Source: Nanobdellota archaeon | Lineage (GTDB): Archaea; Nanobdellota; Nanobdellia; Woesearchaeales; GW2011-AR4 | DNA length: 56,311 nt | Reading direction: 5' to 3' | Assembly: GCA_038046185.1 (NCBI GenBank) | Contig: JBBSWR010000219.1 | Coordinates: forward strand, 1-56,311 | Shown: one piece after another, positions 1 to 56,311 of the stretch | Position numbering within the stretch: position 1 is the stretch's first letter | Layout of the letters: every line of letters starts with the position of its first letter | Notes under the pieces: model-generated | Databases searched by the model: none | What the model saw: the letters and a program-made list of their open reading frames with translations, nothing else | What the model was told of the DNA's origin: nothing | Made by a program: the position numbers and the translations under genes

Positions 1-691
1 CAACATATTCTGGTGCATAAACCCAATCTCTTTTGGCATCAAGATTTCCTAATGAGAGAGTTTTTGTTAAACCTAGTGAAATTTTTGCAACGCCGTTAGA
101 AATTTTTCTAGTAACAAATTCCAAACCCCTTATAGGAGATTCATGATTAAACAAAATTCCATTTGTTGCATGTAAATTATACGCATCTCTATACAACTTA
201 ACCATCCAATGACTGTAAAGTTTTGCAATAGCATAAGGACTTGCAGGATGAAATGCAGTGTTTTCATCCATTACTTTACTTTTAATAGATCCAAACATTT
301 CGCTAGATGATGCTTGATATAACCGAATTTTAGGATTGAATTTTCTTATTTCATCTAATATACGAGATACTCCCAAACCAGTTACATTAGCAGTGTAGGT
401 TGGTTGAGCAAAGGAAACTTCGACAAAACTTTGAGCTGCAAAGTTATAAAGTTCAGAAGGATTTGATTTTTCAAGCGCATCATATATTGAATTGGAATCA
501 GAAATTTCCATTGGGATTAATTCCACTTTATCAAAAATTCCAAGATAGTGTAACCTCCAAAAGTTAGGAGTTGATAATCTTCTATAACTACCAAATACTT
601 TGTACCCTTTTTCAGCTAAAAATTTTGCTAAATAGGCTCCATCCTGACCTGTGATTCCAGTGATTAATGCTCGTTTAATGATATTCCCCAT
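1..691 (-). CDS. gmd: GDP-mannose 4,6-dehydratase, N-terminal ~230 aa (3' end lies beyond the window start)
   Basis: Absent from the ORF track because it runs off the window edge. Minus-strand translation from ATG (689-691) gives MGNIIKRALITGITGQDGAYLAKFLAEKGYKVFGSYRR...RLYQASSSEMFG...PYAIAKLY...LFNHESPIRG. These are the classic Gmd Rossmann, SSEMFG, YxxxK and NHESPxRG motifs. Confidence 0.9.
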   Translation of the reverse strand, partial: MGNIIKRALITGITGQDGAYLAKFLAEKGYKVFGSYRRLSTPNFWRLHYLGIFDKVELIPMEISDSNSIYDALEKSNPSELYNFAAQSFVEVSFAQPTYTANVTGLGVSRILDEIRKFNPKIRLYQASSSEMFGSIKSKVMDENTAFHPASPYAIAKLYSHWMVKLYRDAYNLHATNGILFNHESPIRGLEFVTRKISNGVAKISLGLTKTLSLGNLDAKRDWVYAPEYV

Positions 692-764
692 GTTTCTCTA
701 ATAGACCTCATTAAAAACATAATGTACTGAAAACATTTATCATGATAAAATAAACTAGATCAGT

Positions 765-1661
765 TTGAAAAAAATTGTGATAACAGGACATACCGGATTC
801 ATTGGAAGAAATCTAATCGATAGTATGGATGAAAAGAAATTCAGCGTTACAGGAATTTCAAGAACTTGTTTAGATGATACTCATGTGAACCAGATTAAGA
901 GAGATATTCAAAATATAAAAAATACAGATATTGAAAAAAATTCTATAATTATACATTTGGCTGGAATGACAAATATTTTAGATTGTGAGAAATATCCAAC
1001 AGAGTGTATCAGGATTAATGTAGGACACACTCAAAAAATTCTTGAGATTGCAAGAGAGAAGAATTGCAAAGTTATTTTTCCTAGTACTAGTCATGTATAT
1101 GGATATCCAAAGAAATTACCTATTGACGAGGAACATGCAGTTAACGCAACATCCATCTATTCTGCGTCAAAAATTGCAGGAGAGGCATTATGTCAGGGAT
1201 ATTCAAATTCGTATAAAATCGATGTTGGTGTTTTTCGACTATTTTCAGCATACGGTCCAAGAAATTCAGACTACAAAGTCGAATCACGAATTATTTCCCA
1301 ATTACTTGGTAAAAAGAAAATAAAGATTGGAAATCTGTCTCCAAAAAGAGATTTTATTTATGTTTCTGACGTGGTAAGTGGAATTAAAACAATAATGAAC
1401 AATCTAAAAGGTTTTGAAATATACAATATAGGTACGGGTAAAAGTAATTCAATAAAAGAATTGTATTTAACATTAAAAAGAATTTCCGGTAAAACAAGTC
1501 AGATAGAAACAATAAAAAGTCATTCGCGTAAAATAGATATTCCAAATGTCATATGTGATAATAAAAAAATTAGAAGATTAGGATGGGAACCAAAAATTTC
1601 GTTATTTAAAGGACTAGAAATTACATACAACTGGTACAAAAAAAATTCCAAGAGTGTTTGA
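765..1661 (+). CDS. Extended-SDR NAD(P)-dependent nucleotide-sugar epimerase/reductase; divergent from gmd, so a candidate GDP-4-keto-6-deoxymannose reductase/epimerase
   Basis: TTG start. VITGHTGFIGRNL Rossmann motif and YSASK (YxxxK) catalytic motif; 298 aa. Substrate assignment rests on gene context only. Confidence 0.75.
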   Translation: MKKIVITGHTGFIGRNLIDSMDEKKFSVTGISRTCLDDTHVNQIKRDIQNIKNTDIEKNSIIIHLAGMTNILDCEKYPTECIRINVGHTQKILEIAREKNCKVIFPSTSHVYGYPKKLPIDEEHAVNATSIYSASKIAGEALCQGYSNSYKIDVGVFRLFSAYGPRNSDYKVESRIISQLLGKKKIKIGNLSPKRDFIYVSDVVSGIKTIMNNLKGFEIYNIGTGKSNSIKELYLTLKRISGKTSQIETIKSHSRKIDIPNVICDNKKIRRLGWEPKISLFKGLEITYNWYKKNSKSV

Positions 1662-1719
1662 AAAAGAGAGATTGTTGGAATAAGAGTATTTTTTAATCCC
1701 TTTTAGATAGAAGAGTTAA

Positions 1720-2604
1720 TTGTCCATATTAGTTTGTATCCCTGCATTTAATGAAGAAAGAGTCATTGGAAAAGTAGTCAAAGACTGTCTAAGATATTCA
1801 GATAAGGTAATTGTTTGTGATGACGGCTCAAGTGATAAAACATATGAAGAGGCAGAATTGGCAGGAGCTATTTGTTTGAGACATAAAAAAAATTTGGGAA
1901 AAGGAGCAGCGTTAAAATCTTTATTCAATTTTGCAAAAAATTCTAATTTTGAAATTATTGTCACAATTGATGGGGATGGACAATTTTTACCCGAAGAAAT
2001 TCCAAAATTAGTTAGACCTATTGAAGAGAACACTGCAGATATTGTTATTGGATATAGATTTGATGATGCATCTGAAATGCCAAATTATAGAAAAGTTGGA
2101 AATAAGATATTAAATAAAATGACAAACTTGGCATCAGATCTTCCAACAAATGATTCTCAAAGTGGATACAGGGCATATTCTAAAAAAGTCATTGAAAAAA
2201 TTGAATTCAATTTAGATGGATTCGGGTCAGATTCAGAAATATTAATTGATGCTTCAAGAAAAAAATTCAGGATATCTGAAGAAAGAGTTAAAGTAATTTA
2301 TGACACAGGAATGAAGACATCTACCAAAAACCCAATTTCACACTCTGGTGAAGTTATCACATCACTTTTAGAAATTATCGCCATAAAGTCACCATTAAAG
2401 TTCATTGGCATTCCAGGAACAATTTTAATGTTTTTTGGAATAGTTTTTGCAGTTAATGTAGTAACTGTATTCAATGAAACAAGATATTTTTCAATTCCAT
2501 ATACTATGATTGTAATTATTTTTTTAGTAATAGGCTCAATGTTGTTATTAATGTCAGTGTTATTATTTAGTATTTCAAAAATCACCTATAAAATAAGAGA
2601 TTAA
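1720..2604 (+). CDS. GT2 glycosyltransferase, polyprenyl/dolichyl-phosphate sugar synthase-like, with C-terminal TM helices
   Basis: TTG start. ILVCIPAFNEE, CDDGSSDKT and TIDGDGQ (DxD) GT-A motifs. Two hydrophobic C-terminal segments (FIGIPGTILMFFGIVFAV, IVIIFLVIGSMLLLMSVLLF), as in GtrB/DPM-type enzymes. Confidence 0.8.
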   Translation: MSILVCIPAFNEERVIGKVVKDCLRYSDKVIVCDDGSSDKTYEEAELAGAICLRHKKNLGKGAALKSLFNFAKNSNFEIIVTIDGDGQFLPEEIPKLVRPIEENTADIVIGYRFDDASEMPNYRKVGNKILNKMTNLASDLPTNDSQSGYRAYSKKVIEKIEFNLDGFGSDSEILIDASRKKFRISEERVKVIYDTGMKTSTKNPISHSGEVITSLLEIIAIKSPLKFIGIPGTILMFFGIVFAVNVVTVFNETRYFSIPYTMIVIIFLVIGSMLLLMSVLLFSISKITYKIRD

Positions 2605-2669
2605 ATTCAATATTTGAAAATTCATTAAGTACAAATATCCATAAAGTTCAAAGTGGGTAGGAAAAAATA

Positions 2670-3947
2670 TTGAATACACTTTTGAGTAAGGTTAAAGACA
2701 AAACAGCTGTCATATCCGTTTTAGGATTAGGACGTGTAGGATTACCTCTAGCATCAGTATTTGCTACTAAAGGATTCAAAATTATAGGAGTTGACATTAA
2801 TCAAGAGCGATTAAATGCAATAAGTAATGGAAAATGTCCATTTTATGATCCTGCATTACAGGAGAATTTAGAGATTGCAACAAAGATGGGAAATATTCAG
2901 GTAACTGATGATTTAGAAAAAGTAAAAAATTCTATTGATGTGATTTTTGTGACAGTTGGTACTCCTACGACAGTTGGAAATAGTGTAGATTATTCCCAAG
3001 TATATACTGCTCTAGGGGAAGTAGGTAAAGTTGACTTGAGAGGCAAAATGGTTATCATGAGATCCACTTTACCACCAAGAACTACAACAGATATTATAAT
3101 TCCATATTTGGAAAACAAAACAGGTCTAAAAGCTGGAACAGATTTTGAAATAGCAGTATGTCCTGAAAGAATCCTAGAGGGAAGAGCTGTCAAAGAGATT
3201 CATGAGCTTCCTGAAATTGTAGGAACCATTAATGAAACATCTAATGAAATTATTACCACATTATTCAAACATATTAATCCAGACAAAAAATTTTCATATA
3301 CTACAGTAACTGGTGCAGAATTAGCAAAACTATTTGCAAATATTTACCGATATATTGGATTTGCTTTATCTAACGAATTTGCAGTATGGGCTGAAATTTA
3401 TGGTGAAAATGCGTCAGAGATCATCAGCATATCTAATTTTGAATATCCAAGGAGTAACATCCCAAAACCAGGATTTGCGGGTGGACCATGTTTAAGTAAA
3501 GATGGCTTGTTTTTGGATAACAATACTACTTTTTCAAGCATAGTTTCAACTGCATGGAAAGTAAATGAATCAATTCCACAACACGTAGTAAATCAGATTA
3601 AGAGAATCGATGGAAAATTATTTGGTAAGAAGATAGGAGTATTGGGCATCTCATTTAAAGCAGGAAGTGATGATTTAAGAAATTCTCCATCTCAAAAACT
3701 AGTAGATTTGTTAATTGCTACTGGTGCAGACATCAAGGTGCATGATCCATATGTAAAAAACACCTATCCCATAGAAGATGTTCTAAAATCGTCAGAAATA
3801 ATAGTCATAGCAACCAATCATAATGAATTCAAAAATATCGCTAAAGCAATTAATGACGTAAAACCAAGAATTATTTATGATGTGTGGGGAATGTTTTCAA
3901 AGGAAGATTTTGAAACAGCTAAATATCTAAAATTAGGATTGGGCTAA
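2670..3947 (+). CDS. Nucleotide-sugar 6-dehydrogenase (UDP-glucose/GDP-mannose dehydrogenase family; TviB/WbpO/WecC-like)
   Basis: VLGLGRVGLPLASVFATKGFKIIGVDIN Rossmann N-terminus, catalytic-Cys motif GFAGGPCLSKD, and C-terminal GISFKAGSDDLRNSP motif; 425 aa. Confidence 0.85.
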   Translation: MNTLLSKVKDKTAVISVLGLGRVGLPLASVFATKGFKIIGVDINQERLNAISNGKCPFYDPALQENLEIATKMGNIQVTDDLEKVKNSIDVIFVTVGTPTTVGNSVDYSQVYTALGEVGKVDLRGKMVIMRSTLPPRTTTDIIIPYLENKTGLKAGTDFEIAVCPERILEGRAVKEIHELPEIVGTINETSNEIITTLFKHINPDKKFSYTTVTGAELAKLFANIYRYIGFALSNEFAVWAEIYGENASEIISISNFEYPRSNIPKPGFAGGPCLSKDGLFLDNNTTFSSIVSTAWKVNESIPQHVVNQIKRIDGKLFGKKIGVLGISFKAGSDDLRNSPSQKLVDLLIATGADIKVHDPYVKNTYPIEDVLKSSEIIVIATNHNEFKNIAKAINDVKPRIIYDVWGMFSKEDFETAKYLKLGLG

Positions 3948-3951
3948 TATT

Positions 3952-5163
3952 TCAAATTATTTTTGGTTTTGGTAGAGGTACAATTATTTTTCCTTTGTAT
4001 CCATCATTCTGAATTTTAGGGATGATGCTATCACTCAGGTGCCAAGATAAAAGTAATGCATAATCAGGTTGGTCTTCAACCAATTTACTATCATCTACAA
4101 CTTCAATGTGTGTACCAGGAGTAAATTTTCCTAATTTCAGGGGGCTCTTTTCTACAACATAATCAAGAATTGATGAATCAATGTGACAGAAATTCAGGAT
4201 CGTACTTGAACGTGCAGGTGCACTAATACCTACAATCTTTTGTCCAGAAGATTTTATTTTTTGTAACAAAGAAAGTAAATCATTTTTATTTTCATATACT
4301 CTATTTGCAAATTCTTTATAAGTTTCAATGGATGAGAGATTCAATTTTCTTTCAAGGTTTAGCATCTTCTCTATATTATTAGATTTAATGAATTGACCTT
4401 TTGATGCGGCATAAACGCGAATTGAACCACCATGTGAAGATATTCGTTCACAGTCAAATATTTCCATGTTATATTTTTCAAATAATTGTAATAGTGTGTG
4501 TAAACTATAGTATCTAAGATGCTCATGATATATTGTATCATACTCTAATTTTTCAATAATATCTACTAAATATTGAGATTCAGATACAAACACGCCATCT
4601 TTCATTAATAATAATTTGATTCCTTTCATGATTGAATCAAGATCTTTAATATGGGCAAAAGCATTGGTGATGGTGATAATTTTTGCCTGACCATGTTTTT
4701 CTAAAATTTTATTTGCTATATCTTCATTAAAAAAATCATTTATTGTACTAATTCCATTTTCTTCAGCGAGTTTAGCAATATTAGATGGTTCAATGCCTAG
4801 AACACGGACGCCGTAAGATTGAAAAAACTTTAAGAGTGTGCCGTCATTTGACGCAATATCTATAACTAAATCTTTCGGTATGGGGGAAAATCTATCAACC
4901 AAAGATTTTGCAAATTGTGATAAATGATTTCGAAATGCAGTACTTACTCCAGATGTGTACAAATAATCTTTGAACATGACGTTTGGATCTACTGCATCTC
5001 CCAGTTGAACTAATCCGCAATTATTACAAAAACAAACTTGAAGAGGATATGAGGACTGAGCTCGTTTCAAATTTTCTTTTGAAACAAAATTAAGAGGGGG
5101 TGGGTGCTTTCCTAGATCAAGAAATTGAATTAAATCGTCATTAGAACAAATATAACATCTCAT
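3952..5163 (-). CDS. NDP-hexose C-methyltransferase family protein (Zn-ribbon + class I SAM MTase + C-methyltransferase C-terminal domain), paralog 1 of 3
   Basis: CYICSN...CNNCGLVQL four-Cys ribbon, VIDIASNDGTLL SAM motif I, YDTIYHEHLRYYS and GISAPARSST motifs. Colinear with 9359..10588 and 38760..40022. Confidence 0.75.
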   Translation of the reverse strand: MRCYICSNDDLIQFLDLGKHPPPLNFVSKENLKRAQSSYPLQVCFCNNCGLVQLGDAVDPNVMFKDYLYTSGVSTAFRNHLSQFAKSLVDRFSPIPKDLVIDIASNDGTLLKFFQSYGVRVLGIEPSNIAKLAEENGISTINDFFNEDIANKILEKHGQAKIITITNAFAHIKDLDSIMKGIKLLLMKDGVFVSESQYLVDIIEKLEYDTIYHEHLRYYSLHTLLQLFEKYNMEIFDCERISSHGGSIRVYAASKGQFIKSNNIEKMLNLERKLNLSSIETYKEFANRVYENKNDLLSLLQKIKSSGQKIVGISAPARSSTILNFCHIDSSILDYVVEKSPLKLGKFTPGTHIEVVDDSKLVEDQPDYALLLSWHLSDSIIPKIQNDGYKGKIIVPLPKPKII

Positions 5164-5185
5164 GATTTAGACAAGTTAAAATTGT

Positions 5186-5193
5186 TTTATAAA
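5186..5193. promoter_or_regulatory. Palindromic TATA-like box TTTATAAA in a 47-bp divergent intergenic region
   Basis: Centred about 22 nt from the ATG at 5211 and about 27 nt from the minus-strand ATG at 5163. No Shine-Dalgarno on either side, which is compatible with leaderless divergent transcripts. Confidence 0.3.
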
Positions 5194-5210
5194 TTAATCA
5201 GAATCTAATT

Positions 5211-6092
5211 ATGAAATTATTGGTTTTAGGAGGAAGTGGTTTAGTCGGAAAATCATTATTGAAATCAAATAATGAGAAATTCGACATCATTGCAACGTAT
5301 AATGAAAATCAAATCAATGTTCCAAAAATTTTGTCACTAAAATGTACATTACCTAGCGATTTTGACAAGTTGGAAGAAACAATCAGAAATGAAAAGCCAG
5401 AAATCATAGTTAATGCTATGGGTTATTCTAACATAGATTTTTGTGAGGCAAACAAAGAAAAATCATATCAACTTCATGTAAAGATTACAGAAAAAATAGC
5501 AAAATTGGTTGCAATGTACGATATAAAAACAATTTTTTTGTCATCAGATTATGTTTTTGATGGAAAAAAGGGAAATTATACAGAGTCAGACATACCAAAT
5601 CCAATAAACTATTACGGAGAGACAAAGTTAGAAGCTGAAAAAATAATTCTAAAACAACCACAAAATGTTGTTTTTAGGACATCGATAATTTATGATTGGG
5701 ATTTTCGTGTAAGATTCTTTAATTATGTAATTAATAACTTAAAAAATCAAAAAGAAATAGAAGTAACATATGATGTGTTCAATAGTGTCACAATAGTGGA
5801 TAGTTTAATTCAATCAATTTTTTTGGCAATTGAAAAAGATATTTCTGGACTTTTTCATATTGTGGATTCAACTTGTGTAAATAGATTTGAATTTGCCAAA
5901 TGTATAGCAAAAATTTTCAAATTAGATAACAAATTGATCAAAAAAGTTTCAATAGACGACATAGGTGTAATAGCAAAGAGACCAAAAAATACTTGCCTTA
6001 ATAATTCCAAGGCTGAAAAATCACTTGGAATAAAATTTGGAACATTGGAAGATGGAGTAAAACAAGTTTTGAATAAGACAAATCAAAAATAA
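5211..6092 (+). CDS. RmlD-like NDP-4-keto-6-deoxyhexose reductase (dTDP-4-dehydrorhamnose reductase family)
   Basis: LVLGGSGLVGKSL Rossmann motif, SSDYVFDG and YGETKLEAE (YxxxK) motifs; 293 aa. Confidence 0.7.
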   Translation: MKLLVLGGSGLVGKSLLKSNNEKFDIIATYNENQINVPKILSLKCTLPSDFDKLEETIRNEKPEIIVNAMGYSNIDFCEANKEKSYQLHVKITEKIAKLVAMYDIKTIFLSSDYVFDGKKGNYTESDIPNPINYYGETKLEAEKIILKQPQNVVFRTSIIYDWDFRVRFFNYVINNLKNQKEIEVTYDVFNSVTIVDSLIQSIFLAIEKDISGLFHIVDSTCVNRFEFAKCIAKIFKLDNKLIKKVSIDDIGVIAKRPKNTCLNNSKAEKSLGIKFGTLEDGVKQVLNKTNQK

Positions 6093-6142
6093 TCAAACAT
6101 CATAAAATCAATAACATCCAAAGGATTTATTTTACTAAAGAA

Positions 6143-7114
6143 TTGTGTTTCAATAGAGGAAATGAGTTGGCAAAAATTCTTGTGACTGGAGGAGCTGGAT
6201 TTCTCGGCAGCAATCTTGTAAATGAATTAATGAAAAGAGGAAATGAGTTGATAGTTTTTGATAATGGGTTTAGGCAAGAATTTAACAATATTGAGAAAAT
6301 CAAAAGATCAATTTCGTTAATAAAAGGAGATATCTCCAAAAAAGAAGATTGGAATGCCATTCCAAAAGATATTGAATTTGCATATCATCTGGCAGCAATA
6401 AACGGTACCAAGTTTTTTTATGAAATTCCTGAAAAAGTTCTCAAAGTCAATGTTGAAGGCACTTTTAATTTTGTAGATTGGCTACGAAATTCTCAAGTCA
6501 AGAGAGTTTTCTTTACATCATCATCAGAAGTTTATGGATTTCCAAAAATTTTCCCAACTCCTGAAACAGAGGAAATGAACATTCCAGATCCAACAAATCC
6601 AAGATTCTCATATTCTTCAAGTAAGATGCTGGGGGAGATCATAATCATAAATTTTGTAAAATCTTTAGGTATTGATTATAGTATAGGTAGAATTCATAAT
6701 GCATACGGTCCTCAAATGGGCTTTGAACATGTAATGCCAGAATTCATTAAGAGATGTGTTTTAAATGAACCTTTTACAGTTCAGGGAGACGGAACAGAAT
6801 CACGATGTTTTTGCTACGTATCAGACATCATTAAAGCAATACTAACAATTATGGATAGTGATCTAGGTAAAAATGAAATTTTTAATATTGGTAATCCGCA
6901 TGAAGACACAATAAATGAAATGATAAAAATTTTAGAAAAAATCCATGGTAAGAAAATTGTGCCAGAATATAGAAAATTTGACAAGCCTGGAACAAAACGA
7001 AGAGTTCCAGATATCACCAAACTAAAGAGATTAGGATATACACCATCAGTAACTTTGGAAGAAGGATTAAAAAAAACATATGATTGGTATGCTGAATATT
7101 ATTTAAAAAAATAA
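6143..7114 (+). CDS. Extended-SDR nucleotide-sugar dehydratase/decarboxylase (UDP-glucuronate decarboxylase UXS-like)
   Basis: ILVTGGAGFLGSNLVNEL, YSSSK, and RIHNAYGPQM...FTVQGDGTESRCFCYVSD resemble the UXS RIFNTYGPRM...GDGxQTRSFCYVSD block. The exact start codon is uncertain (TTG at 6143 or 6167). Confidence 0.7.
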   Translation: MCFNRGNELAKILVTGGAGFLGSNLVNELMKRGNELIVFDNGFRQEFNNIEKIKRSISLIKGDISKKEDWNAIPKDIEFAYHLAAINGTKFFYEIPEKVLKVNVEGTFNFVDWLRNSQVKRVFFTSSSEVYGFPKIFPTPETEEMNIPDPTNPRFSYSSSKMLGEIIIINFVKSLGIDYSIGRIHNAYGPQMGFEHVMPEFIKRCVLNEPFTVQGDGTESRCFCYVSDIIKAILTIMDSDLGKNEIFNIGNPHEDTINEMIKILEKIHGKKIVPEYRKFDKPGTKRRVPDITKLKRLGYTPSVTLEEGLKKTYDWYAEYYLKK

Positions 7115-7140
7115 ATCGTGAAAAAAGTGATGATGATTAA

Positions 7141-8361
7141 TTGAAAATATTATTTGTAAATTTTGCAGTTGGTGGATTTGCAGGTGATGCTGTACAAATG
7201 TCTCTTATTGTAAGAGGGCTTATGGATCTTGGACATAAGGTTGTGGTTGCAGTTCCTGATGGTGATGGATATTTTTTTGATAAATCAAAGAGTAAAAAAT
7301 ATGAATCAATACGCAAGAAGATTCTAGAAGCAAATGGAAAAATCATAGAAATTGAAGGAGTGTCAATATTACCAATACATTGTATTTCAGAGAAATTGGG
7401 GTATTATTGTCCTGATGCTGCAAAAATTGGTAGAAAAATTTTGAAGGATTTCGATATTGTTTATTGTCTTAATTGGTATTACCATTTAGCCATGACATTT
7501 TCAAATATTGCTCATGAATCAAAAGTACCATTTGTAATTGCTGCCATGGCAGCATTTGAAAATAAAGCACATGATTTAAAAAATACAAGAAAAAGAATTT
7601 TAGATTATATTTACACAAAAAAATTGTTTAAAACAGCATCTGGATTTCATTCTGTAGGAGATATTGAAACGGAAACATATAGAAAGTTAGGTGCCAGTAG
7701 AAAAAAAATATTCAGAGTAGATCACGGAGTCATACTAGAAAAATTTGAGGATGTAAAAAGTACCGGGATTCTAGAAAAATTCAAGATTGTTCCTGAAAAA
7801 AATCCATATTTGTATAATGTCGGTAGAATAGATCCAAAAAAAGGCCTAGAAATTCTACTACATGCGTTTTCTAAAATAATAGTAAAATATCCAAAATTAT
7901 TACTTGTCATTACAGGAACTGGAACTGATGAATATGTTGCAAAAATTAAAAGCCTTAGTAAAAAACTCCACATAGAAAAATCAGTTATATTTACAGGATT
8001 TATTTCAGAAGAAGAAAAGATCGAATTATTCAAGTCAGCAAAAATTCATGTTGTAACATCACATAGCGATGTTCACACCACAACAGCTATAGAATCCATG
8101 GCATGTGGAACACCAGTAGTCATTACAAAAACAAGTGATTTTCCGGAAATAGATGAATATCAAGCAGGAATAACTGTAGATACAGATCCAAATTCAGTAT
8201 TTAATGCAGTAGATGAGCTATTGCAAGATGGAAAAAAACTGAAGAAATGTGCAGAAAATTCTAAAAAACTTATTCAAGACAAGTTTTTGTTAAAAAACAA
8301 AATTAAAGAATATGAAAAAATGTTTGAAGAAATTATCAAAGATTATAAAATTAAATCTTAG
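7141..8361 (+). CDS. GT4 (GT-B fold) glycosyltransferase
   Basis: TTG start. C-terminal GT4 signature VGRIDPKKG...VVTSHSDVHTTTAIESMACGTPVVITK. Confidence 0.85.
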   Translation: MKILFVNFAVGGFAGDAVQMSLIVRGLMDLGHKVVVAVPDGDGYFFDKSKSKKYESIRKKILEANGKIIEIEGVSILPIHCISEKLGYYCPDAAKIGRKILKDFDIVYCLNWYYHLAMTFSNIAHESKVPFVIAAMAAFENKAHDLKNTRKRILDYIYTKKLFKTASGFHSVGDIETETYRKLGASRKKIFRVDHGVILEKFEDVKSTGILEKFKIVPEKNPYLYNVGRIDPKKGLEILLHAFSKIIVKYPKLLLVITGTGTDEYVAKIKSLSKKLHIEKSVIFTGFISEEEKIELFKSAKIHVVTSHSDVHTTTAIESMACGTPVVITKTSDFPEIDEYQAGITVDTDPNSVFNAVDELLQDGKKLKKCAENSKKLIQDKFLLKNKIKEYEKMFEEIIKDYKIKS

Positions 8362-9271
8362 ATAAATTTTGAGCATACAAATATCCAAAATACATTGATT
8401 TATTGGATTGCCTATTTCTAAGAAATAATGGTGGGGACACACTAACATCAAATCCACAGTTTTCCAGTTTTTCTTTCAAGTCTTTATAACCATAGTGATA
8501 TTCAATTTCAATCTGTGAAAATTTTTTAAGGATGTTTTTGTTTGATGATAAAATTACATCAACTTCACAGCCTTCGCAATCAATTTTCATTATGGAATCA
8601 TCTGGAATTTCAAATTCAGTAATTATTTCTTCTAATGTTTTCAATGGAATTTTAATCCCATTTGCAACAAAGTCAGTTGCACTTCCTGCACCTTCTTGAT
8701 TCGGATCTAGTAATATTTCACCTTTTTTTCCAGAGCAACCTGCAGTTAACAGAGTAATTTTGTCAGACAAATGATTCAATTCGATATTTTTTCTTGCTGC
8801 ATTATTATTTTTTGGAAATGGTTCTAGAGCAATAACTTTCTTTGCACCTTTTAGTGCAAAATAAATTGAGGAGTCTCCTATATTGGCCCCAATATCAAGT
8901 ACAATTTTATCTTTAACTTTTAAGAAGTCATATACTTCTTCAAAGAAAACACCGTGAACATCTCCATTATTATTTTCAAGATGTAGTTTAACATTAGGAA
9001 AATTTTTTGTAGAGATAGTGATTAAATCATCTTCTATTTTATATCCATTTAAAATGTTAAAAGATGTAAGATATGCCTCATAGTAATTGTGAATGGTGAT
9101 TTTTTTTCCATTCTTAAGAACTCCTTGAAATGGAAATTGATTTTGTAATAGATGAAACATTACAGAAATTCCATTTTTGTATCCATTGATATATCTCAAA
9201 GGAGAATCAAATAAATGAAAATAACTTTTCAGATATTCGCCAAAAGTCATATTTCGTAATACTGAACCCAT
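8351..9271 (-). CDS. FkbM-family SAM-dependent methyltransferase (sugar O-methyltransferase candidate)
   Basis: VLDIGANIGDSSIYFALKGAKKVIALEPFPKNNNAARKNIELN matches the FkbM DIGANxG...EPxP pattern. The 3' end overlaps the convergent GT4 by 11 nt. Confidence 0.75.
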   Translation of the reverse strand: MGSVLRNMTFGEYLKSYFHLFDSPLRYINGYKNGISVMFHLLQNQFPFQGVLKNGKKITIHNYYEAYLTSFNILNGYKIEDDLITISTKNFPNVKLHLENNNGDVHGVFFEEVYDFLKVKDKIVLDIGANIGDSSIYFALKGAKKVIALEPFPKNNNAARKNIELNHLSDKITLLTAGCSGKKGEILLDPNQEGAGSATDFVANGIKIPLKTLEEIITEFEIPDDSIMKIDCEGCEVDVILSSNKNILKKFSQIEIEYHYGYKDLKEKLENCGFDVSVSPPLFLRNRQSNKSMYFGYLYAQNLSKI

Positions 9272-9358
9272 TTAGGTTATCTCAATATCAGTACTAATTA
9301 TATTTACACAACTCAGCCTAATTAATTTATAATAGGAATTTAAGAGAAGAAAACAGTT

Positions 9359-10588
9359 TTGAGAGAAAATTCATGCAGATTATGTAAAAGCACAAAATTG
9401 TACAGGTTTTTGGATCTTGGATATTCTCCAATTTCAGATCAGATTTTAACATTAAATCAACTTAATCAACCGGAAATATCCTATCCTATTACTGTAGATA
9501 GTTGTACTGAGTGCGGATTTTGTCAATTAGGGTATGTTGTTCCTCCAGAATTAATGTATAATGAAAATTATTCTTATGATGGTTCTGCAACTGCAACATT
9601 AAAAAATCACCATATTTCTATGGCAAATCAGATATGTGATCGTTTCAAATTAAAAGAAAAATCACTTGCAATAGATATCGGAAGTAATGCGGGGGTTTTA
9701 CTAACAGGTTTTCGTGATAGAAATATGAAAGTATTAGGAATTGATCCATCAGTAAATGTGGCAAATATTGCACGCGGTAAAGGAATTCAGGTAATTGGGG
9801 AGTTTTTTTCTAGTAAATTAGCAAAAAAAATTAGAGAAGAACATGGAGAGGTGTCAGTGATTACTGGGACTAATGTTTTTGCACACATAGATGATTTAGA
9901 TGATTTTTTCAAAGCAGCAGAAATTCTTCTATCTAATGATGGAATTATTGTAATAGAGGCACCGTATTTGATTACATTGTTAGATAATTTAGAATATGAT
10001 ACAATATATCACGAGCATTTATCGTATATCTCTTTAAAACCATTAAAAGAATTTTGCAAGAAAATAGACATGGATATTTTTGATGCAGAGTTAAATAATA
10101 TTCACGGAGGTTCATTAAGATTTTTTATAGGCAGGAAAGGAATAAGAGATATTTCAAAAAATATAGAAACATTACTCAAATTGGAGGAAGAAAAGAGAAT
10201 TTACAAAAAAGAGAGATTAGAGAAATTTTCTAATGATGTAAAGGAACAAAAAAAAGAGTTAAACATGTTATTATGGAAGCTTAAAAGTGAGGGTAAAAAA
10301 ATTGTAGGGATTAGCGCCCCAGCAAAAGGAAATGCTCTAACTAATTATTGTAAGATTGGTACTGATTTGTTAGACTACATTACAGAGAAGAGTCCATTGA
10401 AAATTGGAAAGTTTACACCTGGAATGCACATTCCAATTTTATCAGATAGTAAATTATTAGAAGATAAACCAGATTATGGTTTAATACTAGCATGGAATTT
10501 TGCAGATGAAATTATTAAAAATAACGAGCAGTTTAAAAAGAATGGTGGTAAATTTATTATTCCCATTCCACATCCAAGAATCGTTTAA
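9359..10588 (+). CDS. NDP-hexose C-methyltransferase family protein, paralog 2 of 3
   Basis: TTG start. CRLCKS...CTECGFCQL Zn-ribbon, AIDIGSNAGVLL SAM motif, YDTIYHEHLSYIS and GISAPAKGN motifs. Confidence 0.75.
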   Translation: MRENSCRLCKSTKLYRFLDLGYSPISDQILTLNQLNQPEISYPITVDSCTECGFCQLGYVVPPELMYNENYSYDGSATATLKNHHISMANQICDRFKLKEKSLAIDIGSNAGVLLTGFRDRNMKVLGIDPSVNVANIARGKGIQVIGEFFSSKLAKKIREEHGEVSVITGTNVFAHIDDLDDFFKAAEILLSNDGIIVIEAPYLITLLDNLEYDTIYHEHLSYISLKPLKEFCKKIDMDIFDAELNNIHGGSLRFFIGRKGIRDISKNIETLLKLEEEKRIYKKERLEKFSNDVKEQKKELNMLLWKLKSEGKKIVGISAPAKGNALTNYCKIGTDLLDYITEKSPLKIGKFTPGMHIPILSDSKLLEDKPDYGLILAWNFADEIIKNNEQFKKNGGKFIIPIPHPRIV

Positions 10589-11586
10589 GAGTTTTTAATT
10601 TTTATTAATTTCATTTGTGATGCAGATTTACGTGCGTGTTCCATGACATATGCTTGAGTTAGTAAATCTTTTTCATAATTTTGATTGAATAATGGTTTTG
10701 AGATATAAGTACAAAAATTTTCAATCATTAATTGGAATTGATCAGATGGTGAAACGACATGTGTTTTTGAGGAATTGTCTGTACTCAGAGAAATTTTTGC
10801 AGGATTGTTTGTACGTAAATTAAAGGCCCTTTCTGCACCTATCAATCCTTTCTGACCCCATATTTCATACGATGATTGAAATGAATTAGAATATCCAAAA
10901 AAACCTGTGGCAACTTTGTTATTTTCAAACGACATGTAGATACTTCCTTGAATATCTATGTTGTATTTTTTATCATAAATTAAGTTACAAAGAATAGAGT
11001 TAGGTATTCCTTGGAATACAACATTGCTAATTTTGATAATATAACATGCAACATCGTTTAAAATGCCTCCACCTAATTCCTTTTTCAAGCGAAAGTTTGT
11101 AGATGATCTGTCTAAATTAAATCCAAATTTTGAATGTAATGAGAAATAATTTCCTATCTTGTTATGTTGAAGATATTTCATAATAATTGAATGCTGTGGA
11201 TGATGAAGGAAAGAAAATCCTTCCATAATATGAACATGATTTTTTTTACATGTATCAACCATTTTTTTAGCAGATTGATATGACGTAGTTACGGATTTTT
11301 CACAGATTACATGTTTTCCGGCTTTAGCTGCACGAATAACCCATTGTTCTTGCAGAGATGGAGGAAGTGAGATATATACAACATCAACAGTTTCATTGGT
11401 CAGTACATCCTCATAGATACCAAAATTTTTACAGTGAAATTGTTTTGAGAAAGAAAATCCTTTTTTTACAGATCTACTGCCTAAAAATTCCAAATTCGCT
11501 TTTTTTGATTTGAGTAATGCAGGAAGAAAAGAATTCTTGGCAACGTTAGAACAACCAATAATCCCAAATCTAATTGCCTTACCCAT
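10585..11586 (-). CDS. Gfo/Idh/MocA-family NAD(P)-dependent sugar oxidoreductase
   Basis: The ORF track gives 10585..11688, but its first 34 codons overlap the upstream cupin gene. ATG at 11584-11586 gives MGKAIRFGIIGCSNVAKN, a typical family N-terminus. HVICEKS corresponds to the family EKP motif. Confidence 0.8.
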   Translation of the reverse strand: MGKAIRFGIIGCSNVAKNSFLPALLKSKKANLEFLGSRSVKKGFSFSKQFHCKNFGIYEDVLTNETVDVVYISLPPSLQEQWVIRAAKAGKHVICEKSVTTSYQSAKKMVDTCKKNHVHIMEGFSFLHHPQHSIIMKYLQHNKIGNYFSLHSKFGFNLDRSSTNFRLKKELGGGILNDVACYIIKISNVVFQGIPNSILCNLIYDKKYNIDIQGSIYMSFENNKVATGFFGYSNSFQSSYEIWGQKGLIGAERAFNLRTNNPAKISLSTDNSSKTHVVSPSDQFQLMIENFCTYISKPLFNQNYEKDLLTQAYVMEHARKSASQMKLIKIKNS

Positions 11587-11635
11587 GAATTTGTAATTTA
11601 ATACAGAGTAATATTTCTTATTAGAAATACAAATC

Positions 11636-12031
11636 TCAGAGTATAGAAAATGAGTTGATATTTTCAACTCTGAATGTATCTTCCTCATAACTCATATTTG
11701 TCCTACTTTTAGAGGTAAAAATTACACATTCACAATCTTCAAGAGCGTTAAGTGAATGATAGTGAAATGGTGGTATCAAAACCATTTCAAATGGGTGTAA
11801 TTGAAATACTTCAAGAGGAGATTTTGGATCTTTGAGATTCTTGATTGAAAGTTCCATCAACCCTTTTAACAGTAAAGTATATTGTTTTTGTTCTTTGTGA
11901 TAGTGTTTACCTCGAATAGAATTTTTTTTTGAAATTAGATATCCAGAATGGTGAATTGTATTGTCAGATAATAAATCCCAAATTGAGCCTCGATCATCTA
12001 CAAATGCAGGTTCTAATTTTATAATTTCCAT
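11636..12031 (-). CDS. Cupin-fold NDP-sugar 3-epimerase / 3,4-ketoisomerase (CapF C-terminal domain / WxcM-FdtA-like)
   Basis: 131 aa. FVDDRGSIWDLL and IRGKHYHKEQKQYTLLLKG match the DxRGS...RGxHxH cupin signature of these families. Confidence 0.65.
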   Translation of the reverse strand: MEIIKLEPAFVDDRGSIWDLLSDNTIHHSGYLISKKNSIRGKHYHKEQKQYTLLLKGLMELSIKNLKDPKSPLEVFQLHPFEMVLIPPFHYHSLNALEDCECVIFTSKSRTNMSYEEDTFRVENINSFSIL

Positions 12032-12071
12032 TAATCATATAATGAAAAACCATTTTTAAAGTCTTTGTGAA

Positions 12072-13229
12072 TTAGTTACTATTTGATTTATTTTGTATTG
12101 TCTGTATCATGAAATTTCTTATTTGATTATAAATATCAGAACCTTTGAATAATTTTTCAGATCTAATTCTTGCTTTTTTACCCATTTCAATGCTCAAATT
12201 TGAATCATCCAGAAACAATTCAATATATTTGATTAACTCATCATGATCAAATTGTGGAATTAAAAATCCCGTTTCATTTTGAGAAATGCTTTCTTCTGGA
12301 CCACCGGGTTTCCAAGAAATTACGGGAGTTCCTGCAGCCATAGCTTCTACAACTTGCATTCCAAAGGGAGCATCTTTTACCAAATGTGTAAAAACCAAGG
12401 AATTGGCATAAAGTGATGCTAATTTTTCATCACTGACTCTACCAAAAAACTTTACAACTTTTTCAAGTCCAAGTTTTTGAGATAATTGTTTTAATTCATC
12501 TCCATGTAATTCTTTATCACCAGCTATCCATATTTCGAAATCTTGCCGTTTTTTATAGAGTGTTTCTGCAGTTTGAATTAAAAATGAAGCATGCCGAGCT
12601 TTGATGTCTCCCAAGCATAAAATTGCGCGGGATTTTTCTGGCCTAGTCTCAAAAAATATTTTATTTGCACCTAGGTAAATTACTTCAGAAGACATATCAT
12701 AAACATCACGAATATGTTTAGCTGTAAACTTACTACTAGCAATTATTGAATCAAAATGTTTCCATTTACTTTTTTCATAGATTCTAACAAAAAATCGTAG
12801 AAATTTCCACATCCAATATAACGAAGTTGTGAGATTTTTGGTATAAGTGTCAGAATATAAAATTTGTATATCTAATGGTGAAAAAACAACTGGAATATTA
12901 TTAAAATTATCTGCCCACATTGAAGTTGGCCAGTTAATGAAAATTATAACGTGAGGTTTTTCTTTTTCGACTAATAAACGAAGATTCTTACGAATTTTAC
13001 CAAACTTTAACCAATATTTGATATTTTGAGGAGAAAATGAGGTATCAGCTAAATCTATTACAGAGATAGATTTGTTTGATTTAAACAAATTTCTATCTGC
13101 AAAGATAGAGGACATAATAACATCATCACCTTTAGATGCTAAAAATTCTGCTAATTCCCAACCATATCTAGCTGCACCCCCAATGGATTTAAGAAATGGT
13201 AGTACGACTATGACTTTCATAGATATCAT
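12072..13229 (-). CDS. GT4 (GT-B fold) glycosyltransferase
   Basis: FGMQVVEAMAAGTPVISWKPGGPEE is an EX7E-type GT4 C-terminal motif. 4-nt overlap with the upstream SDR gene. Confidence 0.85.
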   Translation of the reverse strand: MISMKVIVVLPFLKSIGGAARYGWELAEFLASKGDDVIMSSIFADRNLFKSNKSISVIDLADTSFSPQNIKYWLKFGKIRKNLRLLVEKEKPHVIIFINWPTSMWADNFNNIPVVFSPLDIQILYSDTYTKNLTTSLYWMWKFLRFFVRIYEKSKWKHFDSIIASSKFTAKHIRDVYDMSSEVIYLGANKIFFETRPEKSRAILCLGDIKARHASFLIQTAETLYKKRQDFEIWIAGDKELHGDELKQLSQKLGLEKVVKFFGRVSDEKLASLYANSLVFTHLVKDAPFGMQVVEAMAAGTPVISWKPGGPEESISQNETGFLIPQFDHDELIKYIELFLDDSNLSIEMGKKARIRSEKLFKGSDIYNQIRNFMIQTIQNKSNSN

Positions 13230-13942
13230 TTAAGAGTGTATTTTTTCCACACTTCAGTATCAAGTGTCATATCTATAGTTAAAGGCGGTCCAGAATAATC
13301 TAATAATGTCAGAGATTCTATTTCTGGGGTAGTAATTTTTGCTAGATCAAACATTGATATTTTTTTGTCACCAGTAATATGGACAAATTCTCGCAAGTTT
13401 TCTTTATATACATCATATATTCCAGATGCGACTTGATCAGCAAATAAGTAGGTTCCAAATCTATCTACAAATGCTTTAGGATATGGCCATTTTTTTCTTC
13501 CAACAAAATTAGTTCTAACAATAAGATGGTTGGATAATTTTTGAACATGTTGTTCTCCAATTAATTTTGTGAGGGCGTAAAAATTTTCTGGGTATGGGAT
13601 AGAACTTTCTTTATACATTCCAACATGTCCATCAAAAACACATGCAGTACTGATATAGATAAAATATGTATTTGGTTTTAATGTGTTTACGGCATCAATG
13701 AGGTTTTTTGTACCATCTACATTTGTAGACCAAGCAGTTTTTTTATCTTCTTCGCATTTACGAATACTGGTCATAGCAGCAGTATGTATTATTCCATCAA
13801 AATCATGTTTTCTAAAAAAATCAAACACCATAGTTTTATTTGTTATATCCAATTCTTGATGGGTTGGACATAATGAATTAGGAAAATTCTTAGATAATTC
13901 TAATCCCAATACACCTGTACCACCAGTAACTAAAATTGCCAT
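13226..13942 (-). CDS. Short RmlD/CapF-N-terminal-like SDR reductase
   Basis: AILVTGGTGVLGLEL Rossmann motif, STACVFDG, YALTKLIGE (YxxxK); 238 aa. Confidence 0.65.
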   Translation of the reverse strand: MAILVTGGTGVLGLELSKNFPNSLCPTHQELDITNKTMVFDFFRKHDFDGIIHTAAMTSIRKCEEDKKTAWSTNVDGTKNLIDAVNTLKPNTYFIYISTACVFDGHVGMYKESSIPYPENFYALTKLIGEQHVQKLSNHLIVRTNFVGRKKWPYPKAFVDRFGTYLFADQVASGIYDVYKENLREFVHITGDKKISMFDLAKITTPEIESLTLLDYSGPPLTIDMTLDTEVWKKYTLK

Positions 13943-13986
13943 GGATTAATTACAAATTTAGGGAATATATCTCGTACATTGGTGTT

Positions 13987-15075
13987 TTAGAGTGAAAAAG
14001 TTTCACGATTGTGTCCTCTGAGTATATTGATGACTTTAGATGCAGTTTTTCCATCACCTAATGATGAATTCCAATCCCAATCAGGTTTAGCAGAAGTGAT
14101 TAACTTTACAGATTCCAAGATGTTATCAGGTTCTATTCCTGCTAGAATCGTTGAACCTGCTTCAATATACTCGGGTCTTTCGGTACTTTCTCTAATTGTC
14201 ACGCATGGTTTTTTAAAATATAGAGATTCTTCTGGGATTGTTCCAGAATCAGTTATTAAACAAAAGGCATTTTTCTCTAATTTTAAAAAATCAAAGAAGC
14301 CTAAGGGTGAAATAAAATCTATGTTTTTTGGGATCTGATCTTTTTTAATTTTACTTGACGTTCTAGGATGTATTGGGTAAATAATTTTCTTTTTAAAAGT
14401 AGTTTGAATTTTATCCAAAGAGTCTAGAATTTTTTCCAGTCTTTTAGGATCATCTACATTTTCACTTCTATGGCCGGTTACCAAAAAGTATCCATTAGGC
14501 CTAAGTTTCATCTTGGTAAGAATATTACTTTGATTGATTTTTTTCGAATAGAAATTAATTACTTCAATAATTGGATTCCCTACAACAAATATTTTACTTG
14601 GATGAATATTTTCTCGAATTAGATTCTCTCTGGAATAGGATGTATATGGTAACAAAATAGAAGATAGATGATCAATGACAATCCTGTTTTTTTCCTCAGG
14701 CATTCTAAAATCAAATGAACGCATGCCTGCTTCTAAATGAACAATCTTAATTCCATGATGAGATGCAGGTATTGCAGCTAAGCCGCTATTTGTGTCACCA
14801 AGAATTAAAACGATATCTGGTTTTTCTTTCAGTAAGACAGTCTCTGATTTTTTTATTATTTCAGATATTTCATCACCATAATTTGTAGTTGATATTTTTA
14901 GATCATAATCAGGTTTCCTTATTTTTAGATCTTTAAAAAAGACATTACTTAATTCGTATGTATAATTTTGAGAGGTATTAACCATCACATGTTCAAAATG
15001 TTTATCCAATAATGGAAATATTCGTGAAAGTCGAATAATTTCAGGCCTAGTTCCAAAAATAGACATTATTTTCAT
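13987..15075 (-). CDS. UDP-N-acetylglucosamine 2-epimerase family, non-hydrolysing type (WecB/FnlC/CapG-like)
   Basis: MKIMSIFGTRPEIIRLS N-terminus, LGDTNSGLAA, VTGHRSENVD, HPRT and ITDSGTIPEE motifs. Confidence 0.85.
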   Translation of the reverse strand: MKIMSIFGTRPEIIRLSRIFPLLDKHFEHVMVNTSQNYTYELSNVFFKDLKIRKPDYDLKISTTNYGDEISEIIKKSETVLLKEKPDIVLILGDTNSGLAAIPASHHGIKIVHLEAGMRSFDFRMPEEKNRIVIDHLSSILLPYTSYSRENLIRENIHPSKIFVVGNPIIEVINFYSKKINQSNILTKMKLRPNGYFLVTGHRSENVDDPKRLEKILDSLDKIQTTFKKKIIYPIHPRTSSKIKKDQIPKNIDFISPLGFFDFLKLEKNAFCLITDSGTIPEESLYFKKPCVTIRESTERPEYIEAGSTILAGIEPDNILESVKLITSAKPDWDWNSSLGDGKTASKVINILRGHNRETFSL

Positions 15076-15216
15076 AAGATATAGATTAACCTGTATTGAT
15101 GTATTAAAAAGCTACCAAATAATAGTTTCTTGGCACATATGCTCTAATCAACTATTTTATAAATAAAAGACAAATTGGAGAAATTATTGTCTGAAAAGGA
15201 TATCAAGTGTTAGAAT

Positions 15217-16794
15217 CTAGATTTGAATTTTACTTGGTTTCATAGTTTTTATGATTCGTGTTAAAATGTAAAATTCAAAAATTATTAGCGAAATGAAGAT
15301 TGTAAAATAAGGGGCAACTCCAAGAATCTTGATTAAATAAACATCAAGTTGCAGTCCACTAAACATCGTATTAATAGAAGTTGTCAAAGGACTGTATTGG
15401 AATGTCCAGATTATGATGTCATTAATATACAATGGATGTGATTTCCCATATGCAAGGCCAAACAATCCAGTTTGTCCTCCAGGGGAACCCCATACAAACC
15501 AGTTTACATCTTGGAGTATTTCTGCCATATTAAAAAAGAATCCAAAAATACCTAGTCCTATAATGAATGGTATGATTTTTGATTTTCTTTTTTGTATACT
15601 AACTCCTAGAGGCAATAAAAGAAATGGGATTAACGCATACATGTATTTTGGAGGCCATGCTGTAAGACCATGCCAAAAATTAAAAGTTGCAAAATGAATC
15701 ACAAACAAACATGAGAACGATAATATCAGGATAGAAATTGCTTTGTTAGATTTAAAAAAGTCAGGTAATGAAAAAAACACAGTTAGCAATATTGGAACAT
15801 AAATGAATAATCCAATACCCGGAGATAGTAATAGTCCAAACATATGCTCAACAAATGAAAATGTCGGGTTTCCTTGTCCAAAAGTAACTATAGTTGAAAC
15901 GTCAGATATTATTTTATTTTGTTGAGAAACTCCATATCGAATTAGATCAAAAATTCGATAAATTGCATAACCCAAAATGAGGGGTAATGTAAACAAGATA
16001 ATATTTTTAATTTTATTCTTTTTAGTTAATGATAAAATAATTGAAAAGAGAAAGAGTGGAATAATAAACAAAATTGCGTCCTCTCGAATCATAAAAGCAA
16101 ATACTAAAGATGAGAATGCAAGTAAAATAAAACGAAGTTGTAAAGAAATTTGATATTTTCGAAATAATAGAAACCCAAGTAAAATAAAAGATAACGCAGA
16201 TACCTGATTAAAAGAAGTGCCAGAATATGCAAAAATTGATGTTGAAAGACCTAATAGAAATGAAAGACATAAAGAAGTTTTGACTGAATAATTAAAAGTA
16301 CGACAAATTAAAAAAAATAAGCCTACAGAAAGCGCGGAGTAAAAAGGACCAAAAAATAATTCCATAAATGTAAAATCAGGATTAATGCTATTTCTCCAGA
16401 ATACATAATGTTGATCAGTAAAATCAGATAACGAGAAAACGTAAGTGTCCTTGTTTATAATATTAAGATAATGATTAATGAAAACAAAAGGATATTCAGT
16501 AATGCTATGAGCTACATGTGCTCCATAACAAATAAGAGCATTTTGACATGAATTCCCCTGACCATGTGGATACCAAAATTCTGGATATTTAAATAAAGTT
16601 CCAGATTCACCGGGAATAAATTCAGGATCAGGTTCTAAGAGAACTAAACGTAAAGTTTGTTGTTGTGCATATTCTTCATCGTTGGTTGCTCTATGTCCAT
16701 CGGAAGTAAATGTGTAAATTGTGAAAAGTATGAGGAAGATTAGAAAGAATAATTTTGCATCAATGTTTGTATAATTTTTGTTGATTAGTTGCAA
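15217..16794 (-). CDS. Polytopic membrane protein, GT-C-fold glycosyltransferase-like (Wzy-like polymerase not excluded)
   Basis: 525 aa with more than 10 hydrophobic segments. A long first loop after TM1 carries an acidic motif (GHRATNDEEYAQ), reminiscent of the loop-1 DE motif of PMT/ArnT-type GT-C enzymes. Confidence 0.45.
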   Translation of the reverse strand: MQLINKNYTNIDAKLFFLIFLILFTIYTFTSDGHRATNDEEYAQQQTLRLVLLEPDPEFIPGESGTLFKYPEFWYPHGQGNSCQNALICYGAHVAHSITEYPFVFINHYLNIINKDTYVFSLSDFTDQHYVFWRNSINPDFTFMELFFGPFYSALSVGLFFLICRTFNYSVKTSLCLSFLLGLSTSIFAYSGTSFNQVSALSFILLGFLLFRKYQISLQLRFILLAFSSLVFAFMIREDAILFIIPLFLFSIILSLTKKNKIKNIILFTLPLILGYAIYRIFDLIRYGVSQQNKIISDVSTIVTFGQGNPTFSFVEHMFGLLLSPGIGLFIYVPILLTVFFSLPDFFKSNKAISILILSFSCLFVIHFATFNFWHGLTAWPPKYMYALIPFLLLPLGVSIQKRKSKIIPFIIGLGIFGFFFNMAEILQDVNWFVWGSPGGQTGLFGLAYGKSHPLYINDIIIWTFQYSPLTTSINTMFSGLQLDVYLIKILGVAPYFTIFISLIIFEFYILTRIIKTMKPSKIQI

Positions 16795-16881
16795 TATCGT
16801 GTTTTTATTAGGAATGGATTTAAAGATGGTGAAATATAAAAATAAGTATAATTTATTAAATCAGATCAAAAATAGAGACAA

Positions 16882-17889
16882 GTGGATTATTTCAATATAA
16901 TTAATGGTAAAAATATACTGATAACTGGAGGTACAGGAAGTTTTGGATATCAGATGGTAAAAGAATTATCAAATTACAAACCAAAGAATATTCTAGTTTT
17001 TAGTAGAGATGAGGACAAACAGAATACTATGAAACAAGAACTTCGAGATAAACCAATTTCTAAAGTAATAAAATACATTATTGGAGATGTCAGGGATTAT
17101 GACCGATTATACACTGTTTGTAAAGATGTGGATATTGTCTTTCATGCTGCAGCTCTAAAACAAGTTCCAATAGTAGAATTGTATCCTTTAGAAGCAGTTA
17201 AAACAAATATCATAGGTTCACATAATTTGGTCAGAGCCTCAATTGATAGAGGGGTAAAACATGTTGTAGCTGTTAGCACAGATAAAGCAGTAAAGCCGGT
17301 TAATGCGATGGGAATGACAAAAGCATTACAAGAGAAAATTTTTCGATCAGATCAATATGAACACAGCAAGACAATATTTTGTTCTGTAAGGTATGGTAAT
17401 GTTCTTGGCAGTAGAGGAAGTGTCATACCATTATGGGACAGTAAAATCAATAAAAAACAACCTTTGCCTGTTACACATCCAGATATGACAAGATTTTTGT
17501 TAACGCTGCATGATGCAATTCAGCTTGTGTTTTATGCATTAAAAAATGCAAAGGGTGGAGAGATATTTGTAAAAAAAGCACCATCTGCAAAGATAATAGA
17601 TCTTGCAAGAGCATATGCGGAAATTATAACCAAGAAAAAGGACTATCCAATTGAGTTTGTAGGTATTAGACCAGGTGAAAAGATTCACGAAATTCTTGTC
17701 TCAGAAGAAGAAATGAGATTTGCCATAGAAGAGAAAGATCATTATGTTATAAAAAGAGAAAATTATGAGTTCGATAAAAATTCTACAAAGAAAAAAATTA
17801 GTTTTGAGGAATATAGTTCAGGTTCAGTCAAACTCATGAGTATAGATGAATTGAAAAATATCATGAAAAATCTTTCATGGGTTATTTGA
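16882..17889 (+). CDS. UDP-GlcNAc 4,6-dehydratase/5-epimerase of the CapE/FnlA/WbjB subtype
   Basis: GTG start. ILITGGTGSFGYQMVKEL; STDKAVKPVNAMGMTKALQEK has Met in place of the usual SDR Tyr (MxxxK), as I recall for CapE/FnlA. Confidence 0.75.
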   Translation: MDYFNIINGKNILITGGTGSFGYQMVKELSNYKPKNILVFSRDEDKQNTMKQELRDKPISKVIKYIIGDVRDYDRLYTVCKDVDIVFHAAALKQVPIVELYPLEAVKTNIIGSHNLVRASIDRGVKHVVAVSTDKAVKPVNAMGMTKALQEKIFRSDQYEHSKTIFCSVRYGNVLGSRGSVIPLWDSKINKKQPLPVTHPDMTRFLLTLHDAIQLVFYALKNAKGGEIFVKKAPSAKIIDLARAYAEIITKKKDYPIEFVGIRPGEKIHEILVSEEEMRFAIEEKDHYVIKRENYEFDKNSTKKKISFEEYSSGSVKLMSIDELKNIMKNLSWVI

Positions 17890-19084
17890 TAGATTTTGAT
17901 ACAATATCCTGAAAAATAATGAGCAAGTCATCAGATAACTTGTCCCAACAGTGATTTTTTTCAATATAAAGAAATCCATTGTTTCCTAATTTATTTAATT
18001 TTTCCTGATTTTGAAATAATTTCACCAAAGAAGTGATGAATTCAGATAATGGAGAATAAACAATGCCAAAGTTTTCATTTGGAAGTAATTCAACAGTTCC
18101 TCGTAAAGGAGTAGATAATACGGGTTTGCCACATGCCATATATTCAAGAATTTTTGTCGGAATAATTCGATCTGTAATATTATTTACAACAAAAGGATTT
18201 ACGCAGATATCAAATAAAGAGACATATTCAAAAAGTTTCTCTTGTTTTACAAAACCTGTCATAATTATATCGTTGCCCAGATGTAATTGTTTAATCAAGG
18301 ATTTTATACGAACAAAGTCTGGTCCACCGCCTATAATCAAGAACTTGATTCCTTGAATTTCATTTTTTAATATGTGAAAATTGTTTATTAAAAAATCTAA
18401 TCCTGCAAATGGATAAACAGTTCCAATAAAACCTATTACTTTATCAGAGTTTTTCAAACCTAATTGTTGCATTAGTGATTGTATTTTTAAAACAGGTTTA
18501 AAAAATTGAGGATTTATACCAAGTGGGAAATAATCTGAATTTTCATTTGCCCCCATTTCTTTTGTATATCTGACAAGTTCAGGAGTTGTTGACAAGACTT
18601 TAGTAGCATTATTTATGACTAATTTTTCATATTTTTTGGTAAGATTATGTAATATTGGAATTTTTACCAATTCATGTGCTACATCCAAACATCTGAAAAC
18701 AAGTGGAATATGCATTTCATTAGATAATTGTATTGATTGTATTCCATTTGTTGCAACACCATACAGTAAAATTATATCAATATTATTCTCAGAGATAATT
18801 TTTTTTATTATCTTTTTACAAGTTAGGAAATGAGTCAATCTATTAAGACCCTTGACAAGAATTGATCTTGGTCGTATTAGAGTAATTGATGCATGATCAT
18901 AAAGTCGAGAATAGTTTTTTGTGATAGTAGTAAACAATCCGCTTATAATTTGAGAAAAATCTGGAGCTGCACAATATACAACAAAAACATCATTATTCTT
19001 AAGTGAAAATAATTCAGCCAAGTGCTGTGGTTCAAAAGGAACTTTTTTTATCCAATCTATTTCATGAATTATTAGAATATTCAT
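17882..19084 (-). CDS. GT4 (GT-B fold) glycosyltransferase
   Basis: FIGTVYPFAGLD...IPTKILEYMACGKPVLSTP GT4 C-terminal motif. ATGA start/stop overlap with the upstream flippase gene. Confidence 0.85.
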   Translation of the reverse strand: MNILIIHEIDWIKKVPFEPQHLAELFSLKNNDVFVVYCAAPDFSQIISGLFTTITKNYSRLYDHASITLIRPRSILVKGLNRLTHFLTCKKIIKKIISENNIDIILLYGVATNGIQSIQLSNEMHIPLVFRCLDVAHELVKIPILHNLTKKYEKLVINNATKVLSTTPELVRYTKEMGANENSDYFPLGINPQFFKPVLKIQSLMQQLGLKNSDKVIGFIGTVYPFAGLDFLINNFHILKNEIQGIKFLIIGGGPDFVRIKSLIKQLHLGNDIIMTGFVKQEKLFEYVSLFDICVNPFVVNNITDRIIPTKILEYMACGKPVLSTPLRGTVELLPNENFGIVYSPLSEFITSLVKLFQNQEKLNKLGNNGFLYIEKNHCWDKLSDDLLIIFQDIVSKSIK

Positions 19085-20598
19085 TTTGAACGAACACTTT
19101 TTTCTTTGATCTCTTTAAGAATGGATTTTAATAAATACTTGGCTTTATTGTCTAATAATGATGTCACAACAAAATATCCCAATATACTTACAATTACATA
19201 TGCTAGGAGATTAGGTAAAAACACAACAAGATTATTTGTGTAATAAAGAAAATGATCACTGATAAAATATGTCAAACCAAATACTATTACCGCAGATAAG
19301 ACATAATTCAAAATATGTTTTCTTTTTATTTTTATCATTAAATTGCGTTTCACAAGAACATACAAGTAAAGTGAGAGTGGAATTTGAGTTAATACAGCAA
19401 TAGACGCCCAGAAAATTAATAAATTGACATCAGAAACAGAATAATTTTTCAGGAATAATATGCCTGTTGTGAGAATTACCACATATGTGCAAGTCTGAAT
19501 AAGTCTAAGTGTTGGCGGTAAAAATAATTTACTTTTTACATAGTCTTTGAATGTAGAGGTATTATCTTTATCCACATTTTCAATACCAGCTAAAGACTGT
19601 GTGAAAATATTTGTTAAAACAGTAAAGAATCCATCAACAGCTAAAATCATCACCACTGGAAACACAAATTCATAGATTGGATTAAGAACATACAATCCAG
19701 CACGACTAAAAGTAATAACAACAGATGTTAACAAGATACCAAAAAATAACACGTGTATAATATTGTCTTCCAGATAATCTTTTTTATCACTTCCTAAAAG
19801 CTTGGCATATACACCTCTAGAAATTAATCCTGTATGTGAAATCATACTAGGTAAAACAGATGCTGCTATCCAATATGCCAATCCAATCACCGAACCCATT
19901 AAAATAGTGAATATAGAAATATCCAATCCTGCCACAATGATGGCTATGCTAGGATATGCAGGTATCCAAAAATATTTTAGATATTTTTTTATATATTTAC
20001 TGTTAAAATTATTTTTAAGTTTATCATACGAGTAATAAAACTGGATTACTATACTTACACAATAAGATATGAGAAGTGAGAATAACAATCCAATTATTCC
20101 AATTTCTAAAACATTAACAAAAAGAAATGCAAATGGTATTGATGTTAAACCATAAGCAACTGTGCCATAAACTACAACATGTGGTTTTGAACCAAGATTG
20201 ATTGCAGATAAAATAGAATTTACAAACATCGCTGGAATCAAAATTCCACCCATTAAAAGAATGTCAACTTGTACGTTAGAATAGATACTCATTACATATG
20301 CAATAAAAAGATAAACGATTGTAGCTATGACAGATAAGCCAAAACTTGCTAAAACAGATGTTTTTCCTGAATGAGTATCTCTTGCAATTTCTCGTGTAGT
20401 CCAATACGAAACAATTGGTCCGATCATTAAAACATACAGTAATAATACGTTGATCAATCCCCAAGAACCATATTGCTCAGGACTAAGTGTTCGTGTAATA
20501 ATTAGAGTAAAAATAAGTCCAGTTACGATACTGATTAATCCACCTACAAAAGACAACAATCCGGTGTAAGTAATTCTGATTCCAGACAACTTAGTCAA
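19081..20598 (-). CDS. wzx: Wzx-type oligosaccharide flippase (MOP superfamily polysaccharide biosynthesis protein)
   Basis: 505 aa, hydrophobic throughout (about 12-14 TM). N-terminal ITRTLSPEQYGSWGLI resembles the conserved Wzx/PST motif. Confidence 0.7.
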   Translation of the reverse strand: MTKLSGIRITYTGLLSFVGGLISIVTGLIFTLIITRTLSPEQYGSWGLINVLLLYVLMIGPIVSYWTTREIARDTHSGKTSVLASFGLSVIATIVYLFIAYVMSIYSNVQVDILLMGGILIPAMFVNSILSAINLGSKPHVVVYGTVAYGLTSIPFAFLFVNVLEIGIIGLLFSLLISYCVSIVIQFYYSYDKLKNNFNSKYIKKYLKYFWIPAYPSIAIIVAGLDISIFTILMGSVIGLAYWIAASVLPSMISHTGLISRGVYAKLLGSDKKDYLEDNIIHVLFFGILLTSVVITFSRAGLYVLNPIYEFVFPVVMILAVDGFFTVLTNIFTQSLAGIENVDKDNTSTFKDYVKSKLFLPPTLRLIQTCTYVVILTTGILFLKNYSVSDVNLLIFWASIAVLTQIPLSLYLYVLVKRNLMIKIKRKHILNYVLSAVIVFGLTYFISDHFLYYTNNLVVFLPNLLAYVIVSILGYFVVTSLLDNKAKYLLKSILKEIKEKSVRSK

Positions 20599-20670
20599 AT
20601 TTTAATATGAAGTTAAGTTTATGAATATTGATATTTTAAAAAAATAGTTAAGAGAATAGAATGAAAAATA

Positions 20671-21951
20671 ATGAATGAAAAGAATATTCTAAAAATTTTA
20701 GTTGTAAATCATACATTGCCTAATGTACGTGGATATACAACAGTATTATTTGAAAAAATAGTGCCTATTTTAAGAAAAAGAATTAATGTTGAATTAATTT
20801 GGGTAATTCACACAAATTTAGATATTTCAAGTTACAGTCCACAAGAAAACGAGACAATTATCAGAATGAATGATTTTAATGATGCTTATGAAATATTAGA
20901 AAAAATTAAGCCTGATTTAATATACATCATTCCTGGGATTAGTATTCCGGATTATGCTTTTTCTTTAGCAGCTAAGTATTTACATATTTTTAGAATTGGT
21001 GGGGAATTAGGCAATGGGTTATTTACAAAAAAAAATAAAATTGGAATTTTAGCTCAATTAAGTATAAAATCACATGAAGGAAAAAATAATTCAGAACGAT
21101 TTAAAATCTTTATTCAAAAACATTTTTTCTTAATTAAAACGCAAAGAAAAATTCATTGGAATGTATTGAAAATATTTGCAGATTTGTGTTCAATTGTTAT
21201 GATGTATTTTCCTCTTTTTGGTTCACGTCCTGATTTTTCACCAAAATTTGAATTAGATTTACATATTGTAGAGAGTGAATTAACAGAAAAAACATTAACA
21301 GATTTGAAATTCAAAAAATCTAAAATTTTCATAGCAGGTAATCCTAATTACGATACATCATTTCAAAATGCACAAAAATTAAAAAATATCAAAATAAATC
21401 CAAATGAAATCAAAATATTGATATTAACAATGACAGTTTTTGGTGGAAATAAAGAACAGACATTAAAGCAACGTGATTTTTTTATTAAAGAAGTTATCAA
21501 CCAAGTAAATAAATCTGGAAAGAGAATTCTCATAACCATAAAAATTCATCCAACAAATGAAAATTATTTTGAATATAAAAATTTGATAGAATCCACAGAT
21601 TCTACATTAGAGATACATCAAAAAGGAGATGTAGAAAAATATATTGAGAATTCAGATGTAATTATTACTCCAGCAACCAGTACGGCAATTATTTCAGCTT
21701 TGATATATCGTAAACCACTAATAATATGGAATATATTTGGAGTCGAAGAAGATGTGCTTCTAGAAAATAAACTTGTGATCGAATGTAAAGATGAACATGA
21801 TATAATTCCTGCTTTAGAAAAAGCAATTACATTTCAACCCTCAACAAAAAAATTAGAAGATTTTTTTACACAGTATTATTACAAAACAGATGGAAAAGCA
21901 TCAGAAAGAATAGCAAACAAAATAATGGAAATAATTGGACATAATAAGTAA
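20671..21951 (+). CDS. Orphan GT-B-fold protein (2-epimerase / TagF / sialyltransferase-like); candidate glycosyl- or nonulosonate-transferase
   Basis: KPDLIYIIPGISIPDYAFSLAAKY, IFIAGNPNYD, ITIKIHPTNE (HP motif) and SDVIITPATSTAIISALIYRKPLII resemble GT-B donor-binding signatures. I cannot recognise a specific family. Confidence 0.4.
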   Translation: MNEKNILKILVVNHTLPNVRGYTTVLFEKIVPILRKRINVELIWVIHTNLDISSYSPQENETIIRMNDFNDAYEILEKIKPDLIYIIPGISIPDYAFSLAAKYLHIFRIGGELGNGLFTKKNKIGILAQLSIKSHEGKNNSERFKIFIQKHFFLIKTQRKIHWNVLKIFADLCSIVMMYFPLFGSRPDFSPKFELDLHIVESELTEKTLTDLKFKKSKIFIAGNPNYDTSFQNAQKLKNIKINPNEIKILILTMTVFGGNKEQTLKQRDFFIKEVINQVNKSGKRILITIKIHPTNENYFEYKNLIESTDSTLEIHQKGDVEKYIENSDVIITPATSTAIISALIYRKPLIIWNIFGVEEDVLLENKLVIECKDEHDIIPALEKAITFQPSTKKLEDFFTQYYYKTDGKASERIANKIMEIIGHNK

Positions 21952-22022
21952 TATTTGATATTAGGTAAATAAACTCAAATTCATAGTAGCAGATATTTAG
22001 AGCATCTCTAAAAGAGTGTATT

Positions 22023-23171
22023 GTGGAAAAAACAGATTGGAAGATACCATTATACAAAATTTTTACGGATGAAGAAGATCTTAATTTAATTACAAAAATT
22101 ATTAAACGTGGGAATAATTGGGCATTAGGTCCAGAGATAGAAGAATTTGAAAGTGAAATCAAAAATTATCTAGGAATGGATTATTGCCTAACATTAAATT
22201 CTGGAACATCTGCATTACACGCATCTTACTTAGCCTACAACATAAAAGAAGACGACGAAGTAATTGTACCATCATTCACTTTTATTTCTACAGCAAATTC
22301 AGTATTATTTGTCAAAGCAAAACCAGTTTTTACAGATATTGAAGAAGAAACATTTGGTTTGGATCCAAATCAAGTTAAGAAACACATCAATACAAAAACA
22401 AAAGCAATTGTACCAGTACATTATGGAGGAAACCCATGTAAAATTCTAGATTTAATGAAGATTGCAGTAGAAAACAAATTAATTCTCATTGAAGATGCTG
22501 CAGAATCGTTAGGATCTTCAGTAAATAATCAAAAATTGGGAAGTGTTGGAAATGCAGCAATTTTTAGTTTTTGTGGAAATAAAGTGTTAACGACTGGAGA
22601 AGGCGGAGCGGTAGTAACTAATTCAAAAGAAATTTATGAAAAAATTAAATTCATAAGATCTCATGGAAGAATAGATAAAATAAATTATTTTAACAATCCT
22701 GATGAGCCAGAATACAACACAATTGGATATAATTGGAGAATGTCTACCATTACAGCATCATTAGGAATAACCCAGATTAAAAAACTTGATAAAATTATTA
22801 AGATGAGACAGGAGAATGCAGAGTATATTTCTTCTAGACTATCAAAAATTCAATACATTAAAACACCAAAACCACTATCTGGAAATACTCATATTTATCA
22901 AATGTACACTATCAGACTATCAGATAAAAAATACAGAGATGGATTACATGAATTTTTGACTAAGAAACAAATTTTTTCAAAAGTTTATTTTAATCCGATA
23001 CATTTAACGAATTTTTATAGAAATATGTTAAAAACTAAAGAAGGGATGCTGCCAATTACAGAGAAGATATCAAAGGAGGTTCTTACAATTCCATTATATC
23101 CTAATATGACGAATGAAGAAAAAAACTATTTAGTTGAATCTATTATAGAATTTTTTGAATTAGTCAAATAA
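22023..23171 (+). CDS. DegT/DnrJ/EryC1/StrS-family PLP-dependent sugar aminotransferase
   Basis: GTG start. LNSGTSALHASYLA, IEDAAESLGS, and FSFCGNKVLTTGEGGAV with the PLP lysine. Confidence 0.85.
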   Translation: MEKTDWKIPLYKIFTDEEDLNLITKIIKRGNNWALGPEIEEFESEIKNYLGMDYCLTLNSGTSALHASYLAYNIKEDDEVIVPSFTFISTANSVLFVKAKPVFTDIEEETFGLDPNQVKKHINTKTKAIVPVHYGGNPCKILDLMKIAVENKLILIEDAAESLGSSVNNQKLGSVGNAAIFSFCGNKVLTTGEGGAVVTNSKEIYEKIKFIRSHGRIDKINYFNNPDEPEYNTIGYNWRMSTITASLGITQIKKLDKIIKMRQENAEYISSRLSKIQYIKTPKPLSGNTHIYQMYTIRLSDKKYRDGLHEFLTKKQIFSKVYFNPIHLTNFYRNMLKTKEGMLPITEKISKEVLTIPLYPNMTNEEKNYLVESIIEFFELVK

Positions 23172-23183
23172 AATATTAAAAAT

Positions 23184-24044
23184 TTATTTAATAATCCACA
23201 TGTTATCTGTTTCAATAGCAGATTTCTTTTCAATATCACTTATTAAAATTTCAGTTAGTTTTTCTCCTTTACGGCTTCCTATAATTCTATGATTTTTTGA
23301 AACCTCATTTGCAAGATCTTTTATGTCAAATAAATTCATTTTTGGAACAAAAATTTCACCACCCTTTGAAAGAGAAACACATTGCAATATGAAATCTACC
23401 GCCTCATCGACATGAAAAAAGTATCTTTTCATTTTACTGTCGGTTATAGATAAAGGGATACTCGCCTGAGCTTGTTCTTTCCAGATCTCAAAAACATTAC
23501 CTCGAGTCTCAATGACGTTTCCAAATCTAATGGTAGAGAATTTTATAGAATCAATGTGTGTAGATGCCCAACTTACTAATCTTTCACCTATTTGTTTGGT
23601 ACTACCATACAATGTAGTAGGATCAACTGCTTTATCAGTACTAATGTTAAAGAATTTTACAGGTTTATTTTTCATTGTCATTTTTATCATATTTATGGTT
23701 CCGGTGATATTAGTTTCAATAGTTTCAAATGGATTGAATTCTGAAATTTCAATATTTTTTACTGCAGCTGTATGAAAAACAACATCTACGTTAGTTCCCG
23801 CTATTTCAATTCTACTTAGATCACAAATATTACCTAAAAGTAATCTGAGTCTGGAATCATTTATTGAATGACTCAACTGAAATAAAGCATGCTCATTAAT
23901 GTCTAAAACACGCACTGCACGTACAGGATATTCTAGTAGTTTTTTTGTAAGAACTGAACCAACGCTTCCAGCTCCTCCAGTGATAAGAATGGTTTTATTT
24001 CTTAATTCCTTGATTAGAGGGTCATTTTTTTTCATTACAGTCAA
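23184..24044 (-). CDS. CapD/PseB/LegB-like nucleotide-HexNAc 4,6-dehydratase (short form)
   Basis: ILITGGAGSVGSVLTKKLL; STDKAVDPTTLYGSTKQIGERL has the Tyr-Lys catalytic pair retained; 286 aa. Confidence 0.75.
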   Translation of the reverse strand: MTVMKKNDPLIKELRNKTILITGGAGSVGSVLTKKLLEYPVRAVRVLDINEHALFQLSHSINDSRLRLLLGNICDLSRIEIAGTNVDVVFHTAAVKNIEISEFNPFETIETNITGTINMIKMTMKNKPVKFFNISTDKAVDPTTLYGSTKQIGERLVSWASTHIDSIKFSTIRFGNVIETRGNVFEIWKEQAQASIPLSITDSKMKRYFFHVDEAVDFILQCVSLSKGGEIFVPKMNLFDIKDLANEVSKNHRIIGSRKGEKLTEILISDIEKKSAIETDNMWIIK

Positions 24045-24127
24045 TCTATGCCTCTATTTATTGTGCTTTTCTTAATTTAAACCAGTAATTTAAAACTAAT
24101 ATCATAGTATTATGACGATAAATTGTT

Positions 24128-25114
24128 TTGTTGATTTTAATTGTAGGTTATGGTTCAATCGGAAAACGCCATATTGAGAATCTATCCACATTACCAAATA
24201 TTGAAATTTTGGTATATACCAAAAGAAAATACGATAATTTTTTGAAAGAAAGAAAATGCAAAAAAATTGATTCATTAGATGAGTGTTTAAAAATTAAACC
24301 GGATGCTGCAATAATATGTAATCCAACAAATTTGCATATCAAAATCGCATTAAGATTAGCTAAAGCACATATTCATATTTTTATTGAAAAACCTTTATCA
24401 AATTCTTTCAGTGGTATAAATAATCTTCAAAAAATTGTTAAAACAAATAGATTAATTACACATGTAGGTTGTGTCATGCGTTTTCATCCTTGTTTAAAAG
24501 AAATTAAGGATATTTTAGATACAAAACAATTGGGAAGAATTATGTCAGTACAAGTAGAAAATGGTTCTTTCTTACCTGATTGGCATCAATATGAAAATTA
24601 TAAGAAGAGTTATGCTGCAAGAAAGGATTTAGGTGGAGGTGTGATACTTACTTGCATTCATGAAATAGATTATCTATATTGGTTTTTTGATAAAGTTAGT
24701 GAAGTAAATTCATTTTTAGGTAAAATGAGTGATTTAGATATAGAAGTAGAAGATTTAGCTTCTGTGTTACTAAAATTTAAGACAAATATAATAGCAGAGA
24801 TACATTTGGATTATTTTCAAAAGCCATCAGAAAGAGGAGGTAAAATTATTGGAACAAAAGGTAAATTGGTTTGGGATTTTGAGACAAATTCAGTTAAAAT
24901 TTACGATAACAGTAAAAACAGATGGAGTGAAAGATTGAAACTAAGTAAGTTTGACAAGAATAAAATGTATTTAGATGAAATAACATATTTTTTAAACCGT
25001 ATAAAAAATAAAAGAGAAAGTTTCAACAATATTAGTAAAAGTTCAAAAGTATTAGAAATTGCCATTGCAATTAAAAAATCAGACAGATGTAAAAAGGTGG
25101 TAAAAATATCATGA
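24128..25114 (+). CDS. Gfo/Idh/MocA-family oxidoreductase
   Basis: TTG start. LILIVGYGSIGKRH Rossmann motif, FIEKPLS (EKP motif), GGGVILTCIHEIDYLYWFF C-terminal domain motif. Confidence 0.8.
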   Translation: MLILIVGYGSIGKRHIENLSTLPNIEILVYTKRKYDNFLKERKCKKIDSLDECLKIKPDAAIICNPTNLHIKIALRLAKAHIHIFIEKPLSNSFSGINNLQKIVKTNRLITHVGCVMRFHPCLKEIKDILDTKQLGRIMSVQVENGSFLPDWHQYENYKKSYAARKDLGGGVILTCIHEIDYLYWFFDKVSEVNSFLGKMSDLDIEVEDLASVLLKFKTNIIAEIHLDYFQKPSERGGKIIGTKGKLVWDFETNSVKIYDNSKNRWSERLKLSKFDKNKMYLDEITYFLNRIKNKRESFNNISKSSKVLEIAIAIKKSDRCKKVVKIS

Positions 25115-25932
25115 AAGAAAATAAATCCATTTTTGAAATTTTTAGTTTAAAAGGAAAGACAATAATTCTTACAGGTTCTGCTGGAAGGGTTGGAAGTAGA
25201 TTTGCTAATGTATTAAGTCAAGCAGGAGCAAATTTAGTATTAGTTGACCAAGATAAGATAAAGAACGAAGAATTAGCTAATGAAATAGTTAAAAAATACA
25301 AAACAAAGTGTAATGCATATCATGCAGATTTTTCAAATCAATTGGATGTTTCAAATCTAGTCAAATATACTATAAAGAAATATGGAAAGATAGATGTTTT
25401 AATAAATAATGCTCATTTTATTCCTAGAGAAGATCCTAATTTGTCTTCTACTTTTGAGGAATATTCATTAGAACTTTGGAATAAAACTGTCGATATAAAT
25501 TTACGAGGATTGTTTCTATGTTGTCAAAAGGTAGGAAAGATAATGATTAAACAAAAAAGTGGAGTTATCATTAATGTCTCTTCCATTTATGGAATGGTAG
25601 GAGCAGATCAAAGAATTTACGGTAAAAGTAAATTGAATTCTCCATCATTTTATGCTGCAACAAAGGGTGCAATGGTAAACCTTACCCGTTATTTAGCAGC
25701 ATATTGGCAAGGAAAAAATATTCGCGTTAATACAATAACACTGGGTGGAATTTTTGATAAAAAATTACATACTGACAAAACTTTTGTAAAAAAATATTCT
25801 GAACGAACTATTCTTGGAAGAATGGCAACAAGAGAGGATTTTGATGGAGCAATTTTATTTTTAACATCTGATGCATCATCCTATATGACAGGTGCAAATT
25901 TAGTAGTAGATGGTGGTTGGACAACATGGTAA
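25111..25932 (+). CDS. Classical short-chain dehydrogenase/reductase (SDR)
   Basis: TGSAGRVGSRFA, NNAH, YAATKGAM (YxxxK) and a C-terminal GANLVVDGGWT motif. AGGTGG Shine-Dalgarno-like element about 12 nt upstream; 4-nt overlap with the previous gene. Confidence 0.85.
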   Translation: MKENKSIFEIFSLKGKTIILTGSAGRVGSRFANVLSQAGANLVLVDQDKIKNEELANEIVKKYKTKCNAYHADFSNQLDVSNLVKYTIKKYGKIDVLINNAHFIPREDPNLSSTFEEYSLELWNKTVDINLRGLFLCCQKVGKIMIKQKSGVIINVSSIYGMVGADQRIYGKSKLNSPSFYAATKGAMVNLTRYLAAYWQGKNIRVNTITLGGIFDKKLHTDKTFVKKYSERTILGRMATREDFDGAILFLTSDASSYMTGANLVVDGGWTTW

Positions 25933-25951
25933 TTAATTTGTGTAATATCGG

Positions 25952-26668
25952 TTAGATTTTGATTTTTTTAGTTGCAATCATGTTAGCTATCTGAAATTCA
26001 AATTCGGTGTCAATCATAACCCCACGTTCAGGTGGAATTTCAAATGGCAGTGCTTTAGGCATATAAAATACCCTATATTTCATAAATTGTTTGACATTTA
26101 AAACAAAAAGACCATTTAATTGATAAACAATTGGAGCATCCTGTCGATTTTGAGGTTTTTTGTTCAGATGCTTACTGAATCTCAGGAATCCAAGTTTGTT
26201 AATTTCCATCATGTTAAAGTATGGATTATGATGTTGTCGATAAACAGCACAAACAAGATCACAGTGTGTTTTTTGAAATAAAGATAGTGCTCCAAGAATG
26301 TCAGATTTATTGATGAAAGGCACAGTACAATCTCTATTTACAAGTGAATCAAAATTATATCCCATCTTTGTTAGTTTCACAATAGCATGTTCTATTACAT
26401 CGGTCATACTTGATGCATCAGTGGCAAAATTACTGGGACGTTTAAACGGAATTTCTGCACCAAATTCTTTAGCAATTTTTGCTATTGTGTCATCTTCTGT
26501 AGAGACCACCACATGTTCAAAAATGTGTGAATCAATTGCTGTTTCGATACAATGAGCTATCAAAGGTTTTTTTCCTAGCATACGAATATTTTTGTTTGGA
26601 ACTCCTTTTGATCCTCCTCTTGCGGCTATCAAGCATATTGATTTGTTAAGATAATTGTTCATGGTCAA
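25952..26668 (-). CDS. CMP-nonulosonic acid synthetase (acylneuraminate cytidylyltransferase, NeuA/LegF/PseF family)
   Basis: CLIAARGGSKGVPNKNIRMLGKKPLIAH matches the family N-terminal signature; 238 aa. Confidence 0.85.
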   Translation of the reverse strand: MTMNNYLNKSICLIAARGGSKGVPNKNIRMLGKKPLIAHCIETAIDSHIFEHVVVSTEDDTIAKIAKEFGAEIPFKRPSNFATDASSMTDVIEHAIVKLTKMGYNFDSLVNRDCTVPFINKSDILGALSLFQKTHCDLVCAVYRQHHNPYFNMMEINKLGFLRFSKHLNKKPQNRQDAPIVYQLNGLFVLNVKQFMKYRVFYMPKALPFEIPPERGVMIDTEFEFQIANMIATKKIKI

Positions 26669-27362
26669 CTCTTTTTCTAGTAGAGGATAATTTTGCTGCT
26701 TTCATAATATCTTTTAGATCATCATAATCAAAACTGACATTATTATCCACAAAATCCTTATTTTTATCAGAAGTAATATGAATTTCAAGAACTTCTATTC
26801 CTTCTTTAATTGCAGAAATTGGGCCTTCGACTTCATTACAGTGATTTGAAAATCCATCAAAATATTTTAGTTTAGTAAAATCAATTTCATTCAATTTGCA
26901 CGGATATTTAGGTACACAGTATAACCATTTGATATTAGGATCATTGTAAAACTTACAAGATGTGGGAATAGTTTCAGAGCTAATGTAGATAGGTTTATTT
27001 TTTTTATAAATTAAATTGAATAGATCAGAAGAAAAGTTATTTACAATTGATCGACCGTCAAATTCTCGAATTTTATATCTATGTACATAAGGTTCTAGCA
27101 TATCAATTGCTTCAACATACATTGGAGTAGAAAACCATTCAATTCCTATTTCTTGAGAGATTTGATGAATTTTATCCACATTTTGTTTATTTATAGAAGA
27201 ACGAATTAATCTATTAGATTCGGGGTGACTCTTTATCATATCAAGTGTAAATGATTGGAATTTTACTGCATTTAAGCCAAGCATTTTTGATTGATGCATC
27301 ATTTCTCGAGCTATTTCAAAATCTCCATCCCAGTTTACACCTATCTCTCCAATGACAAACAT
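26646..27362 (-). CDS. Short, divergent NeuB-family nonulosonic acid synthase-like protein (TIM-barrel part only, no SAF domain)
   Basis: The ORF track gives 26646..27446, but homology starts at MFVIGEIGVNWDGDFEIAREMM...AVKFQSF (ATG 27360-27362; alternative ATG 27384-27386). WFSTPMY, KPIYISS, GFSNHC and EIHIT are colinear with the NeuB FLSTPFD, KPxILSTG, SDH and EKHFT blocks. Confidence 0.65.
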   Translation of the reverse strand: MFVIGEIGVNWDGDFEIAREMMHQSKMLGLNAVKFQSFTLDMIKSHPESNRLIRSSINKQNVDKIHQISQEIGIEWFSTPMYVEAIDMLEPYVHRYKIREFDGRSIVNNFSSDLFNLIYKKNKPIYISSETIPTSCKFYNDPNIKWLYCVPKYPCKLNEIDFTKLKYFDGFSNHCNEVEGPISAIKEGIEVLEIHITSDKNKDFVDNNVSFDYDDLKDIMKAAKLSSTRKRVDHEQLS

Positions 27363-27417
27363 GAAATGAATTTGTAAAGTTATCATATTAAATATTTGTA
27401 ATAAACAAGATAAACAA

Positions 27418-28470
27418 ATGATTAGTTCTGTAAAACAATCAAACATGAAAAATTTAAAAAATTTTTATGATAAAGCATATGGAAAATATCATGTTTTAAA
27501 AAACAACTCTCATTTTCAATGGCAATTTAAGAAAAATCCATTTCTTAAGAATGAGGAAATTTCAATCATTGTAGATGAGCGAAATAATAAAATTATATCT
27601 CATTTAGGATGCATACCATTCAAATTAAAAATTTTTAATTCAATTAAGAAAGGGATATGGCATATATCATTTTTTACATTAGATGAATATCGTGGAAAAG
27701 GTTTAGGATTACAACTTGTAAAATTTAGTAACAGACAATTTGATTTTGCAATGGTACTCAGTGGATCTGAAGGTACTGAAAGCATATATCATAAAATAGG
27801 TGGTTTTACTCTAGGAAATTTAAAAAGACATGTTTGCATTACCCAAAAAAGCAAAATAGAAAATTTTCTTGGGATTAAAATTCCAACTGTACAAAATGTG
27901 TCAAAATATCATACAAAATGCAATATGAAAAGAATCAGAGACATAGATAGGGATTACGATAAATTTTGGAATGCAGTAAAAGAAAGATATCCTATAACTA
28001 CAGAAAGAGATAGAAGATACATAAATTGGAGATATCTAAAGCATCCTTTAATTGATTACCATTTTCTTAATTTAGAGTACAATGATACAACGGTTGGATT
28101 TGCAGTGATCAGATTTGAATTAAAAAATAAAGAGATCAAAGCTGCAAGAATTGTAGATATGATAGTAAAAAAAGATTTTGAGGAAGAATTAATATTTTCT
28201 GTAAAAAAATATTGTATGAAAAAAGCACATTTCATAGATTTTTTTTGTACAGGAAACTTTTATTCTAAAGCATTAAAGAAGTTTGGATTTTTTAATAATA
28301 AACTGAGCATAAAAATACCATCTGTTTTTAATCCAATTGATAAAAGCAGAAGACCTCACATTAATTTCCTCTATTCAGATTTAAAAAAATCAATTAATCA
28401 TAAAATTTTAGAAAATGATAGTAATTGGTATTTTGTAAAAGCAGATTCTGATCAGGATAGAGCTTACTGA
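27418..28470 (+). CDS. GNAT-superfamily acyltransferase, two-domain (about 350 aa)
   Basis: DEYRGKGLGLQLVKFS matches the acyl-CoA binding motif A (R/QxxGxG/A). The length suggests a duplicated GNAT/FemAB-like architecture. Start at 27418 or ATG 27445. Confidence 0.55.
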   Translation: MISSVKQSNMKNLKNFYDKAYGKYHVLKNNSHFQWQFKKNPFLKNEEISIIVDERNNKIISHLGCIPFKLKIFNSIKKGIWHISFFTLDEYRGKGLGLQLVKFSNRQFDFAMVLSGSEGTESIYHKIGGFTLGNLKRHVCITQKSKIENFLGIKIPTVQNVSKYHTKCNMKRIRDIDRDYDKFWNAVKERYPITTERDRRYINWRYLKHPLIDYHFLNLEYNDTTVGFAVIRFELKNKEIKAARIVDMIVKKDFEEELIFSVKKYCMKKAHFIDFFCTGNFYSKALKKFGFFNNKLSIKIPSVFNPIDKSRRPHINFLYSDLKKSINHKILENDSNWYFVKADSDQDRAY

Positions 28471-28508
28471 CAACAAACTTTTAGTGAGCAGTAATTAATG
28501 AAATAGTA

Positions 28509-29438
28509 TTGAATAAAGCAAAAATCATAATGTATCATTATGTACGTCCAATTAAGGAAAGTGAGTTTTCTCAAATAAAGGGATTGGAAGTCGTAGGATT
28601 TCAAAGGCAGATCACATTCTTTGAAAATAATTTTGAAATTGCAGGAGTAGATTTTTTATTAAATTCAATGAATTTACAAAAAAATGAAAATAAAGAACGC
28701 GTGATTCTTACATTTGATGACGGGTTAAAAGATCATTACAATCATGTATTTCCAATTTTAAAAGATAAAGGCATACAAGGTTTATTTTTTCCGCCCGCAA
28801 AACCAATCATAGAAAATATTGTTCTAGATGTACACAAAATTCATTTTATTTTAGCAACAGTCAAAGATAAATCAGTATTAGTAAAAGATGTGTTTGATAA
28901 AATTAAAGAGCATCAATCAGAATATGAAGTAGATGAGCCTCAGAATTTATGGAAAAAATTAGCAATTCCAAATAGATTTGATTCTGCTGAGATCATTTTT
29001 GTAAAACGTATACTGCAAAGAGAATTACCACAGGATATGAGGAAAACTATTGCAAAAGAATTATTTGAAAAATATGTTTCAAATGATGAAAGGGATTTTT
29101 CTAAACAATTGTACTTGTCATTTGATGAAATAGATGAAATGAGAGAGCATGGAATGTATTTTAGTTCTCATGGGTATTCACATGAATGGTTATCATATTT
29201 ATCCTATAAAATGCTAGAAAATGAGATAAAAAATAGCATCATTTTTTGTAAAAGAATTAATCCAGATAATGAACAAATTATGTGTTATCCATATGGGAAT
29301 TTTGATTTAAGAGTAATTGAAAAAATTAAAGAATTTAATTTTCAAGCTGGACTTACAACAGAAGTTGGGGACGCTGAATTAGATGAGAGTAATCGATTCA
29401 AACTAAAAAGATATGATACAAATGATTTTCCTCAATAA
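28509..29438 (+). CDS. Polysaccharide deacetylase (CE4 / NodB homology domain)
   Basis: ILTFDDGLKDHY (TFDDG motif 1), SSHGYSHEW (HxxxH motif 2), and IMYHYVRP N-terminus. Confidence 0.75.
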   Translation: MNKAKIIMYHYVRPIKESEFSQIKGLEVVGFQRQITFFENNFEIAGVDFLLNSMNLQKNENKERVILTFDDGLKDHYNHVFPILKDKGIQGLFFPPAKPIIENIVLDVHKIHFILATVKDKSVLVKDVFDKIKEHQSEYEVDEPQNLWKKLAIPNRFDSAEIIFVKRILQRELPQDMRKTIAKELFEKYVSNDERDFSKQLYLSFDEIDEMREHGMYFSSHGYSHEWLSYLSYKMLENEIKNSIIFCKRINPDNEQIMCYPYGNFDLRVIEKIKEFNFQAGLTTEVGDAELDESNRFKLKRYDTNDFPQ

Positions 29439-29448
29439 ATATAATTAG

Positions 29449-30303
29449 ATGCTGTGGTTGGAACAGATCATGATACTAAATAATGAACAAATTGAGTTTT
29501 ATAAAAATAATGGGTATTTAATTTTGGATAATTTTTTCTCTACAACTGAATTAGCAGAGTTTAGAAATGCACTCACTCATATTGTTAAAGTGAATTTGGA
29601 AAAAGCTGCAAAAATACATCAAGAATTAACACCAGCAGATTTTATTGGAAAAGAATTAGACGAAGGAATAATCAGATTAGAAGAAATTGATCATCAACAT
29701 GTTGCAAATGTGTACGATACGATTTTTCAAACACCACAATTTCTAAGAATTACTGCAAAAAAGGAAATTGGGCAATGCATTAACCAGTTACTTTCAAGAG
29801 AAATAGATAGTCCTACATACATTGATCAGAGCCGATGTAGAATTGATCCTCCTCTAGATCCAAATGAAAGAACATGCGGTTGGCATCAAGAAGTTTTTTA
29901 TTATGTTCCAAAAAGTAATTTTTTACAAACATGGGCGCCATTAATTCATAATGCAACAAAAGAAAATGGTACAGTTGAAGTATGTCCAGGCAGTCATAAT
30001 GAAGGAATTGCAAAACAATCAAACATAGAAGAAGATGTATTATACAAATTCATAGTCGATGATGCAGTAATTAGAAAATACAAACCCATATCAGTAGAAA
30101 TGAAATTGGGCCAATTATTAATATTCGATTTTAAATTAATTCATAAATCAGGAAAGAATACTTCTAAACAAGTGAGATATTCTCTGGTGGGCATAAATCA
30201 TAATCTTGATAACGAGTATTTCATACCACCAAGATTAATAGTCGAGAAAAAAGAAGAGAAAATGAAGGAATATTACTCGAAAGTATTTAAAAAAGAAAAA
30301 TAA
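29449..30303 (+). CDS. Phytanoyl-CoA dioxygenase (PhyH)-family Fe(II)/2-oxoglutarate oxygenase
   Basis: EQIEFYKNNGYLILDNFF N-terminus, GWHQE (HxD/E facial triad) and IHKSGKNTSKQVRYSL (distal His plus Arg). The true start is probably ATG 29470 (MILNNEQ). Confidence 0.7.
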   Translation: MLWLEQIMILNNEQIEFYKNNGYLILDNFFSTTELAEFRNALTHIVKVNLEKAAKIHQELTPADFIGKELDEGIIRLEEIDHQHVANVYDTIFQTPQFLRITAKKEIGQCINQLLSREIDSPTYIDQSRCRIDPPLDPNERTCGWHQEVFYYVPKSNFLQTWAPLIHNATKENGTVEVCPGSHNEGIAKQSNIEEDVLYKFIVDDAVIRKYKPISVEMKLGQLLIFDFKLIHKSGKNTSKQVRYSLVGINHNLDNEYFIPPRLIVEKKEEKMKEYYSKVFKKEK

Positions 30304-30338
30304 GAAACATGAATCAAAATAACACAAATAATTAAAAT

Positions 30339-31904
30339 ATGAAAAAAACAGATTCTATTTTTGTATTAAAAATTAATTCAGTGTTAAAAGAAAATATTCA
30401 AGAAATCATCAAATTTGAAATAAAGAGGATAGAGTATCACTTTTCTAAATCAATTCATATATGGGATCCTGATAATATCTTACAAAATATCCTAGAATAT
30501 TCTTCAATCAAAAGTTCAACAGAAGCAGAATTAAATAATTTTTTAAAATCTAAAAGAGATCAAGTGTTTTTTTTCATAGAATCAATAAATCCATTTTTAG
30601 ATGATAAATTTGTAAAACAATTAACTCTGGAAAATATACGAGGAGTATCATCAATAGAAAATGCAATTCCAGGTACTTGTCCCACATTTATAATACAATA
30701 CAAGAGTTTAATGGAAAAAATAGCTAAAAAAAATTGGTGGTCTACATTAAAATCAAATAATATACTATATTGGAATACACAAAGACAAAATAATAATCAA
30801 TTTAATCTAAATCGTCCATTAAGAATAAAAATTTTCTTGGGTTTATTGAAAAAAATATCAAATCTTGAGAAGATGTCTTTAGAAAAAATTTTAAAAATAT
30901 TAGATAGTAATGAAATATATAATTTTATTTTAGATTATGCAGTAACAGGACTACATACAAAAGAGATCAGAAAATGTCCACATTGCAAAAGCAATGAATT
31001 AACAAAATTGTTTTTGACAACTAGTCAACCTATGATTGGTTTTCTTTCATCAAAAAAACCGTTATACTATGAATGCAGAAACTGTGGTCTAGTAACACTA
31101 AGAAAACAATGTGCTATGAAAGATGTACATTTACTTTACGATGAATTTGAAAGACCTAAAAATGATGAAAGACAACTAATAGAAAATTATTTAAAAAATA
31201 AAGGCGAATCTCATTTTAAAGAAAAAATACGGGCGCTAGAATTACTTGAGAAAACAGCACCTAAAAAAACATGTATGATAGATCTTGGAGGCGGATTTGG
31301 TGAGTTTTCAAGTATGGCAAAAAAAAGAAACCTGAAGTGGGATGTAACATGTGCAGATTTTAATTTGGATCATGTGAAGAAAATCCTTCATGAGAAAAAA
31401 GTTTCTGTTATGAATGTCAATTTTCTACAAAATAGTTTTGGCAAAAATTATGATGTGATTACTTCATTACATGTAATAGAACATATTCCGTTTGAAGGAC
31501 TAGAATTGTATCTAAATAATATTCATAGTGCATTAAATGATAATGGATATTTTCTATTGTCTACACCTGATTATAATTCATCTTTGGGAAGAATGTTTGA
31601 TTATCATATGATGTATCCGCCACATCATCAGACAATTCTTTCAAGTCAATGGATTACAGAATATCTTCTAAAGAAAAAATTATTTAAAAAGATAGAGCAG
31701 ACATCAGCTTGTGTAATATTAGAAAATTATGATGATTGGTTTTCATATTATAAAGAAACTGCACCAACACAAGAATCAAAAGCAGTTGTAAAAATTTTTG
31801 ATGTAATATATAAGAATAAAAAAATGTTTAAGGAGTTAGAAAATACCCTAAGTGAAAAAAATAAAGGTTCAGAAACAATAATTCTTTTTAAAAAAATATC
31901 TTAA
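30339..31904 (+). CDS. Fusion protein: unassigned about 200-aa N-terminal region + Cys4 Zn-ribbon + class I SAM-dependent methyltransferase
   Basis: CPHCKSNEL...CRNCGLV ribbon, MIDLGGGFGEFS SAM motif I, YDVITSLHVIEHI motif. I recognise nothing in the N-terminal 200 aa. Confidence 0.65.
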   Translation: MKKTDSIFVLKINSVLKENIQEIIKFEIKRIEYHFSKSIHIWDPDNILQNILEYSSIKSSTEAELNNFLKSKRDQVFFFIESINPFLDDKFVKQLTLENIRGVSSIENAIPGTCPTFIIQYKSLMEKIAKKNWWSTLKSNNILYWNTQRQNNNQFNLNRPLRIKIFLGLLKKISNLEKMSLEKILKILDSNEIYNFILDYAVTGLHTKEIRKCPHCKSNELTKLFLTTSQPMIGFLSSKKPLYYECRNCGLVTLRKQCAMKDVHLLYDEFERPKNDERQLIENYLKNKGESHFKEKIRALELLEKTAPKKTCMIDLGGGFGEFSSMAKKRNLKWDVTCADFNLDHVKKILHEKKVSVMNVNFLQNSFGKNYDVITSLHVIEHIPFEGLELYLNNIHSALNDNGYFLLSTPDYNSSLGRMFDYHMMYPPHHQTILSSQWITEYLLKKKLFKKIEQTSACVILENYDDWFSYYKETAPTQESKAVVKIFDVIYKNKKMFKELENTLSEKNKGSETIILFKKIS

Positions 31905-31942
31905 ACATATGAGATTAAATACATCAACAGGCATGAAATATC

Positions 31943-33064
31943 ATGAGATATTGCTCAAAATGCTTAATGCCTGATACTAGACCAGGAATAAGATTTGTTG
32001 ACGGAGTATGTGTTGCATGCATACATTATGAAAAAAGCAAAAATACAGATTGGGTAAAAAGAATGAACGAGTTTAAACAATTATGTGATAAACATAGAAA
32101 CAGTAATGGTGATAATTATGATTGCGCAATAGCAGTTTCAGGTGGAAAAGACTCTCATTTCCAGGTTCATTATATGAAAGAAGTGATGAAAATGAATCCA
32201 CTTCTTTTATCAGTTGGAAATATTGATTGGACAGATACTGGTAGAAAAAATTTAGAGAATATATCAGAAGTATTTGGGTGTGATGTGATAATGTTACATC
32301 CTAATAGAAAAATTGCAAAAAAAATGTTCAAAAAAGCTTTTGAGAAATTAGGTTCACCATCATGGTATCTAGATTATCAAATGTATTCATTTCCGGTTAG
32401 AATGTGCATAAAATTAGGATTAAAACTTCTGGTTTACGGAGAAGATGTCAATTATACTTATGGTGGAAAATATGATGAAGAAACACCATCAGCAATGTTA
32501 CAGCCACTTAATGACGTATCCAAACCAGTTTGGAAAGAATGGTTTGAAGATGGAGAAATTAATGAAAAAGATATGAATTCAATAATACAACCAACATTAG
32601 AAGAATGTAAAGCAGTAGGATTAGAACCAATTTATTTAAGCTATTTTGTTCCTTGGAATTCTCATCATAATTTTCAGGTTGCTCAGAAATTAGGATTTAG
32701 GCATTTAGGTCATGAGCATGAGAGAGAAGGATCAATTGACAATTATGATCAAATAGATTCAATCAGCTATTTGTTAAATCCTTATATGAAATATCTAAAG
32801 TTTGGGCATGCGGTAGCAACAGACAATGCATCAAGATGGATAAGATATGGAATGAAAACTCGTGAAGAGATGATCCCAATTGTGGAAGAGAAAGATGGTA
32901 AACTAGATCAAGACATTGTTGAAAAATTTTGTGAATTTATAGGTCTTAGCGTAGTAGAATTTTGGAAAATTATGGATAAATGGTATAACAAAGAACTATT
33001 TGAACAAGATAGAGATGGAATTTGGCACCCTAAATTTAGGGTTGGTACTGGATTAATCAAATAA
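31943..33064 (+). CDS. N-acetyl sugar amidotransferase (PP-loop ATPase; WbuX/WbpG/PseA/PtmG family)
   Basis: MRYCSKCLMPDTRPGIRFVDGVCVACIHY N-terminal Zn-ribbon plus AVSGGKDS PP-loop motif. Confidence 0.8.
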   Translation: MRYCSKCLMPDTRPGIRFVDGVCVACIHYEKSKNTDWVKRMNEFKQLCDKHRNSNGDNYDCAIAVSGGKDSHFQVHYMKEVMKMNPLLLSVGNIDWTDTGRKNLENISEVFGCDVIMLHPNRKIAKKMFKKAFEKLGSPSWYLDYQMYSFPVRMCIKLGLKLLVYGEDVNYTYGGKYDEETPSAMLQPLNDVSKPVWKEWFEDGEINEKDMNSIIQPTLEECKAVGLEPIYLSYFVPWNSHHNFQVAQKLGFRHLGHEHEREGSIDNYDQIDSISYLLNPYMKYLKFGHAVATDNASRWIRYGMKTREEMIPIVEEKDGKLDQDIVEKFCEFIGLSVVEFWKIMDKWYNKELFEQDRDGIWHPKFRVGTGLIK

Positions 33065-33072
33065 TCATATTT

Positions 33073-34218
33073 ATGAAAAAAATAAAGATTATAGTCTCTA
33101 CTGGGACAAGAGCTGATTATGGAATCTTAAGATCCTTGTTAAAAAAAATTAGTCAAAGTAGAAAATTTCAATTAATTTTAATTGTGACAGGCTCACATTT
33201 ATCTAGAAATCATGGAAATACTATTGAAGAAATTAGAAAAGATGGATTTAAAATAAGTGCAAAAATAAACATAGTTCCAAAAAAAGATGATGGTTTTAAC
33301 ACTTCAATGTCAATAGGTAAAGGAGTTATTGAGTTTTCCAAATGCTTTAAAAAATTACAGCCAGATTTGAATATAATAATTGGAGATAGGTATGAAATGC
33401 TATCTTCTGCAATAGCGGCATATCATCAAAATATACCAAATGTGCATATTCATGGTGGAGATAAATCAGGAGGATTGGACGAATATACGAGACATGCCAT
33501 AACTAAAATATCAAATATTCATTTTGCTGCAACAAAAAAGAGTGCAACTAGGATTAAAAAAATGGGTGAAAATCCAAAATATATCATTCAAACAGGTTCA
33601 TTAAGCATAGATGAAGTCATTGAAAATAAGATATCAAGTTTAGAAGAATTAAATTTAAAATATGATTTGAATTTAACAGGAAATGAAATTATAGTTCTTC
33701 AGCATCCAGATACAACAGAGCCAGATAAAAGCAAAGAACAAATGCTTTCTACGTTAAGAGCAGTAATCAAAACAAAACATAATGCAATAATTATTGGACC
33801 AAATATAGATACAGGTAATAATTCCATAAATAAAATAATACAAAAATTTACAAAGTATAATTCAATAAAGTTTTTTAGATCATTACCAAGAGAAGATTAT
33901 TTGGGTTTGCTGAAGAATTGTAAAGTGTTAGTAGGGAATTCTAGTAGTGGAATTATAGAATCATCACTTTTTAAAATTCCAGTCATAAACATAGGAGATA
34001 GGCAAAAAGGACGAGAGAGAGGACCAAATGTGATGGATGTTACAAGATTTTCTCAAAAATTAATTTCTACTGCACTTAAAAAAGCTCTTTTGATGCAAAA
34101 GTCAACTCTTAGAATTAGACATGTGTATGGAAATGGCTTAGCTGCAAAAAAGATCATTCAGTATTTAGAGAAAATAAATATCGATCATAAACTACTTAAG
34201 AAAGAGATTACATATTGA
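33073..34218 (+). CDS. Hydrolysing nucleotide-HexNAc 2-epimerase (NeuC/LegG family)
   Basis: KIIVSTGTRADYGILRSLL, IGDRYEMLSSAIAA, HIHGGD and GNSSSGIIES motifs, typical of NeuC-type epimerases. Confidence 0.8.
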   Translation: MKKIKIIVSTGTRADYGILRSLLKKISQSRKFQLILIVTGSHLSRNHGNTIEEIRKDGFKISAKINIVPKKDDGFNTSMSIGKGVIEFSKCFKKLQPDLNIIIGDRYEMLSSAIAAYHQNIPNVHIHGGDKSGGLDEYTRHAITKISNIHFAATKKSATRIKKMGENPKYIIQTGSLSIDEVIENKISSLEELNLKYDLNLTGNEIIVLQHPDTTEPDKSKEQMLSTLRAVIKTKHNAIIIGPNIDTGNNSINKIIQKFTKYNSIKFFRSLPREDYLGLLKNCKVLVGNSSSGIIESSLFKIPVINIGDRQKGRERGPNVMDVTRFSQKLISTALKKALLMQKSTLRIRHVYGNGLAAKKIIQYLEKINIDHKLLKKEITY

Positions 34219-34227
34219 GGATAAAAA

Positions 34228-34644
34228 TTGACTAAAGATAATTGGAAAAAACCAATCATAAAACACGCAAAACTTACAAAATATAACTATATTGTACAAT
34301 ATCCAGAAAATCTAAAGATGGGTAGAAATTTTGATATTGGTTCATTTACCTACATCAATAGTCAATATGGTGTAGAAATTGGAGATTATGTTCAAATTGG
34401 CTCTCATTGTTCAATCTATTCTAATTCAACCATAGATAAAAAAAATGGTCCAGTAATTCTAAAAAGAAATTGTAAAATTGGGACACATAGTACTATAATG
34501 CCAAATGTCGCTATTGGAGAAAATTCGATTATAGCTGCATATTCATTTGTAAATAGAAATGTATCTGATAATGAAATTTGGGGAGGAGTCCCTGTAAGAT
34601 TTTTAAAGAAAATTTCAAAAAAAGATCTTATTCAAGACAATTAA
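34228..34644 (+). CDS. Left-handed beta-helix (hexapeptide-repeat) acetyltransferase
   Basis: TTG start. Repeated [LIV]-G-x4 hexapeptide pattern (VEIGDYVQIGSHCSIY...CKIGTHSTIMPNVAIGENSIIAA); 138 aa. Confidence 0.75.
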   Translation: MTKDNWKKPIIKHAKLTKYNYIVQYPENLKMGRNFDIGSFTYINSQYGVEIGDYVQIGSHCSIYSNSTIDKKNGPVILKRNCKIGTHSTIMPNVAIGENSIIAAYSFVNRNVSDNEIWGGVPVRFLKKISKKDLIQDN

Positions 34645-34713
34645 TGATGGTTTTATGTAATTTAATAAAATGAAACGATGCATATCAAATCATTAGTTAA
34701 ATAATATATGACA

Positions 34714-35295
34714 TTAATTTCCATGATGGATTTTATAGACAAATGTATTGGTGTTATTGGAATGATAAAGTAGTTCAAAGTATGGAGGAAGACTATCAGG
34801 ATGTTCTAAAATTGATACATCAGCATAGAAAGTTGGTTTTTGAAACCAAGTAGTATTATTATCATAAGGAATTTTACGATAAATTACATAGTCTGGAATT
34901 GGATTAAACAAATCATTCTTATCTCTAGGATAGCTGTGAATATTAGAAATATAACGATCATATTCGGACCAATTTTTTCTTTTTATGAAATCATGTATTG
35001 AATCGGAGGGTATTCCCTCACGAAAATCGGTATAAAGGAACTTTCCTCCTGAATAGTATGCATAATTTACTAATTCTGCCATTATGTAACTATTTTCAAT
35101 ATTAGATTGATTTTTGAGTAAATTTCCTATGAATTGATATTCATTTACAGAGTTTTCAAATTTTGGTTGTAAGATCTTGGAAAATTCAGATTCAATGGAT
35201 TCAAAGCTATCTCCATACAGAGTAGATGTGAAAAGCTTGTATGAAAATCCAATATTAAGAAGTATTATTATAGAAATTAAAATTATTATTTTCAA
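34714..35295 (-). CDS. TM-anchored extracytoplasmic domain; equivalent to the C-terminal third of the 655-aa GT-C-like protein at 46561..48528
   Basis: TTG start overlapping the upstream TGA (TTGA). NIENSYIMAE...KRKNWSEYDRYISNIHSYPRD...PIPDYVIYR...FELLYHSNNTNTFVYKIHH aligns with ENIENKYVMAR...SRKNWSSYDIYISNIFSFPND...PIPDYIVYQ...FEFLYKSNKTGSVLYKIHH. Confidence 0.7.
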   Translation of the reverse strand: MKIIILISIIILLNIGFSYKLFTSTLYGDSFESIESEFSKILQPKFENSVNEYQFIGNLLKNQSNIENSYIMAELVNYAYYSGGKFLYTDFREGIPSDSIHDFIKRKNWSEYDRYISNIHSYPRDKNDLFNPIPDYVIYRKIPYDNNTTWFQKPTFYADVSILEHPDSLPPYFELLYHSNNTNTFVYKIHHGN

Positions 35296-36614
35296 ATAGT
35301 TTTTTCCCCCTTAGATTTTTTAGTAAAAATTTTGGGTAAAAATTCAATGAGAAAAATTGAATTCAAAATAGAGAAAGGTAATAAAAGAAGTAAAAAATGA
35401 TATGAACGATAGACAGGAATTACTGATAGGAAAGCGAATAATACGACTGATAGAATTAACAATGGAAGAAAATTTGTTTTAATTTTATTTATGGAAAGTA
35501 TTCCTAATGACAACAAAGGAATAAACAGGATAGCAAAATAATGTTCTGAAAATTCTCCAAATAATAACACTAAGAAAAAAACAATACCTAAAATAATTAG
35601 GCTTATCAAGCTTCGTTTATCATTTGAAACTTTTGCAACATAAAAAAAACCCAATGTTACTGTAATAAATCCAATAAAAGGAATTAGAGGTATTAGAGAG
35701 AGATTATCAAAAGTTCCAAAATTAAAAATCTTATTTGGATTATGAGAAAATATGTTAAAAAGATAATTTTTCAAAAATAAATTTGGATCATTAAAGAATA
35801 GTGTAGAAATTCCTTCAGTTCGAAGTTCTTGGACAGATTCATGCCATTCAGGGGTTTGATATTTGAATAAAGCCAATAAATAGAAACTAGTATCATTTTC
35901 CATAGGATTGTTATAAGTAAGATAATTGTAAATTAACATAGGACTAGCAGATATTACAAAAATCAGAGTAAGAATTACAGAATAAGTAAGATTTTGACGA
36001 TGATTCTTATTTCGTAAGAATAAGAAAATGAGAATTCCTAGAACTATGAATATAGATTGATAACGCATCATAAATGATAAACCAAGAAGTAAACCAATAA
36101 TGGCAACATGAGAATTTTTTAAATGTTCTTTTGTTAAAAAATATAAGCTTAGAGTGATTGTAGCAATTGGCATTAATTCGTTAAGTGCAGAAAAAGAAAG
36201 AAATTGAAACCTTGGATTAATTGCTATGAAAACTTGAGAAAGAATTGCAATTTTAGAATTAAATATATTTTTGACAATGAAATAAGAGACTAGTACAATT
36301 ACAGTACCACTGATTAGAGAAAGACCTTTAGCAATTTCAAAAGGTTTTGCAAAGAAATGGTTTAACACTTCATAAATTATTGAAGTTCCAAATGGTGCAC
36401 CTATAATTTGAATATTTTGTGCATTTCCATCAAAAAATTCCTTTCCATTGTAATAATAGTAGATGCCATCTTGTTCTGACCAAACTGTATGATGAAAAAA
36501 ATCGATATATAGCATTGAAAAAAAGAAGATCATTGTAATAATAAGTGGCAATTTATTACTTGAGAAAAAATTTGAGATGAAAGAATGGTTAATAGATGGT
36601 TGTATAAAATTCAA
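35292..36614 (-). CDS. GT-C-like polytopic membrane glycosyltransferase, TM module; equivalent to the N-terminal two thirds of 46561..48528
   Basis: FFHHTVWSEQDGIYYYYNG...AILSQVFIAINPRFQFLS...KYQTPEWHE aligns with FFHHPYWFETDGILYYNWG...ALLGQLFVAINPRLHLLS...KYQTPEWQE. Acidic first-loop motif and many TM segments. Confidence 0.65.
   Translation of the reverse strand: MNFIQPSINHSFISNFFSSNKLPLIITMIFFFSMLYIDFFHHTVWSEQDGIYYYYNGKEFFDGNAQNIQIIGAPFGTSIIYEVLNHFFAKPFEIAKGLSLISGTVIVLVSYFIVKNIFNSKIAILSQVFIAINPRFQFLSFSALNELMPIATITLSLYFLTKEHLKNSHVAIIGLLLGLSFMMRYQSIFIVLGILIFLFLRNKNHRQNLTYSVILTLIFVISASPMLIYNYLTYNNPMENDTSFYLLALFKYQTPEWHESVQELRTEGISTLFFNDPNLFLKNYLFNIFSHNPNKIFNFGTFDNLSLIPLIPFIGFITVTLGFFYVAKVSNDKRSLISLIILGIVFFLVLLFGEFSEHYFAILFIPLLSLGILSINKIKTNFLPLLILSVVLFAFLSVIPVYRSYHFLLLLLPFSILNSIFLIEFLPKIFTKKSKGEKTI
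35300..35310. repeat. T6C5 (G5A6 on the coding strand) homopolymer pair immediately upstream of the GT-C split point
   Basis: Plus strand reads t(6)c(5) at 35300-35310. The coding strand reads aag ggg gaa aaa act att tga, with the downstream ORF open in the -1 frame from ggg gga aaa aac tat ttg. Confidence 0.9.
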
Positions 36615-36618
36615 ATCG

Positions 36619-37725
36619 TCACATATCCATTAATTTAATCTCTTTAGCTTTTTTGACATAGGATAAGATACAATTTTCTGAATAAGGAATAATTTCCTTA
36701 GGATTATTATAGAATGTTTTGTACCAATTAACAGTTTCAGAAATGGTAGTTTTCAAATCAAATACAGATTTCCAATACAATTTTTTTGAAGCTTTTTGAG
36801 AATTTAGAAGAAGGAATTTGGACTCTTTGAAGGATAATTCAGTTTTTGAGGTTTTCCATTCACCTGAGCCCCAATTTTTGATTACCATATCAACCACATT
36901 TTTGACTTTTGTAGGTTTGCGAATATGAGAAGGTCCAAAGTTCCATGAGTCAGCAAAGGAATAATCTGACCACATTTTTACTGTGAGTCTAAGAATTCCA
37001 GAAATAGGTTCTAAAACGTATTGAAATGGTCTTACTGAATCAGGATGTCTTAAAAAAACGGGTAAGTTTTGGGAAAAATGTCTAACGCAATCAGGAATTA
37101 TTCTGTCTGAGGCCCAATCACCACCGCCAATAACATTTCCAGCACGAACCGTAGAGATTCTAGTATGTTGTTCGGTTTCAAAGAAGGATTTTTTATAAGA
37201 ATGAGTAATTATTTCTGCAGCACCTTTACTTGCACTATAAGGATCATTTCCTCCTAAAGGATCATCTTCAACATAAGCACGTGTTGATTCTAAATTTTTG
37301 TAGCATTTGTCACTAGTCATAATAATACACGACTTGACAGAAGAGTTACGAAGTGATTCTAATAGATTGGCAGTTCCCATAATATTTGTTTGAAATGTAT
37401 CAACTGGAGAGAGATATGATTCTTTTACTAATGGTTGAGCAGCTAAATGAATGACGATATCAGGATTATATTTTTTTAATAATTTTTTGATTGTTTGTAT
37501 ATCATTAATATTTCCAAAGTAATGATGAATGCTTTTTTCTAGTTGTAGAGTTTGAAAGAGAGAAGGCTGTGTAGGATAATCTAATGATAATCCAATAATT
37601 TTTGAATTTAATAGTTTTAGCCATAAAGTCAACCAAGAACCTATAAAACCGGTATGACCAGTTATCAGAATGGTTTTTTTATTAAAGAAATCTTTGAATA
37701 TCATTTCAACAATACTATTTCTCAT
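36619..37725 (-). CDS. rfbG: CDP-glucose 4,6-dehydratase
   Basis: FFNKKTILITGHTGFIGSWLTLWLKLLNSKIIGLSLDYPTQPSLF matches the RfbG N-terminal signature (VTGHTGFKGSWLxLWL...PTxPSLF). YSASKGAAE is present. Confidence 0.85.
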   Translation of the reverse strand: MRNSIVEMIFKDFFNKKTILITGHTGFIGSWLTLWLKLLNSKIIGLSLDYPTQPSLFQTLQLEKSIHHYFGNINDIQTIKKLLKKYNPDIVIHLAAQPLVKESYLSPVDTFQTNIMGTANLLESLRNSSVKSCIIMTSDKCYKNLESTRAYVEDDPLGGNDPYSASKGAAEIITHSYKKSFFETEQHTRISTVRAGNVIGGGDWASDRIIPDCVRHFSQNLPVFLRHPDSVRPFQYVLEPISGILRLTVKMWSDYSFADSWNFGPSHIRKPTKVKNVVDMVIKNWGSGEWKTSKTELSFKESKFLLLNSQKASKKLYWKSVFDLKTTISETVNWYKTFYNNPKEIIPYSENCILSYVKKAKEIKLMDM

Positions 37726-37745
37726 AGTTATCTATGTTTTATGGA

Positions 37746-38758
37746 TTACGAGTGTGAATTTCTAGTCAATTCAATTAATTCCTGTACTCTCAGACCATCT
37801 TCAAAATCAGGCTTGGAAGAAATTCCATTTTCACACCAATGAATAAATCGTTTAGCAATTGGCAAAATTGCTTTGATTCGAGGATCTTCAGTCGGATCAA
37901 CATTGATGAAATGGTTTGTGGGTAAAATAGGCTTTTTTTCATCATTTGTGGAAAGGAATAATTCAAAACCGTCTACAATATTTGTAGTCAAGTTTTGTAG
38001 AACGATATTACCCCTATTAGAGAAAAATTCTAATTTATGAATCGGAGTTCCTGAAAAAGCAATATCCAAATCTATTTGACCATAACAGCCACTTTCAAAC
38101 AGAACATTCATAGATACTCCTGTTTCTGCATGATTAACACTTTTCTTTGAATAAGAGAAGGCAGAGTCTATGGATTGAATTTTACCTAAAAAAAATTCCA
38201 TATAATGAAAAGTATGTGAACAAAAATGAGAAAGAGCTCCACCCCCTTGAGTTTTATCGGTTTTCCAAGAATTAATTCTGTTTTTCGAGTCATAGCTAAG
38301 AAATTTCCATTCAACTTTAAATTGAGAAATATTGCCTAATATGTTACTAATAAGAATTTTTTTGGTTTCTTTCCATTCTGGAATTTCTGGAAAAAGAAAA
38401 TCCATCATATTTGGCAAGCTTTTTTTTTGGCTAATTTTGTTAATTCTATGGAATCATCTAAAGAAACAGTTAATGGTTTTTCAGCAAAAACTCCAATATT
38501 ATTATCTAAAGCAAACTTGGCTATTTCGTATTGATGACTTGGAACTACTGCAACTGCAATAGCATCTGGTTTTTGTTTTTGAATCATCTCTTTCCAATTT
38601 GAATATCTTTTAACATTATATTTTGTACAGAAATTTTCCATCCTAGTTGAATTTCTTCCAGAAATACTGATTACCTCACATTCATTAATAGCACTAAATG
38701 TAGGTAAAAGACCATACATTCCAAATCCTGAACCGATTATAGCTATATTTGTAGTCAT
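37746..38758 (-). pseudogene. Gfo/Idh/MocA oxidoreductase split into two ORFs (38405..38758 Rossmann domain; 37746..38417 C-terminal domain) by a frameshift in an A9 tract
   Basis: The N-terminal ORF (IAIIGSGFGMYG...VFAEKPLT...LAKKKACQI*) stops 5 codons after the A9 run. The C-terminal ORF (QGGGALSHFCSHTFHYMEFFLG domain) is open in the -1 frame through the run. One extra A would give KKKSLPNMMDF in frame. It could instead be a sequencing error or a slippage-decoded gene. Confidence 0.65.
38420..38428. repeat. T9/A9 homopolymer at the Gfo/Idh/MocA frameshift point
   Basis: Counted directly: t at 38420 plus tttttttt at 38421-38428, flanked by c and gg. Confidence 0.95.
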
Positions 38759-38759
38759 T

Positions 38760-40022
38760 TTAGTTCTCCAAAATTTTTAGATCTGGTAAAGGTATAACAA
38801 ATTTGGATTTTAAGCCTCTTTCCTTTAATTGCTTAATTATCGATTCAGCATAATGCCATGCTAAAAGAATTACATAGTCAGGTTGCTTACGCAAGAGAGA
38901 TTCATTATTTACAATTGGGATATGTTTTCCAGGTAAGAATTTTCCAAGTTTTAAGGAAGTTGGCTGTTCAGTGATATACGGAATCATCTCTGCATCTACT
39001 CCGTAGTAATTTAGCAGAGTTACACATCTGCCAGGACATGAATTGGCTATAATTGATTTATCATTTTTGTTTAATTCTAATAATAGATTTAGAAAATCTT
39101 TTTTTGCTTTTTTAACACGTTTAGCAAAAGTTCTATAAGTTTCTAGTTTGTATAGACCAGATTCTTCTTCTAAGATAAGTAAAGATGATACATTTTGAGA
39201 AATTGGTCTATTTTTTCCTTTAGTGACATGTAATCGTATGTTACCACCATATCTACTTCCTCTTTCAACGTCAGTTACAGTAAAATTGTAATAGCTGAAA
39301 AGTTTCATGAGTGATTTCAGAGAATATGTTCTAAGATGCTCATGGTATATTGTATCAAACTGTCCACCTTTAATAACATCTAACAGGTAATGACATTCTA
39401 AAACAAACACACCGTCATCGGTTAATAAGTCCCCAATTCCAGTAATTACTTCTCCTATAGAAGCCATATGTGCAAACATATTGGTGGAGATAATTAATGA
39501 AGCACAGCCAAAGTTTTGTTTGATTTCTGAAGCAGTGTTGGTATTGAAAAATTTTTGTATAGTTTCTATTCCATTTTCATTTGCGATTTTTGCAATGTTA
39601 GTTGGTTCGACTCCAAGAACTTTCAAAGCTTTTTGTTTAAATTCCATCAATAATGTTCCATCGTTTGAACCTATATCCACTACCAAATCATTTTTTTTCA
39701 ATTCGTATTTTGATATGAGAGAGTTTCCCATTTCATTTAGATATTCTACTAATTCTTTAGTTACTCCTGTTCTATATGGATAATCTAAGTGAAAAACTGT
39801 GCTTCCATCAACACAATAATCTATTTGTACTAAAGAGCAATCCTCACACCAAATCATTCGTAAAGGATAAGTTATTTCTGGTTCATTGATTGTTTCAGGT
39901 GTAAGAAGTGAATCACATAGAGGTTGATGTCCAAGATCAAGAATTAGGTGAAGATTGTCTGAGTTACATACCTGACATTTGTCAATATGACCAACAGGTA
40001 CTTGATGATGTGCTGGATACAT
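38760..40022 (-). CDS. NDP-hexose C-methyltransferase family protein, paralog 3 of 3
   Basis: CQVCNS...CEDCSLVQI ribbon, VVDIGSNDGTLL SAM motif and FDTIYHEHLRTYS. A 1-nt gap separates it from the downstream oxidoreductase gene. Confidence 0.75.
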   Translation of the reverse strand: MYPAHHQVPVGHIDKCQVCNSDNLHLILDLGHQPLCDSLLTPETINEPEITYPLRMIWCEDCSLVQIDYCVDGSTVFHLDYPYRTGVTKELVEYLNEMGNSLISKYELKKNDLVVDIGSNDGTLLMEFKQKALKVLGVEPTNIAKIANENGIETIQKFFNTNTASEIKQNFGCASLIISTNMFAHMASIGEVITGIGDLLTDDGVFVLECHYLLDVIKGGQFDTIYHEHLRTYSLKSLMKLFSYYNFTVTDVERGSRYGGNIRLHVTKGKNRPISQNVSSLLILEEESGLYKLETYRTFAKRVKKAKKDFLNLLLELNKNDKSIIANSCPGRCVTLLNYYGVDAEMIPYITEQPTSLKLGKFLPGKHIPIVNNESLLRKQPDYVILLAWHYAESIIKQLKERGLKSKFVIPLPDLKILEN

Positions 40023-40038
40023 TATATTGATGTTTGAT

Positions 40039-40060
40039 TAAATACACATAAGTGTATTTA
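40039..40060. promoter_or_regulatory. Perfect 9-bp inverted repeat (taaatacac ataa gtgtattta) in a divergent intergenic region
   Basis: Read directly. It lies 17 nt from the minus-strand start (40022) and about 100 nt from the plus-strand start (40162). It could be a dimeric regulator site or a hairpin. Confidence 0.3.
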
Positions 40061-40161
40061 TTTTAATTAAAGAGGGAGATTAATATAAAAATAAATATTT
40101 CAAAAACTAATCCTACAGTTAATTAAATAGTTTATTAACTTTATAGATAGCTCTTATCTTT

Positions 40162-41184
40162 ATGGGAAAATTATACCTTTCAATTTTCATAAGTTTTGTA
40201 ATCCTATTTTTTGTTCACATAGCATTTTTTATTTTAAATTTATTTTTCTGGATCACGGATGGCGTAAATGTCTTAATAGAAGGGGGAAATCTTATTGAAA
40301 ATATCTATTACTCAAAATATTTGAAATGGGTGATTTTGGTAGATACAGTTTGGCTAATAATTGCTCTTGGTTTTGCATTCAAAAGAAAATCATATAAAAC
40401 TGATATAGAATTACATTATTTGCAAAATTATGAAAATCAAATTCCAAATGTTTGTGTAATGATTCCCACGTATAATGAAGAAGAAAATATCGAGTCTGTT
40501 GTTAAAGGGTTTTTTTCACAAGATTATGTAAAAAAGGTAATTGTAGTGGACAATAACAGTTCAGATCAAACTGTAGAAATTGCAAAAAAAAATGGCGCAA
40601 CAGTAATAGAAAAAAAAGTCAATAAAGGACACACAGATTCTTGCATTATAGGATTTAGAGAATCATTAAAGACAGATGCTAACATAATTGGGTTTTCAGA
40701 TGCAGATGGAACCTTTTCCCCAAACGATCTCGAAAAAATGATTCCATATTTAAAAAACTGTGACATGGTGGTGGGTACAAGACAAGTGCAAACTCTGACA
40801 GAAAAAGGAAATCAGAATAGCATGTTTTATGTTTGGGGAAATTTGTTTTTAGCAAAATTATTACAAATAAAATATTTTAGTTTAGCACATTTTGGAATAG
40901 TTCAATTAACCGATGTAGGATGTTCTTATAGAGTTATTCGCAGAGAAGCATTGCTTAAAATTATTGAGAAATTAACAAATCCCGAAGATAAGGCTATTTT
41001 AGATCCAAAAAATTGGTTATTTTCATTGTATATGACTATGTTAGCTATTGAAAAAGATTTGAAAATAGTAGAAGTTCCATTAACATTTAGAAAACGTTTT
41101 GGTGTATCAAAATCTGAGGTTACAAAAAAATCTAAAGGAATTAAGTTTGGATTAAAATTTTTATGGTTTATTCTTAAAAGATGA
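40162..41184 (+). CDS. GT2 glycosyltransferase with N-terminal TM helices (polyprenyl-phosphate sugar synthase-like), paralog A
   Basis: CVMIPTYNEEENIESVV, VVDNNSSDQTVEIAKKNGATVIEKK, SDADGT (DxD). Colinear with 45531..46547. Confidence 0.8.
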   Translation: MGKLYLSIFISFVILFFVHIAFFILNLFFWITDGVNVLIEGGNLIENIYYSKYLKWVILVDTVWLIIALGFAFKRKSYKTDIELHYLQNYENQIPNVCVMIPTYNEEENIESVVKGFFSQDYVKKVIVVDNNSSDQTVEIAKKNGATVIEKKVNKGHTDSCIIGFRESLKTDANIIGFSDADGTFSPNDLEKMIPYLKNCDMVVGTRQVQTLTEKGNQNSMFYVWGNLFLAKLLQIKYFSLAHFGIVQLTDVGCSYRVIRREALLKIIEKLTNPEDKAILDPKNWLFSLYMTMLAIEKDLKIVEVPLTFRKRFGVSKSEVTKKSKGIKFGLKFLWFILKR

Positions 41185-41273
41185 TTTTTTATGAAATTTA
41201 GATGAAACTCAAAACTCGGTTATGCTGTATAAAGAATTTAAAAACATAAAAACTAATCAATAAAAGTAAACCT

Positions 41274-42221
41274 ATGGAAAAAATTTTGATTACAGGTGGT
41301 GCAGGGTTTTTAGGCGCAAATTTAATTCATAGATTGCTTAAGTCAAAAAACGAAATAATTACAATTATTAAACCAAATTCAAATGAATGGAGAATTTCAG
41401 AAGTAAAAAATAAAATCAAAGTTTATCACATAGATATACTTAATGAAAGGAAAATTTCTAATACAATTAAAGAGATAAAACCTTCTTTAATATTTCATTG
41501 TGCAACATATGGGGTTAATCCATCTCAAGATAATTTTGGAAAAATCTTTCAAACAAATGTTTTTGGCACAAATAATATTTTTTCAACTATTCAAAAAATT
41601 AATTGTGTAAAGAAAATTATTAATTTTGGAAGTTCTTTTGAATATGCTACTCAAAAACTCCCCGTCAAAGAGACTGATATAATATCACCTAATACAGTTT
41701 ATGGTATTTCAAAAGCTACACAAACAAACTTAGCTCAATATTATGCAGAAAATTTAGGATTGCCCATAGTGACAGCAAGGATTTTTACGCCATATGGAAA
41801 ATATGATTCTAATGGAAGACTTTTTTCAGATTTAATGATTTCAGCAATAAAAGGAAGACAAATTAAATTAGGTTTTCAAGATTCGTTTAGAGATTTTATC
41901 CATATTGATGATGCAATAGATATTTTATTATTAATTGCTAAAGATATGAAGAATAAAACAGGTATTTTTAACATTGGGACCGGAAAAAAATCTTCTGTCA
42001 AACAAATTATGAGATTATGCGAAAAAAAAATGAAAATTAAATATCATGCATCATGGGGAAATGAGACTAATATACGAAAAATAGATAGATTTTCAGAAGT
42101 TGCAATAGCAGATATGCAAAAAACACAACATGTTTTTCACTGGAAACCAAAAATTACTATTGATGAGGGAGTTAAAAAAACGTATTCATGGTATTTGAAA
42201 AATTTTGAATTGTATAAATAA
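41274..42221 (+). CDS. Extended-SDR nucleotide-sugar epimerase/reductase (candidate CDP-4-keto-3,6-dideoxyhexose reductase or epimerase)
   Basis: KILITGGAGFLGANLIHRLL and YGISKATQ (YxxxK); 315 aa. Abuts convergent rfbH with zero intergenic bases. The role is inferred from context only. Confidence 0.7.
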   Translation: MEKILITGGAGFLGANLIHRLLKSKNEIITIIKPNSNEWRISEVKNKIKVYHIDILNERKISNTIKEIKPSLIFHCATYGVNPSQDNFGKIFQTNVFGTNNIFSTIQKINCVKKIINFGSSFEYATQKLPVKETDIISPNTVYGISKATQTNLAQYYAENLGLPIVTARIFTPYGKYDSNGRLFSDLMISAIKGRQIKLGFQDSFRDFIHIDDAIDILLLIAKDMKNKTGIFNIGTGKKSSVKQIMRLCEKKMKIKYHASWGNETNIRKIDRFSEVAIADMQKTQHVFHWKPKITIDEGVKKTYSWYLKNFELYK

Positions 42222-43580
42222 TTATTTTTTATTAAAAAATAAGTCAAAAGTTTGGATAACATAATCCAGCATTTCTTTTGTCAAACCTGGATAAACACCA
42301 ATCCAGAATGAATTGGATGTTATCATCTCTGTGTTTCTAAGCGAACCGTTAATTCGGTATTTGATATTTTTAAAATATGGTTGTTTTGTAATATTTCCTG
42401 CAAACAATGGTCTAGTATCAATTAATTTGGAACTGAGAAATTCAATAAGATCTTTTTTTGTGTAAGATAAATTCTCTTTAATTGTAATAGTAAATCCGAA
42501 CCATGAAGGATCACTGTTTGGTGTGGATTCAGGTAAAATTAAATTATCTTCAAATTGTTTTAATCCTTTTTTAAGATATGAAAAATTATTTTTTCTGGTT
42601 TGAATAAAATGTTCTAAATTATTTAATTGAGCTAATCCTACGGAAGCTTGCATATCAGTTATTTTAAAATTATATCCAAGATGTGAATAAATGAATTTGT
42701 GATCATACCCATATGGCATTTCACCGATTTTCCATTCGAATCTTTTTCCACAAGTATTATTGTGTCCAGGAGCACAAAAACAATCCCTACCCCAGTCTCT
42801 AAACGATTCTAAAATTCTTTTTAATTTTGGATCATCAGTGAAAACTGCTCCTCCTTCACCCATAGTTATATGATGAGCAGGGTAAAAACTCAGAGTTCCC
42901 AGATTACCAAATGTGCCAACAGATTTACCTGCAAAAAGACTACCTAATGCATCACAACAATCTTCAATTAGCCATAAATTATGATCTTTTGCTAATTTAC
43001 TGATTTTTTCTGCATCAAATGGATTACCTAGTGTGTGTGTAAGCATAATTGCCCGAGTTTTATCGGAAATTGCATCCTCCACAAGTTTGTAATTTGGAAC
43101 GTATGTAGGAATATCAACATCGATGAATACAGGCACTAAATTGTTTTGAATGATGGGATTAACAGTTGTAGGGAATCCTGCAGCCAAAGTTATGACCTCA
43201 TCATTAGGTAATAATCTACGTTCGCCCAATTGATCAGAGGTTAAGGCAGATAAAGCCAAAAGATTTGCTGATGAACCAGAATTAACAGTAATAACAAAAT
43301 TAGAATTTAGTTTTTTACCTAGAACTCGTTCAAATTCAGAATTAAATCGTCCTGAAGTTAACCAAAAGTCTAGAGAAGAAGAAACAAGCATTTGTAAGTC
43401 ATTTTCGTCAAAAACTTTTCCAGCAACTGGTACAATAGATTTACCTGGACAAAACGGTTTTCTAGAATGAGTGATGACCGAATATTTTTTAACTAAATTT
43501 AGAATGTCTTCTCGCAATTTTGCTGAATTTTCATTCGCATCTAACAAAGAATTCCTTAGAAAGTCATCTAATTCAATCAA
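42222..43580 (-). CDS. rfbH: CDP-6-deoxy-D-xylo-4-hexulose-3-dehydrase (E1; RfbH/DdhC/AscC-type, PMP- and [2Fe-2S]-dependent)
   Basis: SFYPAHHITMGEGGAV has His where aminotransferases have the PLP Lys. Cys209-X57-Cys267-X1-Cys269-X7-Cys277 (EDCCD...RDCFCAPGHNNTC) matches the E1 iron-sulfur motif as I recall it. Confidence 0.85.
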   Translation of the reverse strand: MIELDDFLRNSLLDANENSAKLREDILNLVKKYSVITHSRKPFCPGKSIVPVAGKVFDENDLQMLVSSSLDFWLTSGRFNSEFERVLGKKLNSNFVITVNSGSSANLLALSALTSDQLGERRLLPNDEVITLAAGFPTTVNPIIQNNLVPVFIDVDIPTYVPNYKLVEDAISDKTRAIMLTHTLGNPFDAEKISKLAKDHNLWLIEDCCDALGSLFAGKSVGTFGNLGTLSFYPAHHITMGEGGAVFTDDPKLKRILESFRDWGRDCFCAPGHNNTCGKRFEWKIGEMPYGYDHKFIYSHLGYNFKITDMQASVGLAQLNNLEHFIQTRKNNFSYLKKGLKQFEDNLILPESTPNSDPSWFGFTITIKENLSYTKKDLIEFLSSKLIDTRPLFAGNITKQPYFKNIKYRINGSLRNTEMITSNSFWIGVYPGLTKEMLDYVIQTFDLFFNKK

Positions 43581-43589
43581 TTTATCTAA

Positions 43590-44354
43590 TTACCAAATTT
43601 TCCAAGCAGCTTGATTTGATGTCCATAGTGATTCTAAATAATTTTTGTCACGAATTGTATCCATAGATTGCCAAAATCCAGTATGTTTGAAGGCTCCCAA
43701 TTGACCATTCTTTGAAAGAGTTTCTAAAGGTGTGCGTTCAAAAACAGTATTATCGTCTTGGATATAATCCATTATAGATGGTTCAAATACAAAAAATCCT
43801 CCATTGATCCAAGAATAATCACCTGATGGTTTTTCTTGAAATCTAGATACGTTGTTTTGTTCAATTTCTAAAATTCCAAATCTGCCGGGAGGTTGAACAG
43901 CTGTTAGAGTTCCAATGAACTTATTTTTTTGGTGAAAATCAATTAATTTTTGTATATTGACATTAGAAACGCCATCTCCATAAGTGAGACAAAAAGTATC
44001 ATCAACATAATTAGAAATGCGTTTAATTCGTCCACCGGTCATGGTATTTTCTCCTGTATCAACCAAGGTTATTTTCCATGGTTCAACATTTGAAGAATGG
44101 ATTTCTAAATTATTTTTTTGAATGTCAATAGTGATATCTGACATATGTAGATTATAGTTTGCAAAAAATTCTTTAATTTGATATCCTTTGTAACCTAAAC
44201 ATATAACAAATTCATTAATGTCATATGCGCTATAAATTTTCATTATATGCCACAATATTGGCATACCACCTATTTCGATCATAGGTTTAGGTTTTAGATA
44301 AGATTCCTCTGAAATGCGTGTTCCAATACCACCAGCCAAAATTACAGCTTTCAT
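43590..44354 (-). CDS. rfbF: Glucose-1-phosphate cytidylyltransferase
   Basis: MKAVILAGGIGTRISEESYLKPKPMIEIGGMPILWHIMKIYSAYDINEFVICLGYKGYQIKEFFANY is near-canonical RfbF. Confidence 0.9.
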   Translation of the reverse strand: MKAVILAGGIGTRISEESYLKPKPMIEIGGMPILWHIMKIYSAYDINEFVICLGYKGYQIKEFFANYNLHMSDITIDIQKNNLEIHSSNVEPWKITLVDTGENTMTGGRIKRISNYVDDTFCLTYGDGVSNVNIQKLIDFHQKNKFIGTLTAVQPPGRFGILEIEQNNVSRFQEKPSGDYSWINGGFFVFEPSIMDYIQDDNTVFERTPLETLSKNGQLGAFKHTGFWQSMDTIRDKNYLESLWTSNQAAWKIW

Positions 44355-44532
44355 AGAAGTTAATTCTTAGAATCCATATTAAAATAGTATGATTTAAAAT
44401 ATTCATAGAAGAGTTAGTGCTGTTTTTATGTGTAATTACCTAATAATTAGAATTTTTGATACTAAATTGTTGTATTCACGTTTGGAAATTGTAATAAGTT
44501 AATTACTGTTTTATTTTGTAGTAAATAAACTT

Positions 44533-45480
44533 ATGAAAAAATCAAATTTGATTAAAAATAATGGATTTAGTATCATAATTATCATCATGATAACATATGT
44601 GGGAATTGTTCTTTATTCCGACATTAATAAAATATCTTCAATTTTTTACAATATAAAATACGAATTTTTAGTAATAATAATTGGATTGCAAATGATTTCA
44701 TTTTCTTTAAGAAGTTATAGACAAAAAAAATTCTTAGAAAGCTCCGGTATAAAATTATCATTTTGGGAAAATTTTAAAATTTGTCTTGCAGGAATGTCGA
44801 TGATAGTAACTCCCGGCGGAGCAGGGATGTTAATTAAATCACATTTTTTAAAAAGAAAATATGGGTTTTCAGTTTCAAGAACAGCTCCAATGATTCTTGC
44901 AGAAAGATATCATGATTTTTTAGCTGTTACGACAATTTTGTTACTTTCATTAATAGTAGTGTTCTCAATACACGTGGTAATTAGTGGAACTGTTGCATTA
45001 ATTTTACTATTTTTAGTATATTTAATAATTAGAAATCATGATTGGTTAGAAAAATTTGAACAAACAATTATTCGAAAAAAAATTTTTCAAAAAATCTTTC
45101 CATCAGATTTAAACATATCAGACTCGGTGAATTCATTAAAAACTCCTAGAATTATTGGATTCGGATGGATAATTAGTACAATTTTATGGATCATTGATGC
45201 TTTTGCAATCTTTTTTGGATTTGTTGCACTCGATGTTGATATTGGAGTTGTTGAGTCAATTCAAATATTTTTTTCATCATTAATTTATGGCATTATTTCA
45301 TTTTTGCCTGCAGGAATAGGTGTAACTGAAGGTATTTTTATTGGGTTATTACTTAAACATGATGTAAAATTGTCAATAGCTACTGCATTAATACTATTTA
45401 TAAGATTAACCACAGTTTGGTTTCTAACTTTTGTAGGATTTGTAACGATGAAGTTTTTTCTTGGAAATGAAAAAACCTGA
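44533..45480 (+). CDS. UPF0104 / LPG-synthase-TM family membrane protein (flippase-like domain)
   Basis: About 8 TM segments with two PGG/PAG-G-x-x-E type motifs (IVTPGGAGMLIKS, LPAGIGVTEGIF), typical of this family. Confidence 0.65.
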   Translation: MKKSNLIKNNGFSIIIIIMITYVGIVLYSDINKISSIFYNIKYEFLVIIIGLQMISFSLRSYRQKKFLESSGIKLSFWENFKICLAGMSMIVTPGGAGMLIKSHFLKRKYGFSVSRTAPMILAERYHDFLAVTTILLLSLIVVFSIHVVISGTVALILLFLVYLIIRNHDWLEKFEQTIIRKKIFQKIFPSDLNISDSVNSLKTPRIIGFGWIISTILWIIDAFAIFFGFVALDVDIGVVESIQIFFSSLIYGIISFLPAGIGVTEGIFIGLLLKHDVKLSIATALILFIRLTTVWFLTFVGFVTMKFFLGNEKT

Positions 45481-45530
45481 AATAGAGATTGAGTTTTAAA
45501 GAGATAGTCAGAATAACAAAAAGAAAACAA

Positions 45531-46547
45531 ATGGGAAAAATTTACCTTACTTTAGCATTATCATTTTTAGTTCTATGTATAGTTAATCTAGTTTTTGTTA
45601 CATTAAGTCTTATTTTTTTGGCTATCAATGGTTTACAAGCACTACTTAATGGAATGAGTTTTGTAGAAAGAATTTACTTTTCTATGTACATTAAATGGAT
45701 TTTATTAGCTGACTTGATTTGGTTATGTTTTGCATTAATGTTTTTACTTAAAAGAAAACGCTATAGGACTGGATCATCAGATTATCTTAATAACAATCCA
45801 ATTATAAATCCAAAAATCACAATTGTAATTCCAGCTTATAATGAAGAAAATAATGTTGCAAATGTAATTAATGATTACAAGTCACAGAAACATGTAGAAA
45901 ATGTCATAGTAGTTGATAATCATAGTAGTGATCAAACGGTATCTATTGCAAAAAAATCTGGTGCGCTTGTTATTGAGAAAAAAGAGAATAAAGGATTTGC
46001 TGATTCATGTTTGCAGGGGTTAAAAAAAGCTCTAGAAACAAATGCCAATGTAATTGTTTTAACAGAATGTGATAGAACCTACGTAGGACATGATATGGAA
46101 AAACTAGTACCTTATCTAGATGAATGTGATATGGTGATAGGAACTAGATTAATTCAAGTGTTAACAGAAAAAAATAACCAAAATGGTATGTTCAATACTT
46201 GGGGTAATTTTTTTCTTGCAAAATTGATTCAATTAAAATATTTTAGTTTGTTACATATGGGAATAGTGTCATTTACTGATGTAGGATGTACTTACAGATG
46301 TATTAGAAGAGATGCATTAGAAAAACTAATCAATAAAATGATTGAAGACTATAACAGGAATATTGATCCTGATGGCTGGGCATTTATACCGTATTTTAAT
46401 ATGATCGGAATTGAAAATGAGCTCAAAATTGTTGAAATCCCGATCACATTCAGAAAAAGACATGGTGAATCAAAATCACAGGCAAATAAAAAGACAAAAG
46501 GAATTTTGTATGGATTAAGGTTTATCTGGTTCATAATCAAAACCTAA
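45531..46547 (+). CDS. GT2 glycosyltransferase with N-terminal TM helices, paralog B
   Basis: The ORF track starts at 45489, but ATG 45531 gives MGKIYLTLALSF, colinear with the paralog A start MGKLYLSIFISF. ITIVIPAYNEENNV, VVDNHSSDQTVSIAKKSGALVIEKK. Confidence 0.8.
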   Translation: MGKIYLTLALSFLVLCIVNLVFVTLSLIFLAINGLQALLNGMSFVERIYFSMYIKWILLADLIWLCFALMFLLKRKRYRTGSSDYLNNNPIINPKITIVIPAYNEENNVANVINDYKSQKHVENVIVVDNHSSDQTVSIAKKSGALVIEKKENKGFADSCLQGLKKALETNANVIVLTECDRTYVGHDMEKLVPYLDECDMVIGTRLIQVLTEKNNQNGMFNTWGNFFLAKLIQLKYFSLLHMGIVSFTDVGCTYRCIRRDALEKLINKMIEDYNRNIDPDGWAFIPYFNMIGIENELKIVEIPITFRKRHGESKSQANKKTKGILYGLRFIWFIIKT

Positions 46548-46560
46548 ATTGAGAATCTGT

Positions 46561-48528
46561 TTATTTTACAATATTATGATGAATTTTATATAAAACAGAA
46601 CCAGTTTTATTTGATTTATAAAGAAACTCAAAATTTGAGGGTATTTTTGGATTAGCTGGATCAGATAGAATCATCAAGTCATATGCTTGAGTTTGATTCA
46701 AGTTTTGAGGAATGGAATGTGGTGGAACTGGTTGATACACAATATAATCAGGAATAGGATGTATAGAATTGAATCGATCATTTGGAAAACTGAATATATT
46801 TGATATGTATATATCATAACTTGACCAATTTTTTCTTGAAATATAGTTATCTAATGTATCATTAGTAACACCTTCTGTTAGATATGCGTGAAGAAATTTA
46901 CTGTGTGCATAATAAGAATATCCTGAAAATCTCGCCATGACGTATTTATTTTCAATATTTTCTTCATGTGATAGAATATCTCCTATTTCTTCATATTCAA
47001 GTCCTGAAGGCAATACATCATCATTATTAAAAACTCTGATTGACTGATTATAGTAGGAGTTTGTAGTTATTTGTGATATTGAAGATTGATCAAGTAAGTT
47101 ATTTTCATAAAGATGTAGATTCAGAAATCCATAAGAAAAACCTAATTGTAAAACGATAATAATTATAACTGATGAAAAAATAATTTTGTTTGAGTGAATT
47201 TTCCTAAAGATTTTTTGGGAGACAGATGGAAGTGTTTTGAGGAAAAATATAGAGCTGAGAGTAGGAATAATTAACCACATTGGTAAAAGTTGATAGGGAG
47301 CAGCTAGACTGACAATAGAGATCATTGAGAAATAGATCACAGACAAAATTAGAAGAGGTAGAAGCTGTTTGCTAAAAGTTCGTAAATAAAAAACACCTAA
47401 TACAATCAGAGGTATGATGAAAATTGCAAAAAAGTGTTCTGTAATTTGACCAAATATTAAAACCAAAATAAATACTGAAAGTGTAGAAAGTGCAACAATT
47501 AGTAATGTGTGTTTATTCATATTTTGACGAGTTAGATATAGAAATCCGCCTAAAACTGGAATAAATCCTATGAATGGTACAACGGTAACAATAGACATAT
47601 TCATAAACGAATTGAAATTAAAAAGATGGCTTGCATTTCTAAAAAAGACATTATGGAGATAATTTTTCAAAAATAAATTAAAATCAGTGGTTATTCCAAC
47701 TGATCCAGGTTTTGGATCTGTCAATTGTGTTTCAATTATTTTTTCTTGCCATTCAGGAGTTTGATATTTATTAAACCAAAGCATGTAGAGATCAGTGTCA
47801 TTATCAAAAAGGGTTCCATGAATTGTATAATTATAAAAGATCATAGGACTAAATGCAGCTAAGAAAGTTAAACCTAAAATTACACAAAAAAAGATATTTT
47901 GTTTAATATTATTTCTATGAAGAATTACAAAAATCAATAATGACATCAATACAGGAATGCCTTGAAATCGAATTAGAGATGCGGCACCAAGAAGAGAGCC
48001 AATTATCAATAGATCAGGTATACGTATTGATTTTCTAGTAATAAAAAATAGAGAAATAAAAATGAGAAAAATTGAGAATAGTTCATTTACGGATTCGATT
48101 GAAAGTAGGTGGAGTCTTGGATTTATCGCCACAAATAATTGTCCCAATAGTGCAATTTTTGTATCAAAAACATTTCTAATTATAAAAAATGACACAAAAA
48201 CTATTCCAGTACCACTTAGAAGCGAGATTATTTTTCCAGTAAGAAATGGATCATTAAAAATAGGATTTAACATAACATGCAAAATTGGACCTCCTATTGG
48301 AGCGTCAGGAATCTTTACATTTTGTCCATTTCCGGACAGAATATCAACACCCCAATTATAGTACAATATACCATCTGTTTCAAACCAATAGGGATGATGA
48401 AAGAATGTAATGTATGAAATGGTAATTAGAAAAATTAAAGTGAGTAATATAGGATATTTTATATCGTCAAATCTTCGGATTAAACAAATAACATTTGGAG
48501 AGTGATTTGATTTGCAAGATGTGTTCAT
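46561..48528 (-). CDS. GT-C-like polytopic membrane glycosyltransferase with C-terminal extracytoplasmic domain (intact, fused form)
   Basis: 655 aa. FFHHPYWFETDGILYY first-loop acidic motif and more than 10 TM segments. The about 190-aa soluble C-terminal domain is homologous to 34714..35295. Confidence 0.6.
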   Translation of the reverse strand: MNTSCKSNHSPNVICLIRRFDDIKYPILLTLIFLITISYITFFHHPYWFETDGILYYNWGVDILSGNGQNVKIPDAPIGGPILHVMLNPIFNDPFLTGKIISLLSGTGIVFVSFFIIRNVFDTKIALLGQLFVAINPRLHLLSIESVNELFSIFLIFISLFFITRKSIRIPDLLIIGSLLGAASLIRFQGIPVLMSLLIFVILHRNNIKQNIFFCVILGLTFLAAFSPMIFYNYTIHGTLFDNDTDLYMLWFNKYQTPEWQEKIIETQLTDPKPGSVGITTDFNLFLKNYLHNVFFRNASHLFNFNSFMNMSIVTVVPFIGFIPVLGGFLYLTRQNMNKHTLLIVALSTLSVFILVLIFGQITEHFFAIFIIPLIVLGVFYLRTFSKQLLPLLILSVIYFSMISIVSLAAPYQLLPMWLIIPTLSSIFFLKTLPSVSQKIFRKIHSNKIIFSSVIIIIVLQLGFSYGFLNLHLYENNLLDQSSISQITTNSYYNQSIRVFNNDDVLPSGLEYEEIGDILSHEENIENKYVMARFSGYSYYAHSKFLHAYLTEGVTNDTLDNYISRKNWSSYDIYISNIFSFPNDRFNSIHPIPDYIVYQPVPPHSIPQNLNQTQAYDLMILSDPANPKIPSNFEFLYKSNKTGSVLYKIHHNIVK

Positions 48529-48584
48529 AGTTATTAATAATCAATTGATGTGGGTTATAAAATAATATAGAAAACATCAGAGTG

Positions 48585-49694
48585 CTATTTTTTCATTTCA
48601 ATACTATTAGCTAAATATTGTGTTTCTTCAAGATCTTTACGAATTCCCTCTATTGTTATTTCTTCAATATCCACCAAATATTTGTAATTGGTTAATTCAC
48701 TGTAAGTGGGTTCTCTCCCCAATAATTCTTTGTATAATTCTTTGATAATTCCTCGCGTATCATCAAATCTTTTCAAATCTAATGCCTCTTGTGATTTTAG
48801 CAGTTCTTTGCGCAATTCAGATTTGGTCAAATATCCTTCTTCTAGCAGTGTAGACCAATAACGTAGTCCTTTTTCATCTACAGAACGACGTAAAATTTCT
48901 TGATAAAGTGAATCTACAAAAAGTTTGGTTTCAGGATTTATCTCATTTAGTAATTTTGGATTGTTTGATGCAGTTAGTGTACCAAATTCTTTTGAAGATA
49001 GTAATTCAGTTCGGATGTCATTTTCAGTAAATGTTCCATTTCTAAGAAGATTAGAATAGTATATCAATCCCCATTTATCCGCAGGTCGCAGAAGGATTTC
49101 CCGGTATATGTCATCTACTGTTCTTTCAGATGCATCAAACTTTGAAAAACCATATTGAATAAAGCTGTTAACAACTGTGTCCAAAGCATGCTCCAAATTT
49201 GATTTTGGTATAAATACAAATGGGCTTAGAAGTCCTTTTAATTTTAGTTCAACATCAGTTGTTATTTTGACTTTTGTATCAAGATCTTCAAATTTTTGAG
49301 TGATTTTAGTATTTACAGCATCTCCATCTAACACTTCAACAATATGAAAATCATGTGGAGAAAATGTATGTCTTACAAGAATTGAATTAGTAATTCCTTG
49401 TTCTGAAATAATTTCTCGTGCAATTATTACATTTTTAGTTTTATTAATTATAGTAACAGAGAGTATATTTTTTGGTAAAATTTTTGGATATTTTTCAACG
49501 TCATAAAATAAATTAAAAAGTAGTTCCTTATCACCATCAACTATTTTTGTAGTATGCAATTCAGAAACTGTGTGAGGAGTTAGATCAGGTAGTGTTATTT
49601 CATCATATAAGGATGAAGTGTAGAGAATCCCTATGAAAAAAGAAATAGCAAGAAAACCATAAAATGAAATTATGATTTTGTCACTTTTGTTCAT
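48585..49694 (-). CDS. N-terminally TM-anchored protein: SRPBCC-like (polyketide cyclase/START-like) region + three tandem DUF4214-like repeats
   Basis: TM segment IIISFYGFLAISFFIGILY. ELLFNLFYDVEKYPKILP is a SRPBCC-like start. Three repeats: IYREILLRPADKWGLIYYSNLLRNG, LYQEILRRSVDEKGLRYWSTLLEEG, LYKELLGREPTYSELTNYKYLVDIE. Confidence 0.5.
   Translation of the reverse strand: MNKSDKIIISFYGFLAISFFIGILYTSSLYDEITLPDLTPHTVSELHTTKIVDGDKELLFNLFYDVEKYPKILPKNILSVTIINKTKNVIIAREIISEQGITNSILVRHTFSPHDFHIVEVLDGDAVNTKITQKFEDLDTKVKITTDVELKLKGLLSPFVFIPKSNLEHALDTVVNSFIQYGFSKFDASERTVDDIYREILLRPADKWGLIYYSNLLRNGTFTENDIRTELLSSKEFGTLTASNNPKLLNEINPETKLFVDSLYQEILRRSVDEKGLRYWSTLLEEGYLTKSELRKELLKSQEALDLKRFDDTRGIIKELYKELLGREPTYSELTNYKYLVDIEEITIEGIRKDLEETQYLANSIEMKK
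48621..49121 (-). repeat. Three tandem protein-level repeats of about 45-60 aa (DUF4214-like) within CDS 48585..49694
   Basis: Residues about 192-237, 258-303 and 315-358 share the (I/L)Y(R/Q/K)E(I/L)L(x)R...GL.YW..LL..G......(I/L)R.ELL.S.E pattern. Confidence 0.6.
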
Positions 49695-49743
49695 TATTTA
49701 ATCAAATTGTTCATATCCGGATATACTTTTGTTTACTAGATGG

Positions 49744-50742
49744 TCATTGTCTTATATTACTTATTAAATTCATTTTTTCTAATTCTTTTGTACTCAAAAC
49801 TCTCTTAGAGTTTACATCCTTATGCTTGGAAATCAAATAACCCATATTTGAAAATAGCCAAAAAACACTTTTGATTGCTGTACCAAAATCAGGTTTTTGT
49901 GCAATTGTGTCTTCAAACTTTGTAGATGTGACCATCGTCTTTCCGTTAATTTTATAATCAAACCAAATTTTGATCTCCCGTGTTCCATAAATTATAAAAA
50001 ACAAAAATAAATTTTTAAAAACCAATGGAAGTTCAAAATTTGTAATTTTCATTGATAGTTGGTTTTTAATTCCATGAAATGTGGATTCTGATCTGAATTT
50101 TTTTGTTGTAATACCCCCTACATGATATACAATGGACTTTGGAACAACGATACTCTCATACCCTAAAATCCAGGAGCGCCATCCCAAATCAACATCTTCA
50201 AAAGAAAATACAAATTTTTCATCAAATCCTCCTAGTTTGGAAAAGATCTCTTTTCGTATCAGCATTGAAGCTGCTCTTGGACTGAATATTCTTCGTGTTT
50301 GATTGATTTCTTGTTTGGAATTGTAAACCATACCAATCTTGTCTATAAAATCACCACTGGAATCAATAATTCCATTGGGTTTTAACAACAAACTTTGGCA
50401 TATTGCAATTTTGTTATTTTGTTTGATTTCAAGAACAAGTTCCATAAGAAAATTAGGTGTTACTATTGTGTCATTGTTTAAAAATAAGAGAAATTCGCCT
50501 TTTGCAGTTTTGGAGCAAATGTTGTTTGGTTCAGCAAATCCATAATTAGTATCAAGTGAAATGATTAGAACGTGTGGAAAATTATGTTTTATGAATTCAA
50601 CACTATCATCAGAAGAATTATTATCAATTACAATTATTTCAATAGGCTCATATAGAATTTTATTTAATGAGTTAAGACATTTTTCAATATGATCTTTTCC
50701 ATTAAAATTTACAATTATGATTGAAACCAGAGGAAGTTCCAT
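49744..50742 (-). CDS. GT2 glycosyltransferase (soluble, rhamnosyl/galactosyltransferase-like)
   Basis: VSIIIVNFNGKDHIEKCLNSL, VIDNNSSDDSV, LLFLNNDT, EDVDLGWR motifs. Confidence 0.85.
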   Translation of the reverse strand: MELPLVSIIIVNFNGKDHIEKCLNSLNKILYEPIEIIVIDNNSSDDSVEFIKHNFPHVLIISLDTNYGFAEPNNICSKTAKGEFLLFLNNDTIVTPNFLMELVLEIKQNNKIAICQSLLLKPNGIIDSSGDFIDKIGMVYNSKQEINQTRRIFSPRAASMLIRKEIFSKLGGFDEKFVFSFEDVDLGWRSWILGYESIVVPKSIVYHVGGITTKKFRSESTFHGIKNQLSMKITNFELPLVFKNLFLFFIIYGTREIKIWFDYKINGKTMVTSTKFEDTIAQKPDFGTAIKSVFWLFSNMGYLISKHKDVNSKRVLSTKELEKMNLISNIRQ

Positions 50743-50785
50743 GTCAGTTATCTAAAACTTTAGTTTAATATAGAATGTCATAAGA

Positions 50786-51685
50786 CTATCGTTTTGAGCG
50801 TATTGAGTTCAGATAAAATACTAGAATACGTTCAGATATGTTTGACGGTAATATTTTAAGAAGTTTTAATCCGTATAACATGACTATTTTTAAGAGAGAG
50901 TATGTTTTTTTATAATTTTTTAATGAATTAATGTACAAAAATTTCTCATCATTTGAAAGTTTAGATAGGATCTCATTTTTAATTTGTTCAAGAAAGTTTA
51001 GTGTTGATAAAATATTATTATGCGAAAGCTGTTTACTATGAATTCTATACTGTATTAGGGATTTCTGAATAAGAAAAAATTTCATTTTATACAAGATTGC
51101 TGCTTGTAAAAAAAAGTCATAATCTATTGCTACAGGATCATCCAAGTTTCTAAAAATACATCCTTTTTGAAATAATGATGATGGAATTAGTGTAGTATTT
51201 ACATTAATTTGTTGACCATCAAGTAGTCTAATGTTGTAATCAAATTCTGAAAGATTGTTATAATCAGATTCAGAAAAGTCCCGGATTTTTTTTCCTTTTT
51301 CATCAATTATCTCCCAATTTGAATAAACTATTGTATTATCAGGGAATTTTTTGATTTGATTAACAAGTGTTTCAATTGCATTTGGAAACATTACATCATC
51401 AGGTGAAAACCATTTGATCCATTTACCACTGGCTTTGCTTAGTCCATTATTCAATGCACTTGCCAATCCCTGATTTTTCTGAGAGATGACCTGAATTTTA
51501 TCAGAATACTGTTTTAAAATTTCTTTAGAGGGATCAGTTGAACCGTCATCAATACAGATAACTTCAATATTTTTGTAAGTTTGATTAATTACAGAATCAA
51601 GAGAGTATTTTAGAAACTTTTCAGAGTTATAGATAGGAATTATGATTGAGACAAGTTCATCAGATATATCGGTTAGTTCAGTCAT
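50786..51685 (-). CDS. GT2 glycosyltransferase
   Basis: VSIIIPIYNSEKFLKYSLDSVINQTYKNIEVICIDDGSTDPS is the canonical GT2 N-terminus; FSPDD is a DxD-like motif. Confidence 0.85.
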   Translation of the reverse strand: MTELTDISDELVSIIIPIYNSEKFLKYSLDSVINQTYKNIEVICIDDGSTDPSKEILKQYSDKIQVISQKNQGLASALNNGLSKASGKWIKWFSPDDVMFPNAIETLVNQIKKFPDNTIVYSNWEIIDEKGKKIRDFSESDYNNLSEFDYNIRLLDGQQINVNTTLIPSSLFQKGCIFRNLDDPVAIDYDFFLQAAILYKMKFFLIQKSLIQYRIHSKQLSHNNILSTLNFLEQIKNEILSKLSNDEKFLYINSLKNYKKTYSLLKIVMLYGLKLLKILPSNISERILVFYLNSIRSKR

Positions 51686-51707
51686 GTATATTCATGTACA
51701 AAAATAT

Positions 51708-52718
51708 TCAAATTCTTTTTTTGATGTAATCTATAGAATGTACAGGAGAAGGATCAGTTTTTGATAAAATTGCCCTATAAATTGACGCATAATCAAGCAG
51801 ATAGATTAAAGCAATAATCTTTGTCAAGATATTGCCTGGAACAGAACGCACCTCTCTAAAATCAATATTATTTTCCACAAAGTATTCTCTGACGATATCA
51901 AATCTTTCCTTGGTTTTGACATAATCATTATTGCCTCGCAACAATATTGGTTGTACTGATGATGGTTTTTCCCAAGAGACTATACCGTTATGACATGCCT
52001 CTACAATATCTTCTATAATAGCATGAGTTTTTACATTTTCCTGTAGAGATGACTTGAATCTAGTAGCAACTGGTTGTAATCCGTGAGGATAATAAATCAA
52101 AGGTATTCCTGAAATCCAACGGGCAAGATTGATTGCAGGATTTGAATCAGACAGATTTTGAGATGAAATCTGTTTTTGTGTTTTATTAAGCTCATTTAAT
52201 GATTCTATGATGTCATTTTTTTTAATTGGAAGCATTGAATTTAACGTTTTTAATATTGAATATGTGAATGTACAGAATGAAGATCTGGGAGAATGTGTTT
52301 GTTCAATCTTTCTAAAATGAATTTTATTTTTATTGCAGAATTCTTCCATCTTGCCTCCAGAAAAAAATGCAATAGAATTGCAATCTAGTTTCTTTGTAGA
52401 ATCCAATACAGTCATAGTCTCATTAGTATTACCAGAAATACTTGTGGCAATTACTAGAGTGTTTTTATCTACTGTTTTTGGTAAAAGATAACCTTTGACT
52501 AGAGATACGTGTATATCACTTTTAGACAGTATTGAGGAAAATAAATCGCCTATTGCGCCGGAACCTCCCATTCCAGCAAATACAATATGATCAATATTAT
52601 CAAAATGTATTGGCTCTAGATCAGATTCGTATGCTTTATGTGAAATTTCGGGCCACATATCATATATTTTGTACATCCCACTTAGATCATATTTTTCTAA
52701 AATTTCTCTAGTTAGCAA
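51708..52718 (-). CDS. Bifunctional phosphoglucose/phosphomannose isomerase (SIS-domain, archaeal PGI/PMI type)
   Basis: TTG start. IVFAGMGGSGAIGDLF and VIATSISGNTNET SIS motifs; about 336 aa. It supplies Man-6-P/Fru-6-P for sugar activation. Confidence 0.75.
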   Translation of the reverse strand: MLTREILEKYDLSGMYKIYDMWPEISHKAYESDLEPIHFDNIDHIVFAGMGGSGAIGDLFSSILSKSDIHVSLVKGYLLPKTVDKNTLVIATSISGNTNETMTVLDSTKKLDCNSIAFFSGGKMEEFCNKNKIHFRKIEQTHSPRSSFCTFTYSILKTLNSMLPIKKNDIIESLNELNKTQKQISSQNLSDSNPAINLARWISGIPLIYYPHGLQPVATRFKSSLQENVKTHAIIEDIVEACHNGIVSWEKPSSVQPILLRGNNDYVKTKERFDIVREYFVENNIDFREVRSVPGNILTKIIALIYLLDYASIYRAILSKTDPSPVHSIDYIKKRI

Positions 52719-52851
52719 CTAACCAGACAGAGAGATTTAATCCATTTAATTTCTTTCTAATGGTGTTTACCAAGTTTTAGAAAAAATCATAGATTCTAAG
52801 CGTTAATGGTTAAAAACTAAATTTAACTATGACTACTTTTTATCAAGTTTA

Positions 52852-54129
52852 ATGAAAGAAAATAACGATAAAAGTCAGTCATTTTCTTCAGTTTCAAGGA
52901 ATATCCCTTTGATAGTCTTTTTGTTCTCAATTGTTATAGTTATGATTAGCTTTGTATCAGTTATTTTTCCTGCATTAATTGTAGGCTCTAATACAACAAT
53001 TATCCCAAATATTCAACCAGTACTGCCCAATCTATTTGAATTAGGAGTATGGTCGTATGGCGTTATAATTTCATCAATTGTTATTTTTGGATTATTGTAT
53101 TTATTTTATAAAAATAAACTATCAAGTTCAATTTCCAAACTATTTAAAAAAATATTTAATTTTGAAGTTTCAAAAAAGACTGCATTTATCACATTAGTTG
53201 TTATTTTAGTAGTCTATGTAGGATTTACAACCTCAGAATTATGGCAGCAAGAAACTTGGGAAGACTACCAACCAATAAAGAAAAGACTGCAGGAATCAAT
53301 TAGAGACAACAGATGGACTATCGAAGATGCCATTAATGGAAACCCAAATTATCCAAAAGATGAACCACATGTAACGTATACACTGTTATTGATTTCCTTA
53401 AAGTTATTTGGAAATGATAAGATAGTTCCTTTTCTTGCAAGTATTGGTTTACTAGTAATAACTTATTTGATTACTACAAAAATTACTCAAAAAAGATTTG
53501 CTGGAATTGTTGCTTTTATTATTATTATTCAGAGTAATTTGTTTTTAACTTATGACACTTCGGCTACATATACCAATTTTTGGGTTTTATTTTATCTGTT
53601 ATCTCTGTATGCAGTGTATAGATTCTGGCAACTTTCCCCAATATCATATCTTATTTCAATTCCAGCAAAGGTGCTAACTGTAGCATTTTTACCCATGTCA
53701 ATTTACTTTATTTTAAGATCAGATATATCAAAAAAGAGTAAAATTGTTGTTACATTATCTACCATAGCAATCATAGCTGCAGTTGGCATTACTGCAATGT
53801 CTATGAGCTCAGGTGGTGAGGCAATGCAAGAAAGTTTTGATGCAAAAGAATTTTGGATGGGTTTTACATCTTTTTCGTACCAGCTAAGAACAGATGGACT
53901 AGTCTTATTATTTATGATTCCATTAATGGTAGGATTGTTCCTAGTATCAAAAAGAGGAGTAAAACACGGAGAGTCAATCATGGTATTAATCTCAGGAATA
54001 CTTCTAATAGTTCCAATACTAACTGGTTTTACAAATCAGACAAACCAGCCGTATAGATTCATGCCACTGGTAGTATTTTTTGCAATAGGTGTTGGAGTAT
54101 TACTATCAAAAAGAGAGTCTAAGATATAG
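52852..54129 (+). CDS. Polytopic membrane protein, possible GT-C/ArnT-like glycosyltransferase
   Basis: 425 aa with about 10 hydrophobic segments. EPHVTYTLLLISLKLFGNDKIVPFLASIGLLVITYL resembles the PPLxYWL...FG...R block of GT39/GT83 enzymes. Weak call. Confidence 0.4.
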   Translation: MKENNDKSQSFSSVSRNIPLIVFLFSIVIVMISFVSVIFPALIVGSNTTIIPNIQPVLPNLFELGVWSYGVIISSIVIFGLLYLFYKNKLSSSISKLFKKIFNFEVSKKTAFITLVVILVVYVGFTTSELWQQETWEDYQPIKKRLQESIRDNRWTIEDAINGNPNYPKDEPHVTYTLLLISLKLFGNDKIVPFLASIGLLVITYLITTKITQKRFAGIVAFIIIIQSNLFLTYDTSATYTNFWVLFYLLSLYAVYRFWQLSPISYLISIPAKVLTVAFLPMSIYFILRSDISKKSKIVVTLSTIAIIAAVGITAMSMSSGGEAMQESFDAKEFWMGFTSFSYQLRTDGLVLLFMIPLMVGLFLVSKRGVKHGESIMVLISGILLIVPILTGFTNQTNQPYRFMPLVVFFAIGVGVLLSKRESKI

Positions 54130-54559
54130 GTCTGATAAAAGTCCACACTGATTCCATGGTATCACCTGGAATTGTAAGATATCCATCATGAGCAAATCTA
54201 GTAAGTAACACATGCTTTTCATCCACACTATCAGATAGTATGGTACTTGCTACTAGTTCTTCAGAATTAAATGATTGTGATTGTGCTCTTCGAATAATTT
54301 GGTATTGTTGTCCATCAATTGTAATGACAGGATCATTTCCTCGAGACGCTTCATAGTTCAAGAACGATTCAAGTGCAGGTGCATTAAGATATGAAAATTT
54401 AGTTGATTCAAGATAGACAACAAGAGTACCGTCAGAATTTCTTATAGTTGTTTGGACAAACACAAAGATGCTATCGCCAAGATGGGTTTGGGTTACGCCA
54501 AAAACACTACTTGATGGAATCAACAAAAATGCAAATCCAAATAAAATTAATTTATTCAT
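54119..54559 (-). CDS. Small secreted or membrane-anchored protein of unknown function
   Basis: N-terminal signal-like segment MNKLILFGFAFLLIPSSSVFG; 146 aa with no recognisable motif. The 3' end overlaps the convergent gene by 11 nt. Confidence 0.5.
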   Translation of the reverse strand: MNKLILFGFAFLLIPSSSVFGVTQTHLGDSIFVFVQTTIRNSDGTLVVYLESTKFSYLNAPALESFLNYEASRGNDPVITIDGQQYQIIRRAQSQSFNSEELVASTILSDSVDEKHVLLTRFAHDGYLTIPGDTMESVWTFIRPIS

Positions 54560-54584
54560 AGAATCACTCCAAGATACAAGATAA

Positions 54585-55925
54585 TTAATTTACTGGTCGA
54601 GTTATCTGTTTTCCAAGTAATTCATTATAGAGACTTATAGCGTCAGATTCATCTTTTGGTCCAACTATAACTGCAGAGCCCTTTTTCATAAAACTAACTG
54701 ACATGTCATTTGTTCGAAGAGACAATCCAAATTTGCCCTGATTCTCTATTAGGAATCCTTTTTGTTTTGCAATATTAGTTACCATATTCACATCAAGATC
54801 AAATGTACTGGTAGGTGTAATTGAAAAAGTCCTCTTGCCTTGGTTTCTTCCACATAGTTCCTCTAGAATCAATTCCTCCTTTACAATCTCTTCTTTTTTT
54901 CCAGAACCGCACACAGGACACTCTTCTGCTCTAAATGTACGAGTAAATGTAAAATCTAGATTCTCAATATCTACATGTAAAATTTTGTCAGATAGACTGG
55001 GCTTTTTGCCTAACACCACTTTGACTGTTTCAGACACTTCAATTCCCCCAACTATAGACAAAATAGACGGATGGACTCCCTCAATGCTACATGTAGGCAT
55101 GGAATCCTCATCAAGGGCAGGAAACATGCAGTAATAACATGCGCTGGTGCCAGGCAATATGGTAAATATCTGTCCAGATACTCCTACTGCAGCTCCTGTA
55201 ACAAAAGGAATACCAAACTTTACACATGCTTTGTTGAGAGCATATCTGGCATTGACGCTATCAAGTGCATCAACTACAACATCACAACCTTCTACCACCT
55301 CAAGTGCGGTATAATCATTTACAGAAACAGCTAGTGCCTCTATTTTACAATCAGGATTTAGTTTTTGTAGTTTCTTTGCAGCAACTTCCACTTTTACTTG
55401 TCCAACGTCATCTTCATCAAACATTGTCTGGCGATGCAAATTTGACAGTTCAATTACGTCTCTATCTACGATACGTAGAGTTCCAACACCCATTGCAGTC
55501 AATCTTGTAGTAATTGGATTACCAAGACCACCTACTCCAACAACACAGATTTTGGCGTTCTTTAGTTTTAGTTGTCCTTGGTATCCAATCTCTTCAAGCA
55601 TTACCTGTCGAGAAAATTTGTCTAATTCCTTTTTTGATAGTTCATCTGAACCACCAGCAACTGCTGGCAAGATGTATACTTCGTCTCCATCTTTGAGAAC
55701 AGTATTCATGCCATCAGAAAACTTGGCGTTTTTTCCATTAATGTAAATGTTAATTAGAGAACGTGGAGTTCCATCACCTTCTAAAACTCGTCTCTTAAAG
55801 TCATCACCCATAACTTGGGAGATTTTTGAAAATGCATCAGTTAGAGAATCAGCTGATATCTCTGTCTTTTTTTCTCCTCCACCTTGATTTAGCACTGATG
55901 GAATTGTAAATATGATATTTGTCAT
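54585..55925 (-). CDS. Fusion of a MoaD/ThiS/SAMP-like beta-grasp domain (internal Gly-Gly) with an E1-like ThiF/MoeB/UbaA adenylyltransferase and an unassigned C-terminal domain
   Basis: Residues 1-92 end in LKDGDEVYILPAVAGG. Then follow ICVVGVGGLGNPITTRL (nucleotide loop), DRDVIELSNLHRQ, a CYYC...CPVC Zn tetrad and PTCSIEGV (candidate active Cys). About 95 further residues are unassigned. Confidence 0.8.
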   Translation of the reverse strand: MTNIIFTIPSVLNQGGGEKKTEISADSLTDAFSKISQVMGDDFKRRVLEGDGTPRSLINIYINGKNAKFSDGMNTVLKDGDEVYILPAVAGGSDELSKKELDKFSRQVMLEEIGYQGQLKLKNAKICVVGVGGLGNPITTRLTAMGVGTLRIVDRDVIELSNLHRQTMFDEDDVGQVKVEVAAKKLQKLNPDCKIEALAVSVNDYTALEVVEGCDVVVDALDSVNARYALNKACVKFGIPFVTGAAVGVSGQIFTILPGTSACYYCMFPALDEDSMPTCSIEGVHPSILSIVGGIEVSETVKVVLGKKPSLSDKILHVDIENLDFTFTRTFRAEECPVCGSGKKEEIVKEELILEELCGRNQGKRTFSITPTSTFDLDVNMVTNIAKQKGFLIENQGKFGLSLRTNDMSVSFMKKGSAVIVGPKDESDAISLYNELLGKQITRPVN

Positions 55926-55926
55926 G

Positions 55927-56311
55927 CTAGTTTACTACCGCCGATATTTCTGTGATATTTGCTTTCATTACTTTTGGTTTTGGTAAAACTTCCATTATTG
56001 CCTCAGTTGCCTTTAATCCATTTCCAGTAACATAACACACTACAGAATCATTTTTGTCAATTTTTCCCTGCTCGACCATCTTTTGAAGTACAGCAACAGA
56101 GACACCACCTGCAGGCTCTGTAAATATCCCCTCAGTCCTAGCCAAAAGCAATATTGCATCTAAAATTTCTTTATTGTTGCATTCTTCTGCAAACCCATTG
56201 TATTGTGCTAATCGTTTTAGTACATATCTACCATCTCCAGGATCACCTATTGCCAGACTCTTTGCAATGGTATCAGGATGCTCTACTGGAATCACTTCTT
56301 TGCTGTTTTTC
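55927..56311 (-). CDS. thrC: Threonine synthase, C-terminal about 128 aa (5' end beyond the window end)
   Basis: TIAKSLAIGDPGDG...ARTEGIFTEPAGGVSVAVLQKMVEQGKI...VCYVTGNGLKATE is the typical PLP fold-type II ThrC C-terminus. The stop TAG lies 1 nt before the ATG of the downstream gene. Confidence 0.8.
   Translation of the reverse strand, partial: KNSKEVIPVEHPDTIAKSLAIGDPGDGRYVLKRLAQYNGFAEECNNKEILDAILLLARTEGIFTEPAGGVSVAVLQKMVEQGKIDKNDSVVCYVTGNGLKATEAIMEVLPKPKVMKANITEISAVVN

What the first reader, a model, noticed from the sequence alone, without database searches (positions are those of the whole stretch)
22023..34644. Complete-looking nonulosonic acid (legionaminic/pseudaminic-type) pathway in a probable archaeon
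Within 12.6 kb the following are all present: a PseB/LegB-like 4,6-dehydratase (23184..24044), a DegT aminotransferase (22023..23171), an LbH N-acetyltransferase (34228..34644), a NeuC/LegG-type hydrolysing 2-epimerase (33073..34218), a NeuB-like condensing enzyme (26646..27362) and a NeuA-type CMP-transferase (25952..26668). A dehydratase plus an aminotransferase points to a 5,7-diamino-3,5,7,9-tetradeoxy-nonulosonate rather than Neu5Ac. A Gfo/Idh/MocA gene and an SDR pair (24128..25932) sit in the middle. NulOs are documented in only a few archaea, so the pathway and its stereochemistry here would be new.
Basis: partly seen in the sequence, partly recalled or inferred. Interest (0 to 1): 0.65.

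Follow-up and report, generated by a model that had tools for sequence, protein, structure and literature searches.

The report
Nonulosonic acid gene cluster in Nitrosopumilaceae
An ammonia-oxidising archaeon carries an intact, widely conserved gene cluster for a sialic-acid-like nine-carbon sugar (legionaminic/pseudaminic class), probably heavily modified; such clusters were already predicted for these archaea, but the sugar has never been shown chemically.

Summary
The host is an archaeon of the Nitrosopumilaceae: a flanking core gene is 95% identical to one from Nitrosarchaeum. The synthase, the NeuC-type hydrolysing 2-epimerase, the LbH acyltransferase, the aminotransferase, the short dehydratase and a CMP-transferase recur together in about 14-17 other Nitrosopumilales genomes, so this is not chance.

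- **Pathway logic.** It is legionaminic-like. A NeuC/LegG-type epimerase is present and no PseG hit was found. A Gfo/SDR/CMP-transferase triad matches bacterial PtmF/PtmA/LegF (ElaA/C/B). A WbuX amidotransferase and a methyltransferase are also present.
- **What argues against a simple assignment.** The dehydratase is FlaA1/PseB-like (SYK motif), so the stereochemistry at C7/C8 cannot be called.
- **Departures from the canonical enzymes.** The synthase is a 238-246 aa NeuB barrel with no SAF domain. The LbH protein lacks the PglD/NeuD N-domain. Only NeuC and WbuX pass the curated equivalog cut-offs.
Five tailoring genes lie inside the cluster: a double-GNAT acyltransferase, a deacetylase, a PhyH dioxygenase, a methyltransferase and WbuX.

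Novelty is modest. NulO genes in ammonia-oxidising archaea were noted in 2013 and 2016, and no product has been shown. I rate it a new member of a known kind.

The parts
20671..21951 (+). Candidate CMP-NulO glycosyltransferase (GT-B/TagB-like, 426 aa). The assignment is weak.
   Evidence: Pfam hits are Glyphos_transf (31 bits, above the gathering score of 22) and the C-terminal half of Epimerase_2. It hits NF046086 'BFO_1060 family glycosyltransferase' at E 6e-7, far below that model's cut-off, and TIGR04396 at E 2e-7. BFO_1060 is the Tannerella forsythia Leg-derivative transferase (PMC5420450). An 'HP' motif is present. Homologues flank the cluster in L002, L005 and L009.
22023..23171 (+). 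PLP-dependent sugar C4 aminotransferase (DegT family, 382 aa).
   Evidence: PF01041 scores 367 bits over the full length. PseC scores 289 bits (cut-off 423) and LegC family 271 bits (cut-off 420), so the subtype is unresolved. PDB matches do not discriminate either: PseC 166 bits, PglE 157 bits. Orthologues at 51-71% identity are linked to the synthase in 14 loci.
23184..24044 (-). Short (286 aa) UDP-GlcNAc 4,6-dehydratase of the FlaA1/PseB-like (SYK) type.
   Evidence: PF02719 scores 242 bits. PseB scores 227 bits (cut-off 408) and LegB only 51 bits. The best PDB match is FlaA1/PseB 2GN4 at 188 bits, ahead of Pen 6BWC (157) and PglF (about 136-140). The motif is STDKAVDPTTLYGSTK. The protein ends about 45 residues before the end of the PseB model, and this length is conserved in the orthologues. 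These are 60-67% identical and sit in the cluster in 9 loci.
24128..25114 (+). Gfo/Idh/MocA oxidoreductase, PtmF/ElaA-like.
   Evidence: Pfam hits are PF01408, PF22725 and PF02894. It is 30% identical over 96% of its length to the Gfo gene of a Sulfitobacter plasmid operon ordered NTP-transferase / Gfo / acylneuraminate cytidylyltransferase / SDR. It is 36% identical to a Gfo gene in a Halorussus NulO cluster. In archaeal loci it co-occurs with the SDR and with this type of CMP-transferase.
25111..25932 (+). Classical SDR oxidoreductase, PtmA/ElaC-like. It overlaps the Gfo gene by 4 nt.
   Evidence: adh_short_C2 scores 178 bits. The best NCBIfam model is PRK09186 at 190 bits (cut-off 255), and FlagModPtmA scores 134 bits (cut-off 350). 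It is 33% identical to the SDR of the Sulfitobacter operon.
25952..26668 (-). CMP-nonulosonate synthetase (cytidylyltransferase).
   Evidence: PF02348 scores 82 bits. PseF scores 147.5 bits (cut-off 206). PDB CMP-Neu5Ac synthetases score 82-92 bits. It is 30% identical to the cytidylyltransferase of the Sulfitobacter operon.
26646..27386 (-). SAF-less NeuB-family nonulosonate synthase. It is 246 aa from 27386 or 238 aa from 27362, and overlaps the CMP-transferase gene by 23 nt.
   Evidence: PF03102 scores 77 bits. NeuB scores 91 bits and PseI 76 bits, both far below their cut-offs. There is no SAF domain and no space for a separate one. The conserved motifs (AEIG, KFQ, KIR, SS, YP, SNH, E-x-H, D) line up with those of PseI and of the Leptospira NeuB in the printed profile alignment. 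I equate them with the metal and PEP ligands of N. meningitidis NeuB from memory. The AF2 model has pLDDT 95. Its best fold matches are 6NCS, PseI and NmNeuB, with TM-scores (normalised to the query) of 0.74-0.81.
27418..28470 (+). Tandem (double) GNAT-fold N-acyltransferase, 350 aa, from a family found almost only in these archaea.
   Evidence: Pfam finds a GNAT domain only in the N-terminal 100 residues. There is no PDB match by sequence. Only 35 homologues turn up among 5.8 billion proteins, and the one that carries an organism name is from Ca. Nitrosotenuis. The AF2 model has pLDDT 92, and its best fold matches are the two-GNAT N-myristoyltransferases, with TM-scores around 0.57.
28509..29438 (+). 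Polysaccharide/N-acetyl-sugar deacetylase (CE4-type).
   Evidence: PF01522 scores 67 bits. Orthologues at 51-56% identity occur in L004, L016 and L017.
29449..30303 (+). PhyH-family Fe(II)/2-oxoglutarate dioxygenase.
   Evidence: PF05721 scores 72 bits. An orthologue at 59% identity lies in the Nitrosotenuis cluster L017.
30339..31904 (+). SAM-dependent methyltransferase, 521 aa. The methyltransferase domain is at residues 297-436 and the N-terminal part is unassigned.
   Evidence: PF13489 scores 58 bits and PF08242 42 bits.
31943..33064 (+). N-acetyl-sugar amidotransferase (WbuX family), which makes acetamidino groups.
   Evidence: TIGR03573 scores 310 bits against a cut-off of 203, a pass. 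Orthologues at 56-73% identity occur in seven related loci (L005, L006, L009, L010, L015, L017 and, weakly, L014).
33073..34218 (+). Hydrolysing NDP-sugar 2-epimerase (NeuC/LegG type).
   Evidence: TIGR03568 scores 411 bits against a cut-off of 236, a pass. wecB scores only 86 bits. The best PDB match is the GDP/UDP-diNAcBac hydrolysing 2-epimerase 5XVS at 237 bits, ahead of human GNE at 188 bits.
34228..34644 (+). Minimal left-handed beta-helix acyltransferase, 138 aa. It is the presumed sugar 4-N-acetyltransferase.
   Evidence: Hexapep scores 53 bits. The NeuD/PglB/VioB model matches only at its C-terminal positions 116-202 (60 bits, cut-off 161). The best PDB matches are 3VBI-3VBP at about 49 bits. 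It is 70-77% identical and adjacent to NeuC in most related loci.

Best explanation
The region is a biosynthetic cluster of a Nitrosopumilaceae ammonia-oxidising archaeon. It makes a CMP-activated 5,7-diamino-3,5,7,9-tetradeoxynon-2-ulosonic acid, most likely for a surface (S-layer) glycan.

**Proposed route.** All steps are inferred from homology. None has been shown biochemically.
1. The short FlaA1-type dehydratase (23184-24044) converts UDP-GlcNAc to the UDP-4-keto-6-deoxy sugar.
2. The DegT aminotransferase (22023-23171) aminates C4.
3. The minimal LbH acyltransferase (34228-34644) N-acetylates the new amine.
4. The NeuC/LegG-type enzyme (33073-34218) removes the nucleotide and inverts C2.
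5. The SAF-less NeuB-family synthase (26646-27386) condenses the free 2,4-diacetamido-2,4,6-trideoxyhexose with PEP.
6. The cytidylyltransferase (25952-26668) makes the CMP-sugar.
7. The Gfo/SDR pair (24128-25932) oxidises and re-reduces one hydroxyl of the CMP-sugar. By analogy with ElaA/ElaC of Acinetobacter this would be C8.
8. Tailoring follows: WbuX with the methyltransferase gives an (N-methyl)acetamidino group, the deacetylase with the double-GNAT exchanges an N-acyl group, and PhyH hydroxylates.
9. The GT-B protein at 20671-21951 may transfer the sugar.

**Logic and stereochemistry.** The logic is legionaminic-type, using a 2-epimerising hydrolase and no PseG. The configuration at C7/C8 is open because the dehydratase resembles the 5-inverting PseB. 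The options are:
- a retaining dehydratase, giving Leg (8-epi-Leg after the triad acts);
- inverting with equatorial amination, giving 8-epi-Leg;
- inverting with PseC-like amination, giving the acinetaminic (5-epi-Pse) series.
For: - **Family assignments.** Every gene has a Pfam or NCBIfam assignment, and NeuC and WbuX pass the curated equivalog cut-offs.
- **Synthase.** Its conserved motifs align with those of PseI and Leptospira NeuB, and a high-confidence model gives a NeuB-type TIM barrel.
- **Epimerase.** The closest solved relative is the diNAcBac hydrolysing 2-epimerase LegG.
- **Synteny.** The synthase is linked with NeuC in 14 of 18 loci, with DegT at 50% identity or more in 14 of 18, with the LbH protein (70% identity or more) in 11 of 18, with the short dehydratase in 9, and with a CMP-transferase, all in Nitrosopumilales genomes.
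- **Triad.** The Gfo/SDR/CMP-transferase trio is co-inherited. The window-type CMP-transferase (about 60% identity or more) occurs only where the SDR is present (5 of 5 loci), and the SDR is absent from the other loci. All three genes are homologous, at 30%, 33% and 30% identity, to a bacterial operon ordered NTP-transferase / Gfo / cytidylyltransferase / SDR.
- **Literature parallels.** The trio matches PtmF/PtmA/LegF of Leg clusters (PMC4481668). It also matches ElaA/ElaC/ElaB, which are proposed to epimerise CMP-Leg5,7Ac2 at C8 (PMC13656337).
- **No PseG or PseH.** No ORF of 110 aa or more in the window gave a Glyco_tran_28_C hit with Pfam, and NCBIfam gave no PseG or PseH hit among the 29 ORFs scanned, which include the whole cluster.
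- **Single synthase.** There is no second NeuB or SAF ORF in the window (same calls).
Against: - Four of the six core enzymes score below their equivalog cut-offs.
- The synthase lacks the SAF domain. From my own knowledge of N. meningitidis NeuB, that domain supplies Arg314, which is essential for catalysis. No SAF-less NeuB has a demonstrated activity that I could find.
- The LbH protein lacks the N-terminal nucleotide-sugar-binding domain of PglD/NeuD, and its nearest solved relatives include O-acetyltransferases. It could therefore be an O-acetyltransferase.
- The dehydratase is nearer to PseB than to PglF or LegB, which does not fit a plain Leg route.
- The role of PtmA/PtmF-type proteins is disputed. 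In the Campylobacter scheme (Schoenhofen 2009, as described in PMC4481668) PtmA belongs to the first segment of the pathway, the synthesis of the GDP-GlcNAc precursor.
- No NulO has been detected chemically in any ammonia-oxidising archaeon. The one glycoproteomic study found none in N. viennensis and no N-glycans in Np. piranensis (PMC12153357). Neither species appeared among the genomes carrying the synthase.
Confidence: 0.7

Rival explanations
1. A true sialic acid (Neu5Ac-type) pathway. NeuC, the NeuB-like synthase, the NeuA-like transferase and a NeuD-like O-acetyltransferase would make CMP-Neu5Ac from UDP-GlcNAc. The dehydratase and aminotransferase would serve a separate di-N-acetyl-bacillosamine-like sugar of the same glycan.
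For: NeuC passes the NeuC_NnaA equivalog cut-off. The synthase's best NCBIfam model is NeuB_NnaB, at 91 bits against 76 for PseI. The LbH protein hits the NeuD family and O-acetyltransferases. The CMP-transferase's best solved relatives are CMP-Neu5Ac synthetases.
Against: The DegT gene and the short dehydratase are adjacent to, and co-inherited with, the synthase across Nitrosopumilales. NeuC is closer to LegG (237 bits) than to GNE (188 bits). The synthase profile scores PseI at 78 bits against N. meningitidis NeuB at 31 bits. The PtmF/PtmA/LegF-like triad and WbuX accompany di-amino NulOs.
Confidence: 0.1
2. A genuine pseudaminic acid (L-glycero-L-manno) pathway of the PseB/C/H/G/I/F type. 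The GNAT protein would act as PseH and an unrecognised hydrolase would replace PseG.
For: The dehydratase's best match is PseB/FlaA1 and it has the SYK motif. PseC is marginally the best aminotransferase model and PseF the best cytidylyltransferase model. A GNAT gene is present.
Against: There is no PseG or PseH hit among the cluster ORFs. The GNAT protein is a 350-aa double-GNAT with no sequence match in the PDB. A Pse route does not explain the strictly conserved NeuC-type 2-epimerase and LbH pair. All Pse models score below their cut-offs.
Confidence: 0.07
3. A mosaic sugar island without a NulO end product. The SAF-less NeuB-like barrel would make a different 3-deoxy-2-ulosonic acid, or be inactive. 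The neighbouring genes would feed other unusual sugars of the 56-kb glycosylation island.
For: The whole window is a dense island with at least three other nucleotide-sugar pathways. The synthase lacks the SAF domain and scores far below the equivalog cut-offs. SAF-less NeuB-like proteins are a large family whose activity has not, to my knowledge, been tested: about 100 clusters at 50% identity score E<1e-30, and nearly all full-length members are 215-265 aa.
Against: The conserved NeuB motifs are invariant across the family. The gene overlaps a CMP-transferase gene by 23 nt. The synteny with NeuC, DegT and the dehydratase holds despite gene-order shuffling between genomes.
Confidence: 0.1

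Closest known systems
Legionaminic acid clusters of Campylobacter jejuni, Vibrio and Plesiomonas (legB/C/H/G/I/F with ptmA, ptmF, ptmG, ptmH)
   Same: It has a hydrolysing 2-epimerase (LegG-like), an LbH acyltransferase, a NeuB-family synthase and a CMP-transferase. The CMP-transferase is flanked by a Gfo/Idh/MocA oxidoreductase (PtmF-like) and an SDR (PtmA-like). A WbuX-family amidotransferase and a methyltransferase are also present; from my own knowledge these correspond to PtmG and PtmH, which make Leg5Am7Ac and Leg5AmNMe7Ac.
   Different: There is no LegB-type (RmlB-like) dehydratase: TIGR04180 scores only 51 bits. There is no PtmE guanylyltransferase, so a UDP-linked rather than GDP-linked route is likely. 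The dehydratase is FlaA1/PseB-like. The synthase has no SAF domain. The acyltransferase lacks the PglD/LegH N-domain. Identities to the bacterial enzymes are about 30%.
Acinetobacter baumannii KL49 8-epi-legionaminic acid module ElaA/ElaB/ElaC (PMC13656337)
   Same: It is a three-gene unit: a Gfo/Idh/MocA oxidoreductase, a dedicated CMP-transferase and an SDR. In the archaeal loci the three genes are gained or lost together, as in the lga versus ela versions of the Acinetobacter K loci.
   Different: I could not compare directly with the ElaABC sequences, and they did not appear in the PDB copy. The homology was shown only through a Sulfitobacter plasmid operon with the same architecture. The C8-epimerase activity is a proposal even in Acinetobacter.
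Pseudaminic acid pathway (PseB/C/H/G/I/F) of Helicobacter and Campylobacter
   Same: The dehydratase is most similar to FlaA1/PseB and shares its SYK motif. The synthase profile scores PseI above N. meningitidis NeuB.
   Different: No PseG and no PseH-type GNAT were found. A NeuC-type 2-epimerase, which the Pse route does not use, is strictly conserved in the cluster.
Leptospira borgpetersenii 290-aa 'sialic acid synthetase' (PDB 6NCS)
   Same: It is the best sequence and fold match of the archaeal synthase (83 bits; Foldseek E 2e-15). It is also a NeuB barrel too short to carry a SAF domain.
   Different: Identity is only about 22%. It is a structural-genomics entry for which I found no assigned substrate.
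NulO gene sets previously predicted in archaea (Kandiba & Eichler 2013; Nitrosotalea devanaterra, PMC4836417; Halorussus plasmid cluster L021)
   Same: These are archaeal hosts with NeuB, NeuA, aminotransferase and dehydratase homologues in surface-glycosylation islands. In each case the proposed target is the S-layer.
   Different: I could not read the 2013 paper, so I do not know whether this SAF-less cluster type is the one it described. The Halorussus cluster has a full-length 'N-acetylneuraminate synthase family' gene of about 350 aa.

Membership tests
Legionaminic-type NulO pathway (LegB/C/H/G/I/F logic) | A hydrolysing NDP-sugar 2-epimerase of the NeuC/LegG family | tested here: met
   TIGR03568 scores 411 bits against a cut-off of 236, while wecB scores 86 bits against a cut-off of 210. 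The best solved relative is the diNAcBac hydrolysing 2-epimerase 5XVS at 237 bits.
Legionaminic-type NulO pathway (LegB/C/H/G/I/F logic) | A configuration-retaining NDP-GlcNAc 4,6-dehydratase (LegB or PglF type) | tested here: not met
   LegB model TIGR04180 scores only 51 bits against a cut-off of 475. PglF structures score lower (about 136-140 bits) than PseB/FlaA1 (188 bits). The SYK motif is that of FlaA1, not the SMK motif of PglF/WbpM. Retention or inversion at C5 itself cannot be read from the sequence.
Legionaminic-type NulO pathway (LegB/C/H/G/I/F logic) | A C4 aminotransferase of LegC/PglE stereospecificity | tested here: inconclusive
   The DegT family is certain at 367 bits. LegC scores 271 and PseC 289, both below their cut-offs. 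PDB PseC scores 166 and PglE 157.
Legionaminic-type NulO pathway (LegB/C/H/G/I/F logic) | An LbH 4-N-acetyltransferase of the PglD/LegH/NeuD type, with the N-terminal sugar-nucleotide domain | tested here: not met
   The protein is 138 aa and only the C-terminal LbH part of TIGR03570 matches (model positions 116-202; 60 bits against a cut-off of 161). An LbH acyltransferase is present, but not of the PglD architecture.
Legionaminic-type NulO pathway (LegB/C/H/G/I/F logic) | A product with D-glycero-D-galacto configuration | not testable with these tools
   This needs chemical analysis such as NMR or co-chromatography.
NeuB/PseI/LegI nonulosonate synthases | A NeuB TIM-barrel domain with the conserved metal- and PEP-binding motifs | tested here: met
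   PF03102 scores 77 bits against a gathering score of 22. Family-invariant residues include E, K-F-Q, K, S, Y-P, S-N-H, E-x-H and D. The AF2 model has pLDDT 95 and TM-scores of 0.74-0.81 (query-normalised) to NeuB and PseI structures. Mapping these motifs onto the NmNeuB ligands rests on my own knowledge.
NeuB/PseI/LegI nonulosonate synthases | A C-terminal SAF (antifreeze-like) domain, and a score above the equivalog cut-off | tested here: not met
   The protein is 238-246 aa and ends after the barrel. There is no SAF hit anywhere in the window. NeuB scores 91 bits (cut-off 400) and PseI 76 bits (cut-off 340).
Pseudaminic acid pathway (PseB/C/H/G/I/F) | A PseG UDP-sugar hydrolase and a PseH GNAT N-acetyltransferase | tested here: not met
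   No ORF of 110 aa or more in the window gave a Glyco_tran_28_C hit with Pfam. NCBIfam gave no PseG or PseH hit among the 29 ORFs scanned, which include every ORF from 17882 to 38417. The only GNAT protein is a 350-aa double-GNAT.
Pseudaminic acid pathway (PseB/C/H/G/I/F) | A PseB 5-inverting 4,6-dehydratase | tested here: inconclusive
   PseB is the best model and the best solved relative, and the SYK motif matches. However, the score is 227 bits against a cut-off of 408, and the last 45 or so positions of the model are missing.
PtmF/LegF/PtmA = ElaA/ElaB/ElaC module | A Gfo/Idh/MocA oxidoreductase, a dedicated CMP-NulO synthetase and an SDR encoded together in a NulO cluster | tested here: met
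   The three genes are adjacent at 24128-26668. They are 30%, 30% and 33% identical to the corresponding genes of a Sulfitobacter operon. In Nitrosopumilales the three are present or absent together.
PtmF/LegF/PtmA = ElaA/ElaB/ElaC module | Oxidation and re-reduction at C8 of the CMP-sugar | not testable with these tools
   This is only proposed, from structures and mutants in A. baumannii (PMC13656337).
WbuX/PseA/PtmG N-acetyl-sugar amidotransferases | A score above the curated subfamily cut-off | tested here: met
   TIGR03573 scores 310.5 bits against a cut-off of 203.2, over model positions 1-344 of 344.

The most novel reading that the evidence does not exclude
Marine and freshwater ammonia-oxidising archaea use a streamlined hybrid route. 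It combines a FlaA1-type 5-inverting dehydratase, a NeuC-type 2-epimerising hydrolase and a SAF-less synthase. The product would be a NulO stereoisomer or derivative not yet described in archaea: the 8-epi-Leg or acinetaminic series, carrying amidino, N-methyl or exchanged-acyl groups. This acidic, nitrogen-rich sugar would cap the chemically unsolved S-layer N-glycans and add to the negative surface charge that concentrates ammonium. It would differ between strains as a phage-evasion trait.
Probability: 0.15. Interest if true: 0.7.

Novelty: new member of a known kind. Interest (0 to 1): 0.35.

Why it matters
Ammonia-oxidising archaea are among the most abundant cells in the ocean. Their S-layer is thought to capture ammonium through negative charge. 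It carries 17 N-glycans per subunit, and the chemistry of these glycans is unknown (PMC11153153).

A carboxylated, possibly amidinated nine-carbon sugar at the glycan tips would change how surface charge, nitrogen budget and phage recognition are modelled for these organisms. The cluster also offers a compact enzyme set for testing two things. One is how NulO synthases work without the SAF domain. The other is what the widespread Gfo/SDR/CMP-transferase triad does.

The cluster itself is not a surprise. It is a variant of a well-known pathway, and it was already predicted for this group.

Tried and rejected
- **Subtyping the aminotransferase.** I tried NCBIfam equivalog scores and solved structures. 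PseC, LegC and PglE all score alike, so there is no discrimination.
- **ElaA/B/C in the PDB copy.** I looked for them to compare directly with the window's triad. No such entries came up: the best Gfo match is 62 bits to an unrelated dehydrogenase, and the best SDR match is 6UH2. I used a Sulfitobacter plasmid operon as a proxy instead.
- **A second synthase or a separate SAF-domain ORF.** I scanned all window ORFs of 110 aa or more with Pfam and found none. The gaps between cluster genes are 84 nt or less.
- **The second Polysacc_synt_2 gene (16882-17889) as the true PseB.** I rejected this. It has the SMK motif. It sits with a WecB-type non-hydrolysing epimerase and an RmlD-like reductase, an FnlABC-like set. 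It is only 32% identical to the NulO-linked dehydratase, and it is the latter whose orthologues travel with the synthase.
- **RNA genes for taxonomy.** Rfam and tRNA scans found none.
- **Kandiba & Eichler 2013.** The paper is not held.
- **A cultivated strain with an intact cluster.** The only cultivated hit, Ca. Nitrosotenuis chungbukensis MY2, shows fragmented WbuX, LbH and dehydratase ORFs. N. maritimus and Np. piranensis did not appear among the synthase hits. That search needs an exact peptide pattern, so their absence is not proven.

Full report
**1. Observation**

The window has about 29% G+C throughout and rises to 37% only in the last 2 kb. It holds no tRNA or Rfam-detectable RNA genes.

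Pfam and NCBIfam assign them as follows.

| Coordinates | Strand | Assignment | Scores |
|---|---|---|---|
| 22023-23171 | + | DegT aminotransferase | PF01041 367 bits; PseC 289/423; LegC 271/420 |
| 23184-24044 | - | Polysacc_synt_2 dehydratase | 242 bits; PseB 227/408; LegB 51/475 |
| 24128-25114 | + | Gfo/Idh/MocA oxidoreductase | Pfam domains present |
| 25111-25932 | + | SDR | PRK09186 190/255; FlagModPtmA 134/350 |
| 25952-26668 | - | CTP_transf_3 cytidylyltransferase | PseF 147.5/206 |
| 26646-27446 | - | NeuB domain only (maximal ORF) | PF03102 77 bits; NeuB 91/400; PseI 76/340 |
| 33073-34218 | + | NeuC-type hydrolysing 2-epimerase | TIGR03568 411/236, pass |
| 34228-34644 | + | LbH acyltransferase, 138 aa | C-terminal part of the NeuD model only, 60/161 |

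Scores are given as bits/curated cut-off.

- a GNAT protein (27418-28470);
- a polysaccharide deacetylase (28509-29438);
- a PhyH dioxygenase (29449-30303);
- a methyltransferase (30339-31904);
- a WbuX N-acetyl-sugar amidotransferase (31943-33064; 310/203, pass).

The genes are tightly packed. Gaps are 84 nt or less. Gfo and SDR overlap by 4 nt, and the synthase and CMP-transferase overlap by 23 nt. The synthase and the seven-gene plus-strand block diverge from an A+T-rich spacer of 31-55 nt.

**2. Host**

The window matches ENA metagenome contig ERZ1292638 NODE_104 (76.8 kb) over the 21 kb fetched, at 99-100% protein identity. The flanking ThiS-ThiF gene (54585-55925) is 95% identical to proteins named Nitrosarchaeum sp. 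and Thaumarchaeota archaeon. It is about 90-91% identical to those of Nitrosopumilus sp. K4, Ca. Nitrosarchaeum limnium and N. piranensis. 'Probable archaeon' is therefore correct: this is a Nitrosopumilaceae ammonia oxidiser.

Cluster genes are much more divergent than that core gene. They are at most 67-77% identical to any GTDB species representative. This fits a strain-variable glycosylation island.

**3. More than chance**

The NeuB-like protein has more than 900 homologues of about 230 aa in metagenomes. A scan of GTDB species representatives returned 19 loci. All are Nitrosopumilales or Thaumarchaeota, apart from two labelled 'uncultured bacterium' and one labelled only 'uncultured archaeon'.

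Eighteen of the loci (L002-L019) carry most of the synthase. Counts of linked genes in those 18 are as follows.

| Gene linked to the synthase | Loci | Identity to the window |
|---|---|---|
| NeuC | 14 | about 49-60% |
| DegT | 14 | 51-71% |
| LbH acyltransferase | 11 | 70-77% |
| Short dehydratase | 9 | 60-67% |
| WbuX | 7 | mostly 56-73% |

Gene order differs between loci but content is kept. That is the signature of one functional unit.

**4. Individual enzymes**

*Synthase.*
- Family-invariant motifs line up with those of PseI and of the Leptospira NeuB in the printed profile alignment. I equate them with the metal and PEP ligands of N. meningitidis NeuB from my own knowledge: E of AEIG, K-F-Q, K of KIR, SS, Y-P, S-N-H, E-x-H and D.
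- The AF2 model has pLDDT 95. Its best fold matches are the 290-aa Leptospira NeuB (6NCS), PseI (8H2C) and N. meningitidis NeuB, with TM-scores (normalised to the query) of 0.74-0.81. DAHP and KDO8P synthases follow.
- It has no SAF domain, no other ORF supplies one, and there is no second synthase in the window.
- SAF-less NeuB barrels are not confined to these archaea. A profile search of 1.84 billion representatives found 105 clusters at E<=1e-30, and nearly all full-length members are 215-265 aa. Canonical proteins of about 330 aa start to appear from about E 1e-30 and remain a minority of the listed hits.

*Dehydratase.*
- The best solved relative is FlaA1/PseB at 188 bits, ahead of Pen (157), an FnlA-type enzyme (143), PglF (about 136-140) and CapE (138).
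- Its motif is STDKAVDPTTLYGSTK. From my own knowledge of Creuzenet et al. 2002 and the PglF and CapE structural papers, this is the SYK type of FlaA1.
- The window's second family member (16882-17889) has ...AMGMTK, the SMK type, and is only 32% identical. That paralogue sits with a WecB-type non-hydrolysing epimerase (13987-15075; 307/210, pass) and an RmlD-like reductase (13226-13942). This is an FnlABC-like pathway for a 2-acetamido-2,6-dideoxy-L-hexose, separate from the NulO route.

*Epimerase.* The closest solved relative is the GDP/UDP-N,N'-diacetylbacillosamine hydrolysing 2-epimerase (5XVS/5ZLR) at 237 bits. Human GNE follows at 188 bits and non-hydrolysing enzymes score 55 bits or less.

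*LbH acyltransferase.* Only the beta-helix is present. The best solved relatives are 3VBI-3VBP at about 49 bits. The depositors call these 'galactoside O-acetyltransferase'. I recall them as AntD, a 4-amino-sugar N-acyltransferase, but I could not verify that here.

*Gfo/SDR/CMP-transferase triad.*
- tblastn against plasmids found a Sulfitobacter operon ordered nucleotidyltransferase / Gfo / acylneuraminate cytidylyltransferase / SDR. Its genes are 30%, 30% and 33% identical to the window's three.
- It also found a Halorussus (haloarchaeal) NulO cluster whose Gfo gene is 36% identical.
- This is the PtmE/PtmF/LegF/PtmA arrangement of bacterial Leg clusters (PMC4481668). It is also the ElaA/ElaB/ElaC module, proposed to make CMP-Leg5,7Ac2 and epimerise it at C8 (PMC13656337).
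- In the archaeal loci the window-type CMP-transferase (about 60% identity or more) occurs only where the SDR is present (L003, L004, L005, L009, L018), and the Gfo gene accompanies them in all but L009. The other loci carry a different CMP-transferase (about 30% identity) and no SDR. At least two cluster variants therefore circulate.

*Tailoring block.*
- WbuX-family enzymes make acetamidino groups. With the methyltransferase this parallels PtmG/PtmH of C. jejuni (my own knowledge).
- The 350-aa GNAT belongs to a tiny family of 35 homologues, and the one carrying an organism name is from Ca. Nitrosotenuis. It models confidently as a tandem GNAT fold like the N-myristoyltransferases, with TM-scores around 0.57.
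- Together with the deacetylase, this suggests an N-acyl exchange. PhyH suggests a hydroxylation. These are inferences.

*Possible transferase.* ORF 20671-21951 is a GT-B/TagB-like protein. It has weak similarity to the BFO_1060 family, the T. forsythia Leg-derivative transferase.

**5. Mechanism**

The most likely route runs from UDP-GlcNAc through the steps below.
1. 4,6-dehydration.
2. C4 transamination.
3. N-acetylation.
4. Nucleotide hydrolysis with C2 inversion.
5. PEP condensation.
6. CMP activation.
7. Oxidation and re-reduction on the CMP-sugar.
8. Amidino, methyl, acyl and hydroxyl tailoring.
9. Transfer to a surface glycan.

The presence of NeuC and the absence of any PseG or PseH hit make the logic Leg-like. 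The FlaA1-like dehydratase leaves C5 of the hexose, which becomes C8 of the NulO, undetermined.

Working through the configurations (my own derivation) gives three outcomes:
- A retaining dehydratase gives a D-manno hexose and hence Leg.
- Inversion with 'gluco' amination gives an L-gulo hexose and hence 8-epi-Leg.
- Inversion with PseC-like amination followed by 2-epimerisation gives an L-allo hexose and hence the acinetaminic (5-epi-Pse) series.

Sequence alone cannot choose among these.

**6. Comparison with the literature and novelty**

- NulO genes in ammonia-oxidising archaea have been noted from genomes. 'NeuA and NeuB ... in certain NP' cites Kandiba & Eichler 2013 (PMC8397731). [quoted passage not shown]
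- No chemical evidence exists in the papers I could search. The 2025 glycoproteome of N. viennensis found a NulO-free hexasaccharide, and no N-glycans in Np. piranensis (PMC12153357).
- The N. maritimus S-layer carries 17 glycans per subunit of unknown chemistry (PMC11153153).

The finding is therefore real and correctly read, but it is a new member of a known kind. Three details could interest specialists: the SAF-less synthase, the minimal LbH protein, and the mix of a PseB-like dehydratase with a NeuC-type epimerase.

**7. Verdict**

| Item | Verdict or value |
|---|---|
| Observation | Confirmed |
| Interpretation | Supported |
| Novelty claim | Overstated |
| Confidence that the cluster makes a CMP-activated di-amino NulO | about 0.7 |
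| Stereochemistry | Open |
| Interest | 0.35 |

Noticed in passing
window 36619-44354: This looks like a complete CDP-hexose pathway, a chemistry best known from enterobacterial O-antigens but here in an archaeon. It has a glucose-1-P cytidylyltransferase (43590-44354; 441/300, pass) and a CDP-glucose 4,6-dehydratase (36619-37725; 422/278, pass). It also has an RfbH-type CDP-6-deoxy-4-hexulose 3-dehydrase (42222-43580; 702/423, pass), a TylC3-like C-methyltransferase (38760-40022) and an SDR (41274-42221). Together these suggest a 3,6-dideoxy and possibly C-methyl-branched hexose.
   Followed up: partly
window 37746-38758 (-): A Gfo/Idh/MocA gene is split into an N-terminal ORF (38405-38758, 117 aa) and a C-terminal ORF (37746-38417, 223 aa), which overlap by 13 nt. 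The same split is called on the source contig (L001). It could be a frameshift pseudogene or a real two-ORF arrangement.
   Followed up: no
window 13226-17889: This is an FnlABC-like set. It has an SMK-type Polysacc_synt_2 dehydratase (16882-17889; PseB 344 bits, FnlA 306 bits) and a WecB-type non-hydrolysing 2-epimerase (13987-15075, pass). It also has a short RmlD-like reductase (13226-13942, 238 aa). It probably makes a UDP-2-acetamido-2,6-dideoxy-L-hexose and is separate from the NulO route.
   Followed up: partly
window 3952-5163, 9359-10588, 38760-40022: There are three paralogous sugar C-methyltransferases (Methyltransf_13/14, with a zinc-binding N-domain) in one 56-kb island. There is also an FkbM methyltransferase at 8351-9271. 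This is an unusually high density of sugar methylation genes.
   Followed up: no
window 1-56311: Virtually the whole window is a glycosylation island. It holds at least 9 glycosyltransferases (GT2, GT4), two PMT_2 GT-C enzymes (35292-36614, 46561-48528) and a UDP-sugar dehydrogenase (2670-3947). It also holds RmlD-like genes, an LPG_synthase_TM protein (44533-45480) and polytopic membrane proteins with no Pfam hit (15217-16794, 19081-20598, 52852-54129). Core genes resume only from about 51.7 kb: a PGI/PMI, ThiS-ThiF and a PALP enzyme.
   Followed up: partly
L017 (Ca. Nitrosotenuis chungbukensis MY2, NZ_CP130341.1 292-313 kb): This is the only cultivated organism among the hits. It carries the cluster, including the GNAT/deacetylase/PhyH block. 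Its WbuX, LbH and dehydratase genes appear as fragments or shortened ORFs, so the genes may be decaying or the sequence may contain errors.
   Followed up: partly
L006 and L010 (Nitrosarchaeum sp. HKST03); L013 and L018 (Nitrosopumilales AM_0615): Two different copies or variants of the synthase-containing cluster sit on separate contigs of the same MAG. This could mean two loci per genome, or strain mixtures within the bin.
   Followed up: no
window 31943-33064: The WbuX-type amidotransferase has no adjacent HisH/HisF-like (WbuY/WbuZ) glutaminase/cyclase partner. No such gene was found among the ORFs scanned in the window. The nitrogen donor for the amidino group is therefore unclear.
   Followed up: no
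L021 (Halorussus aquaticus plasmid NZ_CP100401.1, 164-183 kb): This haloarchaeal megaplasmid carries a NulO-type cluster. It has a full-length NeuB-family synthase, DegT, two SDRs, a 360-aa GNAT, a methyltransferase and a Gfo gene 36% identical to the window's.
   Followed up: no

Follow-up and report, generated by a model that had tools for sequence, protein, structure and literature searches.

In Yersinia pseudotuberculosis and Salmonella, the biosynthesis of CDP-ascarylose, CDP-abequose, CDP-paratose and CDP-tyvelose depends on the E1/E3 system (AscA-F/DdhA-D; RfbF/G/H/I). SpnQ from Saccharopolyspora spinosa, the TDP-4-keto-2,6-dideoxyglucose 3-dehydrase of the spinosyn forosamine pathway, is an E1 homologue with a [2Fe-2S] cluster that runs on either ferredoxin/ferredoxin reductase or flavodoxin/flavodoxin reductase; deprived of a reductase it transaminates, an activity that neither E1 nor ColD displays under the SpnQ conditions (PMC8987622). 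ColD, the GDP-4-keto-6-deoxymannose 3-dehydratase of colitose formation, operates without a reductase and without Fe-S cysteines, and its PMP is regenerated with glutamate.

The stretch of archaeal DNA analyzed here (56,311 nucleotides; hereafter the window) resembles the Yersinia and Salmonella systems in that it encodes orthologues of RfbF, RfbG and RfbH that all score above the respective equivalog cut-offs. Likewise, the operon of a related ammonia-oxidizing archaeon includes an AscE-like epimerase and an AscF-like reductase. Unlike these bacterial systems, the window lacks E3 (AscD/RfbI), it stems from an S-layer archaeon that has no LPS O-antigen, its flanks carry Dol-P-type GT2 and GT-C genes instead of Wzx/Wzy-type O-unit genes, and it additionally encodes a C-methyltransferase and a GFO reductase. 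The window enzyme shares PMP and the four-cysteine [2Fe-2S] motif with SpnQ as described, and the SpnQ gene cluster is also devoid of a dedicated reductase gene; however, SpnQ belongs to a secondary-metabolite cluster and converts a TDP-2,6-dideoxy substrate, whereas the window enzyme is closely orthologous to RfbH and belongs to a CDP-glucose setting. With ColD it has the fold, the His-for-Lys substitution and (predicted) C-3 deoxygenation in common, but it possesses all four cysteines.

The RfbFGH core and its neighbours

All open reading frames named in an earlier note on this DNA were found where it had placed them (Table 1), and its observation is confirmed overall, while its interpretation is borne out in part. 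RfbF (440.6 bits against a cut-off of 300; full length, residues 1-254) and RfbG (421.8 bits against 278) are near-canonical, as had been proposed; RfbF is 69% identical to orthologues from Thaumarchaeota MAGs.

Table 1. Sugar-nucleotide and glycosyl transfer genes of the window.
Feature	Position	Strand	Basis
CDP-glucose 4,6-dehydratase, RfbG/DdhB/AscB	36619..37725	-	TIGR02622 equivalog
Glucose-1-phosphate cytidylyltransferase (product CDP-D-glucose), RfbF/DdhA/AscA	43590..44354	-	TIGR02623 equivalog
E1, PMP- and [2Fe-2S]-type CDP-4-keto-6-deoxyglucose 3-dehydrase, RfbH/DdhC/AscC	42222..43580	-	NF011936
Extended SDR, probable CDP-4-keto-3,6-dideoxyhexose 4-reductase (or epimerase)	41274..42221	+	Pfam Epimerase/GDP_Man_Dehyd
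NDP-hexose C-methyltransferase (Zn-binding N-domain, SAM domain, C-domain)	38760..40022	-	Pfam Methyltransf_13/23/14
GFO/IDH/MocA NAD(P) oxidoreductase, candidate keto-reductase of the C-methyl branch	37746..38758	-	Pfam GFO_IDH_MocA + GFO_IDH_MocA_C
GT2 with N-terminal TM helices, probable polyprenyl/dolichyl-phosphate sugar synthase (AglJ/ArnC/GtrB-like)	40162..41184	+	Pfam Glycos_transf_2
GT-C (PMT_2/ArnT-like) glycosyltransferase, 440 aa, and separate 193-aa piece	34714..36614	-	Pfam PMT_2
Second transfer module	44533..48528	mixed	Pfam
LPG_synthase_TM (flippase-like), second module	44533-45480	+	Pfam
GT2, second module	45489-46547	+	Pfam
GT-C, 655 aa, second module	46561-48528	-	Pfam

RfbH exceeds the NF011936 cut-off by a wide margin (702 bits against 423), and its residues 20-450 align with the structure of the Yersinia E1 enzyme over 431 residues (PDB accession code 3bcx; E-value 2.6e-184). 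Its score as an E1 protein is 616 bits versus 198 bits as a ColD protein (ColD structure 2gms; E-value 1.7e-57). Within the segment A235-G244 (FYPAHHITMGEGG), His236 replaces the Schiff-base lysine and aligns with the position of the lysine in the H220K mutant structure 3bb8. The predicted cluster ligands Cys209, Cys267, Cys269 and Cys277 are spaced as in the Yersinia enzyme (C-X57-C-X1-C-X7-C; nucleotides 42750-42956, as is correct for a minus-strand gene with its start at 43580) and align with its Cys193/251/253/261 at an offset of 16. His236 and the four cysteines are unchanged across 12 diverse homologues and are kept in every archaeal orthologue checked. The His-for-Lys substitution and the Yersinia-like spacing read from the DNA both hold, and the sequence comparisons confirm RfbH as a genuine E1-type, not ColD-type, dehydrase that an archaeon encodes alongside RfbF and RfbG. 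Archaeal RfbH is new to the literature that could be searched here; in the databases it is not, as public Thaumarchaeota MAGs already contain genes annotated as RfbH.

The proposal that the adjacent SDR serves as terminal reductase or epimerase is plausible. Its best structural matches are the 4-ketoreductase Rmd (2pk3; E-value 1.5e-26) and CDP-tyvelose 2-epimerase (9rl0/1orr); the motifs SSFEY and YGISK are present, and the dehydratase D-E pair is absent. The ends of the SDR gene and of rfbH abut base-to-base, and this tail-to-tail arrangement is kept in related loci (L003/L004 and G415).

The glycosyl transfer genes follow a layout known from the Gtr (GtrA/GtrB/GtrC), ArnC/ArnT and archaeal AglJ/AglD Dol-P transfer systems, in which a GT2, a flippase-like protein and a GT-C (PMT_2) protein are encoded beside sugar-nucleotide genes; the three recur as neighbours of archaeal RfbFGH loci. 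Unlike in these systems, the donor would be a CDP-sugar, and all NCBIfam matches fall below their cut-offs, the top ones for the GT2 upstream of the SDR gene being AglJ, PpgS, dolichyl-phosphate hexose transferase and ArnC. This GT2 is 60% identical to the GT2 adjoining RfbFGH in Thaumarchaeota contigs. The 193-aa piece next to the 440-aa GT-C resembles the C-terminal part of 657-aa PMT_2 proteins (L005-L008) and matches the outer domain at the C-terminus of the 655-aa paralogue in the window; the same split recurs in L003. In the second module, the GT2 and the GT-C are 53% and 40% identical, respectively, to RfbFGH-flanking genes of the Thaumarchaeota contigs L005-L008, where GtrA takes the place of LPG_synthase_TM as the flippase-like gene. 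The trio of LPG_synthase_TM, GT2 and GT-C also adjoins RfbFGH in L095/L097.

Host assignment and the distribution of E3

The window is a Nitrosopumilaceae glycan island that has mistakenly been binned into the MAG of another archaeon. Its GC content is 29.5%, as opposed to 38-40% in that MAG, and the assignment to the Nitrosopumilaceae rests on a PGI with 74-77% identity to Nitrosarchaeum and Nitrosopumilus proteins and on synteny with Thaumarchaeota contigs. The locus is best explained as belonging to a flexible island for cell-surface glycosylation in an ammonia-oxidizing archaeon of this family. Since the contig is mis-binned, a search for E3 across the assigned MAG (78.6% complete) says nothing about the host genome, and because the bin is chimeric, the absence of E3 at the level of the host is an extrapolation from six relatives.

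That the window is devoid of an FNR-like gene, as the earlier note had reported, was corroborated in two ways. Pfam scans covered the window ORFs with a length of 100 aa or more, apart from five short frames that overlap others or lie at an edge, and gave no FNR-like or Fer2 gene. A profile HMM for E3, derived from only seven proteobacterial sequences and therefore liable to miss a very divergent E3, found no match among the stop-to-stop frames of 90 aa or more in the entire 56-kb window. RfbH is present in six of 348 Nitrosopumilaceae genomes, and the profile detected E3 (Fer2 plus FNR) in none of these six: it returned FNR-domain matches of 31-56 bits and one marginal 16-bit match to the ferredoxin part, as compared to 470-512 bits for the positive controls, and the same FNR-domain matches were obtained with N. 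koreense, which lacks RfbH. Among the E3-free genomes is one with a 1.64-Mb contig (G319) that carries an asc-like operon in the order RfbF-RfbG-RfbH-RmlC-like epimerase-SDR reductase. E3 was also not found in the examined flanks of ten contig loci of the ammonia-oxidizer type (about seven distinct kinds).

The same state prevails in bacteria. Of 80 bacterial rfbH loci, only 7 have E3 close by (7 of 55 if the locus is required to extend 5 kb or more on each side). In the RfbH tree these seven fall within two proteobacterial subclades, and the nine sequences from ammonia-oxidizing archaea are monophyletic (support 0.999). Where E3 is present, it sits just upstream of rfbF, approximately 2-3 kb from rfbH. 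Among 13 bacterial genomes that encode RfbH but no linked E3, eight lack a full-length E3-like gene altogether. Missing E3 is thus the majority state among RfbH-bearing prokaryotes and not an anomaly of archaea or of this locus, and the dedicated E3 is an add-on restricted to some Proteobacteria. The view that E1 chemistry demands E3, which had made its absence appear anomalous, does not hold against this distribution and the use of generic reductases by SpnQ. The E3-less archaeal locus is real but fairly ordinary, since most bacteria and archaea share this absence.

A proposed pathway and its alternatives

We consider it fairly probable that the locus supports a C-3 deoxygenation of the E1 type in which housekeeping ferredoxin and FNR supply the electrons, with a product destined for a lipid-phosphate carrier, GT-C and a surface glycan. 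RfbF would provide CDP-glucose, which RfbG would convert to CDP-4-keto-6-deoxy-D-glucose; RfbH would then form a PMP adduct, expel the 3-OH via His236, and reduce the resulting glucoseen intermediate in two one-electron steps through its own predicted [2Fe-2S] cluster. By analogy to SpnQ, electrons may flow from NAD(P)H via one of two plain FNR flavoproteins and a small ferredoxin to E1. The genomes of the ammonia oxidizers examined contain two FAD_binding_6+NAD_binding_1 FNR genes, PyrK, and several small Fer4 proteins, and the two plain FNR flavoproteins are common to every Nitrosopumilaceae genome examined. The 4-keto product would be reduced or epimerized by the adjacent SDR to a CDP-3,6-dideoxyhexose of presumptive stereochemistry.

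It is unlikely, in our estimate, that E3-less organisms rely on a dedicated donor for E1 that is not homologous to E3, an unrecognized reductase or ferredoxin encoded elsewhere or in the island. A widespread alternative partner is conceivable, since E3 is lacking in most lineages with RfbH, and the island holds ORFs without a Pfam match (52852-54129, 31943-33064, 15217-16794, 19081-20598). However, clustering of the ORFs of 86 RfbH loci brought up no redox-type gene that recurs as a neighbour; frequent companions are RfbG, RfbF, a YerE-like ThDP enzyme, GT2, a NeuB-like protein, C-methyltransferase and transketolase; no ORFs with Cys motifs lie close to rfbH in the archaeal loci, and generic donors suffice for SpnQ (PMC8987622).

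We give still less credence to an E3-less RfbH that is not reductive and acts either in a ColD-like manner, by enamine hydrolysis with PMP regenerated by glutamate, or as a 4-aminotransferase leading to a 4-amino-4,6-dideoxy or other product. The example of ColD shows deoxygenation by this fold to be possible in the absence of Fe-S, and SpnQ turns to transamination if it has no reductase; yet E1 and ColD had no such activity under the same conditions (PMC8987622), and the ColD score of RfbH lies far below its E1 score. Moreover, His236 and the four cysteines are invariant in the E3-less orthologues from ammonia-oxidizing archaea, the Woesearchaeota-family and bacteria at 47-68% identity, which argues for selection on the cluster. 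That E3 exists in the host and was merely missed, the true genome not being the incomplete MAG into which the contig was mis-binned, is highly improbable given that the E3 genes encountered in these comparisons lie so near to rfbH, while the window, the six RfbH-positive genomes and the examined flanks of the archaeal loci contain none.

The GT2 enzymes would load the completed CDP-sugar(s) onto dolichyl phosphate and, after flipping, the GT-C (PMT_2) enzymes would carry out the attachment on the outside of the cell, a lipid-linked route that the neighbouring genes suggest. We know of no precedent for a DPM/GtrB-type GT2 that takes CDP-sugars and, to our knowledge, a 3,6-dideoxyhexose has not been chemically reported from any archaeon. 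N. piranensis, the only marine ammonia-oxidizing archaeon studied by glycoproteomics, showed no N-glycans (PMC12153357).

A branched derivative, at which the earlier note had hinted, is plausible as well. Pfam confirmed the C-methyltransferase and the GFO/IDH/MocA oxidoreductase that are co-operonic with RfbG. The best structural matches of the former are the sugar 3-C-methyltransferases MtmC (acting on D-mycarose; 4rv9; E-value 2.4e-75), KijD1 and TcaB9. The two enzymes may branch off at the 4-keto-6-deoxy stage to yield a CDP-6-deoxy-3-C-methylhexose, or methylation may instead follow deoxygenation. The GFO reading frame is broken at a run of nine A residues (minus strand, 38428-38420) into pieces at 38405-38758 and 37746-38417; full-length homologues (335-343 aa) read LAKKK[R/G/V]LPNM.DF, in agreement with the -1 frame, and the A9 run is conserved in six independent assemblies.

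RfbF, RfbG and RfbH and their genomic island

RfbF (AscA), RfbG (AscB) and RfbH, the E1 dehydrase of the pathway (DdhC/AscC), are encoded at exactly the coordinates that the earlier note had named, and all three proteins score above the curated equivalog cut-offs. Residues 20-450 of RfbH align with the E1 enzyme of Yersinia pseudotuberculosis (PDB accession code 3bcx; E 2.6e-184), while ColD, the 3-dehydratase of the colitose pathway, is a far weaker match (E 1.7e-57; 198 bits versus 616 bits for E1). The His-for-Lys substitution previously noticed in this protein is borne out by an alignment to the H220K mutant of E1 (PDB accession code 3bb8), in which H236 of the segment PAHHITMGEGG is the equivalent of E1 His220. 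Correctly recognized and placed at the nucleotide level was also the C-X57-C-X1-C-X7-C arrangement of Cys209, Cys267, Cys269 and Cys277, whose counterparts are Cys193, Cys251, Cys253 and Cys261 of E1; the RfbH translation includes FYPAHHITMGEGG. H236 and the four cysteines do not vary among 12 diverse homologues and are likewise kept in every archaeal RfbH orthologue that was aligned.

Features of the window discussed in the text, with profile scores or remarks
Feature	Position (nt)	Strand	Remarks
RfbF	43590-44354	-	TIGR02623, 440.6 bits (cut-off 300)
RfbG	36619-37725	-	TIGR02622, 421.8 bits (cut-off 278)
RfbH	42222-43580	-	NF011936 equivalog, 702.1 bits (cut-off 423), residues 16-451
GFO/IDH/MocA oxidoreductase	37746-38758	-	broken at the A9 run 38420-38428 into ORFs of 117 aa and 220 aa
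NDP-hexose C-methyltransferase (Methyltransf_13/14)	3952-5163	-	paralogue
NDP-hexose C-methyltransferase (Methyltransf_13/14)	9359-10588	+	paralogue
NDP-hexose C-methyltransferase (Methyltransf_13/14)	38760-40022	-	paralogue
GT-C (PMT_2)	34714-36614	-	440-aa membrane part and overlapping 193-aa ORF

Both E1 and its homologue of the spinosyn pathway, SpnQ, carry the four-cysteine [2Fe-2S] motif together with the catalytic histidine, and ColD is devoid of the [2Fe-2S] motif (PMC8987622). Judged from these sequence features, RfbH of the window probably binds a [2Fe-2S] cluster and PMP and would carry out a reductive C-3 deoxygenation. The rfbF gene lies 9 nt upstream of rfbH, and rfbG is found 4.5 kb away within the same island; in a comparison of 86 RfbH loci, RfbF is a neighbour in 65 and RfbG in 74. 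On the sequence criteria applied, we assign the three genes, as orthologues, to the E1 family and the RfbF/RfbG/RfbH core.

The entire 56-kb window is one glycan-biosynthesis island that comprises three C-methyltransferases, several GFO/IDH/MocA (GFO) and SDR enzymes, GT1, GT2 and GT-C transferases and a nonulosonic-acid cluster, with housekeeping genes (PGI, ThiS-ThiF) restricted to its right end. Around the RfbH core, a minus-strand group consists of a C-methyltransferase, a GFO oxidoreductase, RfbG and a GT-C transferase (440 aa plus a 193-aa piece); it is followed by a divergent plus-strand pair, a polyprenyl-phosphate-type membrane GT2 and an SDR, the latter positioned tail-to-tail against rfbH. 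Beyond the SDR, RfbH and RfbF are encoded on the minus strand, and then come a flippase-like LPG_synthase_TM protein, a second GT2 and a 655-aa GT-C. The closest relatives of the SDR beside rfbH are the 4-ketoreductase Rmd and the CDP-tyvelose 2-epimerase, and the acid/base pair of the dehydratases is absent from it. The C-methyltransferase of the minus-strand group is nearest to the sugar 3-C-methyltransferases MtmC, KijD1 and TcaB9. Each of the three paralogous C-methyltransferases adjoins SDR or GFO reductases of its own, an arrangement suggesting that the island makes several distinct C-methyl-branched sugars.

Nitrosopumilaceae origin of the contig

The window is a Nitrosopumilaceae glycan island that has been binned into the metagenome-assembled genome (MAG) of another archaeal family. 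This judgment is based on the outlying base composition of the contig, on the identity of its PGI, on synteny with Thaumarchaeota contigs, and on the poor match of core genes of ammonia-oxidizing archaea (AOA) to the remainder of the bin. The source assembly (323 contigs, 78.6% complete) consists mostly of contigs with a GC content of 37-40%, and the window, at 29.5% GC, represents the extreme of a tetranucleotide PCA. Proteins of Nitrosarchaeum and Nitrosopumilus share 74-77% identity with the PGI of the window, whose RfbF, RfbH, GT2 and PGI genes are syntenic with contigs annotated as 'Thaumarchaeota archaeon'. Core genes of N. koreense reach only 33-43% identity against the other contigs of the bin, in which no N. 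koreense cytochrome oxidase genes were found. Furthermore, the 70 genomes of the bin's own GTDB family contain only four RfbH orthologues (47-48% identity) and one weaker match (39%). Contigs nearly identical to the window are present in the Hainich H41 groundwater assemblies, and marine AOA have been described to possess variable glycosylation islands as large as 50-90 kb (bioRxiv 10.1101/2024.04.23.590705).

The earlier note had proposed to search the whole genome for an E3 reductase. Such a search is invalid for the strain from which the window derives, since the contig is foreign to the bin, as reflected by its outlying GC content, the low identity of AOA core genes and the scarcity of RfbH in the bin's family. 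The search of the window's own assembly, which returned only a hydrogenase-gamma/PyrK-type fragment (contig C73) and a PyrK protein (contig C95), was consequently rejected as a test. Because low-GC glycan islands are easily misassigned to MAGs, arguments of the type 'absent from the genome' are unsafe for bins of this kind. Six other contigs of the bin with 29-33% GC (C246, C281, C272, C116, C140, C59) may be foreign as well.

Occurrence of the E3 reductase in RfbH-containing archaea and bacteria

In canonical E1/E3 systems, a gene for the E3 reductase (RfbI/AscD/DdhD) with Fer2, FAD_binding_6 and NAD_binding_1 domains is usually located just upstream of rfbF, whereas such a gene is absent from the window and from six RfbH-positive Nitrosopumilaceae genomes (best match 56 bits). 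The statement in the earlier note that the window lacks a reductase of this kind stands, as none of the three domains is present in any window ORF scanned. The reference was the E3 (locus L011, 7036-8010) of an Aeromonas ddh cluster in which the genes are arranged as E3-RfbF-RfbG-RfbH, with YerE-like and YerF-like genes behind them. A profile HMM built from this E3 and six other E3 sequences (positive controls 470-512 bits) detected nothing in any stop-to-stop frame of the window that is 90 aa or longer. The NCBIfam collection proved unsuitable for this search: it contains no E3-specific model, and a genuine E3 matches only Fre/BenC/AntC-type models, below their cut-offs.

The survey of the Nitrosopumilaceae covered 348 genomes of at least 80% completeness, reached via the PGI locus of N. 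koreense, and RfbH was present in six of them (59-67% identity). No E3 was found in these six genomes, in which the profile yields matches of 31-56 bits to the FNR domain only; one of them (G356) additionally gives a marginal 16-bit match to the ferredoxin part. The same FNR-domain matches are obtained with N. koreense, which possesses no RfbH, and they resolve to two plain FNR paralogues (FAD_binding_6 and NAD_binding_1; about 280 aa) and PyrK. Small Fer4 ferredoxins are also encoded in the AOA genomes examined; the sole Fer2 match in these genomes has about 250 aa and an additional Fer4 domain, and we guess from this architecture that it is SdhB-like. Among the RfbH-positive genomes, G319 (with a contig of 1.64 Mb) carries an RfbF-RfbG-RfbH-RmlC-like 3,5-epimerase-SDR operon (locus L107, 8569-13240, corresponding to about 334.5-339.2 kb of its contig C1), a predicted CDP-ascarylose (asc-like) gene set minus AscD. 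E3 is likewise absent within the available flanks of ten loci on AOA-type metagenome contigs (L003-L008, L095-L097; about seven distinct kinds). As candidates for a generic electron supply, the two plain FNR-type flavoproteins suggest themselves. In G319, they are encoded about 11 kb apart (L103, 1483-2328, and L108, 951-1793; about 280 aa each); in N. koreense, one of them has an orthologue (L104, 1483-2322), and a second FNR-type profile match lies about 11 kb away.

A scan of genome contigs for RfbH gave only bacterial loci among the matches listed. In seven of 80 bacterial RfbH loci (RfbH 55-61% identical), E3 is encoded within up to 10 kb of RfbH, and the count is 7 of 55 when at least 5 kb are available on both flanks. 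In the RfbH tree, these seven E3-linked sequences sit in two small proteobacterial subclades, and the nine AOA sequences group together in a single clade (support 0.999) that is embedded in the bacterial part of the tree. A dedicated donor of a type other than E3 would also provide RfbH with electrons, and of the alternatives to a generic donor it survives best; clustering the neighbours of the 86 RfbH loci revealed no other redox partner that recurs. Apart from RfbG and RfbF, the genes most often found beside RfbH encode a YerE-like ThDP-dependent enzyme (in 34 of the 86 loci) and a GtrB-like GT2 (in 22). Since the YerE-like enzyme, and not E3, is the most frequent further companion, yersiniose-type chain-branched 3,6-dideoxy sugars may have a much wider distribution than the simple O-antigen sugars. 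The YerE-like gene is also found in the archaeal-type contigs L095 and L097.

Thirteen bacterial RfbH genomes without a linked E3 were searched with the E3 profile; a full-length E3-like gene is encoded elsewhere in three of them (318-340 bits), two contain Fer2-FNR reductases of about 200 bits, and in the remaining eight nothing above partial matches of 50-135 bits was found. The weakest alternative is an E3 gene of the source organism that has been missed. A ColD- or transaminase-like mode of action, the second of the unlikely alternatives, is hard to reconcile with the properties of RfbH: ColD has no Fe-S cysteines and operates in a GDP-mannose context, whereas the window protein has four cysteines and a CDP-glucose context. 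The E3-less state to which the earlier note had drawn attention is not unusual at the level of either bacterial loci or genomes. The dedicated E3 is, mildly surprisingly, the exception among E1-bearing prokaryotes.

Electron supply, predicted products and two interrupted genes

With a generic donor as the preferred reading, the window system stands outside the canonical two-component E1/E3 system and functionally resembles SpnQ: the Fe-S motif is present, and a dedicated reductase is found neither in the window cluster nor in the genomes of its six relatives. By analogy with SpnQ, for which turnover has been demonstrated with ferredoxin/FNR or flavodoxin/reductase pairs (PMC8987622), electrons would pass from NAD(P)H via a housekeeping FNR and ferredoxin to RfbH. 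The SDR would then complete a CDP-3,6-dideoxyhexose, and the C-methyltransferase and GFO oxidoreductase could either draw on CDP-4-keto-6-deoxyglucose in a second branch or act by way of methylation of the deoxygenated ketone. The second-branch option has a precedent in CDP-vinelose, a CDP-linked 6-deoxy-3-C-methylhexose of Azotobacter. The CDP-sugars would presumably be transferred to dolichyl phosphate and subsequently onto their target by a GT-C enzyme outside the cell. PMT_2 and LPG_synthase_TM are Pfam-significant in the window, the arrangement of GT2, flippase-like and GT-C genes recurs in archaeal RfbH loci, and the window GT2 scores below the cut-offs of the NCBIfam models for AglJ, PpgS, ArnC and Dol-P hexose transferase.

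In its full extent, our proposal holds that the E1/E3 pair is a proteobacterial special case and that most prokaryotic E1 enzymes, the archaeal one included, obtain their electrons in another way, as yet uncharacterized for any CDP-sugar E1, in the Nitrosopumilaceae from one of the two plain FNR paralogues plus ferredoxin. On this proposal, Archaea would gain their first 3,6-dideoxyhexose, possibly in a 3-C-methyl-branched form for which no counterpart has been described, and the AOA would present it on their S-layer via CDP-sugar, Dol-P and GT-C. We advance this proposal as a speculative one and consider it rather unlikely to hold in all of these respects. RfbH is already annotated in public Thaumarchaeota MAGs, and its archaeal occurrence is accordingly not new to databases; a literature search on archaeal RfbH, archaeal 3,6-dideoxyhexoses and Nitrosopumilus in connection with CDP-glucose retrieved nothing relevant. 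The sole solved AOA glycan, that of Nitrososphaera viennensis, contains no 3,6-dideoxyhexose (PMC12153357).

The survey found the dedicated reductase to be missing from most E1-bearing lineages, and which donor supplies most E1 enzymes with electrons in nature has therefore become a testable question. The E1-catalyzed C-3 deoxygenation is a classic of radical/PMP enzymology and is always taught as a two-protein system. Ammonia-oxidizing archaea are globally important nitrifiers, and the surfaces of some of them would, if the proposal is true, bear 3,6-dideoxy sugars, possibly C-methyl-branched, which appear in none of the archaeal glycan analyses retrieved. Surface glycans from flexible genomic islands are likely determinants of recognition by viruses and grazers.

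The GFO gene, located between those for the C-methyltransferase and RfbG, is broken at its A9 run. Full-length homologues (335-343 aa) contain the sequence LAKKK[R/G/V]LPNM.DF across the break point, and a -1 shift, or one added A, at the A9 run makes the window gene read exactly LAKKK-SLPNMMDF; the junction peptide across the restored frame would be LAKKKSLPNMMDF. The C-terminal piece has no match in the PDB. The same A9 run and the same break occur in the L003/L004 lineage of AOA-type metagenome contigs, in which the two halves of the GFO share 70% and 67% identity with those of the window. After the run, codon differences between the two are synonymous in the -1 frame and non-synonymous in the 0 frame, and the A9 run is found in six independent assemblies. 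Conserved -1 ribosomal frameshifting, transcriptional slippage, or a split two-piece enzyme with ATGA coupling are the candidate explanations for this gene structure. The GT-C gene next to rfbG is divided as well: its 193-aa ORF corresponds to the C-terminal domain found in the GT-C paralogues of 655-657 aa, and an identical split is present in L003.

Follow-up and report, generated by a model that had tools for sequence, protein, structure and literature searches.

The window, i.e. the whole 56,311-nt stretch of DNA that was analysed, holds at one edge, on the minus strand, the end of a ThrC-family gene followed by a gene in which a carrier-like beta-grasp domain (Ubl) is fused to an E1-type activating enzyme. 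The features are:

55927 to 56311, minus strand: 3′ end (127 codons and the stop codon TAG) of a gene for a ThrC-family PLP enzyme with PALP and thrC matches, cut by the window edge
55923 to 55929, minus strand: gene junction TAG-C-ATG, made up of the thrC-like stop, 1 nt and the fusion start
54585 to 55925, minus strand: Ubl-E1 fusion, an uninterrupted ORF of 446 aa found in the minus-strand reading and the ORF list
55650 to 55925, minus strand: beta-grasp domain of the MoaD/CysO-like sulfur-carrier type, aa 1-92, ending in LPAVAGG (Pfam ThiS, TIGR01687)
55650 to 55655, minus strand: Gly91-Gly92, predicted cleavage and activation site, from its invariance and the low-pLDDT junction
55620 to 55649, minus strand: linker SDELSKKELD, aa 93-102, which passes into the usual N-terminal E1 helix
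54906 to 55619, minus strand: E1 adenylation domain of the ThiF/MoeB/UbaA type, aa 103-340 (Pfam ThiF, Foldseek)
54612 to 54872, minus strand: C-terminal TBP-like domain, aa 352-438 (NCBIfam PRK12475 alignment through aa 438, structural model)
54119 to 54559, minus strand: conserved, syntenic ORF of 146 aa with a hydrophobic N-terminus, downstream of the fusion

Within the fusion, the Gly-Gly codons (ggt ggt) are followed directly by tca gat gaa (S-D-E) and not by a stop. Because 354 residues continue in frame after the GG, a C-terminal free carboxylate is absent from the encoded form. The motif LKDGDEVYILPAVAGG occupies aa 77-92 and is followed by GVGGLG (aa 130-135), CYYC (263-266), PTCSIEGV (277-284) and CPVC (336-339). 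The Pfam matches are ThiS over aa 54-92, with an E-value of 1.7e-8, and ThiF over aa 104-337, where the E-value is 4.8e-72 and the score 242 bits (cut-off 28); the NCBIfam model moaD_arch aligned to aa 18-92. An earlier note on this DNA had described the same fused Ubl-E1 anatomy with all of these motifs and no stop after the GG, and a spacing of 1 nt between the thrC stop and the fusion ATG. The ORF, Pfam and NCBIfam results bear out the former, and the junction bears out the latter: the upstream ORF ends in aac-TAG (55927..55929), followed by a single C at 55926 and the ATG at 55923..55925. The domain list of that note was right about the Ubl and the E1 and overlooked the third domain at about aa 352-438. 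The start of the linker varies in length among relatives: 9 residues separate GG from RYSRQ in Nitrososphaera, whereas in three other loci (L067, L009 and L034) the stretch is acidic and about 30 residues long. The ORF of 146 aa gave no Pfam or NCBIfam matches. N. piranensis and groundwater contigs also have it 3′ of the fusion; beyond this synteny, nothing ties the gene to the carrier system.

A lost stop codon or a frameshift could in principle have joined two separate genes during sequencing or assembly. In one relative, Nitrosocaldus schleperae (L051), the frame does shift at a run of GGGGG shortly after the GG; nothing similar occurs in the window. However, hundreds of independent assemblies have the same fused ORF, among them the complete genome of N. 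piranensis and MAG chromosome records, and this recurrence rules out an artefact for practical purposes. The identical protein was found on three contigs. At 88-100% identity, more than 120 clusters share its length and its set of domains. The fusion occurs in hundreds of Nitrososphaeria sequences, and a profile search with a diverse fusion alignment returned close Nitrosopumilaceae only. The read-through in the window is uninterrupted, as the earlier note had it, and sequence continues in frame after the GG in 76 of 76 fusion ORFs from species-level Nitrososphaeria genomes. The recurrence, the invariance of the GG and a Ubl as conserved as the E1 domain (0.78 and 0.79, respectively, among Nitrososphaeria fusions) argue that the fusion is real and under selection.

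The top PDB hit by sequence is CysO of M. tuberculosis (3dwg_C), aligned to aa 3-92 of the Ubl with E 1e-10. In the AF2 model the pLDDT of the Ubl is 74-94 in 10-residue blocks over aa 1-90 and falls below 50 at the GG junction, aa 89-93; only two other segments of the model score as low. As in known sulfur carriers, the beta-grasp domain ends in a conserved Gly-Gly; the free GG carboxylate of such carriers is lacking in the window and present in two related lineages (L041 and L094), where the carrier ends in GG-stop. The GG is invariant in 76/76 Nitrososphaeria fusions and in 20/20 divergent ones, and it is kept even in bacterial fusions at 26-40% identity, including Ubl-E1-rhodanese fusions beside JAB peptidase genes. 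In the 76 Nitrososphaeria fusions the next residue is mostly Ser (60), followed by Ala (13), and Asp, Glu and Gly occur once each. Self-cleavage by an N-to-O acyl shift at Ser93 is ruled out by these 13 Ala and three Asp, Glu or Gly residues. According to a literature survey, Thaumarchaeota lack ThiS and the genes of Moco biosynthesis, have this E1 as their only one and encode no Ubl as a separate gene. A molybdopterin role of the carrier is ruled out by the absence of Moco genes, and a ThiS/ThiF role in thiamine synthesis by the absence of ThiS, archaeal ThiS genes being moreover unassociated with thiamine genes.

The adjoining domain has the hallmarks of ThiF/MoeB/UbaA-type E1 enzymes, namely the GxGxxG loop, the Arg finger (RxxRQ), the catalytic Asp and two CxxC motifs. 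In an alignment of 20 fusion sequences R106, G130xG132xxG135, D154/D156, N162, R165, Q166, K178 and D222 are invariant, as are the zinc cysteines 263, 266, 336 and 339, and C279 is nearly so. The fold agrees: the AF2 model has a pLDDT of 84, and Foldseek gave target-normalised TM scores of 0.95-0.96 to ThiF and MoeB structures (1zud, 1zfn, 1jw9) with an rmsd of 1.2-1.9 Å, about 1.7 Å. We predict that the Ubl is most likely adenylated and thiocarboxylated by this cognate E1. A rhodanese domain was not found on the window E1 by Pfam. The C-terminal domain was modelled with a pLDDT of 87.9; its top Foldseek matches are TBP entries with a probability of 0.93-0.98 and an E-value of only about 0.05, and no match reached E ≤ 0.001. 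TBP-like domains are common to many unfused prokaryotic E1-like proteins.

The linkage to the ThrC-family gene extends far beyond the window. In 80 species-level loci, Ubl and E1 follow a thrC-like gene on the same strand in every contig that is long enough; L083 ends at thrC and L030 inside the Ubl. The estimated gap between the thrC-like gene and the fusion in 88 related loci is -14 to +54 nt, with 65 of the 88 between -4 and +3, and the linkage persists at 39-59% fusion identity. A scan of genome contigs with a ThrC-like alignment returned Nitrososphaeria only. These comparisons argue that the two-gene operon, of which the window holds the 3′ part, is conserved across the ammonia-oxidising archaea (AOA; Nitrososphaeria). 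Orthologues that lack the GG or the thrC linkage, which according to the earlier note would speak against its proposal, were not seen in Nitrososphaeria: the GG is kept in 76/76 and the linkage is class-wide. In the lineages L041 and L094 the operon is unfused and consists of the thrC-like gene, a carrier of 88-113 aa whose gene ends in AGG-TGA or AGG-TAA, and, directly next, the E1 gene; L094 adds a homoserine kinase. A. fulgidus likewise encodes thrC-like (404 aa), MoaD (88 aa) and E1 (267 aa) proteins consecutively. Other neighbours are TusA (L010), MetE (L007), and ATP sulfurylase with PAPS reductase (L009); TusA, MetE and thrB were each seen at one locus. The free-standing orthologous GG-stop genes, together with CysO as the best PDB match, argue that the fused carrier is a true E1 substrate.

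The earlier note saw no JAMM peptidase gene, which is correct for the ORFs scanned in the window, and a JAB HMM search of about 90 thaumarchaeal loci (about 1 Mb of flanks) found no JAB gene within about 6-10 kb of the operon. JAB genes do exist elsewhere in such genomes: N. maritimus encodes two JAB proteins of 133 and 130 aa, whose GI numbers are 161528223 and 161528735, and C. symbiosum also has two (PMC2948915). The bacterial Ubl-E1-rhodanese fusions have a JAB gene directly upstream, once together with a CysM-like gene, and the relatives L013 and L014 share the operon Rrf2 - CysM-like - JAB - Ubl-E1-rhodanese. In annotated plasmid records of Tsukamurella and Ralstonia, MetO-like carriers adjoin a metallopeptidase gene, labelled M67 in Tsukamurella. 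Because JABs exist elsewhere in AOA and bacterial Ubl-E1 fusions adjoin JAB genes, we infer that release of the carrier by a JAMM peptidase encoded elsewhere is the economical answer. The low pLDDT of the junction and the small residue after the GG were also considered in favour of cleavage.

Alternatively, the fusion might never be cleaved, the Ubl having a non-substrate role (e.g. in regulation or in docking of the PLP enzyme) or being activated in an undescribed cis mode, as the earlier note had suggested. The lack of a JAB gene in the thaumarchaeal operon would fit, and for a different Ubl, one fused to Campylobacter ThiF, Iyer et al. (2006) suggested a function other than that of a carrier. 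That Ubl is distinct from ThiS and coexists with a free ThiS (PMC1779556), which is not so in Thaumarchaeota. Nothing that we found favours either version. The strict invariance of the GG at 26-40% identity is the signature of a carrier C-terminus, the orthologues are free-standing GG-stop genes, the bacterial fusions have JAB genes adjacent, and the literature survey found no other free Ubl gene in thaumarchaeal genomes. Furthermore, adenylation of a carrier by an E1 requires a free carboxylate, as established E1 chemistry has it. We therefore consider a permanently uncleaved fusion very improbable.

The identity of the PLP enzyme decides what the carrier would be used for. The fragment in the window is 87% identical to the full-length orthologue of N. 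piranensis (406 aa), which has an N-terminal CxxC..CxxC zinc ribbon and served as the query in all comparisons between MetM and ThrC. In a plasmid collection that includes some whole chromosomes mislabelled as plasmids, its best match was a gene from Nonomuraea (333 bits), which aligns over 98% of the length, zinc ribbon included, at 45.5% identity, while the remaining thrC matches listed had 32-38% identity and at most 226 bits; six ThrC references aligned with it at 32-36% identity. The Nonomuraea gene has a SAM riboswitch (68.7 bits) directly upstream and, 25 nt downstream, a gene for a carrier of 91 aa that ends in IIPAVAGG-stop; we read the two as a metM-metO pair. In a neighbour-joining tree of a small reference set, this gene is sister to the archaeal clade, and the ThrC proteins of Bacillus, Listeria and Microbacterium (hom-thrC) stand apart. 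The motif NPT[FYH]SFKDR is common to the proteins of Thaumarchaeota and Nonomuraea, whereas canonical ThrC has NPTGSFKDRG. The archaeal enzyme is thus a ThrC-fold PLP protein beside a MetO-type GG carrier and is closer to a methionine-regulated metM than to canonical thrC, with Nonomuraea as the single reference, defined as metM by its context. On this basis we predict that the gene beside the fusion probably encodes an O-phosphohomoserine-dependent homocysteine synthase of the MetM type. The earlier note called it threonine synthase. The ThrC family stands, but the protein groups with Nonomuraea metM-metO, and the threonine synthase label is probably wrong or at most half right.

A bifunctional enzyme at a branch point would reconcile both names: the sole ThrC-family enzyme of these streamlined genomes would turn O-phosphohomoserine into threonine with water as the nucleophile, and into homocysteine upon binding of the thiocarboxylated carrier. 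The N. piranensis orthologue indeed passes the thrC equivalog TIGR00260 with 289 bits against a cut-off of 167. However, this model does not discriminate, because the Nonomuraea metM-like protein passes as well (270 bits); a MetM-specific NCBIfam model was not among the matches listed for either protein. Also in favour are the homoserine kinase in the L094 operon, the single ‘threonine synthase’ acquisition that Sheridan et al. list at the origin of the AOA, and a cyanobacterial MetM homologue beside metO that is reported to have threonine synthase activity in vitro. If these genomes hold no second canonical thrC, the ThrC-like enzyme must also make threonine. On the other hand, the Nonomuraea record contains two further ThrC-homologous places besides the metM-like gene, so specialisation is a known pattern, and we regard bifunctionality as possible but unlikely.

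It is somewhat less likely still that an ordinary ThrC lies beside an unrelated Ubl/E1 system, serving tRNA 2-thiolation of the Ncs6/NcsA type or SAMP-like conjugation, and that the adjacency reflects genome compaction or co-regulation. The Ubl weakly matches the SAMP1 and moaD_arch models, and archaeal JAB proteins act as desampylases (PMC4443979). In the literature survey, N. maritimus and C. symbiosum have this as their sole ThiF-type E1 and also possess PP-loop ATPases, so that tRNA thiolation probably depends on the fusion E1 as well; the carrier, too, may serve it. Nevertheless, the fusion misses the equivalog cut-offs of both UbaA (NF047750, 209 versus 450 bits) and SAMP1 (NF041918, 43 versus 60 bits) and thus does not match the SAMP/UbaA conjugation system at equivalog level. 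The adjacency holds from Nitrosocaldus to Nitrosopumilus, mostly with overlapping or abutting genes and far above the expectation from compaction, and it recurs in TACK relatives (39% fusion identity) and in A. fulgidus. In addition, the ThrC-like clade groups with the SAM-riboswitch metM-metO and apart from canonical ThrC.

We propose, with a probability of roughly 0.55, that the operon makes homocysteine from O-phosphohomoserine via a protein thiocarboxylate in the manner of MetM/MetO, with a carrier released by a JAMM peptidase. Gene 1 would encode a MetM-type ThrC homologue and gene 2 a MetO/CysO-like carrier fused to its own ThiF/MoeB-type E1. Cleavage of the polyprotein behind Gly92, by a JAMM/JAB peptidase whose gene lies elsewhere, would free the GG carboxylate for adenylation by the E1 dimer. 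In the CysO and MetO pathways, a JAMM/JAB peptidase trims carrier precursors and hydrolyses the adduct of carrier-GG and amino acid. The adenylate would be converted to the thiocarboxylate via a persulfide donor, namely a stand-alone rhodanese, TusA or a cysteine desulfurase; we propose a separate donor because the window E1 carries no rhodanese domain. The MetM-like PLP enzyme would then eliminate phosphate from O-phosphohomoserine and add the thiocarboxylate sulfur at C-gamma, whereupon homocysteine would be released and the carrier recycled. The earlier note had raised a protein-thiocarboxylate route with an O-phospho precursor, and the class-wide operon, the unfused GG-stop forms and the affinity of the enzyme to metM-metO support it. 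The note treated such a route as hypothetical, although MetM/MetO was described in 2024 (Hasebe et al.).

According to papers that cite this work on Streptomyces albulus (Appl Environ Microbiol 90:e01247-24), a ThrC homologue adjoins a MoaD/ThiS-like GG carrier, as in the archaea; O-phosphohomoserine is the substrate, the carrier thiocarboxylate the sulfur donor, MoeZ the E1 and Mec the JAMM peptidase, and MetM is ‘often misannotated’ as threonine synthase. In contrast to the system as described there, the archaeal carrier is fused in frame to its E1, which has a TBP-like instead of a rhodanese domain, and the operon has neither a linked JAMM gene in the flanks scanned nor, its host being an archaeon, a SAM riboswitch. 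Compared with the actinomycete homologues from Nonomuraea, the enzyme is only about 45% and the carrier 29% identical. The CysO-CysM-Mec-MoeZ system of M. tuberculosis, whose CysO is the nearest solved relative of the Ubl, follows the same logic of an O-phospho amino acid, a carrier thiocarboxylate, a fold-type II PLP enzyme and a JAMM peptidase cutting after the GG. However, the archaeal PLP enzyme is ThrC-like with about 406 aa and a zinc ribbon, whereas CysM is OASS-like with about 308-310 aa, and the archaeal substrate is presumably phosphohomoserine instead of phosphoserine. A CysM-type enzyme, an adjacent JAMM gene (in the flanks and window ORFs scanned) and a rhodanese domain on the E1 are lacking at the archaeal locus; L013 and L014 have all three. 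In Wolinella succinogenes, HcyS-HcyD-HcyF-MetY perform a thiocarboxylate-dependent homocysteine synthesis in which a JAMM peptidase removes the residue after the GG. In contrast to the archaeal operon, that system uses O-acetylhomoserine and the fold-type I enzyme MetY, and its carrier has a one-residue extension instead of a 354-aa enzyme. Haloferax SAMP1/2-UbaA-HvJAMM1 resembles the archaeal system in its MoaD-type GG Ubl and single ThiF-type E1; this E1 has several sulfur-transfer and conjugation roles, and a JAMM peptidase removes the Ubl from covalent linkages (PMC4443979). SAMPs are free-standing, though, and Thaumarchaeota lack the Moco pathway that SAMP1 serves.

[quoted passage not shown] N-terminal Ubl-ThiF fusions in bacteria were reported without a function by Iyer, Burroughs and Aravind in 2006 (PMC1779556). 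The architecture (2010) and the pathway (2024) are already in the literature, and the mechanism itself would not be new. The papers that full-text searches returned contain no account of homocysteine synthesis in AOA, and N. maritimus lacks a methionine entry in the GapMind supplement.

Ammonia-oxidising archaea are globally abundant prototrophs with streamlined genomes. If our proposal is right, they use the recently discovered MetM/MetO thiocarboxylate route, the labels ‘threonine synthase’ and ‘ThiF’ will have to be revised across many AOA genomes and metagenomes, and models of their methionine metabolism will have to include an E1, a persulfide donor and a JAMM peptidase. We further speculate, as a doubtful extension, that a single AOA ThrC-family enzyme partitions O-phosphohomoserine between threonine and homocysteine according to the carrier supply and that JAMM release of the E1-attached carrier gates the flow of sulfur into methionine; this release would then be a regulatory gate, possibly on tRNA thiolation too, in hugely abundant microbes. 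The fusion is a natural and testable case of a Ubl carrier translated together with its own E1 as one polyprotein, and it bears on the origin of Ubl precursor processing by JAMM/MPN+ peptidases.

Re-reading of the ORF and its Pfam and NCBIfam matches bore out everything the earlier note had stated about the sequence, namely a ubiquitin-like (Ubl) carrier domain running in frame into its own E1-like enzyme behind a threonine synthase gene. Its domain list was correct for the Ubl and E1 domains and overlooked a third domain at ~aa 352-438.

54585..55925, minus strand: the fusion, a single ORF of 446 codons
aa 1-92: MoaD/ThiS-type beta-grasp domain with the terminus LKDGDEVYILPAVAGG (Pfam ThiS, aa 54-92; TIGR01687 moaD_arch, aa 18-92)
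55650..55655, minus strand: Gly91-Gly92 codons, continued in frame by SDELSKKELDKFSRQ
aa 103-340: complete ThiF/MoeB adenylation domain (Pfam ThiF, 242 bits)
~aa 352-438: TBP-like domain (pLDDT 88; NCBIfam PRK12475 aligns through aa 438)

The E1 domain has the GVGGLG motif, the Arg finger R106, D222, a CYYC/CPVC zinc site and the PTCSIEGV cysteine. Between the start codon of the fusion and the TAG of the preceding ORF lies a single base; the final 127 residues encoded by that ORF match models of threonine synthase and PALP. In the AlphaFold model (pLDDT 84, pTM 0.71) pLDDT falls below 50 only at the GG junction (aa 89-93), in the inter-domain linker 344-348 and in the C-terminal tail 440-446. 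The modelled E1 domain superposes with ThiF and MoeB (TM 0.95-0.96), and the closest solved relative of the Ubl domain is M. tuberculosis CysO, the carrier in the analogous O-phosphoserine/CysM pathway. The best structural matches of the third domain were TATA-box-binding proteins, at only E ~0.05 (probability 0.93-0.98); it is the "TBP-like" domain that many prokaryotic E1-like proteins carry at their C-terminus (Makarova & Koonin 2010, PMC2948915).

An identical protein is present on three contigs, and more than 120 database clusters at 88-100% identity, carrying Nitrosarchaeum or Nitrosopumilus names, share its length and domain content; the window therefore derives from a Nitrosopumilaceae archaeon. 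One identical copy, P0001, is labelled "Nanoarchaeota archaeon" MAG at NCBI. Since its close relatives are all Nitrosarchaeum or Nitrosopumilus, that MAG contig is probably mis-binned or mislabelled. In a search of 1.84 billion representative proteins, Ubl-E1 fusions occurred in many 50%-identity clusters, some with a TBP-like tail, some with a rhodanese and others with none. An alignment of 20 of these fusions, reaching down to 26% identity, shows no variation at Gly91-Gly92 or in the E1 catalytic set. The GG is kept in all 76 Nitrososphaeria fusions extracted from genome loci, where the following residue is small (Ser in 60, Ala in 13, D, E and G in one each) and the Ubl domain is about as conserved as the E1 domain (0.78 vs 0.79). 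The absence of a stop codon after GG, as claimed earlier, holds in 76/76 Nitrososphaeria fusions and in the identical protein on three contigs. The earlier note had named orthologs without the GG or without thrC linkage as evidence against its reading; we found the GG in all fusions aligned or extracted and the linkage across Nitrososphaeria loci. The fusion is no artefact and is under selection. A thaumarchaeal relative of 599 aa, P0121 (L008 10001..11800, 59% identical), bears an extra TPR-repeat extension of ~150 aa after the TBP-like domain. In Ca. Nitrosocaldus schleperae (L051 7480..7600) the carrier ORF ends 15 residues beyond GG and the E1 lies in another frame at a GGGGG run, which reflects either a homopolymer frameshift or a true carrier bearing a short extension; its relative Nitrosocaldus SKYG19 (L034) has the fused form, with a long linker.

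Unfused operons also occur. In a groundwater thaumarchaeon (L041) the carrier ORF ends ...LPAVAGG-TGA and the E1 gene follows after 9 nt, beginning MPLSENEMERYSRQ. In a Thermoproteota MAG (L094) an 88-aa carrier ending ...FIPIVAGG-TAA is directly followed by the E1 gene, and the operon runs on into an equivalog-level homoserine kinase (304 bits vs cut-off 194), the product of which is O-phosphohomoserine. Archaeoglobus fulgidus has an unfused trio of a 404-aa arCOG01434 protein, an 88-aa MoaD and a 267-aa E1, and N. maritimus and C. symbiosum have the fused pair (Makarova & Koonin 2010, supplementary tables, PMC2948915). The Ubl of the fusion is therefore orthologous to an ordinary stand-alone carrier, the gene of which lay between those of the PLP enzyme and the E1, and the fusion derives from this state by loss of the stop codon. 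Among relatives, the linker that follows GG ranges from 9 residues to ~30 acidic residues, as expected of a spacer.

The ThrC-like enzyme scores above the cut-off of the thrC equivalog model and is similar to threonine synthases of solved structure. MetM, reported from Streptomyces albulus (Hasebe et al., Appl Environ Microbiol 2024, 90:e01247-24, as cited in later papers), is a ThrC homologue that converts O-phosphohomoserine to homocysteine with the thiocarboxylate of the carrier MetO. By tblastn against a plasmid collection that includes some whole chromosomes labelled as plasmids, the top match of the archaeal enzyme, at 333 bits, was a gene of Nonomuraea gerenzanensis. The alignment spans 98% of the length at 45.5% identity and takes in the N-terminal zinc ribbon; the remaining ThrCs reached at most 226 bits and 32-38% identity. 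The Nonomuraea gene is immediately preceded by a SAM riboswitch (RF00162, 68.7 bits vs gathering score 44.4) and followed after 25 nt by a 91-aa MoaD-like ORF ending IIPAVAGG-stop, the same arrangement as reported for S. albulus metM-metO, which likewise has a SAM riboswitch upstream. Since the Nonomuraea protein is also above the thrC equivalog cut-off, that model cannot discriminate. In a neighbour-joining tree the Nonomuraea gene is sister to the archaeal clade (44-48% identity), and the Bacillus, Listeria and Microbacterium (hom-thrC) enzymes, 32-36% identical to both, form a separate group. On this one context-defined reference and small tree we assign the ThrC-like enzyme as a putative MetM. 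The locus could be found in PLSDB because chromosome-sized records, probably mislabelled, are included there, among them NZ_LT559118.1, NZ_CP093325.1 and NZ_CP030101.1 (Nonomuraea 11.85 Mb, Bacillus 5.5 Mb, Listeria 2.9 Mb).

In N. piranensis the gene order is his operon, an opposite-strand 188-aa gene, the 406-aa ThrC-like gene, the fusion and a 146-aa ORF. The ThrC-like gene also adjoins or overlaps the fusion on further contigs, thaumarchaeal or TACK, whose fusions are 59%, 41% and 39% identical. A genome scan with the ThrC-like query, one genome per species, gave 80 loci, all Nitrososphaeria (Nitrosopumilus, Nitrosarchaeum, Nitrosotenuis, Nitrosopelagicus, Nitrosotalea, Nitrososphaera and Nitrosocaldus), with same-strand Ubl and E1 3' of the gene wherever the contig was long enough; the estimated gap to the Ubl was -4 to +3 nt in 65 of 88 loci. 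On thaumarchaeal contig L009 (11419..15027) the two genes are ~4 kb apart, inverted by an insertion with Cas12f/TnpB-like, aspartic protease-like and MazE/PIN toxin-antitoxin genes. Occasional neighbours, TusA and MetE on one contig each and ATP sulfurylase with PAPS reductase ~7 kb upstream on L009, point to sulfur and methionine metabolism.

E1 chemistry requires a free Gly carboxylate, and therefore any carrier function requires a cut after Gly92. A JAMM peptidase (Mec) is an integral part of CysO- and MetO-type pathways; in GapMind, Mec figures as the carrier-cysteine hydrolase that MetO maturation requires. A JAB gene lies directly upstream of two bacterial fusions of the Ubl-E1-rhodanese type ("CysO fused to MoeZ"; L013 3491..6278, L011 5675..7572), and the Gemmatimonadales-like contig of this pair carries the operon Rrf2, CysM-like PALP, JAB, fusion. 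MetO-like carriers adjoin a metallopeptidase gene in annotated Tsukamurella and Ralstonia records, labelled M67 in Tsukamurella. As to the JAMM/JAB partners that the earlier note proposed to look for, the flanks of the thaumarchaeal loci examined contain no JAB gene, but the 2010 survey lists two JAB proteins each in N. maritimus and C. symbiosum (PMC2948915). In N. maritimus these proteins, of 133 and 130 aa, are encoded at 0.65 and 1.13 Mb, and the fusion lies well apart from both at 1.42 Mb. According to the same survey, both genomes lack ThiS and Moco biosynthesis genes and have one ThiF-type E1, that of the fusion, and only two MoaD-type Ubl domains, both fused (the fusion's and Cgi121-Ubl). 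There is therefore no other candidate substrate for the E1, and a molybdopterin role was rejected. Self-cleavage via Ser93 is unlikely because 13 of 76 fusions have Ala there. In the most economical model, the carrier would be released after Gly92 by a JAMM encoded elsewhere in the genome.

Further features of the window are as follows.

54119..54559, minus strand: conserved 146-aa protein with hydrophobic N-terminus, always 3' of the fusion in Nitrosopumilaceae; no Pfam match, nor an NCBIfam match for the N. piranensis orthologue
52852..54129, plus strand: conserved 425-aa multi-pass membrane protein without match in a Pfam scan, its end overlapping the 146-aa ORF on the opposite strand
1..52718: for the most part apparently a large cell-surface glycan biosynthesis island
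25952..26668, 26646..27446, 13226..13942, 43590..44354, 50786..51685: example ORFs of this island
37746..38417 and 38405..38758, minus strand: seemingly split GFO/IDH/MocA oxidoreductase in overlapping ORFs of different frames

The island includes a NeuB-family nonulosonic-acid synthase, CMP-sugar cytidylyltransferase, NTP-sugar transferases, RmlD/epimerase, hexapeptide acyltransferase, glycosyltransferase and SIS/PGI-like isomerase. The split oxidoreductase, with the NAD-binding N-terminal domain (117 aa) in one ORF and the C-terminal domain (223 aa) in the other, may result from a frameshift or an assembly error, or may be a pseudogene. On another contig, L012 (5298..10230), an archaeal Ubl-E1 fusion (337 aa, GG conserved) lies in an operon of HcyBio/COG1900, NIL-ferredoxin, AbpE-like, fusion and cysteine-desulfurase-like genes, then ABC ATPase and SufBD-like genes, which suggests that the methanogen-type homocysteine route may likewise take sulfur from a protein thiocarboxylate.

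Bacterial Ubl-ThiF fusions were noted in 2006 (Iyer, Burroughs & Aravind, PMC1779556), the "Ubl-E1-TBP in Thaumarchaeota" architecture was published in 2010 without function (PMC2948915), and the MetM/MetO pathway followed in 2024 (Hasebe et al.). We therefore file the operon under an already known kind of system, protein-thiocarboxylate-dependent sulfur amino-acid synthesis. Among the papers returned by searches on MetM/MetO or Nitrosopumilus, none links ammonia-oxidising archaea with MetM/MetO; the primary MetM paper may mention archaeal homologues. What sets the operon's architecture apart is that carrier and E1 are synthesised as one polyprotein. Cleavage, the sulfur donor and the product of the proposed route are what we infer. 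Carrier and E1 may in addition work in tRNA thiolation, since the N. maritimus and C. symbiosum genomes have no further E1 of this type.
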